A DNA stretch of 50,127 nucleotides, filler included, from Jimgerdemannia flammicorona (lineage: Eukaryota): assembly GCA_003990765.1 (NCBI GenBank). It is 2 parts of 2 records of this genome, joined end to end, with 100 filler letters (N's around TTAATTAATTAA, not from the genome) between each part and the next. Parts side by side here need not be neighbours in the genome. Positions count along the whole stretch, not along the records: positions 25,119 to 50,127 come from RBNJ01000893.1; 1 more part is not named here. One strand, written 5' to 3'. Positions 1 through 50,127 of the stretch are shown here, piece after piece. The number at the start of each line of letters is the position of its first letter. The first letter of the stretch is position 1. Both the position numbers and the translations under genes were made by a program. Below the pieces are notes generated by a model. That model had not been told where the DNA came from. It saw nothing but the letters and a program-made list of their open reading frames with translations, and made no database searches.

Positions 1-381
1 CCCCCCCTCCCAGGGCTCGCCTTGCCCTTCCCCACAGCAGCACCAGCCCTGTCTCCAGCAGGCCATCCACTCCCCTTCACCTTGTCAGCAAAGCTCGAGG
101 GACCAGCCTTTCCGCTACCACTACCTGTCGCCAGTCCTCCTCGAGAGCCCTCACCACCGTTCGACCCTCCAAAGGCCCCCATCCCCAGGCCATAACCCCT
201 CCCCACTTGCTGCCAGCCGAAAGCCCCAGCTCCCCCCGACCCAGTACGCCCGTCGGAACTCTTGCTTGAAGACATATTGCTAGTACCTTTACTCCTAGTT
301 GTGTCGAGAACTGTTGCTTGAAGGTTTGTGTAACGTGAATTGTACAGGAGAAAGGTGTCCGTACAGGAGAAAGGTGTCCCC
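1..381 (-). mobile_element. L1/Tx1-like LINE copy a, 5' end (5'UTR plus ORF1 N-terminus from ATG at 275), inserted into ORF2 of LINE b; continues beyond window start
   Basis: Minus strand reads MSSSKSSDGRTGSGGAGAFGWQQVGRG...SFADKVKG, homologous to the ORF1 starts of the other LINEs. It carries the shared 5' motif and retains many CpGs. Confidence 0.85.
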
Positions 382-1752
382 AGGCATCACCAGGTCACCT
401 AATCCCTCAGCTTGAGGTGGGTGCCAATCTTCTAATGTTTGGTCAATGGCTATAGCATCCACCCCACCCTCCTCCTCACTCCACAATCCACTCCATCATG
501 CCTTCAACATTCCAAGGATATCCTGTACACCATGCACTAGTATACCATCTGAGTCAAGTACCCCTTTCCACCACTGCTGTACCCTTCTTGCTCGAAGTGT
601 CCTCGTGAGAAACTTGGAAGGCCTCTCCCCTTCCTCCAGCCCCTGTCAATGAAGCCATGCCACCAGGCCTTGCATCTTGGACTCTTTCTCTTCCTGCAGC
701 ACCTGTTGTAGTTCCCCAACCTCCATCTTCACCCTTGTTATTCTCCAATCCTCTTCTCTCTCCACTACTGCCAGTCTCACCCACTCCTTCAGGAGCCTAG
801 CCAATCTAATAGAAGCCCAATGCACTCTCTGCCTTCGCTGCTTCCCAGCCACTCTGCCAGCCTTACTCCAGTACATCCTGGCCATCTCTTTCATCCTCAT
901 CCACCAAACTCCAATTGCGGCCCCTTTCTGCCACCACTTCTCCACCTTCAGCTAAATGTCTTTCACCCACTCCTCCCACTGGGACTCATCATCCAACAAG
1001 GAGGAATTTAGGCGCCAATATCCAGGCCCATCACCACTTCCCCCAAAACACCCCTGTCTCAAAAGGCCCCAGTGATCTGACCATGGATACCATTCTACCT
1101 CTAGCATCTTCCAAACATCATGGCCCCAACAGTCGGCCATCAAAATCCAGTCAATCCTTGTCCCCAGACCTCCAGCCCAATGTGTATATACCCTCTTGTC
1201 CCTCCAGTACTCCCTACCAGTATCCACCAGTGCTCCTAGCCTTTCGACCTCCTCCCACATCGCCAGCCCTCCACTCCTGCTCTCAGCACTCCATCCTCCA
1301 TCCATTCTATCCAGCCGTATATCTCTAACCATATTGAAATCTCCTCCAAGTATATCCAACCCAGCTTCAGCAAGAATCCCACTCTCCAGGAGCCCTTTCA
1401 CCCAATCCACATGCTCCCCCCATACAGCAGAGCAGTAACAGGAGCCAACTGTGACTGGCTCTCAACCTGCACAAATCCACTCACCCCAGACCAGTCTCTC
1501 CCCCCAGCTCCTCACATCCCGTATCTCCCCTCTGCCTTTCCAAACCAGAATCCCGACCTTGCTGTTCCAAATTGCCATGCCACCCCATTCCTTAGTCCAT
1601 TCCATCCTATCAGAATCATTCTTGCACCTGACATCCTGCAAGAGGAAGATATCAGCCTCCAATCCCTTCAACCAAATGAAAATATTCCTGCATCTAACTG
1701 CACCCCTTAGCCCATTTATATTCAAAGAAAAAATGTTGGTTGTACTGTTCAT
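382..1752 (-). pseudogene. LINE b ORF2 N-terminal part: apurinic-like endonuclease plus linker
   Basis: APE motifs FSLNINGL, IFLLQD, GGDFN, TRIDW, WSDH and WRLNSSLL. Confidence 0.9.
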
Positions 1753-1782
1753 AATGAAATACAGTTTGTTCGCAATCAATTC

Positions 1783-3812
1783 CTACTGCTCCATGCCCAT
1801 CTCCTCCTGTGCCATGTCCAGATTATGTTCAGCCATCACCTCCTCCTCTTCAGCCCTCTGAGCCTCCAATCCAGCCAACAGCTCATTCATCTCCTCATCA
1901 GCCTTCTCCTCAAACTCCTCTCTGTACTCGATGCAAGTCTCCTGCCAAAGCTGCAGCCCATGATGCCTGTTCCAACAGTACTCAGCCTTCTCCCCAGTGA
2001 CAACCGCCAACTCTGCCTCCCTCTCCTTATCACCTTATACCCTTCCTCCTCCAGATACACTGTGAGAATTTCTGCCTTCAGCACCATCGCCACTCCTTCC
2101 CCCTGCAAAATTCTCATCCAGTGCTCATCACCCATCCCACACAAGTCCACCTCCCCCAGCTCTTCTGCTGCCAGGTTATTCATCATCTGACACATCCAAA
2201 GTAGGTTTCCCACCTCCTTCCCACCAGGGGTCGCTGGCCTCCCTCCATCCAGCATTGTGGTGTTAGCTCCAGCACTCACATCCTCATCCCACACCTCTGG
2301 GACATCCACTAGTTCCTCCTCCCTGGCCACCACTACTTGGTCCCCATTCATTACCTCTGGAATGCTGAATTTCACCTGCTGGGTCCCCAGCATCATCACA
2401 TCCTCCCCAGACTTATTCCTGGAAGCCGGGCCACACCTGATAAGAGGGGAAGGGGTGGGGGAGTTCTCCCAGACTTCATCCCAAATCTCCAAGGTGCCAT
2501 CTGCATATGGGTTGCTAATCTTCACCTCTTTTGCCTTCCCTGTCTTTGCCCCATTGTACCCACTCCTCTCATCAGCCCAGACACTCGCTCCGGCCCCTTC
2601 TGCACCTGTCTTCATGCTCTCATCCTTCTGTATTCCACCCCCCAGTTTAGCCAGCAGATCCTTCTGCCTCTTCCGCCCCTGAGCCCTTTCCCACTGCACC
2701 TTGTCCACTCGAATCCTCTTTCCATCCACCACCTCCAGGTGCGTCAACTCCTCGAAAGTCTTCCAGGCCTTAGCTCACCACTCCACAGCCCCATCCAGTT
2801 CTTCCAGTACTTCCAACAAATCTTCTTCCTCTTCTTCACTTCCTTTCACCTATGTCACCTTGCACAGGATCACTCCCCAAACCATCACCGAAGGCCAGTC
2901 CCTCGCCTTCCCAGTAGCCTCTTTCCCAGCCAGCCAAATCCTCACATCCACATCCCCAGTCCGGAGCATAGTTCCTTCCCAGACCCTGAATCCGATATCC
3001 ACCACCTCTCCATACCCTGCCATGACATCCTCCACTCTCTTCCTCATCTCTATCACTGTCACCATGGGTACTCCTTTCACCAGCAGTTGGACCACCCTCA
3101 GATCCCATTTCAAACACCTTGCCATCAGAACACACACCTCCCCAACCACCAACCCAACCTTCAGTGCCTCCTCCAGCAGTTCAACCTCCTCAAAACCCAC
3201 CTCTACCCCCTCTAGTCCCTTCAGAAACTTCACTGAAGCTGCTCCTGCCACCTGCTTAGCAATAAGCCCCAACACCATTTTCGCCATCACTACTAAGCCC
3301 TGGAAGTACAGTGTGATTGCAAACTCTGAGATCGACTTCTTGAGTAATAGAGCCACCGCCAGTCCCATTACACCATCTGCCAGGTCTCTGGGCCTCGTGC
3401 TCTTCCCACCGCTCAGCTCACCATCAGCAGTCTCATCTAGATTTTTTTTCCAGATTGCCTGTCACACTCCCATCAGCAGTCCCCACCCCAGCCGCTACCC
3501 CCCCAGCTCCACCCCTATGGCCCTCTAGAGAGGTACCCCCAAGAGGTTGCTGCCTGGTAGCCTTCACTGATACCTTCCCCCCTCTCAGCCAGCTCTCCAG
3601 TCCAGCTCCCTGCTGACCCCCTTCACCTTCTCTGCAAAGCTCACCCTGCCAGACCCTTGACCTCCAGCTCTGCCCCCTCCTCCACCATGGCCTCCTGCCA
3701 GTAGGCCCCTCATACTACCCCCCAAGCTAGGGCCTCTCCCCACTTGCTGCCATTCAAATGCTCCAGGGCCACCCTGCCCAGTACACACCTCAGGATGCTC
3801 ATTAGTCACTAT
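1783..3812 (-). pseudogene. LINE b ORF1 (start decayed to ATA; stops and frameshift)
   Basis: ORF-track fragments 3585-3809, 2850-3368, 1887-2747 and 1783-2010 match ORF1 of LINEs c and d (GVEVGFE, RTGDVDVRIWL, EMGMEQ*). Confidence 0.85.
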
Positions 3813-3893
3813 GATACTAGTAGCTTTTCTCCAGAAACTATGTTGAAAGTGTTGCCAAAAGATTGTGTAACCTGAATATTACCAGAGAAAGGC

Positions 3894-5806
3894 TGAGGTC
3901 TTGGGTTCATATGATAAGATCTTCTAGTTTTTGTGCAAGTTCTTCAAAATCTCTAGCAGGGCTGTCTATATTGTCTAGTTGATCTGGTTGGAGATTTTGG
4001 GCTGTACTATCTTCTGGTTCTGATTGAGATCCTTTTGATGCTGGATAGTTGACAAATCTTGATATAATTACTTCTCTTCCTGTCCAGATGCTGGTGATAA
4101 CTGGTTCTCCTATAGTGGCAGAGGTTGGTATTATATCAAATGTATCCAGTTTGACTGTGGGTTCTTGTAAGCTAAAAAGTCATATCAATTTTTGAAATCT
4201 TCCCAGTTGAGCCCCCAAATGTAATGTATCTGGCTCAATGGAGGCAAATTACAAGGTTGGGGGTTGATGTAGTTTGGCTTGAGCCCCTGGTTACTTTGTT
4301 AAAAGCAACAAAATGTTCTTGGTGTTTAGTGGTATAATAGTCAAGATCTGGATACTGTGCAAGTAGTTTTCTTTTTGGGATAGGTTCTTGGGTATAATGG
4401 TGGTTTGTATGAGCAGTTTTCTTCTTGGGTGGTAGTTAATTTGTGTATAGCATAAGTAGGTTCCTTATTCAGGTCAACTGGGAATGCAACAATTTTATAT
4501 AGCAAGACAATCTCCTAAAGTATACAATTTCTAGTATGACAATCTCTTATATAGTGTAATGATCTCTGTGTAGCATGAGTAGATTTCCTTCTGTGGGTCA
4601 ACTGGAAATGCAGTGATCTGGTGGATAACTTGATTTGGTGATGCCTCTTTCTCTACTATCTTACTGGTCACAGTGGTTTGATAGGCAACCTTCCAAGTCT
4701 ACTTTCCACAATTATTATCTCCTCTACTTTGGGTTGATTTGCTGTACCTGTTGCAGAGCAGTGGGAGGGAGACAATGGTGATGAGTTGCCCCTTTATCAG
4801 TATCAGATCAGTGTCTTCTTCACTTTTTTGTGATTTCTAGTATCTTTGGCTGCATCTGGAGTATATCTGTTTTGGTGTAGTGCCTTCTTCCTTTTACTGT
4901 CACTAACAAGGTACTGTCTTGGTATATATTGGACTATATAGAGAGTTAGCTAACCTTGGGTGTCAAGTGCTCAGTGTAGGTTACCTACAGGTCCTCAGTA
5001 CCTGTAGTGGGGCCCTCTGGCTTTGGCAAGCTTCTCAGTGAGTGTGGTTCTAGTATAGGTGACTGCTTTTTGGTATTGTCAGGATAGGAGGAGAGATGGT
5101 CATTACAGATAAGAGGAAGGGCGATAATGGTGAACCAGTAGGGTGCCAGGCTGGGAGCAGTTGTTAGGGCTGGGGTAGGTGTTGCTTTGGTGGGGCCTTT
5201 TGATTGATGCAGTATGGTTAGATGGTAGGTGTCACTCTCAGCTTCTTTTAGTGATTCAGCAAGTTGGGCCCCAGTTGTCAGAGGGGGTCAGGGGGTCTGA
5301 GGCTACCCATTTCAGGTGTCTTGGCTACACTCAACTGAAACCAGGAGCTGATATGGCAATGTAATTAAGGCCTACAGGCTTGAGTAGTAGGGTATTAGGG
5401 GTCTCCTCCTGCCTTACATGTAAGTCCTTTACTCACTTCAACTGAGAAAATTAGGCCCTATCCACCATATTGTACTTTGATAAGGGTTTTTCTTTACCTG
5501 TCTTCTCTTTGGGGTGGCAGGGGCTATTCTATTCAGCTCAAGTATAGCCTTGTACATACATTGGGTTCTCAGGCATGTACTTTTGGTTGTTGGTATATGG
5601 CTGGGTTTCTCCTGGTGGTAGGGAGAGCATGGTGTATAGAATAAGATATGGGCCAACATAGGCCCACTGCATCTGGCATGGTTGAGCTGCTGGACAATAG
5701 CTAGCCTAGATTAATGGAGGGGCAGTGCTTGATGGGTGGTGGGAGAGGGTTTTGGCCTATATAGTCTAGGTTCTCTTCTAATAAAAATCCATGGGACATT
5801 GAGTCC

Positions 5807-5841
<35 letters not shown>

Positions 5842-6652
5842 TAACTTAATTTGGCAGGTGATTTGGATAAATCAGACAAGATAGATAATTCAGATAACTT
5901 GGACAAGGTGAATAACTCAGATAACTCAGATGAGGTAGATAACTTGATAACTTAGATAACTCAGATAACTTGAATGCAGATAATTTGAATAATGTAAATT
6001 TGGTAGGTTTCTGACTTTCTCTGGTAAGCATATCAAAATATAGTGGGTTCACTGGGAATATTGATGAATATAGCAGGCTCTCTAGGAATAATAACTTGGG
6101 TGATGGGCTTTACTGGAAATGGCAGATAACTCGAAAGGTGATAAAGTTCTTTACTCAAACTTAGGCAGCAAATCTTCAGGCTTATCTGGTAAGCAAATCA
6201 AAAATAAATTTGTTCTTTGTATTGGAAAGTAGACTGAAGTGGAAAAAGAGAACCAATGCTTATAATCTCCTAGTAGTGGTTTTAGAGCAAGCATTTCTCT
6301 TAAGTATTATAATTCTTCCTAGATTAAGTGGCTTTTGATAGGTATATCTCTCGAAGTATAGTAGGCAGACTTATCTTTTGCTTTTTGGATTCAATTTCAG
6401 ACTGAGGTTTATTCACTCTTGTCTCTGGGGTATTTTATACATTATGGTTGCTATCTAGTTGCTATCTAGCTAACTATAGATTTACTATTTATGATGTATT
6501 TGGGTGGACAGCCACTGTTCACATTATTCTCTTCTTTGGCTATCTGGTTATTTATATATTTTCTACAGTAATAGTTGCTAGTTACTATGCTATACTAATA
6601 TTTACATCATCTGGTTAGGTTTCAAGATTACTATATTTTGTAGTTTGTCACA
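3894..6652 (-). mobile_element. Remnant of an LTR retroelement: LTR (~6260-6652), repeat-rich leader and start of a decayed ORF (~4453 leftward); split by retroposon X1 and cut by LINE b
   Basis: Shares TGAGGTTTATTCACTC...TTTATAC with the other LTRs and ends ...GTCACA at 6652. GG..(A)ACTGG(G/A)AAT repeats occur on both sides of X1. The minus frame reads ...DSPARDFEELAQKLEDL. The left LTR boundary is uncertain. Confidence 0.55.
4642..5839 (+). mobile_element. Non-autonomous poly(A) retroposon X, copy 1
   Basis: A30 tail at 5810-5839 with upstream AATAAA. TSD GATAACTT(G/A)ATTTGG at 4624-4638 and 5840-5854. Homologous to 23826-25018. Confidence 0.8.
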
Positions 6653-8376
6653 ATAAATATATTTTATATTATAATATATTATAGTTTTATATTAGAGATA
6701 TTTAAAAATATTAAATTTATTATTTTTAAATTTTTATTTTATTTTAAAAAAAAATCTAAAAAAAAATATTTATTGGTTCAGTTTTGAAATAAATTATTTA
6801 TAAATATTCTTTATTTAATAAACAGATAATAATTTGAGATATATATTTAAAACTTATTATAGTTATTCTTATTAATATACTGAATTTAAATATTAAAGTA
6901 ATAATATTTTATCCAAAGAAGATTATTTAAATATACTTTCTACTTATAATAAATTATAATTATATTAAATATATAAGAATAATAGGAGAATAAATAGATA
7001 CTATATAGAACAGACTGATATTAGGTGACTAGAAGTATATAGTATCCTCTAATAAAACAAAAATCAATTATTTTGAATTCTATATATGATATATACCTTT
7101 TTTTATCATCTTTGAATTTTAGTCAATTGATGTTATATTACTTATATTAAGTGATATTTTGTATCTTTGATTCAATTTTATAGTATCTTAAATATTGAAG
7201 ATAATAATAATATACTGTTTGCATATTTGCAGTTAGTTTAAAGTAGTTTTGTGGTATTTTCAAAGTGAAAAAAGTTATATAATATAGATTGACTATAAAA
7301 TTTGATAATGATAAAAAAGACAGATATTATATATAGAATCCAAAATAATTGATTTTTGTTTTATTAGAGAATACTATATACTTCTAGTCATCTAATATCA
7401 GTCTGTTCTATATAGTATCTATTTATTCTCCTATTATTCTTATATATATATTTAATACTATAATAATTTATATAATCTCAAACTATAACTAATCTATTTA
7501 ATAAATAAATTATAATTTATTATGAGTAGAAAGTATATTTAAATAGCTCTCTTTAGATAAAATATCATTGCTTTAATATTTGAATTCAGTATATTAATAA
7601 TATATTATATATATTTATATATTTAAAAAGAGTTTTTTTTTTATTATTTTTTTAAAAGATAAAATAAATAAGATTTTACAAAATAAATTTAATGAGATTA
7701 TAGAGAAATATTTAAAGAATAATTATAATAAGTTTTAAAAATATATCTCAATTTATTATCTGTCTACTAAATAAATAATATTTATAAATTTTTTTTTTTT
7801 TAAAAAAAAATTTTAAAGACAAATTAAAATTTAAAAATAATAAATTTAATATTTTTAAATATCTCTAATATAAAACTATAATATATTATAATATAAAATA
7901 TTGTAACATAGCGGACACTTACTCTTGAAAGTACATCAGATTTCTGTATCTTGAAAACTTGACTGTTCTGACTCTCGCAGAGTCTCTTGAAGTGGCAGGG
8001 GAGGGTGGGTGAGTTCGAAGTATATCTGCCTGTAGGCTTACTAGTTCCTTTGCTATCTCTTTACTTTTGAACTATTTCGATCTGAGGTTTATTCACTCGA
8101 AGATACTGGGTTATTTATACAAGTTTGCTAGCTATGAGAGGGTGGCTAAGTAATAAATGAGTCATTTGGACTTTGTCGAAACATTTGGACAATGTCTAAA
8201 TGCTATACTAAATCGGGGTATTCGATTTGGATAATGTCTAAGAATTTAGACAATGTCGAAATCGAGGACTGCTAACTATAATGCTATACTATTTTGGGAA
8301 TGGGTGCGATCAAGTGTCTATTCCCTATTTCCTTCTTCCAAATCTGGCTATACCATCACAATATATTTATATAGGG
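6653..8376. repeat. AT-rich foldback (long inverted repeat; probable decayed DNA transposon/MITE) with a solo LTR in its right arm
   Basis: 6653-~7130 is the reverse complement of ~7288-7901 plus 8365-8370 in several blocks (e.g. 6971-7090 vs 7328-7445). The right end reads ...ATAGGG|TA. Confidence 0.8.
7902..8360 (-). mobile_element. Solo LTR of a Gypsy family related to element A
   Basis: TGTAAC...ATCACA termini, ATAT TSD on both sides, and similarity to the LTRs at 8658-9096 and 14859-15329. Confidence 0.9.
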
Positions 8377-8657
8377 TATTTTTATTTAAATAATTAAAAT
8401 ATAAATTTTAATAAAATATTGATTCAGTTTTGGAATATACTATAACAGATAAACTTTTTGGCTACATAGGTGATATAATACAATAAAGAGATCAGAAAGA
8501 TAATGAGATAGGATTAGATCAAAGAGTTATACTCTTTGAGATAGTACTGATATCAGCAAAGATTTCTAAGATAAAGAGATACTATTAGTATATAATAATA
8601 ATATTTATATATAGTCTTGAGTCTACTACAATATCCTACTCTGCTCTCTTTATATAT

Positions 8658-9096
8658 TGTAATATAGCAGACACTTAACCTTGAATCTTCTTTGACTCCA
8701 TGAAGTTCTCAGGATATAGGGGTGGGTAAGTTCAAAGTATATCTATCTGTAAGCTTACTAGTTTCTTTGCTTTCTCTTTACTTTTGAACTATTTTGATCT
8801 GAGGTTTATTCACTCTGGATACTGGGGGTATTTATACAAGTTTGCTAGCTATAAGGTGGCTAAGTTATGACTAAGTTATGAGTCACTTTTTACAAATATT
8901 AATCCTTAACATCTGTTAAATCTTTGATGATTGTCAAGGATTAATATTTGTGAATTCTTGACATTTGTGAAAACTTTAACATTTGTAAAATGACTGCTAT
9001 TTATAAGACTATGCTATATTAGGAATTAGGTTCAGATACTATAATTAAATGTCTAATTTCTCTGATTCTTATTCCTAATTCAGATCAACCATCACA
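8658..9096 (-). repeat. 3' LTR of Gypsy A
   Basis: Direct repeat of 14859-15329 with TGT...ACA termini; TATAAAT and AATAAA on the minus strand. Confidence 0.92.
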
Positions 9097-9137
9097 ACTT
9101 CCTCCTGAATAGATGATTTATCTCTAAAACACTTTAT

Positions 9138-9599
9138 TTACTTGAACTCCCAAGCTTCAACAATCTGTATCTCCTTGTACTGTGTAATTTGTATCATTAT
9201 GTTCTCCTAATGATGTCTCTTAATATGTCCAAAATCTTCTGGAACTGCTTTTTGGAAATAGGATAGGGCTACCTCATTATCTTTAAATAGCTTATTGACT
9301 TATTTGGTGATTGTGATCTGAGAGTGAGAGAGCTGATACTCTCTGATCCAGTCTTCTTTTTCCATTTCTGGCTATGAATTCAGTAGCTGTTCTAACTTGA
9401 AGTATTCTTGAAGCTCTGTCCAATTCTGATAGGCCTTGAAGTGTGAAATTCATGACAGATGTATCTGTACTATGCTTTGAATACTATCAAAGGATTCCTC
9501 CATTGTGGGTGGCTCAGTAGTATACCATTGTCTTTCTATGGCTTATTATATAGCACTAGTGATCTTGAGAGCTGTGGTCATACTTTATTGACTAGCCAT
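9138..9599 (-). pseudogene. Gypsy A accessory ORF3 (153 aa reconstructed), unknown function
   Basis: ATG at 9599 to TAA at 9138 in one frame; the 7 internal stops are all revertible by C>T/G>A. Homologous to the ORFs at 29013 and ~39739. Confidence 0.8.
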
Positions 9600-9647
9600 A
9601 ATACTTCTTGAGTCAGTTTCAGTAAATGATAGTGGAGATAATTATGC

Positions 9648-12600
9648 TTAAGAGTTTTTATAGTCAAAAGGTAGTCCTTTTTATATCTTATACAAGGTAA
9701 GGTCTTTCTCACTTAGGCTCTAGTTTTCATGACCATGAAGCTTCTACTATATTCTAATATACTAGAACTTTGTCTCCTATCTTGATAATCTCCAGAGGCT
9801 TGTGAACTTTTTCTGTATTATTTCATTATAGTGTCTGTACCTTGGTTATGTAATCCTCAGCCTTCTTTCTGATTTGGTATAGTCTTCATATTTCTCTATC
9901 TACATATTTCTATACAGTATCTCTATTGGATGATAGAGTTTCTTGAGAACCTTCTTCTCTGAATAGTATTTCCTGAGAGGTAAAATGGGTGCTTTATGAT
10001 CAAATATCCCAGAGAGCAGATAATACTATTGGTAGATAGTGATCTCAGTTTTCTTAGTTATCACAGATCTTGGTAATAATATTTTTGAGAGTCTTATTGA
10101 TTTTTTTCCACCTATCTATTTCCTTGAGAATGATATACTATATTCTGAATGTACTGGATCTTATACTTCTTATAGAGAACCTCAAAGAACTGGTTTACGA
10201 ATTCTATTCCTCTATCTATAGTTACTTGTGTTGGGGTCTTTAACTGGCAGATGATTTCTTTATGAAAGAAATCAGCAATTGACTGTGCATTAGCTTCCTT
10301 GAGGGGTCCTATCTCTATCTATTTTATGAAAAGGTCTATGATGATGATGATATATTGGTTGTCAGTCAAAGTCAAGAGTAGAGGACTAATCACATCTATT
10401 GCAATAAGAGCAAATAGTACTAGTTCTATATGTGCTAATCTTGAAGCTTGGTTTCATTGATCTTGTTTCTATTTCTGGTATTTGTCACATATCTTAACAA
10501 ATCATCTGATATCTTCCTCCATTCCTGACTACTATATTGTTCTTCTTACTTTATCATATGTGTTTATTCCTCCCAGATAGTCAAGTTTATATACTGATTT
10601 CATTACTTGCTCCTTCTTGTATTCTGGTATGACTAGTAGCTTTTCTTTCTTCAATATTTCTCCATTGGTTTTGAATTGTTTCCATGTTCTGTTGATAATC
10701 ATTTATATGCATTCTTCCAGATATTGGGGCATCTTTCACTATTCCAGATAGGTGATTATTCTATAATAAAGCTTCTTATTCATAGTTGATTTGCTGGTTG
10801 AAAGTCCTTCAGAATATCTGTGAGAGGGTATCTGTATTGGCATTGGTTCTTTCTGAGTGGTGCATAATGGTTATATCATATGCTTACAACTTCATATTCT
10901 ATCTGGCATAGATTCCTTTGGGTTGTTCAATGATCAGTAGCTAGGTAAGAGCTGAGTGATCTGTCTGAATGGTGAAGTGTCTTCTGGCAAGATAGTAGTG
11001 GAACTTTTCTATAGCCCAGATGACTGCAAGATGTTCCAACTTATAGGATTCATATTCTTTTTCAGCTCCTTGGGTTCATCAATTTAGATATATAATGATA
11101 TACTTCACTTTGTCTTTTTTTTGAGCTAGGACTGCTCTTAGTTCTTAGACACTTGCATCTGTCTGCAGGATAAATTCTTGAGTCCAATCAGGTCTTCTAA
11201 GGATATATAGGTGCCTGGGTCAGTCTGACCTTAAGTTCTTTGAATACTTTCTGTTGTCTGCTAGTCCATCAGAACTTAGTATTCTTCTTATTGAGTTCAT
11301 AGATTGGGCCTGTAATATTAGAGAATCCTCTGATAAATTGACAGTAGTATGAGGCAAGTCTCATGAAGGCTTGGACTTTAGTAACTGTGGTGGGCCTTGG
11401 GTATATTGCTACTACTTGGATCTTGAGAGGGTCTGTATATGTTCCATCTTGATTAATGATATGTCTAAGATAGATAATCTCAATTTCTGCAAATTTGCAT
11501 ATTATCTGCTAGATATGCTGCAGATGTTCTTCAGCTATCTTGCTATAAATAATAATATCATCTATATAAACTATCACCCATCTTCCTATGTCATAGTGAA
11601 AGATTTTATTCATTATTCACTGGAAGCTTGCAGGGGCATTGTATATTCCAAATGCCATTTTCAGGTAGATATAGATTCTGTCTGAGATGATGAAGACTGA
11701 TTTCTCACTTACTGTTTCTGTGAGTCTAATTTGGTGGAATCCTGAGTATAGGTCCAAGGTGCTATAGTATTGTACTTTATCTTCCAGAGTTATAAGGATG
11801 TTATTGATGAGGGGCAGTGATTGGCAATCCATCTTGGTGACTATATTGAGCTTTCTATAATCAATACAGAGTCTTGGTGTAAATTCTCCAGACTTATTTC
11901 CTTTCTTTGGAGCTAGTACAACTGGTGAAAACCAGGGGCTGCTGGTCTCCTTGATGATACCAGCTTCTTTCATCTACTTGATTTCTTCTCTGAGTCACTC
12001 TTGGTAGACTGATAGGACAGATCTTGCCTTCTGATAAATTGGTTCAGTATCTTCAGTATCTACATCATAATAGTAGTATAGAGTCTTTCTTTTGATATTC
12101 TTGAAGTCTGTGGCAAGGATATCCTCAAATTTATGGAATATTTTCTTGAGCTCCATCTTGAGTGAGAATTCATTTCCAATAGTATAGCTGTGCTTATTCA
12201 TAGTTTCCTCCTTTTTGTACTTTAGCTCAGTGATCTTGGTACTAGCAAATACTCCTCTTTCAGTATATCTGAATCTTTTCCTTCCTCTTTCTATTTCCTC
12301 TAACTTCTTGACTTTCATGATCCTTGGCTGAAGAACAAGAAAGATCAACATCTGTGTCAGTCAGTCCTTCTTTTTGATTGGAAATGGAATTATAGAATTG
12401 TGGTTTCTGATGATAAGTAGTATTTCTCTAATATAATCTGAATTGATGACTCCTCCTTCAATTGTGATTTCACTCCTAGCTAGGCTGCTTCTTGTCTTGA
12501 GGATTCCAATATAGTTCTTTGGAATGGTTATCTCCAGACCAGTTGTAAGTAGGGTAGTTACATATCTGAGGTTTGAGTATAGTTTCCTCTACTATGGCAA

Positions 12601-14744
12601 TATTCATTCTAGCTGTATTTTCTAACTTGTATTCTGGTATATAAAACTGCATCAGGATGAATATTCCGAATCTTGATCTTGATTTCATCTTCATCATCAC
12701 TACCTTTGAGAAGAGCTAGTGGTTCATCATCCTCTTCTTCTTTTATTTTCTTTACTTCTCTTGCCTGTTTCTTGAGAGTCTTCTCTGTTCTTTGGTGATA
12801 GATCTCTTTGATTTTGCCAGTACACTGGTAATACTCATTGATATGCTCCATATAGTATATTTAGATCTCATGGGGGCAGACTTCTTGTGGTATATATTCT
12901 TCTATAATCTTCTTGCATTAGTCTTCTTTGCTCATCCATCTGATTTTCTTCTTCTTTTTCTAGATTGTTACCATATAGGCTTCTTCTTGTTCACTCTCTT
13001 CTTTCTCTATCTCAGGCAGGACTCCTTTATTGATATTGATTGGAATTCACATCTTCTATCTGTGATAGATAATCTACATCTTCTGGGCATTCAGGTCAAT
13101 TATTGTCTTGGCTTTGTGAAGCCATTGATTGCTGATAAGGATATCATAATTGATTGTATTAGTCATGATTACATCTACTAGAATGGTTGCTCTCCCAAAC
13201 TTGATGGAAATATCTTGGATCTTTTCCAGAGGTGTGGCTCTTGTACCATCTGCTGTGACAAATACCAATTTGGTTGCTTCTTCAACTTTCCAACCTAGAC
13301 AGTCTGCTGCTTTCTTACTGAAGAGATATTCTCCTGCTCCTGTATCAATAATAGCCTTAAAGACTTTATCCTCAATTTGACAGGTTGCATAGGCAGAGAT
13401 CTTATAGTTGTCTTTACTTTCTTCTCCTAAGTCTTCTTGAATGTTGTTGGCCTCAGTTATCTTCCATTCTTGCTTCTTGGTTGTTTCAGCAAGTTTATAT
13501 CTCATTTGCTGTCTAAATGTAGGTATTTCTGTAAGCTAGCCAAAGGTTGCATTGACCTTTTGTTGACTGAGATCTTTGAAGATATCATACTTGAAGATCT
13601 TGGTTTTGTAAAGCTTCTTCTTCTTTTCTCCTTCACTGGCTGGAGTAGTTCCTTAGATGATATCTTGAACAGCCTATTCTAGCTTCATATCTTGATCTAT
13701 TTCTTCACCTTGACTTTCTATAGCAGTCTCTATCTGCTTTTCCACAGGATTCTTCTTGGGTATCTCTGGTGGTCTCTTATAGGGTTCTTTGCAGATATCT
13801 TTCTTAGTAGTCTGTGCAGAGTAGATCTTTCAATTTTCTTCATCTAATTCTCCAATCTTCTTAAAGATAATGATATTGGCCTATTCCTTATTTTGAGTAG
13901 CATTACTTAGCTATGCCTTGCATTTGGTTTCACTCATATATTTATATGAGTAGTGGTCTTCTTCTCTACAAGTATAGCAGATACTTCTCTTCTTATCTGA
14001 GGTGGTAGTGAATTTCTGAACTGGGCAGCAGTCTCTTCCTTTAATTTCCTTTACCACATCTCCTAGGTAGGCAGTCATTTCAGCAAACCTCTTGGCAAGT
14101 TCCTCCATGAGGTCACTATTTCTCTGTTGCTTAGTAGCTCTTAGTTGAGGTGTGTTTTGATTGATTACTATGATAGGAATTATACTAGTTGCCTTGAGTA
14201 CTTCAATTCTAACTCCAGTGACTCTCTCTATTATATAGTCTTGTGGGTGTCTGACTATCCAGTATTGCTGAGCATAGGTGACCTTCTATATCAGATCCAG
14301 GACTATTAGTGATGAGCAGATGGCCAGGGCTATCTTTGAGTAGATTCCTTTCATAAAGGTTACTTCAGCTACTTGATCTCTGATAGTGGCAGCATAATCT
14401 GCAAGAATTATCTGATATTAAATTCTGGTATAGAATGTGTTTGGATCCTCACTCATTCCTTAGCATATTGTGTTGAGCTGATTCTTCAGTGCTTGCTTGA
14501 TCTCATTTGTATTGTATATGGCTTAGAGCCAGGTCTTCTATACTACTAGCATAGTATCATAATCATTTCCTACATGGGTTGCAGCTGTGAATGATACTCT
14601 TATTGATCCTCAGAGACTAAAGAGCATAAGAGTTACTTGCTATCTTGCTGTCAGGCCTCTTACAGTAGTATATTGCTCAAAATTATCAATAAAGGTAATG
14701 ATTGACTCATCTAAAGTATAACCATGAAATACTGGTAATCTCAT
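9648..14744 (-). pseudogene. Gypsy A gag-pol polyprotein (decayed)
   Basis: Gag start MRLPVFHG, zinc knuckle CYTCREEDH, protease IIDTGA, RT (SPWFSPVVL, RLCIDYRKLN, YIDDII), RNase H (LQTDAS, TDHSAL) and integrase (IAIDVI). Confidence 0.93.
12258..12640 (-). pseudogene. dUTPase domain between protease and RT in Gypsy A
   Basis: TTGLEITIPKNYIGILKTRSSLA, GGVINSDYIREI, QMLIF and ERGRKRFRYT are decayed trimeric dUTPase motifs 2-5. Confidence 0.85.
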
Positions 14745-14858
14745 ATCTATCTTGTCTGAATGTCTCAGTTATATAGTTGTTTGGATAGTGGTGGTTATTT
14801 ATTATTTAGCTTAAAAGTGAGGGATTCATCTTAAATTACTAGTCAATAAACACTAAGT

Positions 14859-15329
14859 TATAATGTAGCAGATACTTAACCTTAGAAGTATGTCAGATTT
14901 CTATATCTTAAAAACTTGATCTTCTTTGACTCTACAGAGTCCTTAAGATATAGAGGTGGATGAGTTTGAAATATATCTACTCATAGGCTTACTAGTTCCT
15001 TTGCTTTCTCTTTGCTTTTGAACTATTTCAATCAGAGGTTTATTCACTCTAGATACTGGAGGTATTTATACAAGTTTGCTAACTATAAGGTAGCTAAGTT
15101 ATAACTAAGTTATGAGTCACTTTTACAAATATTAATCCTTGATATCTGTTAAATCTTTAACAATCATCAAGAATTAACATCTGTGAATTCTTGACATTTG
15201 TGAAAACTTTAACATTTGTAAAATAACTGCTATTTGTAAGGCTATACTATATCAGGAATTGGGTTCAGGTACTACAATCAAATATCTAATTCCCCTGGTT
15301 CTTATTCCTAATTCAGATCAACTATTACA
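14859..15329 (-). repeat. 5' LTR of Gypsy A
   Basis: Direct repeat of 8658-9096, followed on the minus strand by a decayed PBS (ACT-TAGTG, probably TGGTG/TGGCG) shared with Gypsy B. Confidence 0.92.
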
Positions 15330-15689
15330 ATATCAACATACTGAGCCTCTGTCATATATTGGACAGAATGACAGATTCCATTACTAAATAGTATAGTACA
15401 GCTACTGACTTTCTTAGGCTATATGAATTTCAGTTTTGTCTTTGCATTGAAATTGTTTTCTCTATATAGAGTTGAAATGAAGGTAGAATAGTGAGTAAAT
15501 AAGATGATTAAACAATTTAACTGAACATTAAGGATTTGAAGATTATGAAGGGTATACTTGCCATGTTGTGCAGTGATGCAAAAGCCAAAGAAACAAACTC
15601 CCTGTAGATCTCTATTGGCTATGTTTTTGCAAAGTGCAAGGCAATTGCAGTTGGAACATAGGGTGGTCTCATGAGAGGAAAGAAAACAA

Positions 15690-17060
15690 CACATGGATAA
15701 AAAAACAATATGTGAGTAAGAAAACAATGTGTGAGTAAGAAAACAATGCTTAATGAGAAAACAGTGCTTGGATAAGAAAACAATGCAAATGCATAATTAA
15801 GAAGACACTTCATGCATAAGAAAACAATGCTCAGGTAAGAAAACAACGCATTGGTAAGAAAACAGTGCGAATGCATGAGTAAGAAAACACTACGTATGTA
15901 AGAAGACAAATATGTGCATAAGAAAACAATGCTTGGGTAAGAAGACAACGCGGGTAAGAGAACAAGAATGGGTAAGAAAACAAGCGTGGGTAAGAAGTAA
16001 CGTGTTGGGTAAGAAAACAATGTGTTGGGTGAGAAAACAACACATTGGGTGAGAAAACAATGTGTGGGTGAGAAACAACATGTTGGGTGAGAAAACACAT
16101 TGGGTGAGAAAACAATGCGTTGGGACGCGTCGGGTAAGAAACAATGTATTGGGTAAGAAAACAACATGTTGGGTGAGAAAACAATGCATTGGGTGAGAAA
16201 AAAATGTGTTGGGATGCGTCGGGTGAAAAACAATGGTTGGGTAAGAAAAAGACGTGTTGGGTGAGAAAACAATACGTTGGGTGTGAGAAAACAATGTGTT
16301 GGGATGCGTCGGGTGAGAAACAACGTGTTGGGTAAGAAAACAACGTATTGGGTGAGAAAACAACACATTGGGTGAGAAAACAACACGTTGGGTGAGACAA
16401 CAATGCGTTGGGATGTGTCGGGTGAGAAAAATGTTTTGGGTAAGAAAACAACGTGTTGGGTGAGAAAACAATGCATTGGGTGAGAAATCAATGCGTTGGG
16501 TGAGAAATAATGTGTTGGGTAAGAAAACAATGTGTTGGGTGAGAAAAAAATAAGTTGGGTAAGAAAACAACGTGTTGGGTGAGAAAACAACGCGTTGGAT
16601 GAGAAAACATCGCATTAGGTGAGAAACAACGTGTTGGGTAAGAAAACGATGTGTTGGGTGAGAAATCAATGCGTTGGGACGCGTCGGGTGAGAAATAATG
16701 TGTTGGGTAAGAAAACAATGTGTTGGGTGAGAAAAAAATACGTTGGGTAAGAAAACAACGTGTTGGGTGAGAACAACGCGTTGGGTGAGAAAACATCGCA
16801 TTAGGTGAGAAACAACGTGTTGGGTAAGAAAACAATGTGTTGGGTGAGAAAACAACGCGTTGGGTGAGAAACAACGTGTTGGGTAAGAAAACAATGTGTT
16901 GGGTGAGCAAACAACGCGTTGGGTGAGAAAACAATACGTTGGGATGCATCGGGTGAGAAACAACGTGATGGGTAAGAAAACGACGTGTTGGGTGAGAAAA
17001 CAACGCGTTGGGTGAGAAAAAAAATGCGTTGGGACGCGTTGGGTATAATGCGTGTAAGAA
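15690..17060. repeat. Tandem satellite/minisatellite, ~21-bp monomer GGGT(G/A)AGAAAACAA(C/T)G(C/T)GTT with 30-bp variants and a ~187-bp higher-order duplication
   Basis: Roughly 60 visible monomers; the long ORFs in the track here are repeat artefacts. Confidence 0.95.
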
Positions 17061-18629
17061 AATGGGTGTGCATGTGTTAGAGAATATATGTGGGAGAAAG
17101 TGACACGAAGAGGTGACTTTCCAGGTCGTAACCATAATGCCAGCCCCCAACTCAATTGCCTTAGGCCAAAGCAAATAAAATCCAGGGCTACTAATTTGGA
17201 AAATCTTCGCCCAGCAAGAGTAGTTTCCAGTCTAGGTGGTTTGGACCGGTGGGTTAATCCGGCCAGCACTGTAAATATTGGGCCTCCCAAGCCAGAAAGC
17301 TAACCATGAACCCAATGAGCCACGCATAAACCCATTAGCCACGACTTTGTGATCATCAAGACCTTTATAGGCTGAGCTGTTTTGCAAATAATCGTCGTTG
17401 TTTCATTATCGTTTTTACAGGTTGGAACAGGATAAGTCTGTCCCATTTAGACAGATGGTAGATTAGTTTGACGTATATATATGAGCTGGAAAATTCGAAT
17501 CACCAGGAAAATAAATAACTCGAACGGCAGAAATCTCCAGATGAGCTATATATGATATCAACCTGGCTTTTTCTGAGAACCCTATGTTGCTCAAGAAAAG
17601 TAGCATACTGAACTATTAGGTCATCAATATGAGGCTTTCATTTCTTCTTCAGTGACGTAACTACCTACTACCTGAATATCTTTTTTTTCTTGATCAATAT
17701 AAGGATGTATCTCTAGATAGTGATAGTTGTCCAGCTTTACAAAATTATATAAGGTGCTTTTACATCATTTGTATTAGACTTCAGTCTATCTAATATATAT
17801 CTTATAGTAGCTAGTAATGATACAAATATCATATCAACTGCAGATAGGTTTATTTCTAATAGATAAATAGATAAATCTCTGAAATTACATTCTACTCCTC
17901 TATCAAGTAATTTCAAGATAGATCAATAGGGTAATTTAAGACTGATATACTTTTGTATTAAATTTATATCATTAATATATATATTAAAGTCATTTATTTG
18001 ATTATACATATAAGAGAAATGTTATCTCTCAAAATATCATCATAGTATATTGGTAGATTACAAGTAGTGTAATTGAAAGTATTATAATAAAAATTATAAA
18101 CTCAATAATCTTTTTTATAATTCTAATGATTTACTGAACAATCAAAATAAGTATAGTATAAATTATATATAGAATTATTAGAATGATAATAATATAGAAA
18201 ATTTCCATTCTCTCATTGAGAATTTCTATAGTACTAACTATAATATTGTAAATATCTTCAGTCTGATAATAAACCAACCAGATATTAGTAAGATATTTAT
18301 AGGTATTTCATAGAAATATCAGGCTTTGAAATAATATCAGAAGATGTTAGTATGAACTTATATCAAAGATAATTAGCTTTAGGAAAATAAGACTCTTTAT
18401 TTATAAATATATATTTCAAACTATTACTATCCAATAGCTAAATCTACATACAAACTAAAATTTTATTATAATAACCTAACAATTATTTGAAATTCTTAAT
18501 TTTGCTATTAGCCAATACTTTGAATAGATAAATATATAATGAAATGCAAGTTTTGGTAATCTTGTAGTTTATAGTTAATGAGCTCAGGAATTTTGACTTA
18601 TTACTACTAGCTCTATAATAATGTATAGA

Positions 18630-21600
18630 GTAATATATCAATTTTCAGTCAAAGTCAGGGGCAAGAGATCTATGATATCTATTGTTATATATTTGAAAGG
18701 TCTTGATTTGATTTTGCTCAATCTAGGGGCATGGTCTTTTTAGTCTTGTTTGTTCTTCTGGCATTAGTTATATTGTTTTACAAATTGTCTAATATCTTCC
18801 TCCATATTAGGCTACTATATTGTTCTTCTTACTTTATCATATATATTGGTTCCTCCTAGGTAGCCTTGCTCATATATCTCTTTCATTATTTGCTCCTTCT
18901 TGTATTTAGGGATAACTATGCAGTTGTTTCTTCTGAGGGTTTCTCCATTGATTTCAAATTGTATCTATATTTGTTCAATAATTGTTTTTATCTATTCTTA
19001 TAGATGTTTGGACATTTTATACTGTCTGATATATGTGATGATTCTATAATAGAATTCTCTATTCATGGTAATGACTAGTATTGGTAGTCCTTTGGGGTAT
19101 CTGTAAGAGTGTATCTGTATTGGCATTGGTTCATTCTGATCTATAGATGATTATAGTATCATATACCTATAGCTTCATGGTCTAGCAGATATAGATTACT
19201 CTTTATTCAGTAGTAGTAAGAAGCCAGATTAATACTGCATGGTGTGTCTGAATCATGAAATATTGTCTGGTCAGGTAATAGTAGAAGAGATCTATAGCCT
19301 ATATTACAGCAGTATATTCTAGTTTGTATAATTTATAATCTCTCTCTGATCCTTAGATTTCTCTGTTGGTATAGACTATAACATATTCAATATTGCCTGT
19401 CTTCTATATAAGGACTACTTTGAATCTACATAATAGCACAAGTATCTGTAGTATAAATTCCTTGCTCCAGTCAGGATGTCATAGAATTAGTACTTGAATC
19501 AGTCTTCTCTTGAGGTAATTAAACACTTCTTATTGAAGTTCCTTCTACTTAAAGTTAGCTTTGGCTTCCTTCTTGAGCAGCTCATAGAGGGGTCCTGTGA
19601 TCTTTAAGAAGTTTTATATAAATCTTCTATAGTAGGATACTAGTCCTAAAAAGACTCTCAGCTCTATCTAATTCTTGAGTTTGAGATATCTGGCTATGAC
19701 TTTGATTTTGGAGTGATCAGTGTGAGTACCTTACTCATTGATAATATATCCAAGATAAGTAATTTCTGTCTCTGCAAAGATGCATTTCTTTGGCTTGATA
19801 AACAGACTATGTTACCTTAGTCTTTTGAAGACTTCTTCAATATGTCTGAGGTAGTCATGTTCTGTTTTGCTGAAGATAATCACATCATCTATATATACTA
19901 TAATCTATTTATTGAGATTGTCTTTGAATATAGTATTCATCATTCATTGAAAACTTCTGGGAGCATTGTATATTCTGAATGGTATTCTTTATATAATCTA
20001 TATATCATCTGGGGTTATGATGGCAGAGCACTTTTTGACTTTCTTGGTCATTCTTATCTACTAGAATCCTAAGTATAGGTTGAGTATAGTATATCACTTG
20101 AGCTTGTCTCCAAGGTTTGTCTGAATGGCTATAATATTTGGAAGAGGTTGTCTATCCTTCTTGGTTACTGTATTGAGTTTTCAGTAGTCAATACAAAGCC
20201 TAGAAGAAAATTCTCCTGGCTTGCTTTCTTTCTTCAGAGCTAGTATGATGAGAGAGCCCCAGGGACTGATCTCTTTCTTGATTATTCCAGTCTTCTCCAT
20301 TCTATTATGTTCTTCCTTGAGCTATTCTCTATAGGCTGGTGATAGTTATTGAGTCTTTTGATAAATTGGTTTAGCATCTCTAGTATTAATATCATAAAAG
20401 AATTGGGGTTTCTTCTTCTTAATATCAGTCAGAGATGTAGTAAGCATATTCTTCTATTGATTTATAAGCTTTCTGAGTTCTAGTTTCTTAGTGAACTTCC
20501 TTCTGATAGTATAGCTATACTTGTCTAATACTTGCTCTGATTAGTGCTTAAGTTCTGTGATTTTAGTAGTCAGGGTATTACTTCTTCTGATGGATCCAAA
20601 TCCTTGTAGTCCTCTTTTAGTGATGGAGAGTTAGTTGGTTTCTATGATTCTTGGTTGAGTGATAAGAAGGACTAGTATTTGTACTATGCTGTCTCCAGTC
20701 TTGACTTCAAAGAAGATTGTTGAGTTCTGATTTCTAACTATTATTATGACTTTTCTTATATAGTCTGGATTGATATCTCCTCCTTTAATCAAGATATTGC
20801 ATTTTGCTATACTACTTCTTGCTTTAAGTATTCTGACATATCCTTGAGATAAGGCTATAGCTAGGCCAGTTTCAAGTAAGGTACTTGTCTGTAGTTTGAT
20901 GATTGTATCAGAAGTGCTAGTAAGGTCAAGTCTAGCAGTATTCTTGGTTTTATATTCAGGTATTCAAGTATCTTTATCAAATCTCTTGACTCTAAGTATG
21001 AGATCTTTCTCATCATTAGAGTCTTCTCAGAGAGCTGGGGGTTTGTCATCCTTTTCCTTCTAGATCTGCTCAAGTTGATTCTTCAAGAATACTTTTTTTC
21101 TTTATCTGATTTGTTTCCTAACTTCAGTGATACATTGCCAGTAGTCATTTAGGTATTCACTATAATACATTCTGGTAATATAGAGATATCATTCTTGAGG
21201 AGCATATTCATCAGTGATCTTGAGATACTATTGCTTATCTGTCAGAGGCATCTTCTGCTTGGGTTTCGATGTGTATATGTAGACTTCAGTTTCTTCACTA
21301 CTTTCTTCCTCTATCTTAGAATACAGTCCTTTATTGATACTGATGGAGATTCTAAGCTTCTTGCCATGGTAGATAATCTATATCTTCTGAGCATTCATGT
21401 TGATTATGGCCCTTGCTTTGCTGAGCTACTAGTTGCCAATCAATAGATTATAATTTATTATACTAGTTATAATTATATCAATAGGGATAGTTGTATTACC
21501 AAACTTGATAGAGACATCTCTGATATTTCTCAGTAGTGTGGTATAAGTTCCATCAGTAGTGATAAATATAAGCTTTATAGCTTCTTCTATCTCTCAACTA

Positions 21601-23716
21601 AAGTGGTTGATGGCTCAAGTATCCTCCAGCTTCTGTATTAATGATAGCTTTGAAGATATTGTTTTTGATCTGGCAGATAGTATAGGCTGAGGTCTTGCAA
21701 TTATTCTTGCTCTCAGTGCTATCACTTTCTTCATCCTCCTCTTCTTATTCAGCATTATTGATCTTGATGATCTTGTATTTTTAGCTTCCTTCAACCTCAG
21801 ACAATCCTTTCCTGAGTTGTTGTCTGAATACAGGGATTTCTATCAGTTGTATAAAGGTCACACTGGCCTTTTATTCCTTCAGGTCCTTGAATATATCATA
21901 CTTATACTACTTGGTCTTATGAAGTTTCTGTTCTTTCTTTCCTTTACTAGCTGGGGAGGTTTTTTGGATGATTTCTTCAATAGCTCATTTTAGGTCTTCA
22001 TCTTACTCTATATCTTCAGTGACTTTTTCATTGATAGTGATCTTGAGTACTTCAGTCTTCTTTGGGTGTCCTACTGACTTCTTCTTATTATAGAGTACAC
22101 TTCTTCTCTTGGTCTTCTTTAATTCTATAGAGTAGGCTGACCATTCTTCATCATTAGCTTCATTACCAATTTCTTCAATAGTGATGATGTTTGCTTATTC
22201 TTGGGCCTTAGTTACATTACTTGGCTGAGCTCTGACCTTTGTTTTGATTATGCAATCCTTTGCAAAGTGGTCTTCTTCTCTGCATCTAAAGCAAGTATAG
22301 GTCTAGATGTGAGTTTCTTCAGTGGTTACTATTATAAATCATTGGGTAGATCTTGGTTTCCTTATTTCTTTTATAGTATCACTTAGATGTGTGATCATTT
22401 CAGTAAACTTCTTAATAAGCTCTATTATTGGGTCCAGGTCTTCTTATTATGGTAGAAGTTGGGTCTTATTAATTATTACTATTGGGAGAGTAGATGTGAC
22501 TCACAGAATGTTCTTGAGCTATACTCCTGTGATTCTTTCTATTATGTAGCCTTGTGAGTATCTGGTAATCTAGTAACATTAGGTATAGACTACTTTTCCT
22601 AGTAGGTCTAGTAGTATAGGGGTCAATCATATAGCAAGAGCTATTTCTGAATAAATATCTTTTATGAAGGTTGATTCTGCAATTTAATCTCTGATAGCTT
22701 TAGCATAGTCTACTAGAACTATCTAGTAGTAGATCCTAGTATAGAAGGAGTTTGAGTCTTCAGCCATGCCTTGTACAATAGTATTGAGTTGGTCTCTGAG
22801 AGCTTGTTTGATTTCATCTATATAGTATATAGTTCAGAGCTATATATTGATGTTTGAAAGTCTGATATCATCATTTTCTATAATTGTTGCTCTAGCAAAG
22901 GCTGCTCAGACAAGTCCTTATAGGCTTACTGGTAGGAGGGCCAGTTGTTGTACTATTGTCAGTATGTAAATAGTAGTATACTATTCAAAATCTTTTATAA
23001 ATATAATGATTGACTCATCAGTAATATATATATTCTTGGAATATGGGGGGCCTGATATCTATCTTGAGGTCTTAGTTATTGTTAGTTACAGTTGTTTATT
23101 ATTTAGCTTGAAAGTGAGAGATTTATCTTAAATCACCAGCTAATTAGCACTAAGTTGTAACATAGTAGATATTTATTCCTTAAAGTATATTATACTTCTT
23201 TATCTTATCACATAGAGTTCCAGACTCTAATATTCTTGATTTGGTAAGTTGTCTCTTATTCTTGAGTATGAAGCATAGTACTGAAGATAACTTTTATCAG
23301 AATACTACTCTCTTTAAGAAGTTGCTTTATCTTTAAGATATTTTGAACTGAGATTTATTTACTTGAATTACTGGGTATTTATATACTTTGTTTTGATACT
23401 GTAACTAAGTAATAGTGGCTAAGTTATACTATATTATCTTTCAACAATTATAAATATGAGAATAGAATACAGAAATAGTTTATAAGTAGTGAAGTCTTAA
23501 TCAGATAATTGCTACAGATATAGCTAACTATAGTAAGGTTAAGTAATATAAGCCAGATATAGCTATTGTTCATTATATAGTTCCAAATATATGTATGCTA
23601 TCATCTTCTAAGCCTCTGAGTATAAAACTAAGTATGAGTATGAGTATATAGATAAAGTTAAAAGAGTTACCTATTTATATAATTTATGCTCAGCCTATTT
23701 TGTATACTATATTACA
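18630..23716 (-). mobile_element. Ty3/Gypsy element B (5' LTR 23156-23716, gag-PR-dUTPase-RT-RH), truncated early in integrase
   Basis: Colinear with A. LTR reads TGTAAC...ATTACA followed by ATAT. RT motifs RLCIDY*KLN and VDDVII; integrase breaks after ITIDIIDLLPLTLTEN. Confidence 0.92.
20585..20963 (-). pseudogene. dUTPase domain between protease and RT in Gypsy B
   Basis: TARLDL (AGxDL), TGLAIAL..GY..LKARSS, GGDINPDY, TGDSIVQI and KRGLQGFGS cover all five dUTPase motifs. Confidence 0.9.
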
Positions 23717-23825
23717 ATATATAATTATATAGTTTTTATATATAATCTATTTAGATTTAACTAACTTATTTATATTAGAATAATATGAGATAACTATAAA
23801 TAGAGATATAGAATCTCAAGCTTTT

Positions 23826-25018
23826 AGCTTCTTTCTCCACTACCTTACTGGTCACAAGATTTGGTAGGCAACCTTCTGAGTCCCCTTTCCCCTATTATTA
23901 CCCCCTCTACCTTGGGTTGGTTTGCTGTGCCTGTATGAGTATAGTGGGAGGAGGGCAATGGTGATGAGTTGCCCCTTTATTGGTGTTGGATCAGTGTCTT
24001 CTCCACTTTTTCACAGTTTCTGGTGTCTTCGGCTACATCTGGAGTATATCTGTTTTGGTGCAGTATCTTCTTCCTTTTGCCATCACCAATAAGGTGCTGT
24101 CTCGGTGTGTCTCAGGCTATATAGGGAGTCGGCCAACCTTGGGCATCAAGTGCTCAGTATAGATTATCTATAGGTTCTCAGTGCCTATGATGGGGCCCTC
24201 TGGCTTTGGCAAGCTTTCTGGCAAGTGCAGTTCTGACATAGGTAACTGTTTTTCAGGTATTGTCAGGATGGGAGGGGAGATAGCTGTCACAGATAAGAGG
24301 ATGGGCAATTATGGTGAACCAGTGGAGTGCCAGGCTGGGGGTGGTTATTGAGACTGGGACAGATAATATTTTGGTAGGGCCTTTCATTTGGCTGGTGGGG
24401 GGTGGGGTGGTGCAGGGGCCAGTATTCTGGCTGTACCCAACTGGAACCAAGAGCTGATACAGCAATGTGATTGAGGCCTGTAGGCTTGAAGAGTGGGGTC
24501 TTCCTCATTTGGTAGTATCTGACTAGAACCAGAAGCTGATATGGCAATATGATCAAGGCCCACAGGCTCAGAGAGTGGGAGTGGGGTCTCTTCAGACCCT
24601 AGCCCATGTATAAGTCCTTTGAGGAAGGTACTGCATGTAAGTTCTTTACTCACCTGCTTTGAATCTACTTTGCTCTCTGTTGGTTAGTTGGGGGGTTTTT
24701 TTCTTTACCTCAGGCTTTCTTTTGGAGTTTAGAGGGCTATTCTTTATTCAGTTCCAGTGTTGCTAGATCTGATCATAGGTGTGCTCTTATATATAAATAA
24801 TGATCCAGCCCTAGTGAGCAGACAAGTCTAGTCTATATTGTAGGAGTCAATGTAGCTAGTGTTCAACAGGTATAACTAGAGTGGTGGGACTGCTGGACAA
24901 TTTAGTAGTCTAGGTTAATGAGGAGATATTATTCGATGGATAGTGGGGGAGGGTTTTGGCCTATATAGTCTAGGTTTCCTTCCAATAAAAATCTGCAGAA
25001 CTATGAGTCCATTAAAAA
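23826..25018 (+). mobile_element. Non-autonomous poly(A) retroposon X, copy 2 (tail runs into the assembly gap)
   Basis: Starts at the same TCTTTCTC.ACTA.CTTACTGGTCACA motif and ends GAGTCCATTAAAAA like copy 1. It has an internal ~80-bp duplication (24444 and 24526). Confidence 0.8.
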
Positions 25019-25118
25019 NNNNNNNNNNNNNNNNNNNNNNNNNNNNNNNNNNNNNNNNNNNNTTAATTAATTAANNNNNNNNNNNNNNNNNNNNNNNNNN
25101 NNNNNNNNNNNNNNNNNN
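25019..25118. other. Assembly gap with artificial linker N44-TTAATTAATTAA-N44
   Basis: Symmetric 100-bp spacer with stops in all six frames; contiguity across it is not guaranteed. Confidence 0.95.
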
Positions 25119-27220
25119 GTACTTCCTCCTAGCCGCCCCCCGTAGCCCATTAATGTTCAATGAGAATATCCTAGTTGTACTGTTCATATTGAATAGATAT
25201 TGTAGAAGAGACCTCAACCTATAATTCCATGCTCATCTCATCCCTCACCAAGTCCAAGAGCTGCTCAGCTTCCAATTCACCCTCCACAATATCCCGAGCA
25301 TCCAGTGCCCCCAAGATTTCCTGACACTCCACCCTGTCCACCTCCTCCATATCTGCCCTGTAATCCAAGCAGACTGCTCGCCACTTCTCTAGTCCCTTCC
25401 TCAAGTTCCACAAGACAAGCACCCTGTCACTCGCAATCCTTCTAAGCTCCTCCTCTCACTGATCATCAACCTGATACTCAACCAACTCCAGGAGGACCAC
25501 CAGGATCTCATTCCTCATCTTCCTCGGCACCTCTTCCCTATGTAGAATCTCCTCCCAATGCCTCTCCTCCATCACCCTGAAGTCCTCACCCCCCAGCTCC
25601 TCAGCCACTACCCCTTCAAGGGTCTTCCACATCCACTTCTCCTCATCTACCGCCTCTGCCGCCCCCTGAGCAATCTGTCCCCCATCCACCTCGGGGTCCA
25701 CCAGCACACTCCTCCTCACTGACTCATCCCACTCCTCATCTGGCACATCCATCAGCTCTTCCTCACCTCCTGCCCCATTTGGAATACTATACTGAGGGCG
25801 CCCACCTTCTCCCATTTCAGCATCCACCTCCAAGTTATCCTCCCTCCCCTCCCCAACTCCAATCTGAGCCCTGCCCTGGGCCATCTCTCCCCCTTCAGCC
25901 CAGGCGCTCTCCTGCAACCCTGCAGCCCCTGCCCCAGAGCTTCCACCAGCCCCACCCCCACCCAACTTCGCCAACAACTCCTTCTGAATCCTCCTCCCCT
26001 GCAACTTCTCCCAGGCCCCCTTCTCTATCCGAACCCTCTTCCCATCCATCTCCCCCACCACCGTCCTGGCCTCAAACTCCTTCCAGGCTAATCTCCTCCT
26101 CGCAACTGCCCCTTCCAGATCCTCCAGAGCCTCCAACAGGTCCTCCTCCTCCTCCTGAGTCCCCTTCACCCTGGTGACCTTATACTCTACTTGTCCCCAC
26201 CTCAGCACTGCTGGCCAGTCCCTTGACTTCCCCATATTCTCTTTTCCAGCCAATCTCACCCTAACATCGACATCTCCAGTTCTAAGCTCCATGCCCTCCC
26301 AGACCTTAAACCCAACATCCACAATCTCGCCATACTCCTTGATCGCTTCCACAACCAACTCCCTGGTCCTTTCCTTCGACACCGTAGAGAGGTCCAACAC
26401 CATCAACTGCACCACCCGGGGGTCCCAGCATATATACCGGGCCATAGGGACCACAACCCCACCAATCATCACCCCCTTCTCCATGGCTGTCAACAAGGCG
26501 TCCTCCTCCTCAAACCCCACCTCAACCCCTTCCTTTCCCCTCAAGAACTTCACCGATGCCGCTCTCTTAGCCTCCAGCACCACCAGCCCCAAAATCATCC
26601 TCACCATCACTGCCAAGCCCTGGAAGCACATCGTGACCGCAAATTCGGACCACAACTTCTTGAGTAATGGGGTCGACACCATGCCCGTCACCCCATCCAC
26701 CAGGTCCCTGGGCCTCGTGCCCACTCCAAGTCCCAAATTGCCAACTGCCATCACATCTGGATTTTTTGCCAGATCCCCAGTCACAGCCCCATCAACAGTC
26801 ACATCTCCAGCCCCTACTCCAGCCCCTTCCCTACCACCAGAAGTACCCTGGGGTGTACTTCCCTGACCCCCAGCAGTAGCCATCGATGCCTTCCCCAGGC
26901 CCAGCCAACTATCCAGCCCAGAAGCCATCTTCCCCATCCTGACCTTGTCAGCAAAGGTCAACCTCTCCCCTCCTCTCTGCCTCAGACCTCCCCTCCCTCC
27001 GCCACTGGGGCCTCAGCTAGCCATCAAGGCCCCTGGCATCCCCAAACCATCTCCCCTCCTTCCCACCTGCTGCCAGCCAAAGGTGCCATCACCCCCCTGG
27101 CCAGTACACTCACCAGATCGATCATTGCCATCCATGTTGTTAGTCGTTGGACACCAAAAACATTGTAAAAAGTGTTGTCTGAGTCTTGTGTCACCCGAAT
27201 GTTACTGGTGAAAAGGTGTG
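25119..27220 (-). mobile_element. L1/Tx1-like LINE copy c (5' end, ORF1, first codons of ORF2), inserted in the chromovirus integrase; rest lost in the gap
   Basis: Shared 5' motif at ~27185-27220; ORF2 start MNSTTRIFSLNINGLRG at 25187. Confidence 0.9.
25219..27135 (-). pseudogene. LINE c ORF1 (638 aa, frame intact, two TGA stops)
   Basis: ATG at 27135 to TAG at 25219 is 639 codons and includes the 501-aa track ORF. Confidence 0.85.
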
Positions 27221-28300
27221 GGAATAGATCTCTATGGACTTCATTGTGCAACTACTCCAAACCAAAAATAGAAAAGATGCAATTGTTGTCTTTGTGGACT
27301 ATCTCAGCAAATAAGCCTACTTTGTACCAACCACCACCACTGCAATGGCACCAGAGATAGCCACACTCTTGTTTGATAACATTTTCCACTATCATAGTCT
27401 TCCTAAGATAATTGTTAGTGACCATGATCCGAAATTCATCAGCCATTTTTGGAAAGCCCTCTATGCACACCTTGGAACAAAACTTGCACTATCTATAGCC
27501 TTTTACCCAGAAACTGATAGCCAAACTGAAGAATGAACCAAACTCTGGAATAAATACTAAGGAACTATGTTTCCTACAGACAAGATGACTGGTATGAATA
27601 CCTCACTGCAGTCGAGTTTGTCTATAACAATAGCAAGCAAGCCTCTCTTGGAATGACCCCATTCTTCGCCAACACTGGACAAAACCCAAACACCCCTTTA
27701 ACACTTATCTGAACCACTGAAGAACTCTCCATAGTTGAAGCTGTTGAAGAATTCTTACTCCGAATGTGCAATCTAAGCCAGATCACAATTGAGAATTTAT
27801 CGCAAGCTCAAGAACAACAGTCACAGTATGTTAACCAATACTGCCAAGAAGAAACCTTCGATATTGGAGAAAAAGTTCTACTAGACATCCAAGGATACCA
27901 AGTTGACAACCTCAAGTACAGACTATCTATGAAGCTAAACAGTAAGTTCATTAGACCATTTGAAGTCATCGCACAAGTCTCTCCTACCTCCTACAAACTG
28001 GTACTACCAGACACCATTAAGATTCACCCAGTCTTTAAGGTCCAATGTCTCAAGTAATACAATGAGAATGATGACAAGCTATTTCCAAACTGGACCACTA
28101 AACCACCTGCACCTGTCATTATTAATGACCAAGAAGAATACAAAGTTGAACAAATCCTCAACAAACATGGCCACAAGAACCACCCAGAGTACCTTGTCAA
28201 ATGGAAAGGTTACCCGATTCATGATGCAACCTGGAAACCCAAGACCAACCTCCAGAATACTACTGACTTAGTTCAGGAATATGATTCCTTGAACACCTAA
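27219..28300 (+). pseudogene. Integrase C-terminal part with chromodomain
   Basis: EEYKVEQILNKH...EYLVKWKGYPIHDATWKPKTNLQN is a canonical chromodomain. Confidence 0.92.
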
Positions 28301-29012
28301 AACCAAATACTCTGTACCTATCCGTACATACTATATATTATTGTCCTGAACACTATAATTATCAAAAAATCAAGAACTCAGTAAAATAAGACAAGAATAC
28401 TGACTCTCTGGAAAAAGTAGCAAAACTGAAAGCCAGCCTATTCTCCCCATACCACTAGTGGGAAATGAGGCATAGACATTTAAGAAGATTCCATAGAAGA
28501 AATTCTCTAGCAGTGAATGATATCAGAATCACTTCCAGCATACAGCATTGAACACATGACCCTTTAATGTATGAATCCAACACATTAGGTAACTATACTA
28601 TGAGCATGCCACTTTCTGAGAAAAATGGACTTTACTAGACTTTTGATCTCCCAAATGGTGTAACAACACTAGAACAAAATTAGAAGGCCCTGATGAGGAC
28701 ATCGAAAGCTAAGAAGGGGAGAGTTGTAAGTACACAACCTCCAAGCCACTGAAATTACATGTCACCTCTGAACAAGCTACTGAAATCACATGTGACCTCT
28801 GAACAAATCTAGAAATCACCTGCTCGATCACAAAGCTGAGTCAAACCAAAGTCACAGTGCACAAAGCTGAGTCAATACAAAGTCACAGAATACAAGATTC
28901 ACATAAATGGAATCTTACCAATCAGGACCAAATACATATATACTGAGCACCGAGATGTGTCAAATCAGAGAACCAAAACAAACAACAACCACAACTTCCA
29001 AAACACACAAAC

Positions 29013-30436
29013 ATGATCACCAAGATCTACACCTGTATCTGCACTGACATTTAGAATGCCATTATCAACTGAGCCACACCCCCTCTACCCCTTATGAATA
29101 TCCATAGCCTAGCACCCCTCTAGTTTGTGGAAGCCCAATGGAATGCTCTGAACATGCTTAGCGAGGCCCATCGAATCAGACAAATCTTAAGGTACTATCA
29201 GATCAGCTGTCTCCTGGAAGATATGGTTGAACACCACCACAATACAGACATTACCCAGATGTCTCAACACCAGAAGCTCATTGCCTACAAACATCAAGAA
29301 CTCTTCTATGAGTATAGTACTGTTATTCCCCACCTCCGAGTTACCACAGCCAAAATGGTTGCTACTCTGTCCTATGGCCAAATCGATGACATGATACAGG
29401 AACTCAACCACAAGTATCTCGAGTATGTCGAAACCACAGACAGAACCTTCCCACACCCCAATGATCATATCCTGCAAATGCCCCAAGTTGGATATGCTAT
29501 GAAGGATATCTATGATATAATCTACTTCAATAAAGACAAAGCAGAAGACAATAATCTCTCTGACACTGACATGATCTCTAGCCAAGGATCTCTGCCAATG
29601 CTGATCACACCACCAACCATACCGATGAACTTACAACAATTCATAACAGCATATGAGACATATTGGGATAATGACCACTGGCATGAATACCAACCTGTGT
29701 TTACTCCCGATTACTTCAACTACAATGAAGAGACCAGAGAACACAACCTGTACCTCTAGACTAGTGCTCCCAACAAATCGAATCAAATCAAATCAAATGT
29801 CCAATTCGATTCGAAGTTCGATTGAACCTTAATTTTCAAAATGTAATAACTCGACGAAAACACATCCAAATTTAACGTAATTTAGCTTGTTAGATTCACC
29901 GTATTAATGTGATTCTAACAAGCTAAAGTACGTTAGATTTGGATGAGTCTATGCTGAGTTATTGCATTTTGAAAATTAGGGTTCGAATCAGACCCTCAAT
30001 TCGATTTGACTTTTGATTTGATTCGAATTGATTCAAATTGAAAAATCCCCAATTCGATTCGACTCATTTGGGAGCACTACTCGAGACAGCCCTTGAAATT
30101 GAACCAACCACTCCACCACCTAAGTATGAGCGACATGAACCACAGCTGCCAGCTTACTACAACCCCACGACTCATAGTGCTATAACCCACAGAAGGTATG
30201 CAGACCGCGAATTCAATGAAAGTGAAGATGATGTACTCCTCCTTCACCCACCAACACCTTATCCAGCATATGAGACAGATGATGCTATTCTGTGGGATGG
30301 TGACAAAGTTTCAATGTATTATTACCTCAGTGAACAAGGAGAAGTAATCCGCGAACCACTCTTCCTAGATGACTACTTCATCAGAGATGATGCAATTGAT
30401 GGTGATATCATCGAAGACTACCCAGACAGTGCCTAA
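29013..30436 (+). pseudogene. Accessory ORF (365 aa reconstructed) inside the putative LTR, split by a hAT-type MITE
   Basis: Removing the MITE and one TSD (326 bp) fuses track ORFs 29127-29759 and 30038-30436 in frame (NLYL|ETALEIE). The ATG at 29013 is in frame, with three revertible stops. Confidence 0.8.
29762..30079. mobile_element. hAT-type MITE, 318 bp
   Basis: TIR TAGTGCTCCCAA...TTGGGAGCACTA; 8-bp TSD CTC(T/G)AGAC; subterminal ATTCG/CGAAT repeats; palindromic core. Confidence 0.9.
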
Positions 30437-31099
30437 ACCTATAAATAGCCTAGCCATCATACTATAGTTAGATTAGCCTTATATAACGTGACTGTAAACT
30501 GACTCAGCAGTCAGATGATCTCTTAACATGTCAGATCACACTTGTACTATGTGACTGCATTCCCACTCAGCAAGGCACTTAGTGCTACATCCATATTCAG
30601 CATAGTCCAGATAGCCCCTCACTAGTATAAATATCCCCTCCCCCAAACCTCAGAATCTCAGACTAAAACACGCCAGAATATTCCTGAATACTTCCCAACA
30701 ATATCTCTTCACACAACTACTCCTAGTATAGCAACATTATGAATAGCAAATAAACCTATTTAATAACCCACAAACTACTCTTAAGTAAATCTGCTCCCCA
30801 TTAGGTCCCACTCCTAACCCATCACGAAATTTCCTAATTGGGCATTGTCTGCAGCAATATGCTGATTCAACTAAGCTAGTCTTAGTTTCTTGAACTTTCT
30901 GAAATATAGAAAATCCTGAACATCCAGAACTAGTCTGAAAAAGGACTTTGGTTGAGACATTAACCTGATTTGAAATCAATATGTACTCCATATGAAATTG
31001 ATCTTGACCATAAGAAAACAGTCTTCTATTATATCCAGAACTTCCAGAAAACCCTTCTAGAACTATGTAACAGTTATCCTAAAAAGCAACCCTCTTACA

Positions 31100-33174
31100 T
31101 TTTCAGTGAATGATGAACAGAGTCTTCAGCAATAAGATTGGAAAATAGCTCTTTATCTATGTTGATGATGTGATCATCTTCAGCAACACTGTACAGGAAT
31201 ATATCAATCACATACAGCTAGCCCTCAAGAAGCTGAAGGAGTATGGCCTTTACATCAAGCCCAAGAAATGCAAGTTTGCAGCTCAAGAAATCACCTATCT
31301 AGGACACCTTATTAACCAGACTGGAATCCACACAGACCCTATGAAGATTGAGGCTGTTGCAGTCTATCTGAGACCCAGAATGACTACAAAAGTCTATGCC
31401 TTCCTTGGACTGGCCAGGTACTACAGAAGATTCATCAAAGGATACTCCAACATTACAGCACCTATCTGCAAGCTACTGAAGAAGGAAACCAAATTTGAAT
31501 GGACCAAGAAATGCCAAGAAATCTTCAATAAACTCAAGACCAGATTGACCAAAGTACCTATCCTCAGAAGACCAGATTGGAATCTAGAATTTGTCTTGTA
31601 GACAGATGTGAGTACTATAGGACTTAGAGCAGTCCTAGCTCAGAAGAAAGATTGACATGAATATATCATCTCCTATATAAGCTGAGATATCCACAGAGCA
31701 GAACAGAACTATGAGTCATGTAAGCTTGAATGCTTAGCAGTAGTTTGGGCAGTAGACAAGTTCCACTACTACCTAGCCAGGAAATACTTCACCATACAAA
31801 CAGACCATTCTGCTCTTGTCTGGCTATTCCACACTCTGAACCCCAAAGGAATATATACCAGATGGATCCACAGGTTGCAAGAGTATGACTGTTCTATTAA
31901 GCACTGCTCAGGAAGAACTAATATCAATGCTGATATACTCTCAAGGACACCCTGAAATACCTCTATCAAATTACTCAATATGAATAAAGAGTTATACTAT
32001 GGATTAATCAGCTATCTTAGGTAGCAGAAGATACCCAACCATCTTGAACCCTGGACAATCACCATCATCAGCTAAACTTGGAAACAGTTTGATCTAGACA
32101 ACACTATACTCAGAAAAAAAGAAAAGCTAGTAATACCCAAATACAAAAAGTATCAAGTAATAAAGGAAGTACATGAGCAAGGATACCTAGGAGGACCAAT
32201 ATATATAATAAGGCAAAAAGAACTATATGGTGGCCTAAGATAGAAGTAGACCTGTGCCAATTTGTCAAAGAGTATGATAAGTGTCAAAAACAGAAATAGG
32301 ATCAGCAAGACCAGGCACCTGGGTCATCAAGAATTGAGCCTATTCCCTGCCACCACATCACAATAGATATTATTGGGCCACTACCAGTAATATTATCAGG
32401 AAACCACTATATTATAGTTATTGTAGACCTCTTTACCAAATGAATAGAAGCAGGAGCACTACAAGAAGCCAATGCCCTCTCTATAGCTGACTTTCTATAT
32501 TGAGAAATCATCTGCCACTACAAGACACTGAAGCAAATCACAACAAACTATGGCACAGAAATTGTCAATGGATTCCATGAGATAATGTTTTAGAAATATA
32601 AGATCCAGCATATCAAGACTACTACATACCACTCTCAAGGAAATAGACAGACAGAGAGAACCAACAAGACCCTTAATAACATCATGGTAAAGATCTCAGA
32701 GACATATGAGAATTGGGATAATTATCTCTCAACTACCCTCTCTGTCCTACAAGACATACAGTCACAGAGCACACACTTTACCCCAAGGAAACTGCTCTTT
32801 GGAGTAAAAGATTCTGATGGAACCTCAGCTACAAATCTAAACCTAACTTGGATTTAAGTCAATGCAGAAATCTGGAGACTATACCAAATCAGGAAGAAGA
32901 CTGAAGATTACATCATTAAGTTACAAGCACTGATAAGGAAGAATACAGAAAAGAATCACAAGACCTAGAATCTATCCAAATTGGAGAAAAGGTCCTACTG
33001 TATCAAAATATGGTAGAAGCCTCATGGTCATGAAAACTGGAGCCCAAATAGGAAGTACCCTTCTATGTTCAAGATATCAAGAAAACTACCTTCTGGCTTA
33101 GAAAAATCTCAGAGACCATACAGCCTACCATAGTACATAGGAACAGACTCAAGAAGTACCATGAACCTATATAA
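31100..33174 (+). pseudogene. Gypsy D pol fragment (RT-RNase H-integrase)
   Basis: Motifs as above; integrase ends VHRNRLKKYHEPI*. Confidence 0.9.
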
Positions 33175-33302
33175 GAGAAGCAAAACATGATAACTACCTA
33201 TGAGATTCTAGTCTGCAAACACACCTTTCTCAGCTAACATTCATGTTACACATACTTTACAACATACCCTCAAGTCGTTTATTGGAGAAAGGTGATAAGG
33301 AA

Positions 33303-35326
33303 ATGGCAAACAACAAGTATTCTGGGTTGCATACTGGGCAGGGTGCCCCTAGTGTATTCGACTGGCAGCAGGTGGGGAGAGGTCCTGGCCTGGGGGGTGG
33401 CATGAGAGGGCTGTTGGCAGGAGGATAAGGAGGAGGTGGAGGTGGCAGTGGAGAACAGCAGTCTGGGAGAGCAAGCTTCACAGAGATGGTGAAGGGGAGG
33501 CAGCAGATGACAGGGCTAGAGGGTTGGCTGAGGAAAGGCAAGGAGATGGGATGACGACAGTTCGCAGGAGAGTAGCACTTGGGGGCAAGAGCAGTGGAGC
33601 TGGGGGAGTAGTGACTGAGAGGGGTGTGATGGCTGATGGGAACAGGACTGCCAATCTGAAAAAAAATCCAGATGTGATAGCTGATAGTATGGCTGAGCAA
33701 CTGAGGCTTGGAAGGCAGTGAGATTTGGCAGATAGTGTAATTGGCCTAATAGTGGTACCATTACTCAAGAAATCAATCTCAGCATTTGTGTTGACATTGT
33801 GCTTCTGGGGCCTGGCAGTGATGGCAAAAATGGTGCTGGGGCTTATCACTAAGCAGATGGCTGGAGCAGAATCTGTGAAGTTCCTGAAGGAATTGGAGGG
33901 AGTACAGGTGGGTTTTGAGGATGCTAAGTCTCTGGAGAAAGCACTGAAGATTGGATTGATCATTGGGGAGATGTGTGTCCCAATGGTGCACTATCTGAAA
34001 TGAGACCCCAGGGTGGTCCAACTGTAGGTGAAAGAAGTGCTCATAGTAACAGCAGTGGAGATGAGAAGGAGAGTCAAGGAGGTCATGGCAGAGTATGGCA
34101 AGATAGTAGATATTAGGTTCAGGGTCTGGGAAGAGACCTCACTCAGGACTGGGGATGTAGATGTGCAGATTTGGCTGGCAGGGAAAGAAGCTATAGGAAA
34201 GACAAGGGACAGGCCTTTGGTGATGATCTGGGGGGTGATCTTATGCAAGGTGACAAGGGTGAAGGGGAGTGAGGAGGAGGAGGAGGACTTGCTGGAGGCA
34301 CTGGAAGAGATGAGTGGAGTGGTACAGCAGCAGGCAAAGGCCTGGAGGTCCTTTGTAGAGTCAACACACTTGGAGGTAGTGGATGGGAAGAGGATCAGAG
34401 TGGACAAGGGGCAATGAGAAAAAGCTCAGGGCCATAAATGTCAGAAGGACTTACTGGCTAAGATGGAGAGTCAACCACTGAAGGAGGAAGGTGGAATGGT
34501 GGAACTGGGGGATGCCAAGGCAAGTGTCTTGGCCAGCAAGAAGGGTGGGAGTGCAGGGAAAGGAACAGAGGAGGACAGGAAAGCAGCTGGTGGTAACCCA
34601 TATGCTGATGGTATGTTCAAGGTCTGGGAGGAGAACTGGGAGAGATTGCCTACCTCTATGCCTCTCATCAGACAAGGGCCAGCTTACCAGAGCAGAGCAG
34701 GAGAGGATGTGCCAATGAAGGGGGCTCAGTGAGTACAATTTGGCATGCCTGAGGTAGCAAATGGGGGACAGGTGGTGGCAGTTGGAGAGGAGGAATTGGT
34801 GGATGTTCCAGAGGTATGAGATGAGGCTGCGAGTGTCAGGGCTAATACCATGATATTGGATAGTGGGAGACTGGCAACCCCAGGAGGGAAGGAGGTGGGA
34901 AATCTACTTTGGATGTGCAGGATGATGAATAATCTGATGGCTGAAGAGCTCAGGAAGGTGGACTTGAGAGTGATGAGTGATGAGCATTGGGCATGGGTAT
35001 TACAGAGAGATGGTGTGAAGTTGGCATTGAAGGCAGAGATCCTTGTGGTGTATCTGGAGGAGGAAGAGTATGAGGTGGATAAGGAGTGAGAGGTTGAACT
35101 AGCAGGGATTACCAGTGAGAGGGCCAAGTACTATTGGGCCAAGTGACATGGGTTGCAGCTCTGGCAGGAGGCCTGCCTGGAATACTGAGAGGAGTTTGAG
35201 GAGAAGGTAGATGGAGAGATGAATGAGCTATTGGCTGGATTGGAGGCTCAGAGGGCTGAAGAGGAGGCAGTGACTCCAGGACATAATCTGGACATGGCAC
35301 AGGAAGAGATGAACTTGGAGCAGTAG
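33303..35326 (+). pseudogene. LINE d ORF1 (decayed)
   Basis: MANNKYSG...FDWQQVGRG...RTGDVDVQIWL...EMNLEQ*. Confidence 0.88.
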
Positions 35327-35358
35327 AGATAGACTAGATAAAAACACTATACTTTAAT

Positions 35359-38300
35359 ATGAATAGTACAACCAACATTTTTTCACTGAATGTAAATGAG
35401 TTATAAGGTGCTTCTTAATGAAGAAACATTTTTACTTGACTGAAGGGATTAGAGGCTGATCTCTTCCTCTTGCAGGATGTTGGGTGTAAAGATGATTTGG
35501 ATAAACTGGAATGGATGAAGGAATGGAGAGGTGAGGCAGTTTGGATGGGCAAGGTTGGGATTCTGATATGGAAAGGCAGAGGGGAGATAAAGGATATGGA
35601 GAGCTGAGGGAATAGACTGGTCTGGGGCAAGTGGATACATACTGGATAGGAGCCAATTACAGTTGGATCTTGTTACTGCCCTGCTGTATAGGGTGAGCAT
35701 GTAGACTAGGTGAAGGGTCTTCAAGTGAGTGGGACACTTACAGAGGCTGGGGTAGATGTACTGAGTAGAGACTTTAATATGGTTCAAGAGGTACTGTTAG
35801 ATAGAACAGATGGAGGAAAAGGAGTTGAGGGTCAGAGTGGAGGGCTGGTGGCATGGAAGGAAGTAGAAAGGCTGAGTGCTCTGGTGGATATAGGTTGGAA
35901 GTGCTGGGGGGATAGGAGGGTATACACACATTGGGCAGGAGGCTTGGGGACAAGAATTGATTGGATTCTGATGGCCAGCTATTGGGGTTTGGATGTTTGG
36001 AGATCACTGGAGGTGGAATGGTGTCTTAGGTCAGATTATTGGGGGATTCTCAGACAAGGTCAGTTTTGGGAGAGTGGGGATGAGCCAGGACATTGGTGCC
36101 TCAATTCCTCCCTGTTAGATGATAGGATCTGGTGGGATGGGTGGGCTGCAGACATTTAGCTACAGGTAGAGTTTTGGAGGAGGAAGGTACTCCAGTGGGT
36201 ATTCAGTAGATGAGAATGAAGGAGATGGCCAAGGCATACTGGAGTGAGGCTGGCAAGGAGGCTGGGAAACAGAGGAGGCGAAAGGTGAGATGGTCTTCTA
36301 GTAGACTGTCTAGGCTCTTAGGCAATTGGGCGAGACTGGTAACATTGGAGGGAGAGGAGAATTGGAGGTCTATAAGGGTGAAAAAGGAGGTTGGTAAACT
36401 ACAACAGGTGCTGTGGGAGGAGGAAGAAGTGAGGGTGAAGGGCTTGACAGCTAGGCTACATTGGCAAGTTTGGAAGAAGGGGAGAGGCCCTCTAAGTTTC
36501 TCATTTGGGCAAGGGGCATGCAACAAAGATGGGAGGGGGTGCTCAACTCTGATGGTGTCCTGGTCCATAGTATTCAAGACATTCTGGGATCTTTAAAGGA
36601 GCACTGGAGTGGATTGTGGAGTGAGGAGGAGGGTGGGGTAGATGCTGATGCAATTGGCCATACATTAGAAGATTGGCAATCTCTATAAGTAGATGGGATG
36701 GGTGACTTAGTGTTGCCAGTCCAAGAGGAGGAGATCTGCCAGGTTCTTGTCATGACAATGCCAGGTATGACACCTGGAGAAGATGGTTTGCACTGGGATT
36801 TCTGGAAGAAGATGGTTGAGATCCCTAGAGTACTGGGGGAGATAATGGCATTGTGTGATCTTATTTTACAGACAGAGAGATGGGTGGAGGAACAGGATCT
36901 GGGGTTGGTGACATTGCTCTATAAGAACAAAGGAAGGTGAGAGGACTGGAAGAACTGGAGGCTGATTATGCTCTTGGATATAGACAGAAAGTTGGTTACT
37001 AAGGTGGTAGTTGTGAGACTACAAGTAGTGGTACAGCAAATCTTGGGTATTGAGCAGAGGGGCTTTATAGGGAGATGGCTTATTAGGGATGGCATGGCCT
37101 GGGAACATGGAGTTATTGAAGAGATACATGCTTGTGGATTGGATGGGCACCTGGTCTTCTTGGACCAAGAGAAGGCTTATGACCAGATGAGGTGAGTCTG
37201 GCTGGCAAAGATTTTGGATAGGGCTGGGGTTCTGTACCAGTTCTGGTCAGCAATAGTCAGTCTACTGGAAGGGAGTAGAGTGGTACTCATGTGTAATGAA
37301 CATCGAAGAATGGCTTTTCCCCTGGGTAGGGAGGTGCCTCAGGGGGACTCATTGTCCCCCATTTTATATGCCCTTTTCCTGGAACCACTACTGGATAGAA
37401 TCAGGTGGAAGATAGTGGGGCTCTCCATCTTTGGTATTGGGTTGAAGGTAGGGGTCTTGCAGATAATATGGTTGTCAGACTGGATTCAATTGCTGATGTC
37501 AAGGAGCTTAAGGAGACAGTGAAGTGGTATGAGGAGAACTCTGGAGCGAGACTTAATCAGCATAAGTGTGAAACAATGGTGTTAGGCAATGGTCTGGTGG
37601 GTGGGGAGGTTATTGGAACAATCGTTTCTGCTGGTGAGGCAGTGCAGTACTTGGGTATCTATCTATTGATATATGGGTCAGTACTACCCAGGCTTTGGTG
37701 AGAGCAGTGGGTTGGTATCTGGGGGGAGGCCCTGTGGAGTTGGGGGGGTCATCAATTGTCTCTGACAGGGTATGTTACAATTTTGAACATTTATTGGTTG
37801 CCAAAGTTGTGGTATCTGGCATATTATCTGGACTTTCCATCCTGGATAGTGAAGCAGCTAATGAAGCTTGCTAAGGGATAGATCTGGGCTAGAAGGAGGA
37901 GTCGATAAGCTGGGAGGTCTTGTCCTTGCCAGTGGCAAGTGGTGGACTGAGACTGATTGACTTTCTGAAGAGGCTATACTGCTTGAGGGTTTAGTGGTTA
38001 AAGAGAGCCATAGAATTGAGAGGTGGTGGTTAGATTCCCCTATTGCAGAAGGTTTGGAAGAAGCAGTCCTTGCTAAGAGGCTCAACTGGCAATTTCCTTT
38101 CTCTAGTTAGACTTCAGAACACTAAATATTTACTATATAAAGGTTTCTGGTGGGGAATAGCAGAGGGGGCACACTGTATCAGGATCTGTTGGCAGAGAAA
38201 TGAAGGAGAGGAGAATTGGGACATGGCGATGTAGAGATAGTTCTGGGTGTTACTGAGCAGCATCCCATTACTTAAGTTTGACATTAGTGATGAGATAGAC

Positions 38301-39002
38301 TGCCAGAGGGAAGTGGGCCAGGATCTGTGATGTAGTGGTTGGCAAGGTATAGGAATTGATGAGACATAGGACTGACATAGTATTTGGGCATGGAGTGCAG
38401 AGGTGAGAAGATGGATACTGCTGAAGTACTGGGTAACTTGGTGGTGTATGCTAAGGAGGAATATCATGCTCAATTACTGCTCAGGTCATCTTATTGAGGG
38501 GGGTTGATTTGACTGCAAGGAGTGCTATAATATAGGATAGGAAGGGAGTTATGTACAGATGCCTGAACATTGGCTAGGAGAGTTTGAGATACTTAGTGAC
38601 TTTTGGCAGACTGTTGGGGATCATTTAGGAATAAGGGGTAGAGGATCTGGCATGCAGGGGTGGTGGGAGAATTTGAGAGACAGACTGGTGGTGAGGGTGA
38701 GAAAGAAATAGCTCTCGCTAGGCTGGGCTCTGGCCATTTGGGTCAGGTTGGTTGGCCACTGATTATTTGTTTTCGAGGATGGGAGGAGACTGGGCTTGGA
38801 GGTCTGGCTGAGGTAGTGGCATGGCCTTATAGAGAACAACTTGACAGGCTGGTGGCTCAGTTGGAGGATGCAGGGGGGCTAAAGGCATCATCTGGTGGAG
38901 AAAATTTATAGGCAGAGTGGGGGAAGAGTGGGAGTGGTGAGGGAGAAGATGGTTATTGCTTGGGTTGGAGTGGGGAGAGGCCCCCCTATGGGGATTGGAT
39001 AG
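35359..39002 (+). pseudogene. LINE d ORF2: APE-RT-Cys/His C-terminus (decayed)
   Basis: APE motifs; RT motifs TPGEDG, NWRLIMLLD, LDQEKAYD, VPQGDSLSP, LADNM (ADD) and YLGI; CKEC..EHW; ends PPMGIG*. Confidence 0.92.
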
Positions 39003-39433
39003 TGGGAGGAAGACTGTATATTTAACAATAGAATGGTAATAAATGGTAGAGTCTGAGAGACTATAAAAAAAAAAAAAAAAAAAACAAAAAAAAAAAGAGA
39101 TTCTAGTCTGCAAATTGTAACAGCATGTCCCATGACCAGCAGGCAATCAGTCTGGACCATTCTCTAAGGGATATAGCACTAGCAACTACTCATCCATGAG
39201 ACTTTCGAAGCCAGAGGAGTTTGAACCATCAACTGATTAGGCAAGATCAGAATCAGGCCCTTGCTCTATATGAAAGGAGCAACCCTTCACAATCACACCA
39301 AAATATATAGGGAAGATGCCAGCCCATAAACACCACTTTTCAACCCCTTGCCAGAGGTTATGGGATCAGAAATTTTTTTAGGACTAGACCAATGAATAAG
39401 GATGCTCGAGAAGATCCTTATTTAGGAGGAAGA

Positions 39434-40957
39434 TAAAATGGTGACCCCAGAATGATGACATCAGCACAGGAGACAGCCTTTTCTTACAAGTCACCAGATT
39501 GTAGTACAAGAAGATCATACAGTATATGAGATGAGTAATGATGACTAACTGTGAGTCATTGTGACCATAGTTCAGATATCTTGAGGAATATAAAAAAAGG
39601 ATCAAGGAACTGCAGTATCAGTAACCAATAAGACCCACCAATCTCAAAATAGCTCAAAGACTTACCACAAATGAAATACCTGCTGCTTGCCAAACCTCAA
39701 GGTCAAGAAACCACCAAGATATCTTAGTTGAAGAAAGGATATTCCAAGACATCAGAAGAGCTATGAGAACTCACTCAAAAAGGACTCCTAGTGTCAACCT
39801 CAGTACTAGTGACCCTTATCATTATATCCTCCACTACTGTGAAATGGAAACAAGGATCACCATAGTTACTGAATGCCTCTAAATGTGATAGGAGTATGAA
39901 ATTGGAAACCTCCTCTGCTGGGAGTTTCCACAGGCCAGTCCCCATGAGTTATAAGATGCCACTCCTATGGATATACATGAAGCAAGGACAGTTAAGAAGA
40001 TCCATCAGATCTTCAGACATGCACCATAGTTGATCCCCAACTTAGAGTATATTAGAGTCTCAGATTTCAGAGACCTGTCATTCCACCATATCAATGTACT
40101 AGAAACCAGGGTAGCTACAGAAGCCTAGTCCACTATCACTCTCAATAGTGATAAAGTAGAAGACTTCTGGCATTCCATCCTCCAGGATAACCCAGACCAA
40201 TTCCTGTAAGGATTGATCTCAGTATTCTAAGGCCCTAGCATCCAGATTAGACCTCTCCAAGACCCCACATTTGTCTCCTATTTTGTGAAAGAGAACCCCA
40301 TAGACAGGAGAGCCCCAGACCTCCTTCCTACCACTGCCAAACATGATGACATTATGAGTGATGACATCATCTCATGCAATATTGAAGCATGCAAAATACA
40401 TAATAATGATGAATTTGCAGATCTCATCTCCTTCAGTGATGATGAGGATGAAGCCCCTATTGTCTTAAACATTCTGCTCTGAAATTCTTTGGTTACTCTG
40501 AGTTATGTCAGCACCAGCATTCTGATGTAATACTGAATTATTTCAGTACTATTTTCCTATACCACTGGAATTATACCAGCATCCTGAACCTATACAACCA
40601 TCAGTGCCGACCCTGGAACTTAGCAGTTTTGCCTGTCCTGGCATTTTATTTTAGTTATTGGAATTTATATTTAGCTTTATATCTTAGCAATCATTGAATT
40701 AAATTTTGTATAAATACTCCTCTTATTTCTTCCGAAATAAAGTCAGTCCATTCAGTCTACTCAGTTCAATATATATACTTCCTTGCAAGCAATCTAAGAG
40801 ATAACAATACAGTTTAAAGATAAGAAGTTGGAGGACTATAAGACCTTGGGAAGGCACTCCAATATGAACTTACTTATAACAAACTTGAGTTAGTCTAAAA
40901 GATATACCTTGAAGAGAATTCAGTATATTTGGAGGACTTAGCGACCACTATGTAACA
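39434..40957 (+). repeat. Putative long 3' LTR of Gypsy D (~1.5 kb), containing the accessory-domain ORF
   Basis: PPT-like AGGAGGAAGA at 39424-39433 followed by TAAAATGGT (compare A: AGGAGGAAGT-TGTGATGGT). TATAAAT at ~40709, AATAAA at ~40736 and an ACA end. The start is inferred from a decayed TG. Confidence 0.55.
39526..40482 (+). pseudogene. Gypsy D accessory ORF (start uncertain; same frame extends to ATG 33187 if LINE d is removed)
   Basis: A single frame with revertible stops; contains the shared domain at 39739-40113 and an acidic tail. Confidence 0.75.
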
Positions 40958-41039
40958 ATATATAATAATTATATAGTATCACTTATACTATAAAAACTAT
41001 TATGGAATTTATTTGAAAATTTAAAAGTAAAAAGATGAT

Positions 41040-41354
41040 TTGAGTTTGAGAGAGTATCTGATAAGATTGGAAAGATTGATGATAGATGTTTTGATAGATT
41101 GGTAGCTAGGATGGAGTCTGTAGAGGGGTTATTAGTACTACTTAGTAGAGAAGATCTGTGAGCAGAGTAGGAAGAGAGTTATAGTAGTAGATAGTAAAGT
41201 AGTCTTCAAGCATAAGAGTGTAAGAGTAAGCCCTCCTAGAGAGATTGAGTAGAGGGAAGAGTAGTGGGCTGGGGTTCTATATTTATATTTGATAGACTGA
41301 TAATAAATAGTAAAGTTCAAGAAACTATAAAAAAAAAAAAAAAAAAAAAAAAAA
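41040..41354 (+). mobile_element. 5'-truncated LINE tail (315 bp)
   Basis: 3' end similar to LINE d, poly(A), TSD GTA(A/T)AAAGATGAT at 41027-41039 and 41355-41367. Confidence 0.8.
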
Positions 41355-41619
41355 GTATAAAGATGATCTTATATAATACTTAATATTTATTTATAATATT
41401 TGAATTTTAAATTTATAGTAGATATTATATACTCTACTAATCTATATTTATTTAAAGGATTCATTATATAAGATAGTCAAATATGTATCACAATCTTTCT
41501 TATTAAAGACTAAAATAGATCTCTTAATTATATTTATACTAATAACTAGAACTATATTTTTATATCTATACTAATTATATCTATTGTAAAATAATGAATA
41601 AGTAACTGTATAAGTACAT

Positions 41620-44425
41620 TGGATTTCTCTCTGATATAATTCATATTATATCAACTTTAAGCAATATTTTTAAATATAACTTATAGAAAAGTTCTAGTAA
41701 AATATCATCAAGCTAGAGTTCTGATGGGTGTACTGAGTTAGGTGGATCTGAGACATTTAGCTGATAGTATTTGGAGAGAGGTTATGGGCTGGAGATAGGT
41801 GATTTTAGAGGAGCAAATTATAGAAAGAGCTCTAGAGGAGGACTAGTATTTGGTAGAAATGAGTACAGATCTAGGCCCTCAAGCTTTGTAGATAAGGTAA
41901 AGAGAAGTGAATAGTCTGTTAGAGCTAAGATTGGTATTGCTAAGAGAAAGGACAAAGCTAGCATAGAGAGAAGCAGAGGCTCTCAGTCTGAGAGAGTGAG
42001 CATAGTTGTTTAAACTACTATAGCTGGAGGTATTATTGACTACTGATAGTAGTATGATAGTGGATCTAGAAAAAAAAAAGACATGTGACAGCTGATTGAT
42101 GGGCTGGGCAGGGTGTTCAGAAGAGGCAGAGGGACTTATTCAATAGTATAATAGATCTGACAGTTACTCTGTTACTCAAGAAGTCAATCTCAGAGTTTAC
42201 TGTCATCTTATATTTTTAAGGACTAGTAGTGATAGTGAAGATAGTATTGGGGCCAATATTGAAGCAGATAGTAGGAGCAGCTTTAGTAAAGTTCCTGAGG
42301 GATATAGAGGTGGTAGAGGTGGGCTTTGAGAAGGCAGGGCTACTAGAGATAATGTGGCTATTGGAGAAGTAACAGTACCTATAGCATAGTACTTGAGGTG
42401 GGATCTGAGAGTGGTCCAGCTCTTGGTGAAAGAGACACCTATGGTGATAATGATTGAGACAAGATATAGAATTGAGGAGATTATAGTAAAGTATAAGAAG
42501 TGATTGAAATTGGATTTTAGATATAAGAGAGGACTACTTTCTAAACTTGTAATATGAATGTCAGAATTTGGCTAGCTGAGAGAGAGGCCACTGAGAAGAC
42601 TCAGGACTAGCCTTTAGTAATACTATAGAGAGCCTTTATCTATAAGATGTTGAGGATAAAGGAGAGAAAGAGGAGGAAAAGAACTTACTGAAGGTTCTAA
42701 AGGAACTTGGTAAAGCAGTAAAAAGTCAAATGAAGTTATAAAAGATTTATATAAATTTGATACATTTGGAGATAGTAGATAGAAAATATATCTAGATAGA
42801 CAAAGAGTAGAAGGAGAGAGCACAGAGTAGGAAGAGATAGAGAGAGCTATTAGTGAGTCTGAAGGAGAAGGTAGCCATGGAGTTAGGTGGATCAGAAACT
42901 GCTGAGAGATATAGATGAGTATTTGGACCAGTGGAGGAGAGGAGTAGAAGATAGCAGGTGATCAAGCAAGTAGGGTGGCTAGAGATTAGTAGAGTACCAG
43001 CTACTACTAGGAGGATAAAAGATGGTGAGGATGTGGAAATGAGGAATATGTACAGGGTTTAGTTTAGAGTATCAGATATAGAGATGGGGGAGCAGGTAGT
43101 GGGAATCAAAGAGAATGAGTTAATTGATGTCTCTGAGGAAGAATGGGAAGAACCTCTCAGTACTGATATCAATACTTCAATACTAAGTGAGGGAAGGACT
43201 GATACTCCTGGAGGTAAGAACATTGGAGACATATGGTGGATGTGCTGCACAATGCCTAACTTGGCAGTAGAGAAATTGAGAGATATAGATCTATAAGTTA
43301 TCAGTGAGAAAATTAGAAGAGAGTACTCCATAGAGAGATTGTGGTGGAGACTTTTAAGGTTGAGGTATTAGCTATCTTTATAAAGAAAGAGGGGTATGAG
43401 ATTGATAAAGCAAGAGAGAAGGAACTTGTTGTAGTAGCAGAGGAATAGACAGCTTTCTGGTAGAAGTAGAGATAGGGGTTTCAACTTTGTCAGAGAGTAT
43501 ACCAGGAGTATAGAGATATATTAAAGAAGAAGAAGGATATAGAATTGGCTGAACTTCTGGCTACATTGGAGGCTAAAAGGATGGAGAATGTGGAGACTAC
43601 TGCAGAGTATAGAATGAATCTGACAAAAGAGGAGATGAGTACTAAGTTATAAAGGAAACATTCTTCTTTTAATATTATTCTCAATAAATATACAATGAAA
43701 ATTTTCTCTTTAAATATATATGAGCTATAGGGCTTCAGAAGATAGTATAATATTTTTACTTAGCTAAAGGAATTGGAGGCTGAACCTTTCTATTATATGA
43801 TATACAATGTGAGGATAATGTAGTTAAGAGGAGTAGATAAGAAAATAGGAGAGTACTCAATATGGAAGGACAAGGTAGCAATTTTAGTGCAGAATGACAG
43901 AGGAGAAATAAGTGGAGTCAAGAGTTGGAGTAATTGGTTAGTGAGAGAGAAATGGATTTAGCTAAGCTGAGCACTAGTAGTAGTTAGCTCTTACTACTGT
44001 CTAGCTATCAGGTATAAGTATATAGCATAGATCAATAGACTATTAGAAGAGAGTATTCTTATAGAGGATGGAGTTAATCTTTTAGTAAGTGACTTCAATA
44101 TGATCAAAAATCTCCAGATAGATAAGACTGATAGAGAGAGAAATACTGAAGGAACAATTAGTAGTCTAGATGTCTAGGAGGAGAATGAGGGCCTTAGCTC
44201 CTTAGTGAATGCAGGAAGGACACTCTAGGGAGAGAAGAGAATATATGCTCATTGAGTTAATAGTCTGGATATAAGGATTGACTGAATACTAATAGTAGAC
44301 TATTAGGGGATAGATTTTTGGAGGTCATGAGAGGTGGAGTAGTGCCCTTAGTTAGACCACTGGAACTTGATAGAGAAGGGCCAGTTTGGGGAGAGTGGGA
44401 ATGGCCTGGACATTAGTACCTTAAT
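41620..44425 (+). mobile_element. Heavily mutated LINE copy e (5' end, ORF1, APE), cut by the Penelope-like element
   Basis: Colinear with d and closest to a at the ORF1 start; ends after GH*YLN (GHWCLN). Confidence 0.85.
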
Positions 44426-44428
44426 ACT

Positions 44429-47400
44429 ATAGAGAAAGAAGACTTAGTAGGAGTCAGTGAAACAAACCTAGAGCCATAGTCAAAATAAATAAAAGATATA
44501 TAAAAAAGTATATATAATAGAGATAAACAAAGGAATATAACTGAAAATGTATTAGTTATTTATTGATACATATGTATATAAAAATATAATTCATATATAT
44601 AAAATACAAGATCTCAAAAGAATAGATGTACCACAACTCAGGGTAAACTAAATTAGGAACTATATGACTACCAGAGATAAGTAGAGATAAAGAGAGAGCC
44701 AATTCTAGTTGTAGGATAAAAATCACAAATAAATACAAATAAAACAAATCTAAATTAAGATTAAAAAACATTTACAGACCTCAGAGAGGTGAGTGTGAGT
44801 GTGGGGTGAGGCTGAAATAGAGTGAGCTACAGTGAGTCTGAGTGAAGTAAGAGGCCAAAGACAGTAGAGGAGAGTGAAGTGAAGGCTAAGACCCTGGAGT
44901 GAGTACAAGACTCCAGAGGTGGTAGGGATGTTTTTTAATCCTCTCCAGAAGAACTGGAGGGACCAAAAGGTAATGAAAATGCAAAACAAGAGTGATGGAT
45001 TAAAAAAGAAATAGAAGGAAGATGTGATCTAGCAATAAGAGAGTATCAAGAAAGAGACAAAAGTCTGTAGTATGAAAGAGAAGAATATAGGATAGTATCA
45101 GAGCATTATGTAACTCAGTAAGCATGATCAAACAGTACAATAAGAATTAAGAGTGGAAAAGAAGAGAGAGTATAGAGAGGATAAGGAGAGAGAGAGAGAA
45201 GAGAGGAAGGTTAAAGAGGAGAGAGGAGAGAAGAATATACTATAGACTATTCAACTAAAGTAAGTAGATCATGAATAATAGAAATAGGATAAGTATGATG
45301 ATAGACCACAAAATTGTAAAGAACCTGAACTACAGACATCTAGTTAGAATGATAGGAGTAATAGAGTATAAGATAACAAATCTCACTATAAATATATTCT
45401 AGAATAGTATAATGAGAATAATTGGAACAAAAGTCAGGAAATTGTTGGGAATGGGAGAAGTAAGAATAAACAACAGTTCAGAAAGAAGAAAGAGAAATAA
45501 AAAGATCCAAAAAGAGAATACTGATCATACTATACACCCAAGTAATAAAATGGTGAGAAGAGTAGATACTACAAAACATACTAAAAATATTGATATCAGT
45601 AATACTAAGGACAATAAAGTTATTGATATATTGTTAGAAAAAGATATCCTCAGTCCAGAATATGATGGAAAGAGATGAAGAAAGATCATGTATTACTCAA
45701 AGTTCATGGGCCAGACTAATAAGATTGGTAAGGGTAAAGGTATAGTTTGTTTCTATGGTAATATCAGAAGTCTGGTAAAAGGAGCCAAGAACTAATTCAA
45801 ATAGTTAGAGCTATAGACAAGGAGTGTAAGCTCAATAATAGAAGCCAAAAAAATCAGGGAATCCAAAGAAAAGACAATAGAACTCAAGAATCAAAGATAA
45901 TAATTGATCGCATTGAAATGAATAGTAGTATAAAAGAAAGTGAAATCACTAGAGGCCAAAAGAGAAAAATAGTGAATGGGCACAATGGTAAAGTAAAGTA
46001 AAGCAAGCTCCTTAGTATTATGAAGAATAGTATACTCAGGCCCAAGATGGTGTTGAAGAAGTGTCATCTAAGAGAGTAAGAAATGGGATAACTATTTCAA
46101 AATCTCAGTAATAGATAAATAAAAAACGGCTATAATAGGATACCAAGTCAAGATAGGAGGAAGAATATAGAAAATCAGAAGATAAATATCCAAAGAGTAC
46201 AAAGAGTTCTGAAAGAAGTTAAAAATAGGGTTTGCAAATAGAGAATCCAAAAGTGATCTTGTATGAGCTAGAGAAATCTAAAGAAGATTAAGAATCTCAT
46301 CAAATCTAAGAATAATAGACTTGTAAGCCATGACTTGAAGAAGGGCAGAAAGGCCATCAAGGTAGAGTAACTTAGGAATAAGTGCAAAACTCTAATTCTT
46401 ATCAGTAACTATAAGTAAGTGTAAAGACAGTTGCTTGACTAATTTAAGTATAGTATGCATAGTATAGTTTGAAATTAAGCAAGAGTGAGTATATTCAGTG
46501 AGTAAGCCATATTAATAAATAGACAGTATGAAGAGATATTGAGAGGGGAGATCTAATTGCTCAGGACATAGTAGTGAGAGAGCATCTTATTATAATTTTC
46601 AAAGAAGATGGCAAGGTTAAGAATATAATGAAAATATATAAGATAAGTAAGATCAGTAAAGGAGAATTGAGAGAGGGTCACAGGTAAAACAAATTGACGA
46701 CCCAAAGTAAGACAAAGACTTGAAAGGTATAAAAGAAGCAGTTAGCTAAAGAAAAAGAAGAAAACAAAAGTACTCTAGAAGATAAGTAAACCTGAAAATT
46801 TGGAATAAATAACTAGGAAAGATAAAGGGGGGATAGTATGAGAACTACTCAGAGTATACCAGAAGTGATAATGGAATCCAAAAAGAGATAGAGACACTGA
46901 GAGAGAACCATGCTGGGGGGAAGTTTAAGAGTAGAAGGCCTTTTCTTCTCTCTGACTTTTTTTAAAGACAGTAAACTCAATGAATGAGAGCTCATCCCAT
47001 CAGAGTACCAGACTTTACAGCCATAGATTTTTATATAGCTTTTATATTTAGGAGTACAAGTGGAGAAGTTGGAGGAGGAACTGGCAGAGGAGTTAGAGGG
47101 AGAGTAAGTGACAGAGAGAGCCACAGGATGGGGGACCCCACTATGAGTACAGATAGACTTGGCTGGATATCAGTAGGTATAGTGGAGATAACTGGAGCAG
47201 ACAGTACATAGCCAGGCCCCAATAGAGTGAGAGTCAAGAGTGTAGACTTGGGGATAGAGAGAATAGAGAAGGAGGCCTTGATAGGAAAGAGAACTGAAAA
47301 GAGGCTAACAAAGTCTTATTTGACTTAACAGGGGTCTTGGCAGTAGCAGTGGCAAAGAAACAAATCTCAGTATGACTAATGATATAGGTCTTAGCACAAA

Positions 47401-48770
47401 TGGCCTCAGAGACTGAAACTCAGGAGAGGTTAGAGTAGGAGCAGTGATAGCAGTGTGAGCAGTGGTAGATATATGTAATATTTACTACTCATGAAGACAA
47501 GTGACAAAAGAGGTACTGATAAGGAGGAAGTAATGAATAGTATCAATATCAATGGCAGTAGAGAGAATATTGGGAATATTGAAACTATGAAGAAAGTAGT
47601 ATTCAGGAGATAAGAGGAGGTGAGAGCTATAGAGGAGGTATAATATAGTAGAAGGAGTAGAAGTGATAGCAGTAGTAGTAGCAGTGGTATCAGTAGTAGC
47701 AACTTTGGTAGTGATAGAGGTAGTGTGAACTTCCTTAGAGAGGGCTTAATGGTAAGCCTCATGGAGGATGGAGTAGTAAATAGTGAGTAGAGTAATGATG
47801 TCAGTATCTTGATAGAAATGAGTCTCTATAGTGGAGAGAGCAAAGATCAATTGAAAATGAGAGAGGAGTAGACAATCAGAGGGATGAAGGGAGAGAATAG
47901 CAGATGAGATATACATATATCATAAATGAGACTATGGCAGAGATGAAATAGGGGAGAGGGGAAGGAGGTGGAATCTCACCCATAATCTTATCAATAGAGA
48001 TAGAGGCCCCAAGAGCAGGTAGAATAGAAGTAAAGAAAGAAGACCCAGTAGGAGCCAGGGGAACAAATCCAGAGCCATGGTCAAAATAAATAGAAGATAT
48101 ATAGAAAAGTGTGTATAAGATAACTTAGAGCAAACAGAATTATAAATCACATGGCTATCAGAGATAAGTAGAGATAAAGAGAGAACCAATCTCAGTTTTA
48201 GAATAAAAATTACAAATAAATACAAATAAAACAAATTCAAATCAATATTCAACACATCTACAGACCCTAGAGGGGTGAGTGTGAGCAAGGGGTGAGACCA
48301 GAATAGAGCAAGCTGCAGTGAGCCCAAGCAAAGTGAGAGACTAAAGGAAGCAGAGAGAAGTAGAGTAAAGGCTGAGACCTCAGAGTAAGTACAAGACCCC
48401 AGAGCAAGTACAAGATCTCAGAGGAAGCAAGAATGTTTTTTGATCTTAATTTGGATTTGTTATATTTGTGTTTGTTTGTGATTTTTATCCTATAACTGAG
48501 ATTGACTCTTTCTTTATCTCTATTATCTCTGGTAGTCATATAGTTCCTAATTCAATTCATTCTAAGTTATGGTAAATCTTCTCTTTTGAGATCTTGTATT
48601 TTGTATATAAGGACTATGTTTTTACATAATGATAAATAGCTAATATATTTTCAGTAATGTTCTTTGTTCATCTCTCTTATACATACTTTTTCATATATCT
48701 TTTATTTATTTTGACCATAGCTCTGGATTCATTTCCCTGGCTTCTAATAGATCTTCTTCCTCTGCTTCCC
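44429..48770 (-). mobile_element. Penelope-like retroelement with direct pseudo-LTRs (~44429-44930, ~48030-48420) and an inverted 5' segment (~48433-48770)
   Basis: The repeat architecture is visible directly, and a PLE-type RT lies on the minus strand. Confidence 0.85.
45240..46760 (-). pseudogene. Penelope-type reverse transcriptase (decayed)
   Basis: LGRQFV, VTDKN, IFYILP..WYPII, SSDFTFFYTTI, FYQTSDITIETNYTFTLTNL (Q..GIAMGTNCAP.LANL), QYINNF (RYIDD), FLDL, and thumb motifs SNNSH..YSEI and TYP. Confidence 0.85.
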
Positions 48771-50127
48771 TTATCTGATACTAAGTACCTAGTAATATCT
48801 TTGGATACAGCAACAACCAACTGATAGAAATTGTTGTGAGATCTTTTTCTCAAAAATAGATTAAGAATTAATAAGTTCAACTTCTGCAAATTTTAGAGAG
48901 AGTACTACAAGTCTTCTCATATTATCTGTAATTATTATAACTGGTTTGAGAATGGTCTCTTAGCTTTGGGGTAACTAAGACAACTAGGGCTGAGATAACT
49001 AGTTATTGGGTGGCCCAAGCAATAACTAGAGCCAGGGTAATAACTATGACTAGAGGGGTGACTAGGGCAATAACTAGGACCAGGGTAATAACTGGAGCTA
49101 TAGGAGAGACTGAGGTTATGACCAGGGCCAAGATGATGATTGAGGCTAGAGGGGTGACTGAGGTAGCTAGGAGGATTAGGATAATAACTAATATAAATCA
49201 CTCAATTACTTTATTAATTATTTTTCTCTTCTTTTTATATTTATCTAAAGTAGTATCAATTCTATAATTACTATCCAAATACATATCTTGCCGAATGCAT
49301 TGTTTATATCTTTGAAATGATTTGAGAAATGGTTAAGATAAGCTTAAATATATATTTTGTTTTATTTTTATTATATTTTTTTATTTTTTTATTTTTTTTA
49401 TTAAAGATGATAACTTAAATAGCTTATTTATATATTATTAATACTAGGTCAATAAGTTAAATCTGAGAGCTTTATAAACTATGATAATATAATTAAAGTT
49501 TCAAAGAGAGCTAAGAGCTATAGTAATATAATTAATGAGTAAGTTCCAATAGCTTTCAATATAGCACTAAGAGTATAAATAAGCCATATGATAGTGCTAA
49601 GAGCCATGATAATATAATTAATAAGTGAGCTCCAAAAGTTTTAAATATGATAACAAGAGTATAAATAAGCTAAAAGATAATACTAAGAGCCATAGTGATG
49701 CAATTAATGAGCTAGCCCTAAGAACTTCAAATATAGTAATATGTATATTAGAAATTATATTCAAATATTATAATATATATATATTTATTTATTATTATTT
49801 TAAGATTAAACTATATTTCAAGATATTTTGACTATATTTTGAGATTTTAGAATTAGTCAGCTTATTGCTATGTCTTTAACTATATATATTCATAAATTAT
49901 TTCAGGGTATAAAATATCTCTTTTAAGTACTATAATATCTTTATCTTTTCAAAAAACTCAATCTATGAGTCCACTTATTGCTGAGATAGCAAAATAGTCA
50001 TATACTAGTTTTGCTAAATTTGGGTAATCTCTGTTATAATCCTAATGTTCCTAATAAATTTAATCAAATTAATAATATTTTGAATTGGACCTATAATATT
50101 TCAAATTAAACCAACTCACTTACTTTT

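Follow-up and report, generated by a model that had tools for sequence, protein, structure and literature searches.

Does one unrecognised accessory domain recur in different Gypsy retrotransposons of a single genome? The window, a 50,127-nt stretch of Jimgerdemannia flammicorona DNA taken at its full length, raises this question because three of its segments, at 9186-9563 (minus strand), 29037-29405 (plus strand), and 39739-40113 (plus strand), were predicted to encode such a domain in elements A, C, and D once C>T/G>A stop codons are reverted. The answer that we find somewhat probable is that these stretches are ~115-125-aa all-helical N-terminal domains representing three diverged subfamilies of one Ty3/Gypsy accessory gene.

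Intact relatives of the three ORFs

Translating the three segments reproduced every motif quoted in the original prediction, and the reversion of stops was borne out by relatives: 17 of 19 internal stops align with W, Q, or R. By ORF, window stops face a majority W/Q/R in 6/7 cases for A, 8/9 for D (the ninth being the natural stop), and 3/4 for C. The host genome of these elements is subject to RIP-like transition mutation, and the LTR pair of element A differs by 52 transitions and 2 transversions, as the C>T/G>A premise had it. The glycines predicted at mutated positions are present in relatives (YFKLGQLL, YQIGRLL).

Sequence comparison places each stretch at the N-terminal end of a genuine ORF, and metagenome protein sets contain intact relatives of all three (A-type, 153 aa, 13 relatives; C-type, 365 aa, 2; D-type, 271 aa, 7). 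The C query, a 211-aa open part of the C ORF searched with HMMER against 1.84 billion representatives, returned 4 proteins at E<=0.001, with two true relatives, P0003 (7e-52) and P0004 (9e-41); the D query returned one protein from 1256 candidates, P0007 (4e-108), and the A query seven from 10. A profile search added depth, with 21 proteins from 5089 candidates (13 A-type, 7 D-type, and 1 C-type). Start and stop positions are kept among the intact relatives of each ORF; these are short metagenome fragments (contigs of 0.5-3 kb) that may stem from one species complex and thus may not represent independent lineages. The ~125-aa domain is accordingly a real coding module, but for C and D it is merely the N-terminal part of a longer ORF, covering residues 9-131 of the C ORF and 22-146 of the D ORF.

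The family had been called unrecognised, and it has no Pfam, PDB, or fold match: six intact relatives matched no Pfam family at E<=1, PDB sequences gave no match at E<0.3, and no Gag, capsid, or zinc-knuckle signatures were found. In the Pfam (6 relatives) and PDB searches, these ORFs thus appear not to be derived from gag, pol, or env. The one lead toward DNA binding, HTH_Tnp_Mu_2 (PF09039, the Mu transposase DNA-binding subdomain), fell short of the gathering threshold of 20.5 bits: two of 17 members, both A-type, scored 14.8 and 13.0 bits across residues 5-63 (E 0.031 and 0.11).

The A-type gene is part of its element

Element A lies on the minus strand, with the following features:

8677..9097, minus strand: element A 3' LTR, 86.7% identical to the 5' LTR at 14912-15330
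9098..9106, minus strand: PPT AGGAGGAAG, directly before the 3' LTR
9138..9599, minus strand: A-type ORF3, 153 codons plus stop, ATG 9599-9597, TAA 9140-9138, 7 internal transition-type stops
9592..9594, minus strand: first stop (TAG) in the element A pol frame
9600..14911, minus strand: internal region with gag, protease, dUTPase, RT, RNase H, and integrase, without a chromodomain (Pfam)

The pol-frame TAG falls 3 nt past the ORF3 ATG, so the pol and ORF3 frames overlap, and about 40 nt separate the end of ORF3 from the PPT. This layout is confirmed by L001, a near-intact element from a metagenome: its ORF3 overlaps the pol end (the integrase ORF ends 44 nt past the ORF3 ATG), starts in a perfect Kozak context (ACCATGG), and precedes the PPT, with the same motif standing before the LTR. 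The LTRs of both elements are about 420 bp long and contain no ORF.

Sequence comparison shows the A-type gene to be an integral, selectively constrained part of this gag-PR-dUTPase-RT-RH-IN element. The window ORF3 is 62-73% identical to its intact relatives (initially 7, later 13) and 68.6% identical to the L001 ORF3 at the amino acid level, a figure within the 55-71% that the pol domains of these two elements show. Across 462 nt the two ORF3s align gaplessly, with 13, 2, and 21 transversions at the three codon positions, whereas 26 of 183 columns contain gaps when the adjacent LTR is aligned. Purifying selection is thus indicated for the A type by its 13 relatives and the codon pattern; for the C and D types, intact relatives with conserved stop positions suggest that the frame is kept open.

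Placement of the C and D genes

The domain had been proposed to be carried with and without a chromodomain, and this holds: element C has one, while A lacks it and bears a dUTPase. The C region reads as follows:

27225..28310, plus strand: chromovirus C fragment with integrase core (rve), SH3_Tf2-1 (1.6e-13), and Chromo (3.3e-13); pol stop near 28310
28711..28723, plus strand: PPT AAGAAGGGGAGAG, followed by T and then TGTAAG
28725..31099, plus strand: probable chromovirus C 3' LTR, TGTAAG...CTTACA, with 6-bp inverted termini
29013..29761, plus strand: C ORF, first part, ATG 29013, 79-84% identical to P0004
29762..30079, plus strand: palindromic MITE of 318 bp interrupting the C ORF
30088..30436, plus strand: C ORF, second part, TAA 30434-30436, 365 aa in total, stopping where P0003 ends

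The MITE is flanked by an 8-bp target duplication, CTCTAGAC (29754-29761) and CTCGAGAC (30080-30087); empty-site joints (29755->30084) occur in runs X1, X2, and X4, and skipping the MITE restores the frame relative to P0003. The C ORF is preceded by the chromovirus pol stop (about 28310), tandem repeats, and a TATA box and followed by the terminal CTTACA at 31099, and is probably inside a ~2-kb chromovirus LTR. Counted whole, this putative LTR is 2375 bp long; leaving out the MITE and one TSD copy gives 2049 bp. It ends 1 nt before the RT homology of an A-like element resumes at 31101. We infer its placement from one PPT, the 6-bp inverted termini, and one junction, since the window holds no second LTR copy, a LINE and an assembly gap (N gap 25019-25118) having truncated the chromovirus at its 5' end. 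In one metagenome contig, position 28727 is fused to unrelated LINE sequence. Read depth is higher over the putative LTR than over chromovirus pol and uneven within it, at about 500-800 over the ORF and 1200-1860 over the last 700 nt in run X1.

Element D had been presented as a third kind of Gypsy element. The features at D are instead those of an A-like element (A2/D) cut by a LINE:

31101..33172, plus strand: A2/D, C-terminal half of RT, RNase H, and integrase to the pol stop, without a chromodomain
33220..39096, plus strand: LINE (APE endonuclease and RT, poly(A) tail), inserted just past the A2/D pol stop
39115..39432, plus strand: A2/D 3' internal end, a decayed A-type ORF3 remnant and the A-like PPT AGGAGGAAG at 39424-39432
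39676..40482, plus strand: D ORF, 268 codons plus TGA 40480-40482, 8 internal transition-type stops
41040..41353, plus strand: 5'-truncated LINE 3' fragment with a poly(A) tail, downstream of the D ORF

A2/D and element A share 66.8% nucleotide identity. The LINE has an 18-bp target duplication, GAGATTCTAGTCTGCAAA, at 33202-33219 and 39097-39114, and its empty-site joints are seen in runs X1 (33213->39131) and X3 (33213->39118); the smaller LINE fragment has a 14-bp duplication (41026-41039 and 41354-41367, 1 mismatch). Beyond the first LINE, the A-type ORF3 remnant is readable in places, e.g., at 39227-39290 (HQLIRQDQNQALALYERSNP), with a weak HMM match (iE 2.7), and the L001 segment that runs from the stop of ORF3 across the PPT to the beginning of the LTR can be aligned with 39393-39460, scoring 17 against a shuffle maximum of 16. 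The D ORF, 66-69% identical to P0007, one of its seven relatives, opens with ATA where relatives have ATG and begins about 240 nt past the A2/D PPT. Its description as a post-integrase ORF3 therefore fails, because its element keeps a decayed A-type ORF3 and the D ORF starts past the PPT. With respect to the PPT, the A-type ORF3 comes before it, whereas the C and D ORFs follow it. A and C lie 3' of the pol of their elements and D lies 3' of A2/D pol, the end of the D LTR or A2/D element not being found in the window.

For both the C and D ORFs, a TATA box stands 70-90 nt before the ATG, and an AATAAA follows 250-310 nt past the stop. That the C (365 aa) and D (271 aa) genes are self-contained cassettes downstream of the PPT, in long LTRs, is supported but not proven by these sequence features. 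A possible though rather unlikely alternative is that the two ORFs are cargo of separate nested units (a solo LTR or non-autonomous LTR element) inserted in host LTRs by chance. Such nesting would fit a window that holds a MITE and three LINE insertions, the 1.5-2.5x read depth of the ORFs relative to neighboring pol, the A-type ORF3 remnant that A2/D already has, and the start of both ORFs 240-290 nt past the PPT/LTR start, where A-type elements, with the ORF-free LTRs of A and L001, have none. Yet the unit containing the C ORF starts right past the PPT, has perfect 6-bp termini, and abuts the interrupted host RT like one LTR; a second internal pair of termini or a target duplication was looked for around either ORF and none was found; and two unrelated host elements share the order PPT, TATA, ATG, stop, AATAAA.

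Distant similarity of the A, C, and D domains

Taken directly from the window, the three sequences show no similarity above chance. With tblastn on the mutated sequence there was no A-C or A-D match at E<=10, and C-D reached E 0.17-0.96. Smith-Waterman scores were equaled by 606 of 1000 shuffles for A-C and 148 of 1000 for A-D; for C-D, 15 of 1000 shuffles scored as high, and so did 5 and 3 of 798 decoy windows, counting self-overlapping ones. Transition-tolerant scoring of the raw sequences likewise found nothing above chance.

These raw comparisons favor another reading, which we consider improbable: that the ORFs are real but unrelated accessory genes, their shared motifs being chance likenesses picked by eye in short, helical, low-complexity-like sequences. 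The ORFs differ in length (153, 271, and 365 aa) and in where they sit with respect to the PPT, which would fit this, as would the weak BLASTP matches among intact relatives (E=0.041 for P0008-P0007, 0.12 for P0008-P0004, and 27 for P0007-P0004), the hhalign probabilities of 1-33%, and the failure of a three-sequence C-family HMM to find D. Profile comparison speaks against it: hhalign gave P=4.5e-4 over 104 columns for the A and D families, P=0.0059 over 113 columns for D and C, and P=0.053 over 52 columns for A and C, with probabilities that are low (33%, 6%, 1%) at a Neff of 1.2-1.6. Column-shuffled controls reached the observed score in just 0/110 (A-D), 1/110 (D-C), and 2/110 (A-C) cases, and scores rose as relatives were added, from 25 to 31 for A-D and from 17 to 24 for D-C. 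In all three pairwise alignments, a single register holds for EYx[IL]GxLL and the block [LM][SD]..[QE]....[KR][KR]IH.[LV]F. Run against the six-frame window (100,250 residues), the A-family HMM had the C domain as its best non-self match and also listed the D domain, these being two of five non-self matches and both in register.

The profile-profile check proposed with the original prediction thus gives moderate support, from A-D and D-C, with the A-C link marginal when taken alone. The proposed motif alignment stands for EYx[IL]GxLL, but the first A motif, ITSAIQQAI, is probably out of register, as hhalign and MAFFT align EESFDSIQSIV of A with ERMFQDIRRAM of D. That the three subfamilies are distantly homologous is, on these profile comparisons, supported without being proven.

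Predicted structure and possible function

The suggestion of a helical module agrees with structure prediction, which is all-helical at low confidence (pLDDT 53-56); the shared core (residues 61-110) rose from pLDDT 61-69 to 66-78 once C and D sequences joined the alignment. Foldseek searches with these low-confidence models yielded nothing at E<=0.001 among 413 matches with E<=10. Maximum Kyte-Doolittle hydropathy over 19 aa was 0.19-0.97 in five relatives, and this absence of a TM-like stretch, as had been predicted, indicates that the protein is not env-like; an env-like ORF3 of the errantivirus or Athila type was rejected on the same values.

Long acidic tails mark the C and D proteins (net charge about -20 to -36), and the A tail is acidic and aromatic-rich (EAWEFE). 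From charge layout, position, composition, and analogy, our best guess is that the helical domain and acidic tail would make up a transactivator or anti-silencing factor. The helical domain would bind a host factor or nucleic acid, the C-terminal tail, acidic and rich in aromatic residues, would recruit transcription machinery, and the protein would boost or de-repress transcription from its own LTR, like the 3'-end regulatory genes of complex retroviruses; as a specific mechanism, this sequence of binding and recruitment is a tentative and, on balance, unlikely proposal. Signs of a possible action on its own LTR are indirect: the acidic, aromatic tails, the basic N-terminus of the D type, and the tandem repeats and TATA box that precede the C ORF.

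Less likely again would be a structural or replication cofactor, such as a second Gag-like protein, a nucleic-acid chaperone, or an integrase/targeting cofactor. Because the A-type ORF overlaps the integrase end, it could conceivably be joined to integrase by frameshifting; in addition, the D type is strongly basic over its first 60 residues (13 K/R versus 5 D/E), and conservation equals that of pol. Set against this are the missing Gag, capsid, zinc-knuckle, and Pfam matches, the targeting chromodomain that element C already has, the long acidic tails of C and D, and the conserved ATG, in L001 in perfect Kozak context, which argues for a separate protein.

Relation to known accessory genes

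For the regulatory reading, complex retroviruses offer a comparable layout, with 3'-end genes such as foamy virus tas/bel, MMTV sag in U3, and HIV nef overlapping U3. The likeness lies in a small non-structural protein encoded 3' of pol, into or within the 3' LTR, and, for the transactivators, in a putative binding domain with an acidic tail; the fungal-type host, the lack of env, and the lack of sequence similarity, judged by the absence of Pfam matches for six relatives, make it an analogy rather than membership, and no relative matched Pfam families of retroviral transactivators (Tas/Bel1, Tax, Tat). A gene of the MMTV sag type has its whole ORF inside the LTR and hence occurs in both LTRs; for C, the corresponding layout (PPT 28711-23, TGTAAG 28725, CTTACA to 31099, host RT at 31101) is seen in a single putative LTR.

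VANC proteins are anti-silencing proteins of plant VANDAL (MULE) DNA transposons, and the protein proposed here would resemble them as a transposon-encoded accessory factor that may counter host silencing. Their carriers are plant DNA transposons, whereas the carriers here are LTR retrotransposons, not MULEs; VANC membership was rejected on this ground and for want of any Pfam match, although Pfam may lack a VANC model.

Plant Ty3/Gypsy elements also carry additional ORFs (aORFs). The available part of a 2010 study describes an extra conserved 3' ORF of a Gypsy element, of no known function and resembling none of gag, pol, and env, as well as fungal Gypsy elements with a dUTPase between PR and RT (PMC2864245). 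Element A has its dUTPase in the same place, and the aORF/ORF3 of that study shares with the genes here its position at the 3' end of a Gypsy element and its lack of gag, pol, or env character. That part of the study defines no sequence family, so its ORF is compared by description, and it differs from the present case of three subfamilies linked by a shared domain, two of them after the PPT. ORF3s shared between diverse retroelement types are described, in the available part of the source, for bdelloid rotifer LTR retrotransposons (PMC5408684). As here, accessory ORFs recur across distinct LTR-element lineages in one genome, which implies capture or exchange; the rotifer ORF3s belong to another host kingdom and differ in position and domains, and the likeness is one of description rather than sequence comparison.

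Together, these results suggest that fungal-type Gypsy elements carry a previously unnamed gene whose products form a family of accessory and probably regulatory proteins.

Nested retroelements of the window

The window is made up of nested retroelements damaged by a transition-only mutation process; 52 transitions and 2 transversions separate the LTRs at 8677-9097 and 14912-15330 of element A, a minus-strand Gypsy copy. A six-frame Pfam scan covered three sub-regions of the window (1-8600, 15500-25200 and 42000-50127 were left out), and the main components are as follows.

Retroelement components of the window
Element A, minus strand: gag, protease, dUTPase, RT, RNase H and integrase, without a chromodomain (Pfam)
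~18567-23207, minus strand: second A-like copy, 3'-truncated
27225-27500, plus strand: chromovirus integrase core
27866-28285, plus strand: chromovirus SH3 and chromodomain
Near 28310, plus strand: chromovirus pol stop
31101-33172, plus strand: third A-like element, from mid-RT to its pol stop
33220-39096, plus strand: 5.9-kb LINE, inserted just past the pol stop of the third A-like element

The LINE at 33220-39096 is flanked by an 18-bp target duplication (33202-33219 and 39097-39114), and the LINE-free form is present in soil-metagenome contigs that join 33213 to 39131 (run X1) or to 39118 (run X3). Several copies of this LINE family lie in the window (33220-39096, 41040-41353 and LINE-like sequence at 1-5841, 23827-27100 and from 41624 onward); the family has an APE endonuclease, an RT, a poly(A) tail and long target duplications of 18 and 14 bp. 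The sense strand of its copies is strongly G-over-C skewed (GC skew +0.4 to +0.49), for which symmetric RIP-like mutation does not account. Within element A, the dUTPase domain lies between protease and RT (12260-12564, minus strand; Pfam 1.5e-13). A fragment at 7896-8268, which may be a solo or truncated LTR, adjoins the 3' LTR of element A and resembles the LTR sequence of that element at ~80-87% identity. Between element A and the second A-like copy, 15936-17016 is a ~1-kb array of degenerate 20-bp tandem repeats with long minus-strand open frames, for example 15890-17299 (469 aa). N runs occupy 25019-25062 and 25075-25118, and this gap (25019-25118) may be the place of the missing 5' parts of both the chromovirus and its A-like target element.

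Three extra ORFs have intact relatives

An accessory domain had been proposed in three stretches, A (~9186-9563, minus strand), C (29037-29405, plus strand) and D (39739-40113, plus strand), read by reverting transition-type stops. Translating all three reproduced the proposed motifs exactly. Using the 211-aa open part of the C ORF (29124-29756) as a HMMER query against 1.84 billion representatives, we obtained four proteins at E<=0.001, two of them true relatives from metagenomes, P0003 (65% identity) and P0004 (84%). The other two, P0005 and P0006, consist of tandem repeats and matched the query in 14 and 6 stretches; both were dropped as repeat-inflated. The initial Met of P0004 corresponds to position 29013, and P0003 spans a gap in the C ORF of the window and ends at the TAA at 30434-30436. 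A palindromic MITE of 318 bp (29762-30079) fills this gap; like hAT-type elements, it has an 8-bp target duplication. Skipping the MITE restores a frame of 365 aa, and its empty site is seen in contigs of three metagenome runs. The arms of the MITE are ~79% complementary, with terminal inverted repeats TAGTGCTCCCAA and TTGGGAGCACTA.

Searching with the D frame returned one relative among 1256 candidates, P0007 (271 aa, 66% identity). We place the D ORF at 39676-40482 because the match to P0007 defines its extent; it begins with ATA in place of the ATG of its relatives. For the A frame, seven of ten candidates were kept (62-73% identity), and a profile search found 21 proteins among 5089 candidates, comprising 13 A-type, seven D-type and one C-type. 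Opposite the stops, W, Q or R is in the majority at 6 of 7 positions in A, 8 of 9 in D (the ninth being the natural stop of the ORF) and 3 of 4 in C, in agreement with the stop reversion of the original prediction, and the glycine that it had predicted is found in the intact relatives. Contigs also entered the search: 74 pattern stretches in metagenome contigs (alignment A2) and 24 stretches in viral contigs (alignment A7) matched, with no relative in either set, and a query with the family member P0017 returned two metagenome loci, L001 and L002. We judged the second a chance match (L002 10001-10126); it is weak, with 39% identity over P0017 residues 9-52, and lies on a 23-kb contig with dense overlapping ORFs on both strands.

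The A-type ORF3 is a constrained part of its element

In element A, the ATG of the extra ORF after integrase (ORF3; 9599-9597) overlaps the end of pol (TAG 9594-9592), and its stop (9140-9138) is followed by the polypurine tract (PPT) AGGAGGAAG at 9106-9098 and by the LTR start at 9097. The 6479-nt metagenome contig L001 holds a nearly intact element of the same kind, with zf-CCHC gag, protease, dUTPase, RT, RNase H and integrase domains. Its ORF3 encodes 153 aa (5795-6256) from an ATG in the context ACCATGG, 44 nt upstream of the end of the integrase frame, and ~40 nt past the ORF3 stop come the PPT and LTR start seen in element A. The ORF3 sequences of L001 and the window align without gaps over 462 nt, with 13, 2 and 21 transversions at the three codon positions, whereas the adjacent LTR has 26 gap columns in 183. 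ORF3 protein identity is 68.6%; across the pol domains, L001 and element A share 55-71%. The gap-free alignment, the codon-position bias of transversions and the pol-like identity show that the A-type gene belongs integrally to its element and is under constraint.

The first 76 nt of L001 hold the end of a second ORF3 (...IEAWEFE*) with its PPT; within positions 1-100 this is followed by an LTR that the main element uses as its 5' LTR. Either the contig holds two tandem elements with a shared LTR, or its assembly wrapped around; the starts of the two LTRs differ in sequence. The dUTPase of L001 matches Pfam at 2.9e-28.

Relatedness of the A, C and D families

As they stand, the raw window stretches show a likeness that is short of significance. 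With tblastn, no A-C or A-D match appeared at E<=10 and C-D gave E 0.17-0.96; Smith-Waterman scores were equalled by shuffles in 606 (A-C), 148 (A-D) and 15 (C-D) of 1000 trials, and the C-D score was also reached in 5 and 3 of 798 decoy windows, a set that includes self-overlapping ones. Codon scoring with tolerance for transitions yielded no signal on the raw stretches; an A-C z of 4.4 under it was the product of a positive-mean scheme and was gone after a score shift. Among intact relatives, BLASTP matched P0008, a further metagenome relative, to P0007 at E=0.041 over 65 aa and to P0004 at E=0.12, and P0007 to P0004 at E=27. Profile-profile comparison was stronger than BLASTP and gained with added sequences.

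Profile-profile comparison (hhalign) of the three families
A-D, thin alignments: P 0.0047; shuffles equalling the score 0/120
A-D, enriched alignments: P 4.5e-4 over 104 columns; shuffles 0/110; z 6.5
D-C, thin alignments: P 0.075; shuffles equalling the score 7/120
D-C, enriched alignments: P 0.0059 over 113 columns; shuffles 1/110; z 5.0
A-C, thin alignments: P 0.042; shuffles equalling the score 3/120
A-C, enriched alignments: P 0.053 over 52 columns; shuffles 2/110; z 2.2

The probabilities that hhalign itself assigns are low (33%, 6% and 1%). One register runs across the three alignments, EYx[IL]GxLL followed by the block [LM][SD]..[QE]....[KR][KR]IH.[LV]F..(IP.L). Scanning the six-frame window, the A-family HMM made five non-self matches, with the C domain (29190-29339) best and the D domain (39991-40086) among them, and the C-family HMM made four, again including the D domain. 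Taken on their sequences, A, C and D are probably distantly homologous. The first A motif of the original prediction was probably in the wrong register, ERMFQDIRRAM of D aligning instead with EESFDSIQSIV of A, and C and D have ~22 additional residues ahead of the EY..G.LL motif relative to A. Past the N-terminal domain, hhalign gave no extension into the tails; BLASTP of P0007 versus P0003 paired LPQDPTFV-SYFVEENVID with LIEEPLFIDNYFIRDDVID in the C-terminal tails at E=0.11. The flanks upstream of C and D showed no similarity to each other.

Genomic setting of the C and D ORFs

On the 3' side of the chromodomain and pol stop, a polypurine tract (28711-28723) is followed by T and then by TGTAAG (28725), and the inverted complement CTTACA ends at 31099, 1 nt before A-like RT homology resumes (31101). 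A metagenome contig joins LINE sequence to 28727, marking a unit boundary. The simplest reading of this sequence arrangement is that 28725-31099 would be the chromovirus 3' LTR (2049 bp once the MITE and one TSD copy are removed), the chromovirus having inserted in the RT of an A-like element; the C ORF would therefore be inside an LTR. A second chromovirus LTR copy is missing from the window, since a LINE and the N gap at 25019-25118 truncate the chromovirus. Read depth is uneven across the putative LTR unit. Upstream of the C ORF lie tandem repeats (28740-28900) and the TATA box CATATATA (28935-28942, 71-78 nt before the ATG), and AATAAA occurs 313 nt past its stop (30749-30754). Contigs of runs X3 and X4 join 28186, within the chromodomain, to ~28654-28677, with ~470 nt missing, pol stop included; this joint could reflect a deletion variant, or else an alignment bridged by repeats.

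The D ORF is not the post-integrase ORF3 of its element, as it lies past the ORF3 remnant and PPT of that element. Behind the LINE, the A-like element retains a weak A-type ORF3 remnant (39227-39290; HMM iE 2.7), and 39393-39460 matches the segment of L001 from ORF3 stop through PPT to LTR start with a score of 17, against a maximum of 16 in 200 shuffles. The PPT AGGAGGAAG recurs at 39424-39432, and the D ORF starts ~240 nt past it, with the TATA box TATAAAAA upstream (39589-39596) and AATAAA (40736-40741) 254 nt past its stop. Thus either a long LTR of the A-like element contains the D ORF, or the ORF belongs to a nested unit. The end motif of the A-type LTR matched only element A itself, with none behind D, and an LTR end sought by eye in 40441-42060 was not found; downstream lies a truncated LINE fragment (41040-41353) with a 14-bp duplication.

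Protein features and predicted fold

No Pfam family matched the six intact relatives at E<=1. When 17 members were each scanned singly against Pfam, HTH_Tnp_Mu_2 gave sub-threshold matches in two only. A PDB sequence search found no relative, its seven rows all having E>=0.33. The domain had been described as probably helical and free of transmembrane segments; AlphaFold2 predicts six helices, at low confidence (pLDDT 56.2 for the A family alone), and no TM-like stretch was found. With all three families modelled together, pLDDT was 53.4; in the shared core (residues 61-110) it rose to 66-78 once the C and D sequences were included, and residues with pLDDT>=70 increased in number from 7 to 30. 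Foldseek made no match to PDB at E<=0.001. The nearest ESM Atlas clusters scored 0.80-0.83 for P0007, whose own Atlas model has pLDDT 0.35, and 0.90-0.93 for P0004; some are in both lists, and none carries an informative family, so that they serve as leads only. The D-type protein is basic over its first 60 residues (13 K/R, 5 D/E) and strongly acidic after them (net -21), the C-type extension has a net charge of -36, and the A-type C-terminus reads ...EAWEFE.

Possible function and significance

The protein would consist of a small helical domain with an acidic tail rich in aromatic residues behind it, encoded at the 3' end of the element or in its LTR, with its own promoter-like and poly(A) signals in two subfamilies. 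By analogy with complex retroviruses, this layout would best suit a regulator of transcription or silencing of its own element, though we rate this role as rather unlikely; the main alternative is a cofactor of replication or integration. The full combination is, in our view, unlikely: that a chromovirus and a dUTPase-bearing non-chromovirus, unrelated Gypsy lineages, would each carry an LTR cassette (TATA box, ORF, AATAAA) for a helical-domain, acidic-tailed protein that acts as a transactivator or anti-silencing factor and has its homologue in the ORF3 that overlaps pol in a third lineage. If true, such elements would count as 'complex retrotransposons', with a regulator that might still be expressed from solo LTRs, and the gene would have passed from one lineage to another and shifted between internal region and LTR.

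Extra ORFs in LTR elements are of a known kind, and accessory genes are what makes retroviruses 'complex'; to our knowledge, they have seldom been documented for fungal retrotransposons. Full-text searching found no description of the domain, and one paper (PMC2864245) has no more trace of such genes than an unlabelled 'additional ORF' in a figure legend. The novelty lies in the accessory family, in its presence in both chromodomain and non-chromodomain lineages and in the possibility that it is LTR-borne. The family would account for orphan 'hypothetical proteins' in soil metagenomes, and reverting transition-type stops can retrieve genes from RIP-like wreckage. A family as strongly conserved as pol, found in chromodomain and non-chromodomain Gypsy lineages and perhaps carried in LTRs, would open a view on how fungal elements control their transcription, or evade genome defence, where the genome heavily mutates its repeats.

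Follow-up and report, generated by a model that had tools for sequence, protein, structure and literature searches.

A probable accessory gene in the U3 region of a chromovirus long terminal repeat from Jimgerdemannia flammicorona

We analysed a stretch of 50,127 nucleotides, filler included, from the Jimgerdemannia flammicorona genome (hereafter the window). The locus described here lies on the plus strand, in a region of nested elements that are piled up and heavily rearranged. At 27186–28297 we found the 3′ portion of pol from a chromovirus, a Ty3/Gypsy LTR retrotransposon with a chromodomain (chromovirus A), encoding an integrase core, an SH3_Tf2-1 domain and a chromodomain. The Pfam scan covered 138 of the 165 frames of at least 70 aa in the window; the other 27 were omitted as overlapping, in the 15.6–17.3 kb repeat array and in GC-rich LINE-like segments. 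It returned SH3_Tf2-1 (E=2.6e-14, 27713–28054) and Chromo (E=2.2e-15, 28058–28297), as well as rve at 27315–27533 with an E value of 0.0026, which is under the curated cutoff. When using tblastn, the chromoviral polyprotein P0048 aligned at 27186–27557 and 27530–28282. The domains are collinear with this polyprotein, and an integrase followed by a C-terminal chromodomain is the order that defines chromoviruses. On its 5′ side, chromovirus A is interrupted near 27050–27186 by GC-rich LINE-like DNA, and neither Pfam nor tblastn detected a further plus-strand remnant of it in the window.

The pol stop codon is followed by a non-coding spacer (28298–28710) with stops in all three frames. The spacer differs between copies, as contigs from runs X3 and X4 join 28186 to 28677 and, among the indels listed, six fall at 28305, 28314, 28363, 28365, 28620 and 28676. 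It leads into a polypurine tract (PPT), AAGAAGGGGAGAG, at 28711–28723, the sole purine run of at least 12 within 27000–31200, and one base separates this tract from TGTAAG at 28725. A previous reading of this DNA from its sequence only (the sequence-only reading) had pointed to this PPT and to a TGT start at 28725, and both are present. Directly downstream, at 28742–28888, we found two different tandem duplications of 31 bp each (28742–28819 and 28829–28888), of which the second contains TGAGTCA twice (at 28837 and 28868), and a TATATA follows at 28937. Together, these repeats and the TATATA look like the enhancer- or promoter-like 5′ part of a U3 region.

The accessory open reading frame (ORF) spans 29013–30436 and comprises 365 codons after removal of a miniature element (MITE) and one of its target duplicates. 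The sequence-only reading had presented it as a 365-aa ORF. In two metagenome proteins, P0002 (128 residues, 84% identical) and P0001 (247 residues, 65%), which stem from independent metagenome contigs of 1180 and 998 bp, respectively, the frame is indeed intact, tail included, but in the window it is not open, being broken by three early nonsense codons (TAG at 29052, TGA at 29070 and TAG at 29121). A further TAG at 29757 lies in the 5′ target duplicate of the MITE. The stop-to-stop frame that remains here (29124–29756 plus 30080–30436) has 328 codons with the MITE and one duplicate removed. At the three N-terminal stop sites P0002 carries W, R and Y. Moreover, position 29053 reads G in 295.8 of a depth of 305.8 in run X1 and in all of the depth in X2–X4; the stop at this position is private to the window copy. 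Given the P0002 residues and the G at 29053 in other copies, the authentic start codon is probably the ATG at 29013, and the window copy is a pseudogene. Among the 12 of 70 indels listed, the ORF has only one compensating pair (29346/29352), and seven fall in the preceding 700 bp.

The MITE (29762–30079, 318 bp) is bounded by terminal inverted repeats, TAGTGCTCCC, and by 8-bp target duplicates at 29754–29761 (CTCTAGAC) and 30080–30087 (CTCGAGAC), which differ at one position. Its arms (29776–30033) are 80% self-complementary. Being short and non-coding, with terminal inverted repeats and an 8-bp target duplication, it has the features of a hAT-type element, an assignment that we presume from the length of the duplicate alone. 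One contig each in X2 and X4 contains the precise empty site, joining 29753 to 30080 with 8 common letters. The MITE is thus private to the window copy, and in other copies the frame continues across its site.

The C-terminal half of the ORF protein is acidic and rich in Tyr and Pro (pI 4.1; 11 Y and 13 P in 118 aa), as the sequence-only reading had described. The same reading had assigned the protein a shared domain; we found no second copy of such a domain in the window, where tblastn at E≤10 returned nothing but self matches and noise. Among 1.84 billion representatives, only P0001 and P0002 proved to be true relatives of the protein. We discounted a third match, the repeat protein P0003 (E=3.7e-4, in six stretches). 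Pieces of the ORF and its relatives matched no Pfam family at E≤1, a PDB search gave no sequence relative (best E=0.56) and the ESM Atlas gave none. By the same Pfam and PDB results, the protein shows no relation to Sag, Nef, Tas or Bet. An AlphaFold2 model from an alignment of four rows had a pLDDT of 41 and was unusable. As judged from its sequence, the protein is an orphan without family or fold.

Downstream of the ORF, a TATAAA at 30626–30631, previously reported as a TATA box, is the candidate promoter of the genomic RNA, and the U3/R border would lie about 30 bp past it. An AATAAA at 30749–30754 is a candidate polyadenylation signal in R. Further downstream, CTTACA at 31094–31099 matches the reverse complement of the TGTAAG start at every position (6/6). 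We propose that the 3′ long terminal repeat (LTR) of chromovirus A extends on the plus strand from 28725 to 31099, a length of 2375 bp that falls to 2049 bp once the MITE and one duplicate are subtracted. LTRs of 2 kb are long for such elements, which speaks against the proposal. The proposed unit starts beside the PPT and has TG...CA ends in the form of a short inverted repeat, which is what is expected of an LTR. The 6/6 terminal match falls at a site that was set independently by the boundary of the downstream element, with a chance of about 1 in 4096. The sequence-only reading had placed the LTR end at an ACA at 30736; 31099 fits better given the CTTACA match, the boundary of the downstream element and the lack of reverse transcriptase (RT) signal upstream of it. 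With the end at 31099, the AATAAA lies inside the LTR and downstream of the TATA box, and a U5 of about 350 bp, terminating in CTTACA, closes the proposed LTR.

The downstream element B (31100–33171, plus strand) is an older non-chromoviral Gypsy element, represented by the C-terminal part of RT, RNase H and integrase in tblastn and Pfam (RVT_1 and RT_RNaseH). In tblastn, the RT alignment opens at 31101 for four polyproteins (P0014, P0029, P0033 and P0040) and at 31110 for P0048 and P0004, the latter with 81% identity. In seven X1 contigs the consensus ahead of 31100 reads ..LFGICNAPAS, the RT motif expected before FQ.MMN; other copies of element B thus have the motif that is missing here, up to 31100. 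From 56 polyproteins we derived a profile covering the 140 RT residues ahead of the 31101 boundary. On 30737–31100 it scored at best −1.9 bits, a value matched by 220 of 300 shuffles, whereas the positive controls, two Gypsy RTs elsewhere in the window, scored 126 and 88 bits. Element B appears to be the target DNA, truncated exactly at the end of the chromovirus A LTR.

An extension of the element B RT up to about 30760, which would favour an LTR end at 30736, was considered and rejected: it relied on weak motifs seen by eye, and relaxed tblastn gave five collinear matches at 30967–31074 and one at 30760, a collinear rate no higher than chance, with nothing from the profile. We also rejected the ORF as the gag of the downstream element, as it has no gag domain, and A and B as tandem copies with a common LTR, as their two integrases are of different types; for both ideas, no protease or RT N-terminus was found from the ORF to 31101. 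One contig joins 27213 to 31104 with 22 letters on its shorter side; nothing in the sequence of 27160–27240 accounts for this joint, which is probably spurious.

The left flank of the proposed LTR (chromovirus A pol and PPT) and its right flank (element B RT) do not form a continuous sequence and lack a common target duplication, so the unit 28725–31099 is not a simple nested insertion. A second LTR, a solo LTR or a target duplication was not seen in the window, which has no other match to 28301–31150. Searches for related DNA loci gave pattern matches but no relative in metagenome contigs (queries: the 211-aa frame and the two-row alignment A2), viral contigs (the 211-aa frame and P0001) or genome contigs (P0001).

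To view the locus in other copies, we used the contigs of runs X1–X4. With two LTRs per element plus solo LTRs, an LTR is expected in more copies than the internal region. Contig depth is not copy number, and depth ratios are weak evidence. The summed contig depth rose 4.1-, 2.2-, 8.7- and 5.5-fold at 28711 in X1–X4, respectively, and fell 3.8-, 7.1-, 7.0- and 4.0-fold at 31123. Compared with the integrase region, depth was 2.2-, 2.5-, 2.0- and 1.5-fold in the ORF region and 4.3-, 5.5-, 7.3- and 3.1-fold at 30319–30720, which again are ratios of contig depth and not of copy number. Segment 30319–31122 had the highest summed depth in all four runs and, in three of them, was about twice as deep as the ORF part, as a short LTR with its start downstream of the ORF would also produce. 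In addition, two X2 contigs join LTR positions 30742 and 29523 onto 28725/28724, as nested insertions of the LTR start would. Among the pieces listed, one contig alignment ends at 30744 and one joint departs at 30742, so that some copies, at least, have a boundary near 30736. No contig spanning 30744 was present among the 32 of 7048 pieces listed.

We consider it likely that 27186–31099 is the 3′ remnant of a chromovirus inserted in the RT gene of a Gypsy element (B), with a 365-codon gene in the U3 region of its LTR at 28725–31099. By position the gene is in U3, with the PPT upstream of it and the TATA box downstream; the whole ORF (29013–30436) falls between the LTR start at 28725 and the TATAAA at 30626, a placement like that of the sag gene of mouse mammary tumour virus (MMTV). 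The U3 placement is supported indirectly by the adjacency of the PPT, the 6/6 inverted repeat, the abrupt truncation of the 3′ flank and the non-contiguous flanks. What the sequence-only reading had said of a gene in the LTR U3 holds, on this indirect evidence, as to the position between PPT and TATA box, but the LTR end is shifted and the gene is dead in this copy. An unlikely alternative is a shorter LTR of about 670 bp (about 30431–31099, TG...CA), which would leave the ORF internal, between pol and LTR, and the purine run at 28711 without function as a PPT. Such a length is more typical, and the top summed depth at 30319–31122 in all four runs would fit it, as would the extra ORFs between pol and 3′ LTR in plant Gypsy lineages (abstract of PMC11963269). 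No purine tract precedes 30431, however, the only run of at least 12 in 27000–31200 being that at 28711. Moreover, the CTTACA end pairs with TGTAAG at 28725 and with nothing near 30431, depth rises sharply at 28711 in all four runs, two joints lead onto 28724/28725, and the ORF region has 1.5–2.5 times the depth of the integrase region, not the same depth.

It is improbable as well that the LTR is 28725–30736 (TGT...ACA), with 30737–31099 as a separate high-copy piece between A and B, for example a solo LTR from a different family; the ORF would still be within the LTR. The alignment end at 30744 and the joint at 30742 speak for it, and a TG at 30740 and the CA at 31098–31099 could delimit a 360-bp LTR. 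Yet these breaks lie 6–8 bases beyond 30736 and do not coincide with a CA, and CTTACA at 31094–31099 matches the chromovirus A start in 6/6 positions. Such an LTR would have no poly(A) signal between its TATA box and its end, and chromovirus A would have to abut the separate piece without intervening target DNA. That 28725–31099 is no LTR at all, and instead an independent mobile or rearranged segment beside the PPT by chance, we regard as very unlikely: a paired copy was not seen in the window and the region is heavily rearranged, with nested elements, but the flanks come from different elements without a common duplication, and the segment starts one base past a perfect PPT downstream of a chromodomain and has TG..CA termini. 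Least credible of all is a functionless ORF, whether a frame open by chance or a captured fragment now dead. The lack of a family or fold, the two database relatives and the broken window copy would agree with this, but the 247-residue (65%) and 128-residue (84%) relatives keep an open frame, and the ORF has one compensating indel pair against seven indels in the prior 700 bp (12 of 70 listed).

In the preferred arrangement, with the gene in U3, the LTR would read, in order, 31-bp repeats with a TATA-like box, the 365-codon gene, the TATA box at 30626, AATAAA at 30749 and U5. The gene would be copied into both LTRs at each retrotransposition and persist in solo LTRs. The genomic RNA would begin past the gene in the 5′ LTR and so carry a single gene copy at its 3′ end. 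The protein may be translated from a short RNA initiated in the repeat/TATA region ahead of the ORF and ending at the LTR poly(A) signal, or alternatively from a spliced subgenomic RNA. It is predicted to combine a helical N-terminal region with a disordered, acidic tail rich in Tyr and Pro. It could serve the element family in trans, most likely as a regulator, either a transactivator or a silencing antagonist.

Retrotransposon LTRs are usually viewed as non-coding control regions and are masked by annotation pipelines, and solo LTRs are usually counted as dead remnants. If the LTR gene is conserved, each element would have a doubled gene dose, and solo LTRs may stay genetically active. As a more speculative and rather doubtful extension, each LTR could be a self-contained cassette of repeat-driven promoter, ORF and poly(A) signal, with solo LTRs that keep expressing a trans-acting factor. 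A full element would then have two expressed copies, the factor would activate the family's own LTRs or block host silencing, and the protein would serve as a common resource, persisting after the elements responsible for its spread are gone. The gene could also provide a handle on how such elements cope with host silencing. Since only two of 1.84 billion representative proteins are related to this orphan, its study could uncover a new kind of retroelement accessory function.

In HIV/SIV nef and foamy-virus tas/bet, 3′ accessory genes run past the PPT into U3. These genes merely overlap U3, whereas the chromovirus A ORF is entirely within it and has no homology to them. Foamy-virus Tas, a transactivator expressed from an internal promoter, has an acidic activation domain; we favour this model for the chromovirus A ORF. 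For MMTV, the ORF region of the 3′ LTR is mentioned in the abstract of PMC2118998. Like MMTV sag, the whole ORF lies in the LTR, past the PPT and ahead of the LTR promoter, and would therefore be present in both LTRs. Unlike sag, it belongs to a chromodomain LTR retrotransposon and not to a betaretrovirus, and its protein is acidic and looks cytosolic or nuclear, whereas Sag is a type II membrane protein. The arrangement is thus best described as analogous to retroviral U3 genes and not as membership of their family. In titles and abstract openings, a literature phrase search returned LTR-located ORFs for MMTV only. As far as these sources go, a protein gene in an LTR has precedent in a few retroviruses and none was found for chromodomain Gypsy elements; U3 accessory genes, until now characteristic of complex retroviruses, would then have evolved in a chromovirus too. 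Extra ORFs beside gag-pol, without known function, are described, in the abstracts, for the plant Gypsy elements Retand and Ogre/Tat and for LTR elements of bdelloid rotifers (PMC11963269, PMC5408684); unlike the chromovirus A ORF, these appear to be internal, either upstream of gag or in the interval from pol to the 3′ LTR. Cassandra TRIMs, according to the abstract of 10.1101/2023.07.14.548913, carry 5S rRNA-related sequence in their LTRs. As in Cassandra, a gene-like module would be present in both LTRs; the Cassandra module is an RNA-polymerase-III promoter in a non-autonomous element, whereas chromovirus A carries a protein gene.

Fragment A, a chromodomain-bearing Ty3/Gypsy element on the + strand, occupies 27186-28297, where Pfam places SH3_Tf2-1 (E=2.6e-14) and chromodomain (E=2.2e-15) matches after an integrase core. 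It aligns collinearly with P0048, a chromoviral polyprotein, over residues 1132-1499 of the latter, and its 5′ part is absent. The aromatic residues that mark a classical chromodomain are present in the sequence; this type points to fungi or non-seed plants, as two papers also indicate (PMC2864245, PMC3350952). Relatives occur in soil metagenomes. Downstream, the purine run AAGAAGGGGAGAG at 28711-28723 is the sole run of at least 12 within 27000-31200, and a single base separates it from TGTAAG at 28725, as a sequence-only reading had described for its polypurine tract and LTR start. Contigs from X3 and X4, two of the four public sequencing runs compared with the window, jump over 28186-28677 with 22 other letters instead, so in some relatives of A the chromodomain and the spacer leading to the polypurine tract are largely missing.

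At the other side lies fragment B (31100-33171, + strand), an older non-chromoviral Gypsy element comprising the C-terminal part of the reverse transcriptase (RT), RNase H and an integrase of another type than that of A. Its nearest relative is P0004 (81% identity over 290 aa). RT alignments of four Gypsy polyproteins open at 31101 (..FQ.MMN..) and those of P0048 and P0004 at 31110, with no significant match upstream of these starts. In X1, seven contigs match from 31100 on and differ from the window before it; in translation, their consensus there gives LFGICNAPAS, precisely what an RT should have ahead of FQ.MMN, and B is therefore cut at 31099/31100. Of 61 anchored polyproteins, 56 contributed the 140 residues before this cut to an RT N-terminal profile; the remaining five had fewer than 150 residues upstream. 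No frame of 30737-31100 scored above -1.9 bits with this profile, a value reached by 220 of 300 shuffles, and 28299-31100 gave at most -3.0; on two unrelated minus-strand Gypsy RTs in the window, used as positive controls, the profile gave 126 and 88 bits. Collinear matches in a relaxed tblastn were no commoner than chance. Weak RT-like motifs picked out by eye in 30760-31100, with the unit ending at 30736, did not hold up against the alignment starts, the profile and the tblastn. B has a TGA at 31107-31109 where RT relatives have Arg (FQ.MMN), and the predicted protein P0004, encoded on another contig, starts at a Met directly after this point, so the same stop may be common to related copies.

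The six bases before the cut (31094-31099) read CTTACA, which is TGTAAG at 28725 in perfect reverse complement; the odds of such a 6/6 match arising by chance at an independently fixed position are roughly 1 in 4096. TATAAA is present at 30626, where a TATA box had been proposed, and AATAAA follows at 30749, 120 bp after it. An end at 31099 thus leaves AATAAA inside the LTR in an ordinary U3-R-U5 layout. The sequence-only reading had put the end at an ACA at 30736. In its favour, one contig stops aligning at 30744 (among the 32 of 7048 pieces listed) and an X2 contig has a joint at 30742, so there is some discontinuity near 30736 in some copies. However, these breaks are not at CA and no AATAAA-type signal would then lie within the LTR; we regard this end as improbable and prefer 31099. 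In the 3′ part of the unit, none of the aligned contigs of the four runs agrees with the window at 30455-30456 (C>A, A>G) or at 30969-30983, where a patch of about 14 bp is replaced; this indicates private changes in the window copy here as well.

Logan contigs of the four runs, which come from three studies, were aligned at 80% likeness; contig depth is not copy number. Summed depths (X1, X2, X3 and X4, respectively) were 359, 25, 19 and 72 for the integrase-chromodomain region (27304-28308), 806, 63, 38 and 106 for the N-terminal part of the accessory ORF (28711-29715), 1537, 138, 139 and 221 for 30319-30720, 2138, 101, 246 and 213 for 30721-31122, and 387, 18.5, 22 and 51 for B (31123-32500). 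The depth rises 4.1-, 2.2-, 8.7- and 5.5-fold at the bin starting at 28711 and falls 3.8-, 7.1-, 7.0- and 4.0-fold at 31123, so the unit 28725-31099 appears more abundant than both flanks. For three of the four runs, the depth of the ORF part is about double that of the internal region, a ratio that would also result from two LTRs per element. The 3′ third of the unit is about twice as deep again, which is the main point against an LTR spanning 28725-31099: a short LTR starting after the ORF would also give the depth pattern. The extra depth agrees with control regions that are better conserved, or with LTR variants that lack the ORF. Two X2 contigs join 30742 to 28725 and 29523 to 28724, and we take these joints to be the starts of LTRs that inserted into other LTR copies. 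A nested, unrelated insertion into A, considered earlier for 28725-30736, does not agree with the flanks: to the left are the pol of A, a spacer and the polypurine tract, to the right the middle of the RT of B. These are not one sequence and share no target duplication, the pattern expected for the 3′ LTR of A in B and not for a foreign element in A. We consider it likely that 28725-31099 is an LTR, and somewhat more likely still that the ORF is located in an LTR with either boundary. By position the ORF (29013-30436) is in U3, since it follows the LTR start and precedes the TATA box and the poly(A) signal. With the LTR end moved to 31099 and the window copy dead, the earlier observation was partly confirmed, and its interpretation as a gene in U3 is partly supported.

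From ATG 29013, the ORF is interrupted by TAG at 29052, TGA at 29070, TAG at 29121 and, in the 5′ duplicate flanking a MITE, TAG at 29757. The MITE (29762-30079, 318 bp) terminates in inverted repeats and is flanked by the 8-bp duplicates CTCTAGAC and CTCGAGAC; with it and one duplicate skipped, the stretch from 29124 to 30436 is open for 328 codons. A precise empty site (joint 29753 to 30080, eight letters fitting both sides) is seen in X2 and in X4, both soil metagenomes, with a single contig in each, and further joints carry two to nine other letters with the frame kept. P0002 (128 aa, JGI contig), 84% identical to the window frame, has the same start point and reads W, R and Y in place of the three N-terminal stops, and position 29053 reads G (giving TGG) in nearly all contig depth of all four runs. 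Judged from these sequences, ATG 29013 is probably the real start and the window ORF a pseudogene of a gene intact elsewhere. The predicted 365-aa frame therefore stands as to its likely start and the MITE, but not as an uninterrupted frame. P0001 (247 aa, ENA contig; 65% identity) is open across the whole C-terminal two thirds, acidic tail included; an open frame kept at 65-84% identity argues for selection. Of the 12 indels listed out of 70, only a compensating pair (29346/29352) falls in the ORF, against seven in the preceding 700 bp. The ORF is very probably a functional gene of the element family.

The ORF protein belongs to an orphan family. Among 1.84 billion representatives, a full HMMER search retrieved no relatives besides P0001 and P0002, its one further match being a spurious repeat protein, and no fused form occurred among proteins longer than 370 aa. 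For the ORF protein there was no Pfam family at E<=1, no relative in the PDB and no lead in the Atlas. A 'shared domain' had been suggested, but no second copy of any ORF part was found in the window. The AlphaFold2 model was unusable (pLDDT 41), with three long helices in the first 105 modelled residues and little beyond. The acidic, Pro/Tyr-rich tail described previously was recovered: the pI is about 6 in the first 100 modelled residues and 4.1-4.3 in the remainder, and the C-terminal 118 residues contain 11 Tyr and 13 Pro. The helical N-terminal part and the disordered acidic Tyr/Pro-rich tail led us to a tentative guess, itself rather unlikely, of a trans-acting regulator of the family; it may be a transactivator like foamy-virus Tas or an antagonist of silencing. 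Confidence in any single function is low.

Genomic RNA would start after the ORF in the 5′ LTR and end after the ORF in the 3′ LTR; reverse transcription would copy the ORF into both LTRs, and LTR-LTR recombination would leave it in solo LTRs. Two different 31-bp tandem duplications precede the ORF, the second with TGAGTCA twice, and TATATA lies at 28937, 76 bp before the ATG. Because of these elements we favour a candidate LTR-internal promoter, which would drive a monocistronic mRNA about 1.8 kb long, with its 3′ end at the poly(A) signal of the LTR itself, over a spliced subgenomic RNA. The arrangement resembles MMTV sag in that the whole ORF lies in U3, and can be likened to nef and tas/bet, which overlap U3; with no sequence or fold relationship to any of these, it is an analogue rather than a member. 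In plant Retand/Ogre and rotifer LTR elements, extra ORFs are, as far as described, situated in the internal region, whereas the ORF here probably lies in the LTR. Among the papers matched by phrase searches, MMTV was the only case of ORFs in LTRs.

The window as a whole consists of decayed transposable elements nested in one another, among which A and B, two + strand Gypsy fragments, surround the ORF unit. The Pfam scan, covering 138 of 165 frames of at least 70 aa, found two minus-strand Gypsy copies with dUTPase, one with protease, dUTPase and RT (11.6-13.5 kb) and one with dUTPase (20.6 kb). These copies (10437-15330 and 18720-23207) are diverged, with 76-88% identity in repeat families D3, D5, D6 and D11, and the dUTPase domain (E=5.6e-10 at 12364-12588, E=5.4e-16 at 20634-20963) sits between protease and RT. 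Between them, an array of ~20-bp tandem units at 15890-17300 (families D1 and D2; spacing 19-20 bp) produces long, spurious minus-strand open frames. Whereas the Gypsy DNA is AT-rich, three segments (1-5800, 24000-27050 and 33200-39000) are GC-rich (47-57%) and strongly strand-skewed (GC skew -0.4 to -0.56 or +0.3 to +0.5); weak Pfam matches to Exo_endo_phos (955-1461, minus strand) and RVT_1 (37196-37698, + strand) make them LINE-like. One contains a 518-codon open frame without Pfam family (25459-27012, minus strand). Finally, an 86-bp AT-rich unit is present in three tandem copies at 49488-49745, with 66-72% identity to the reference copy.
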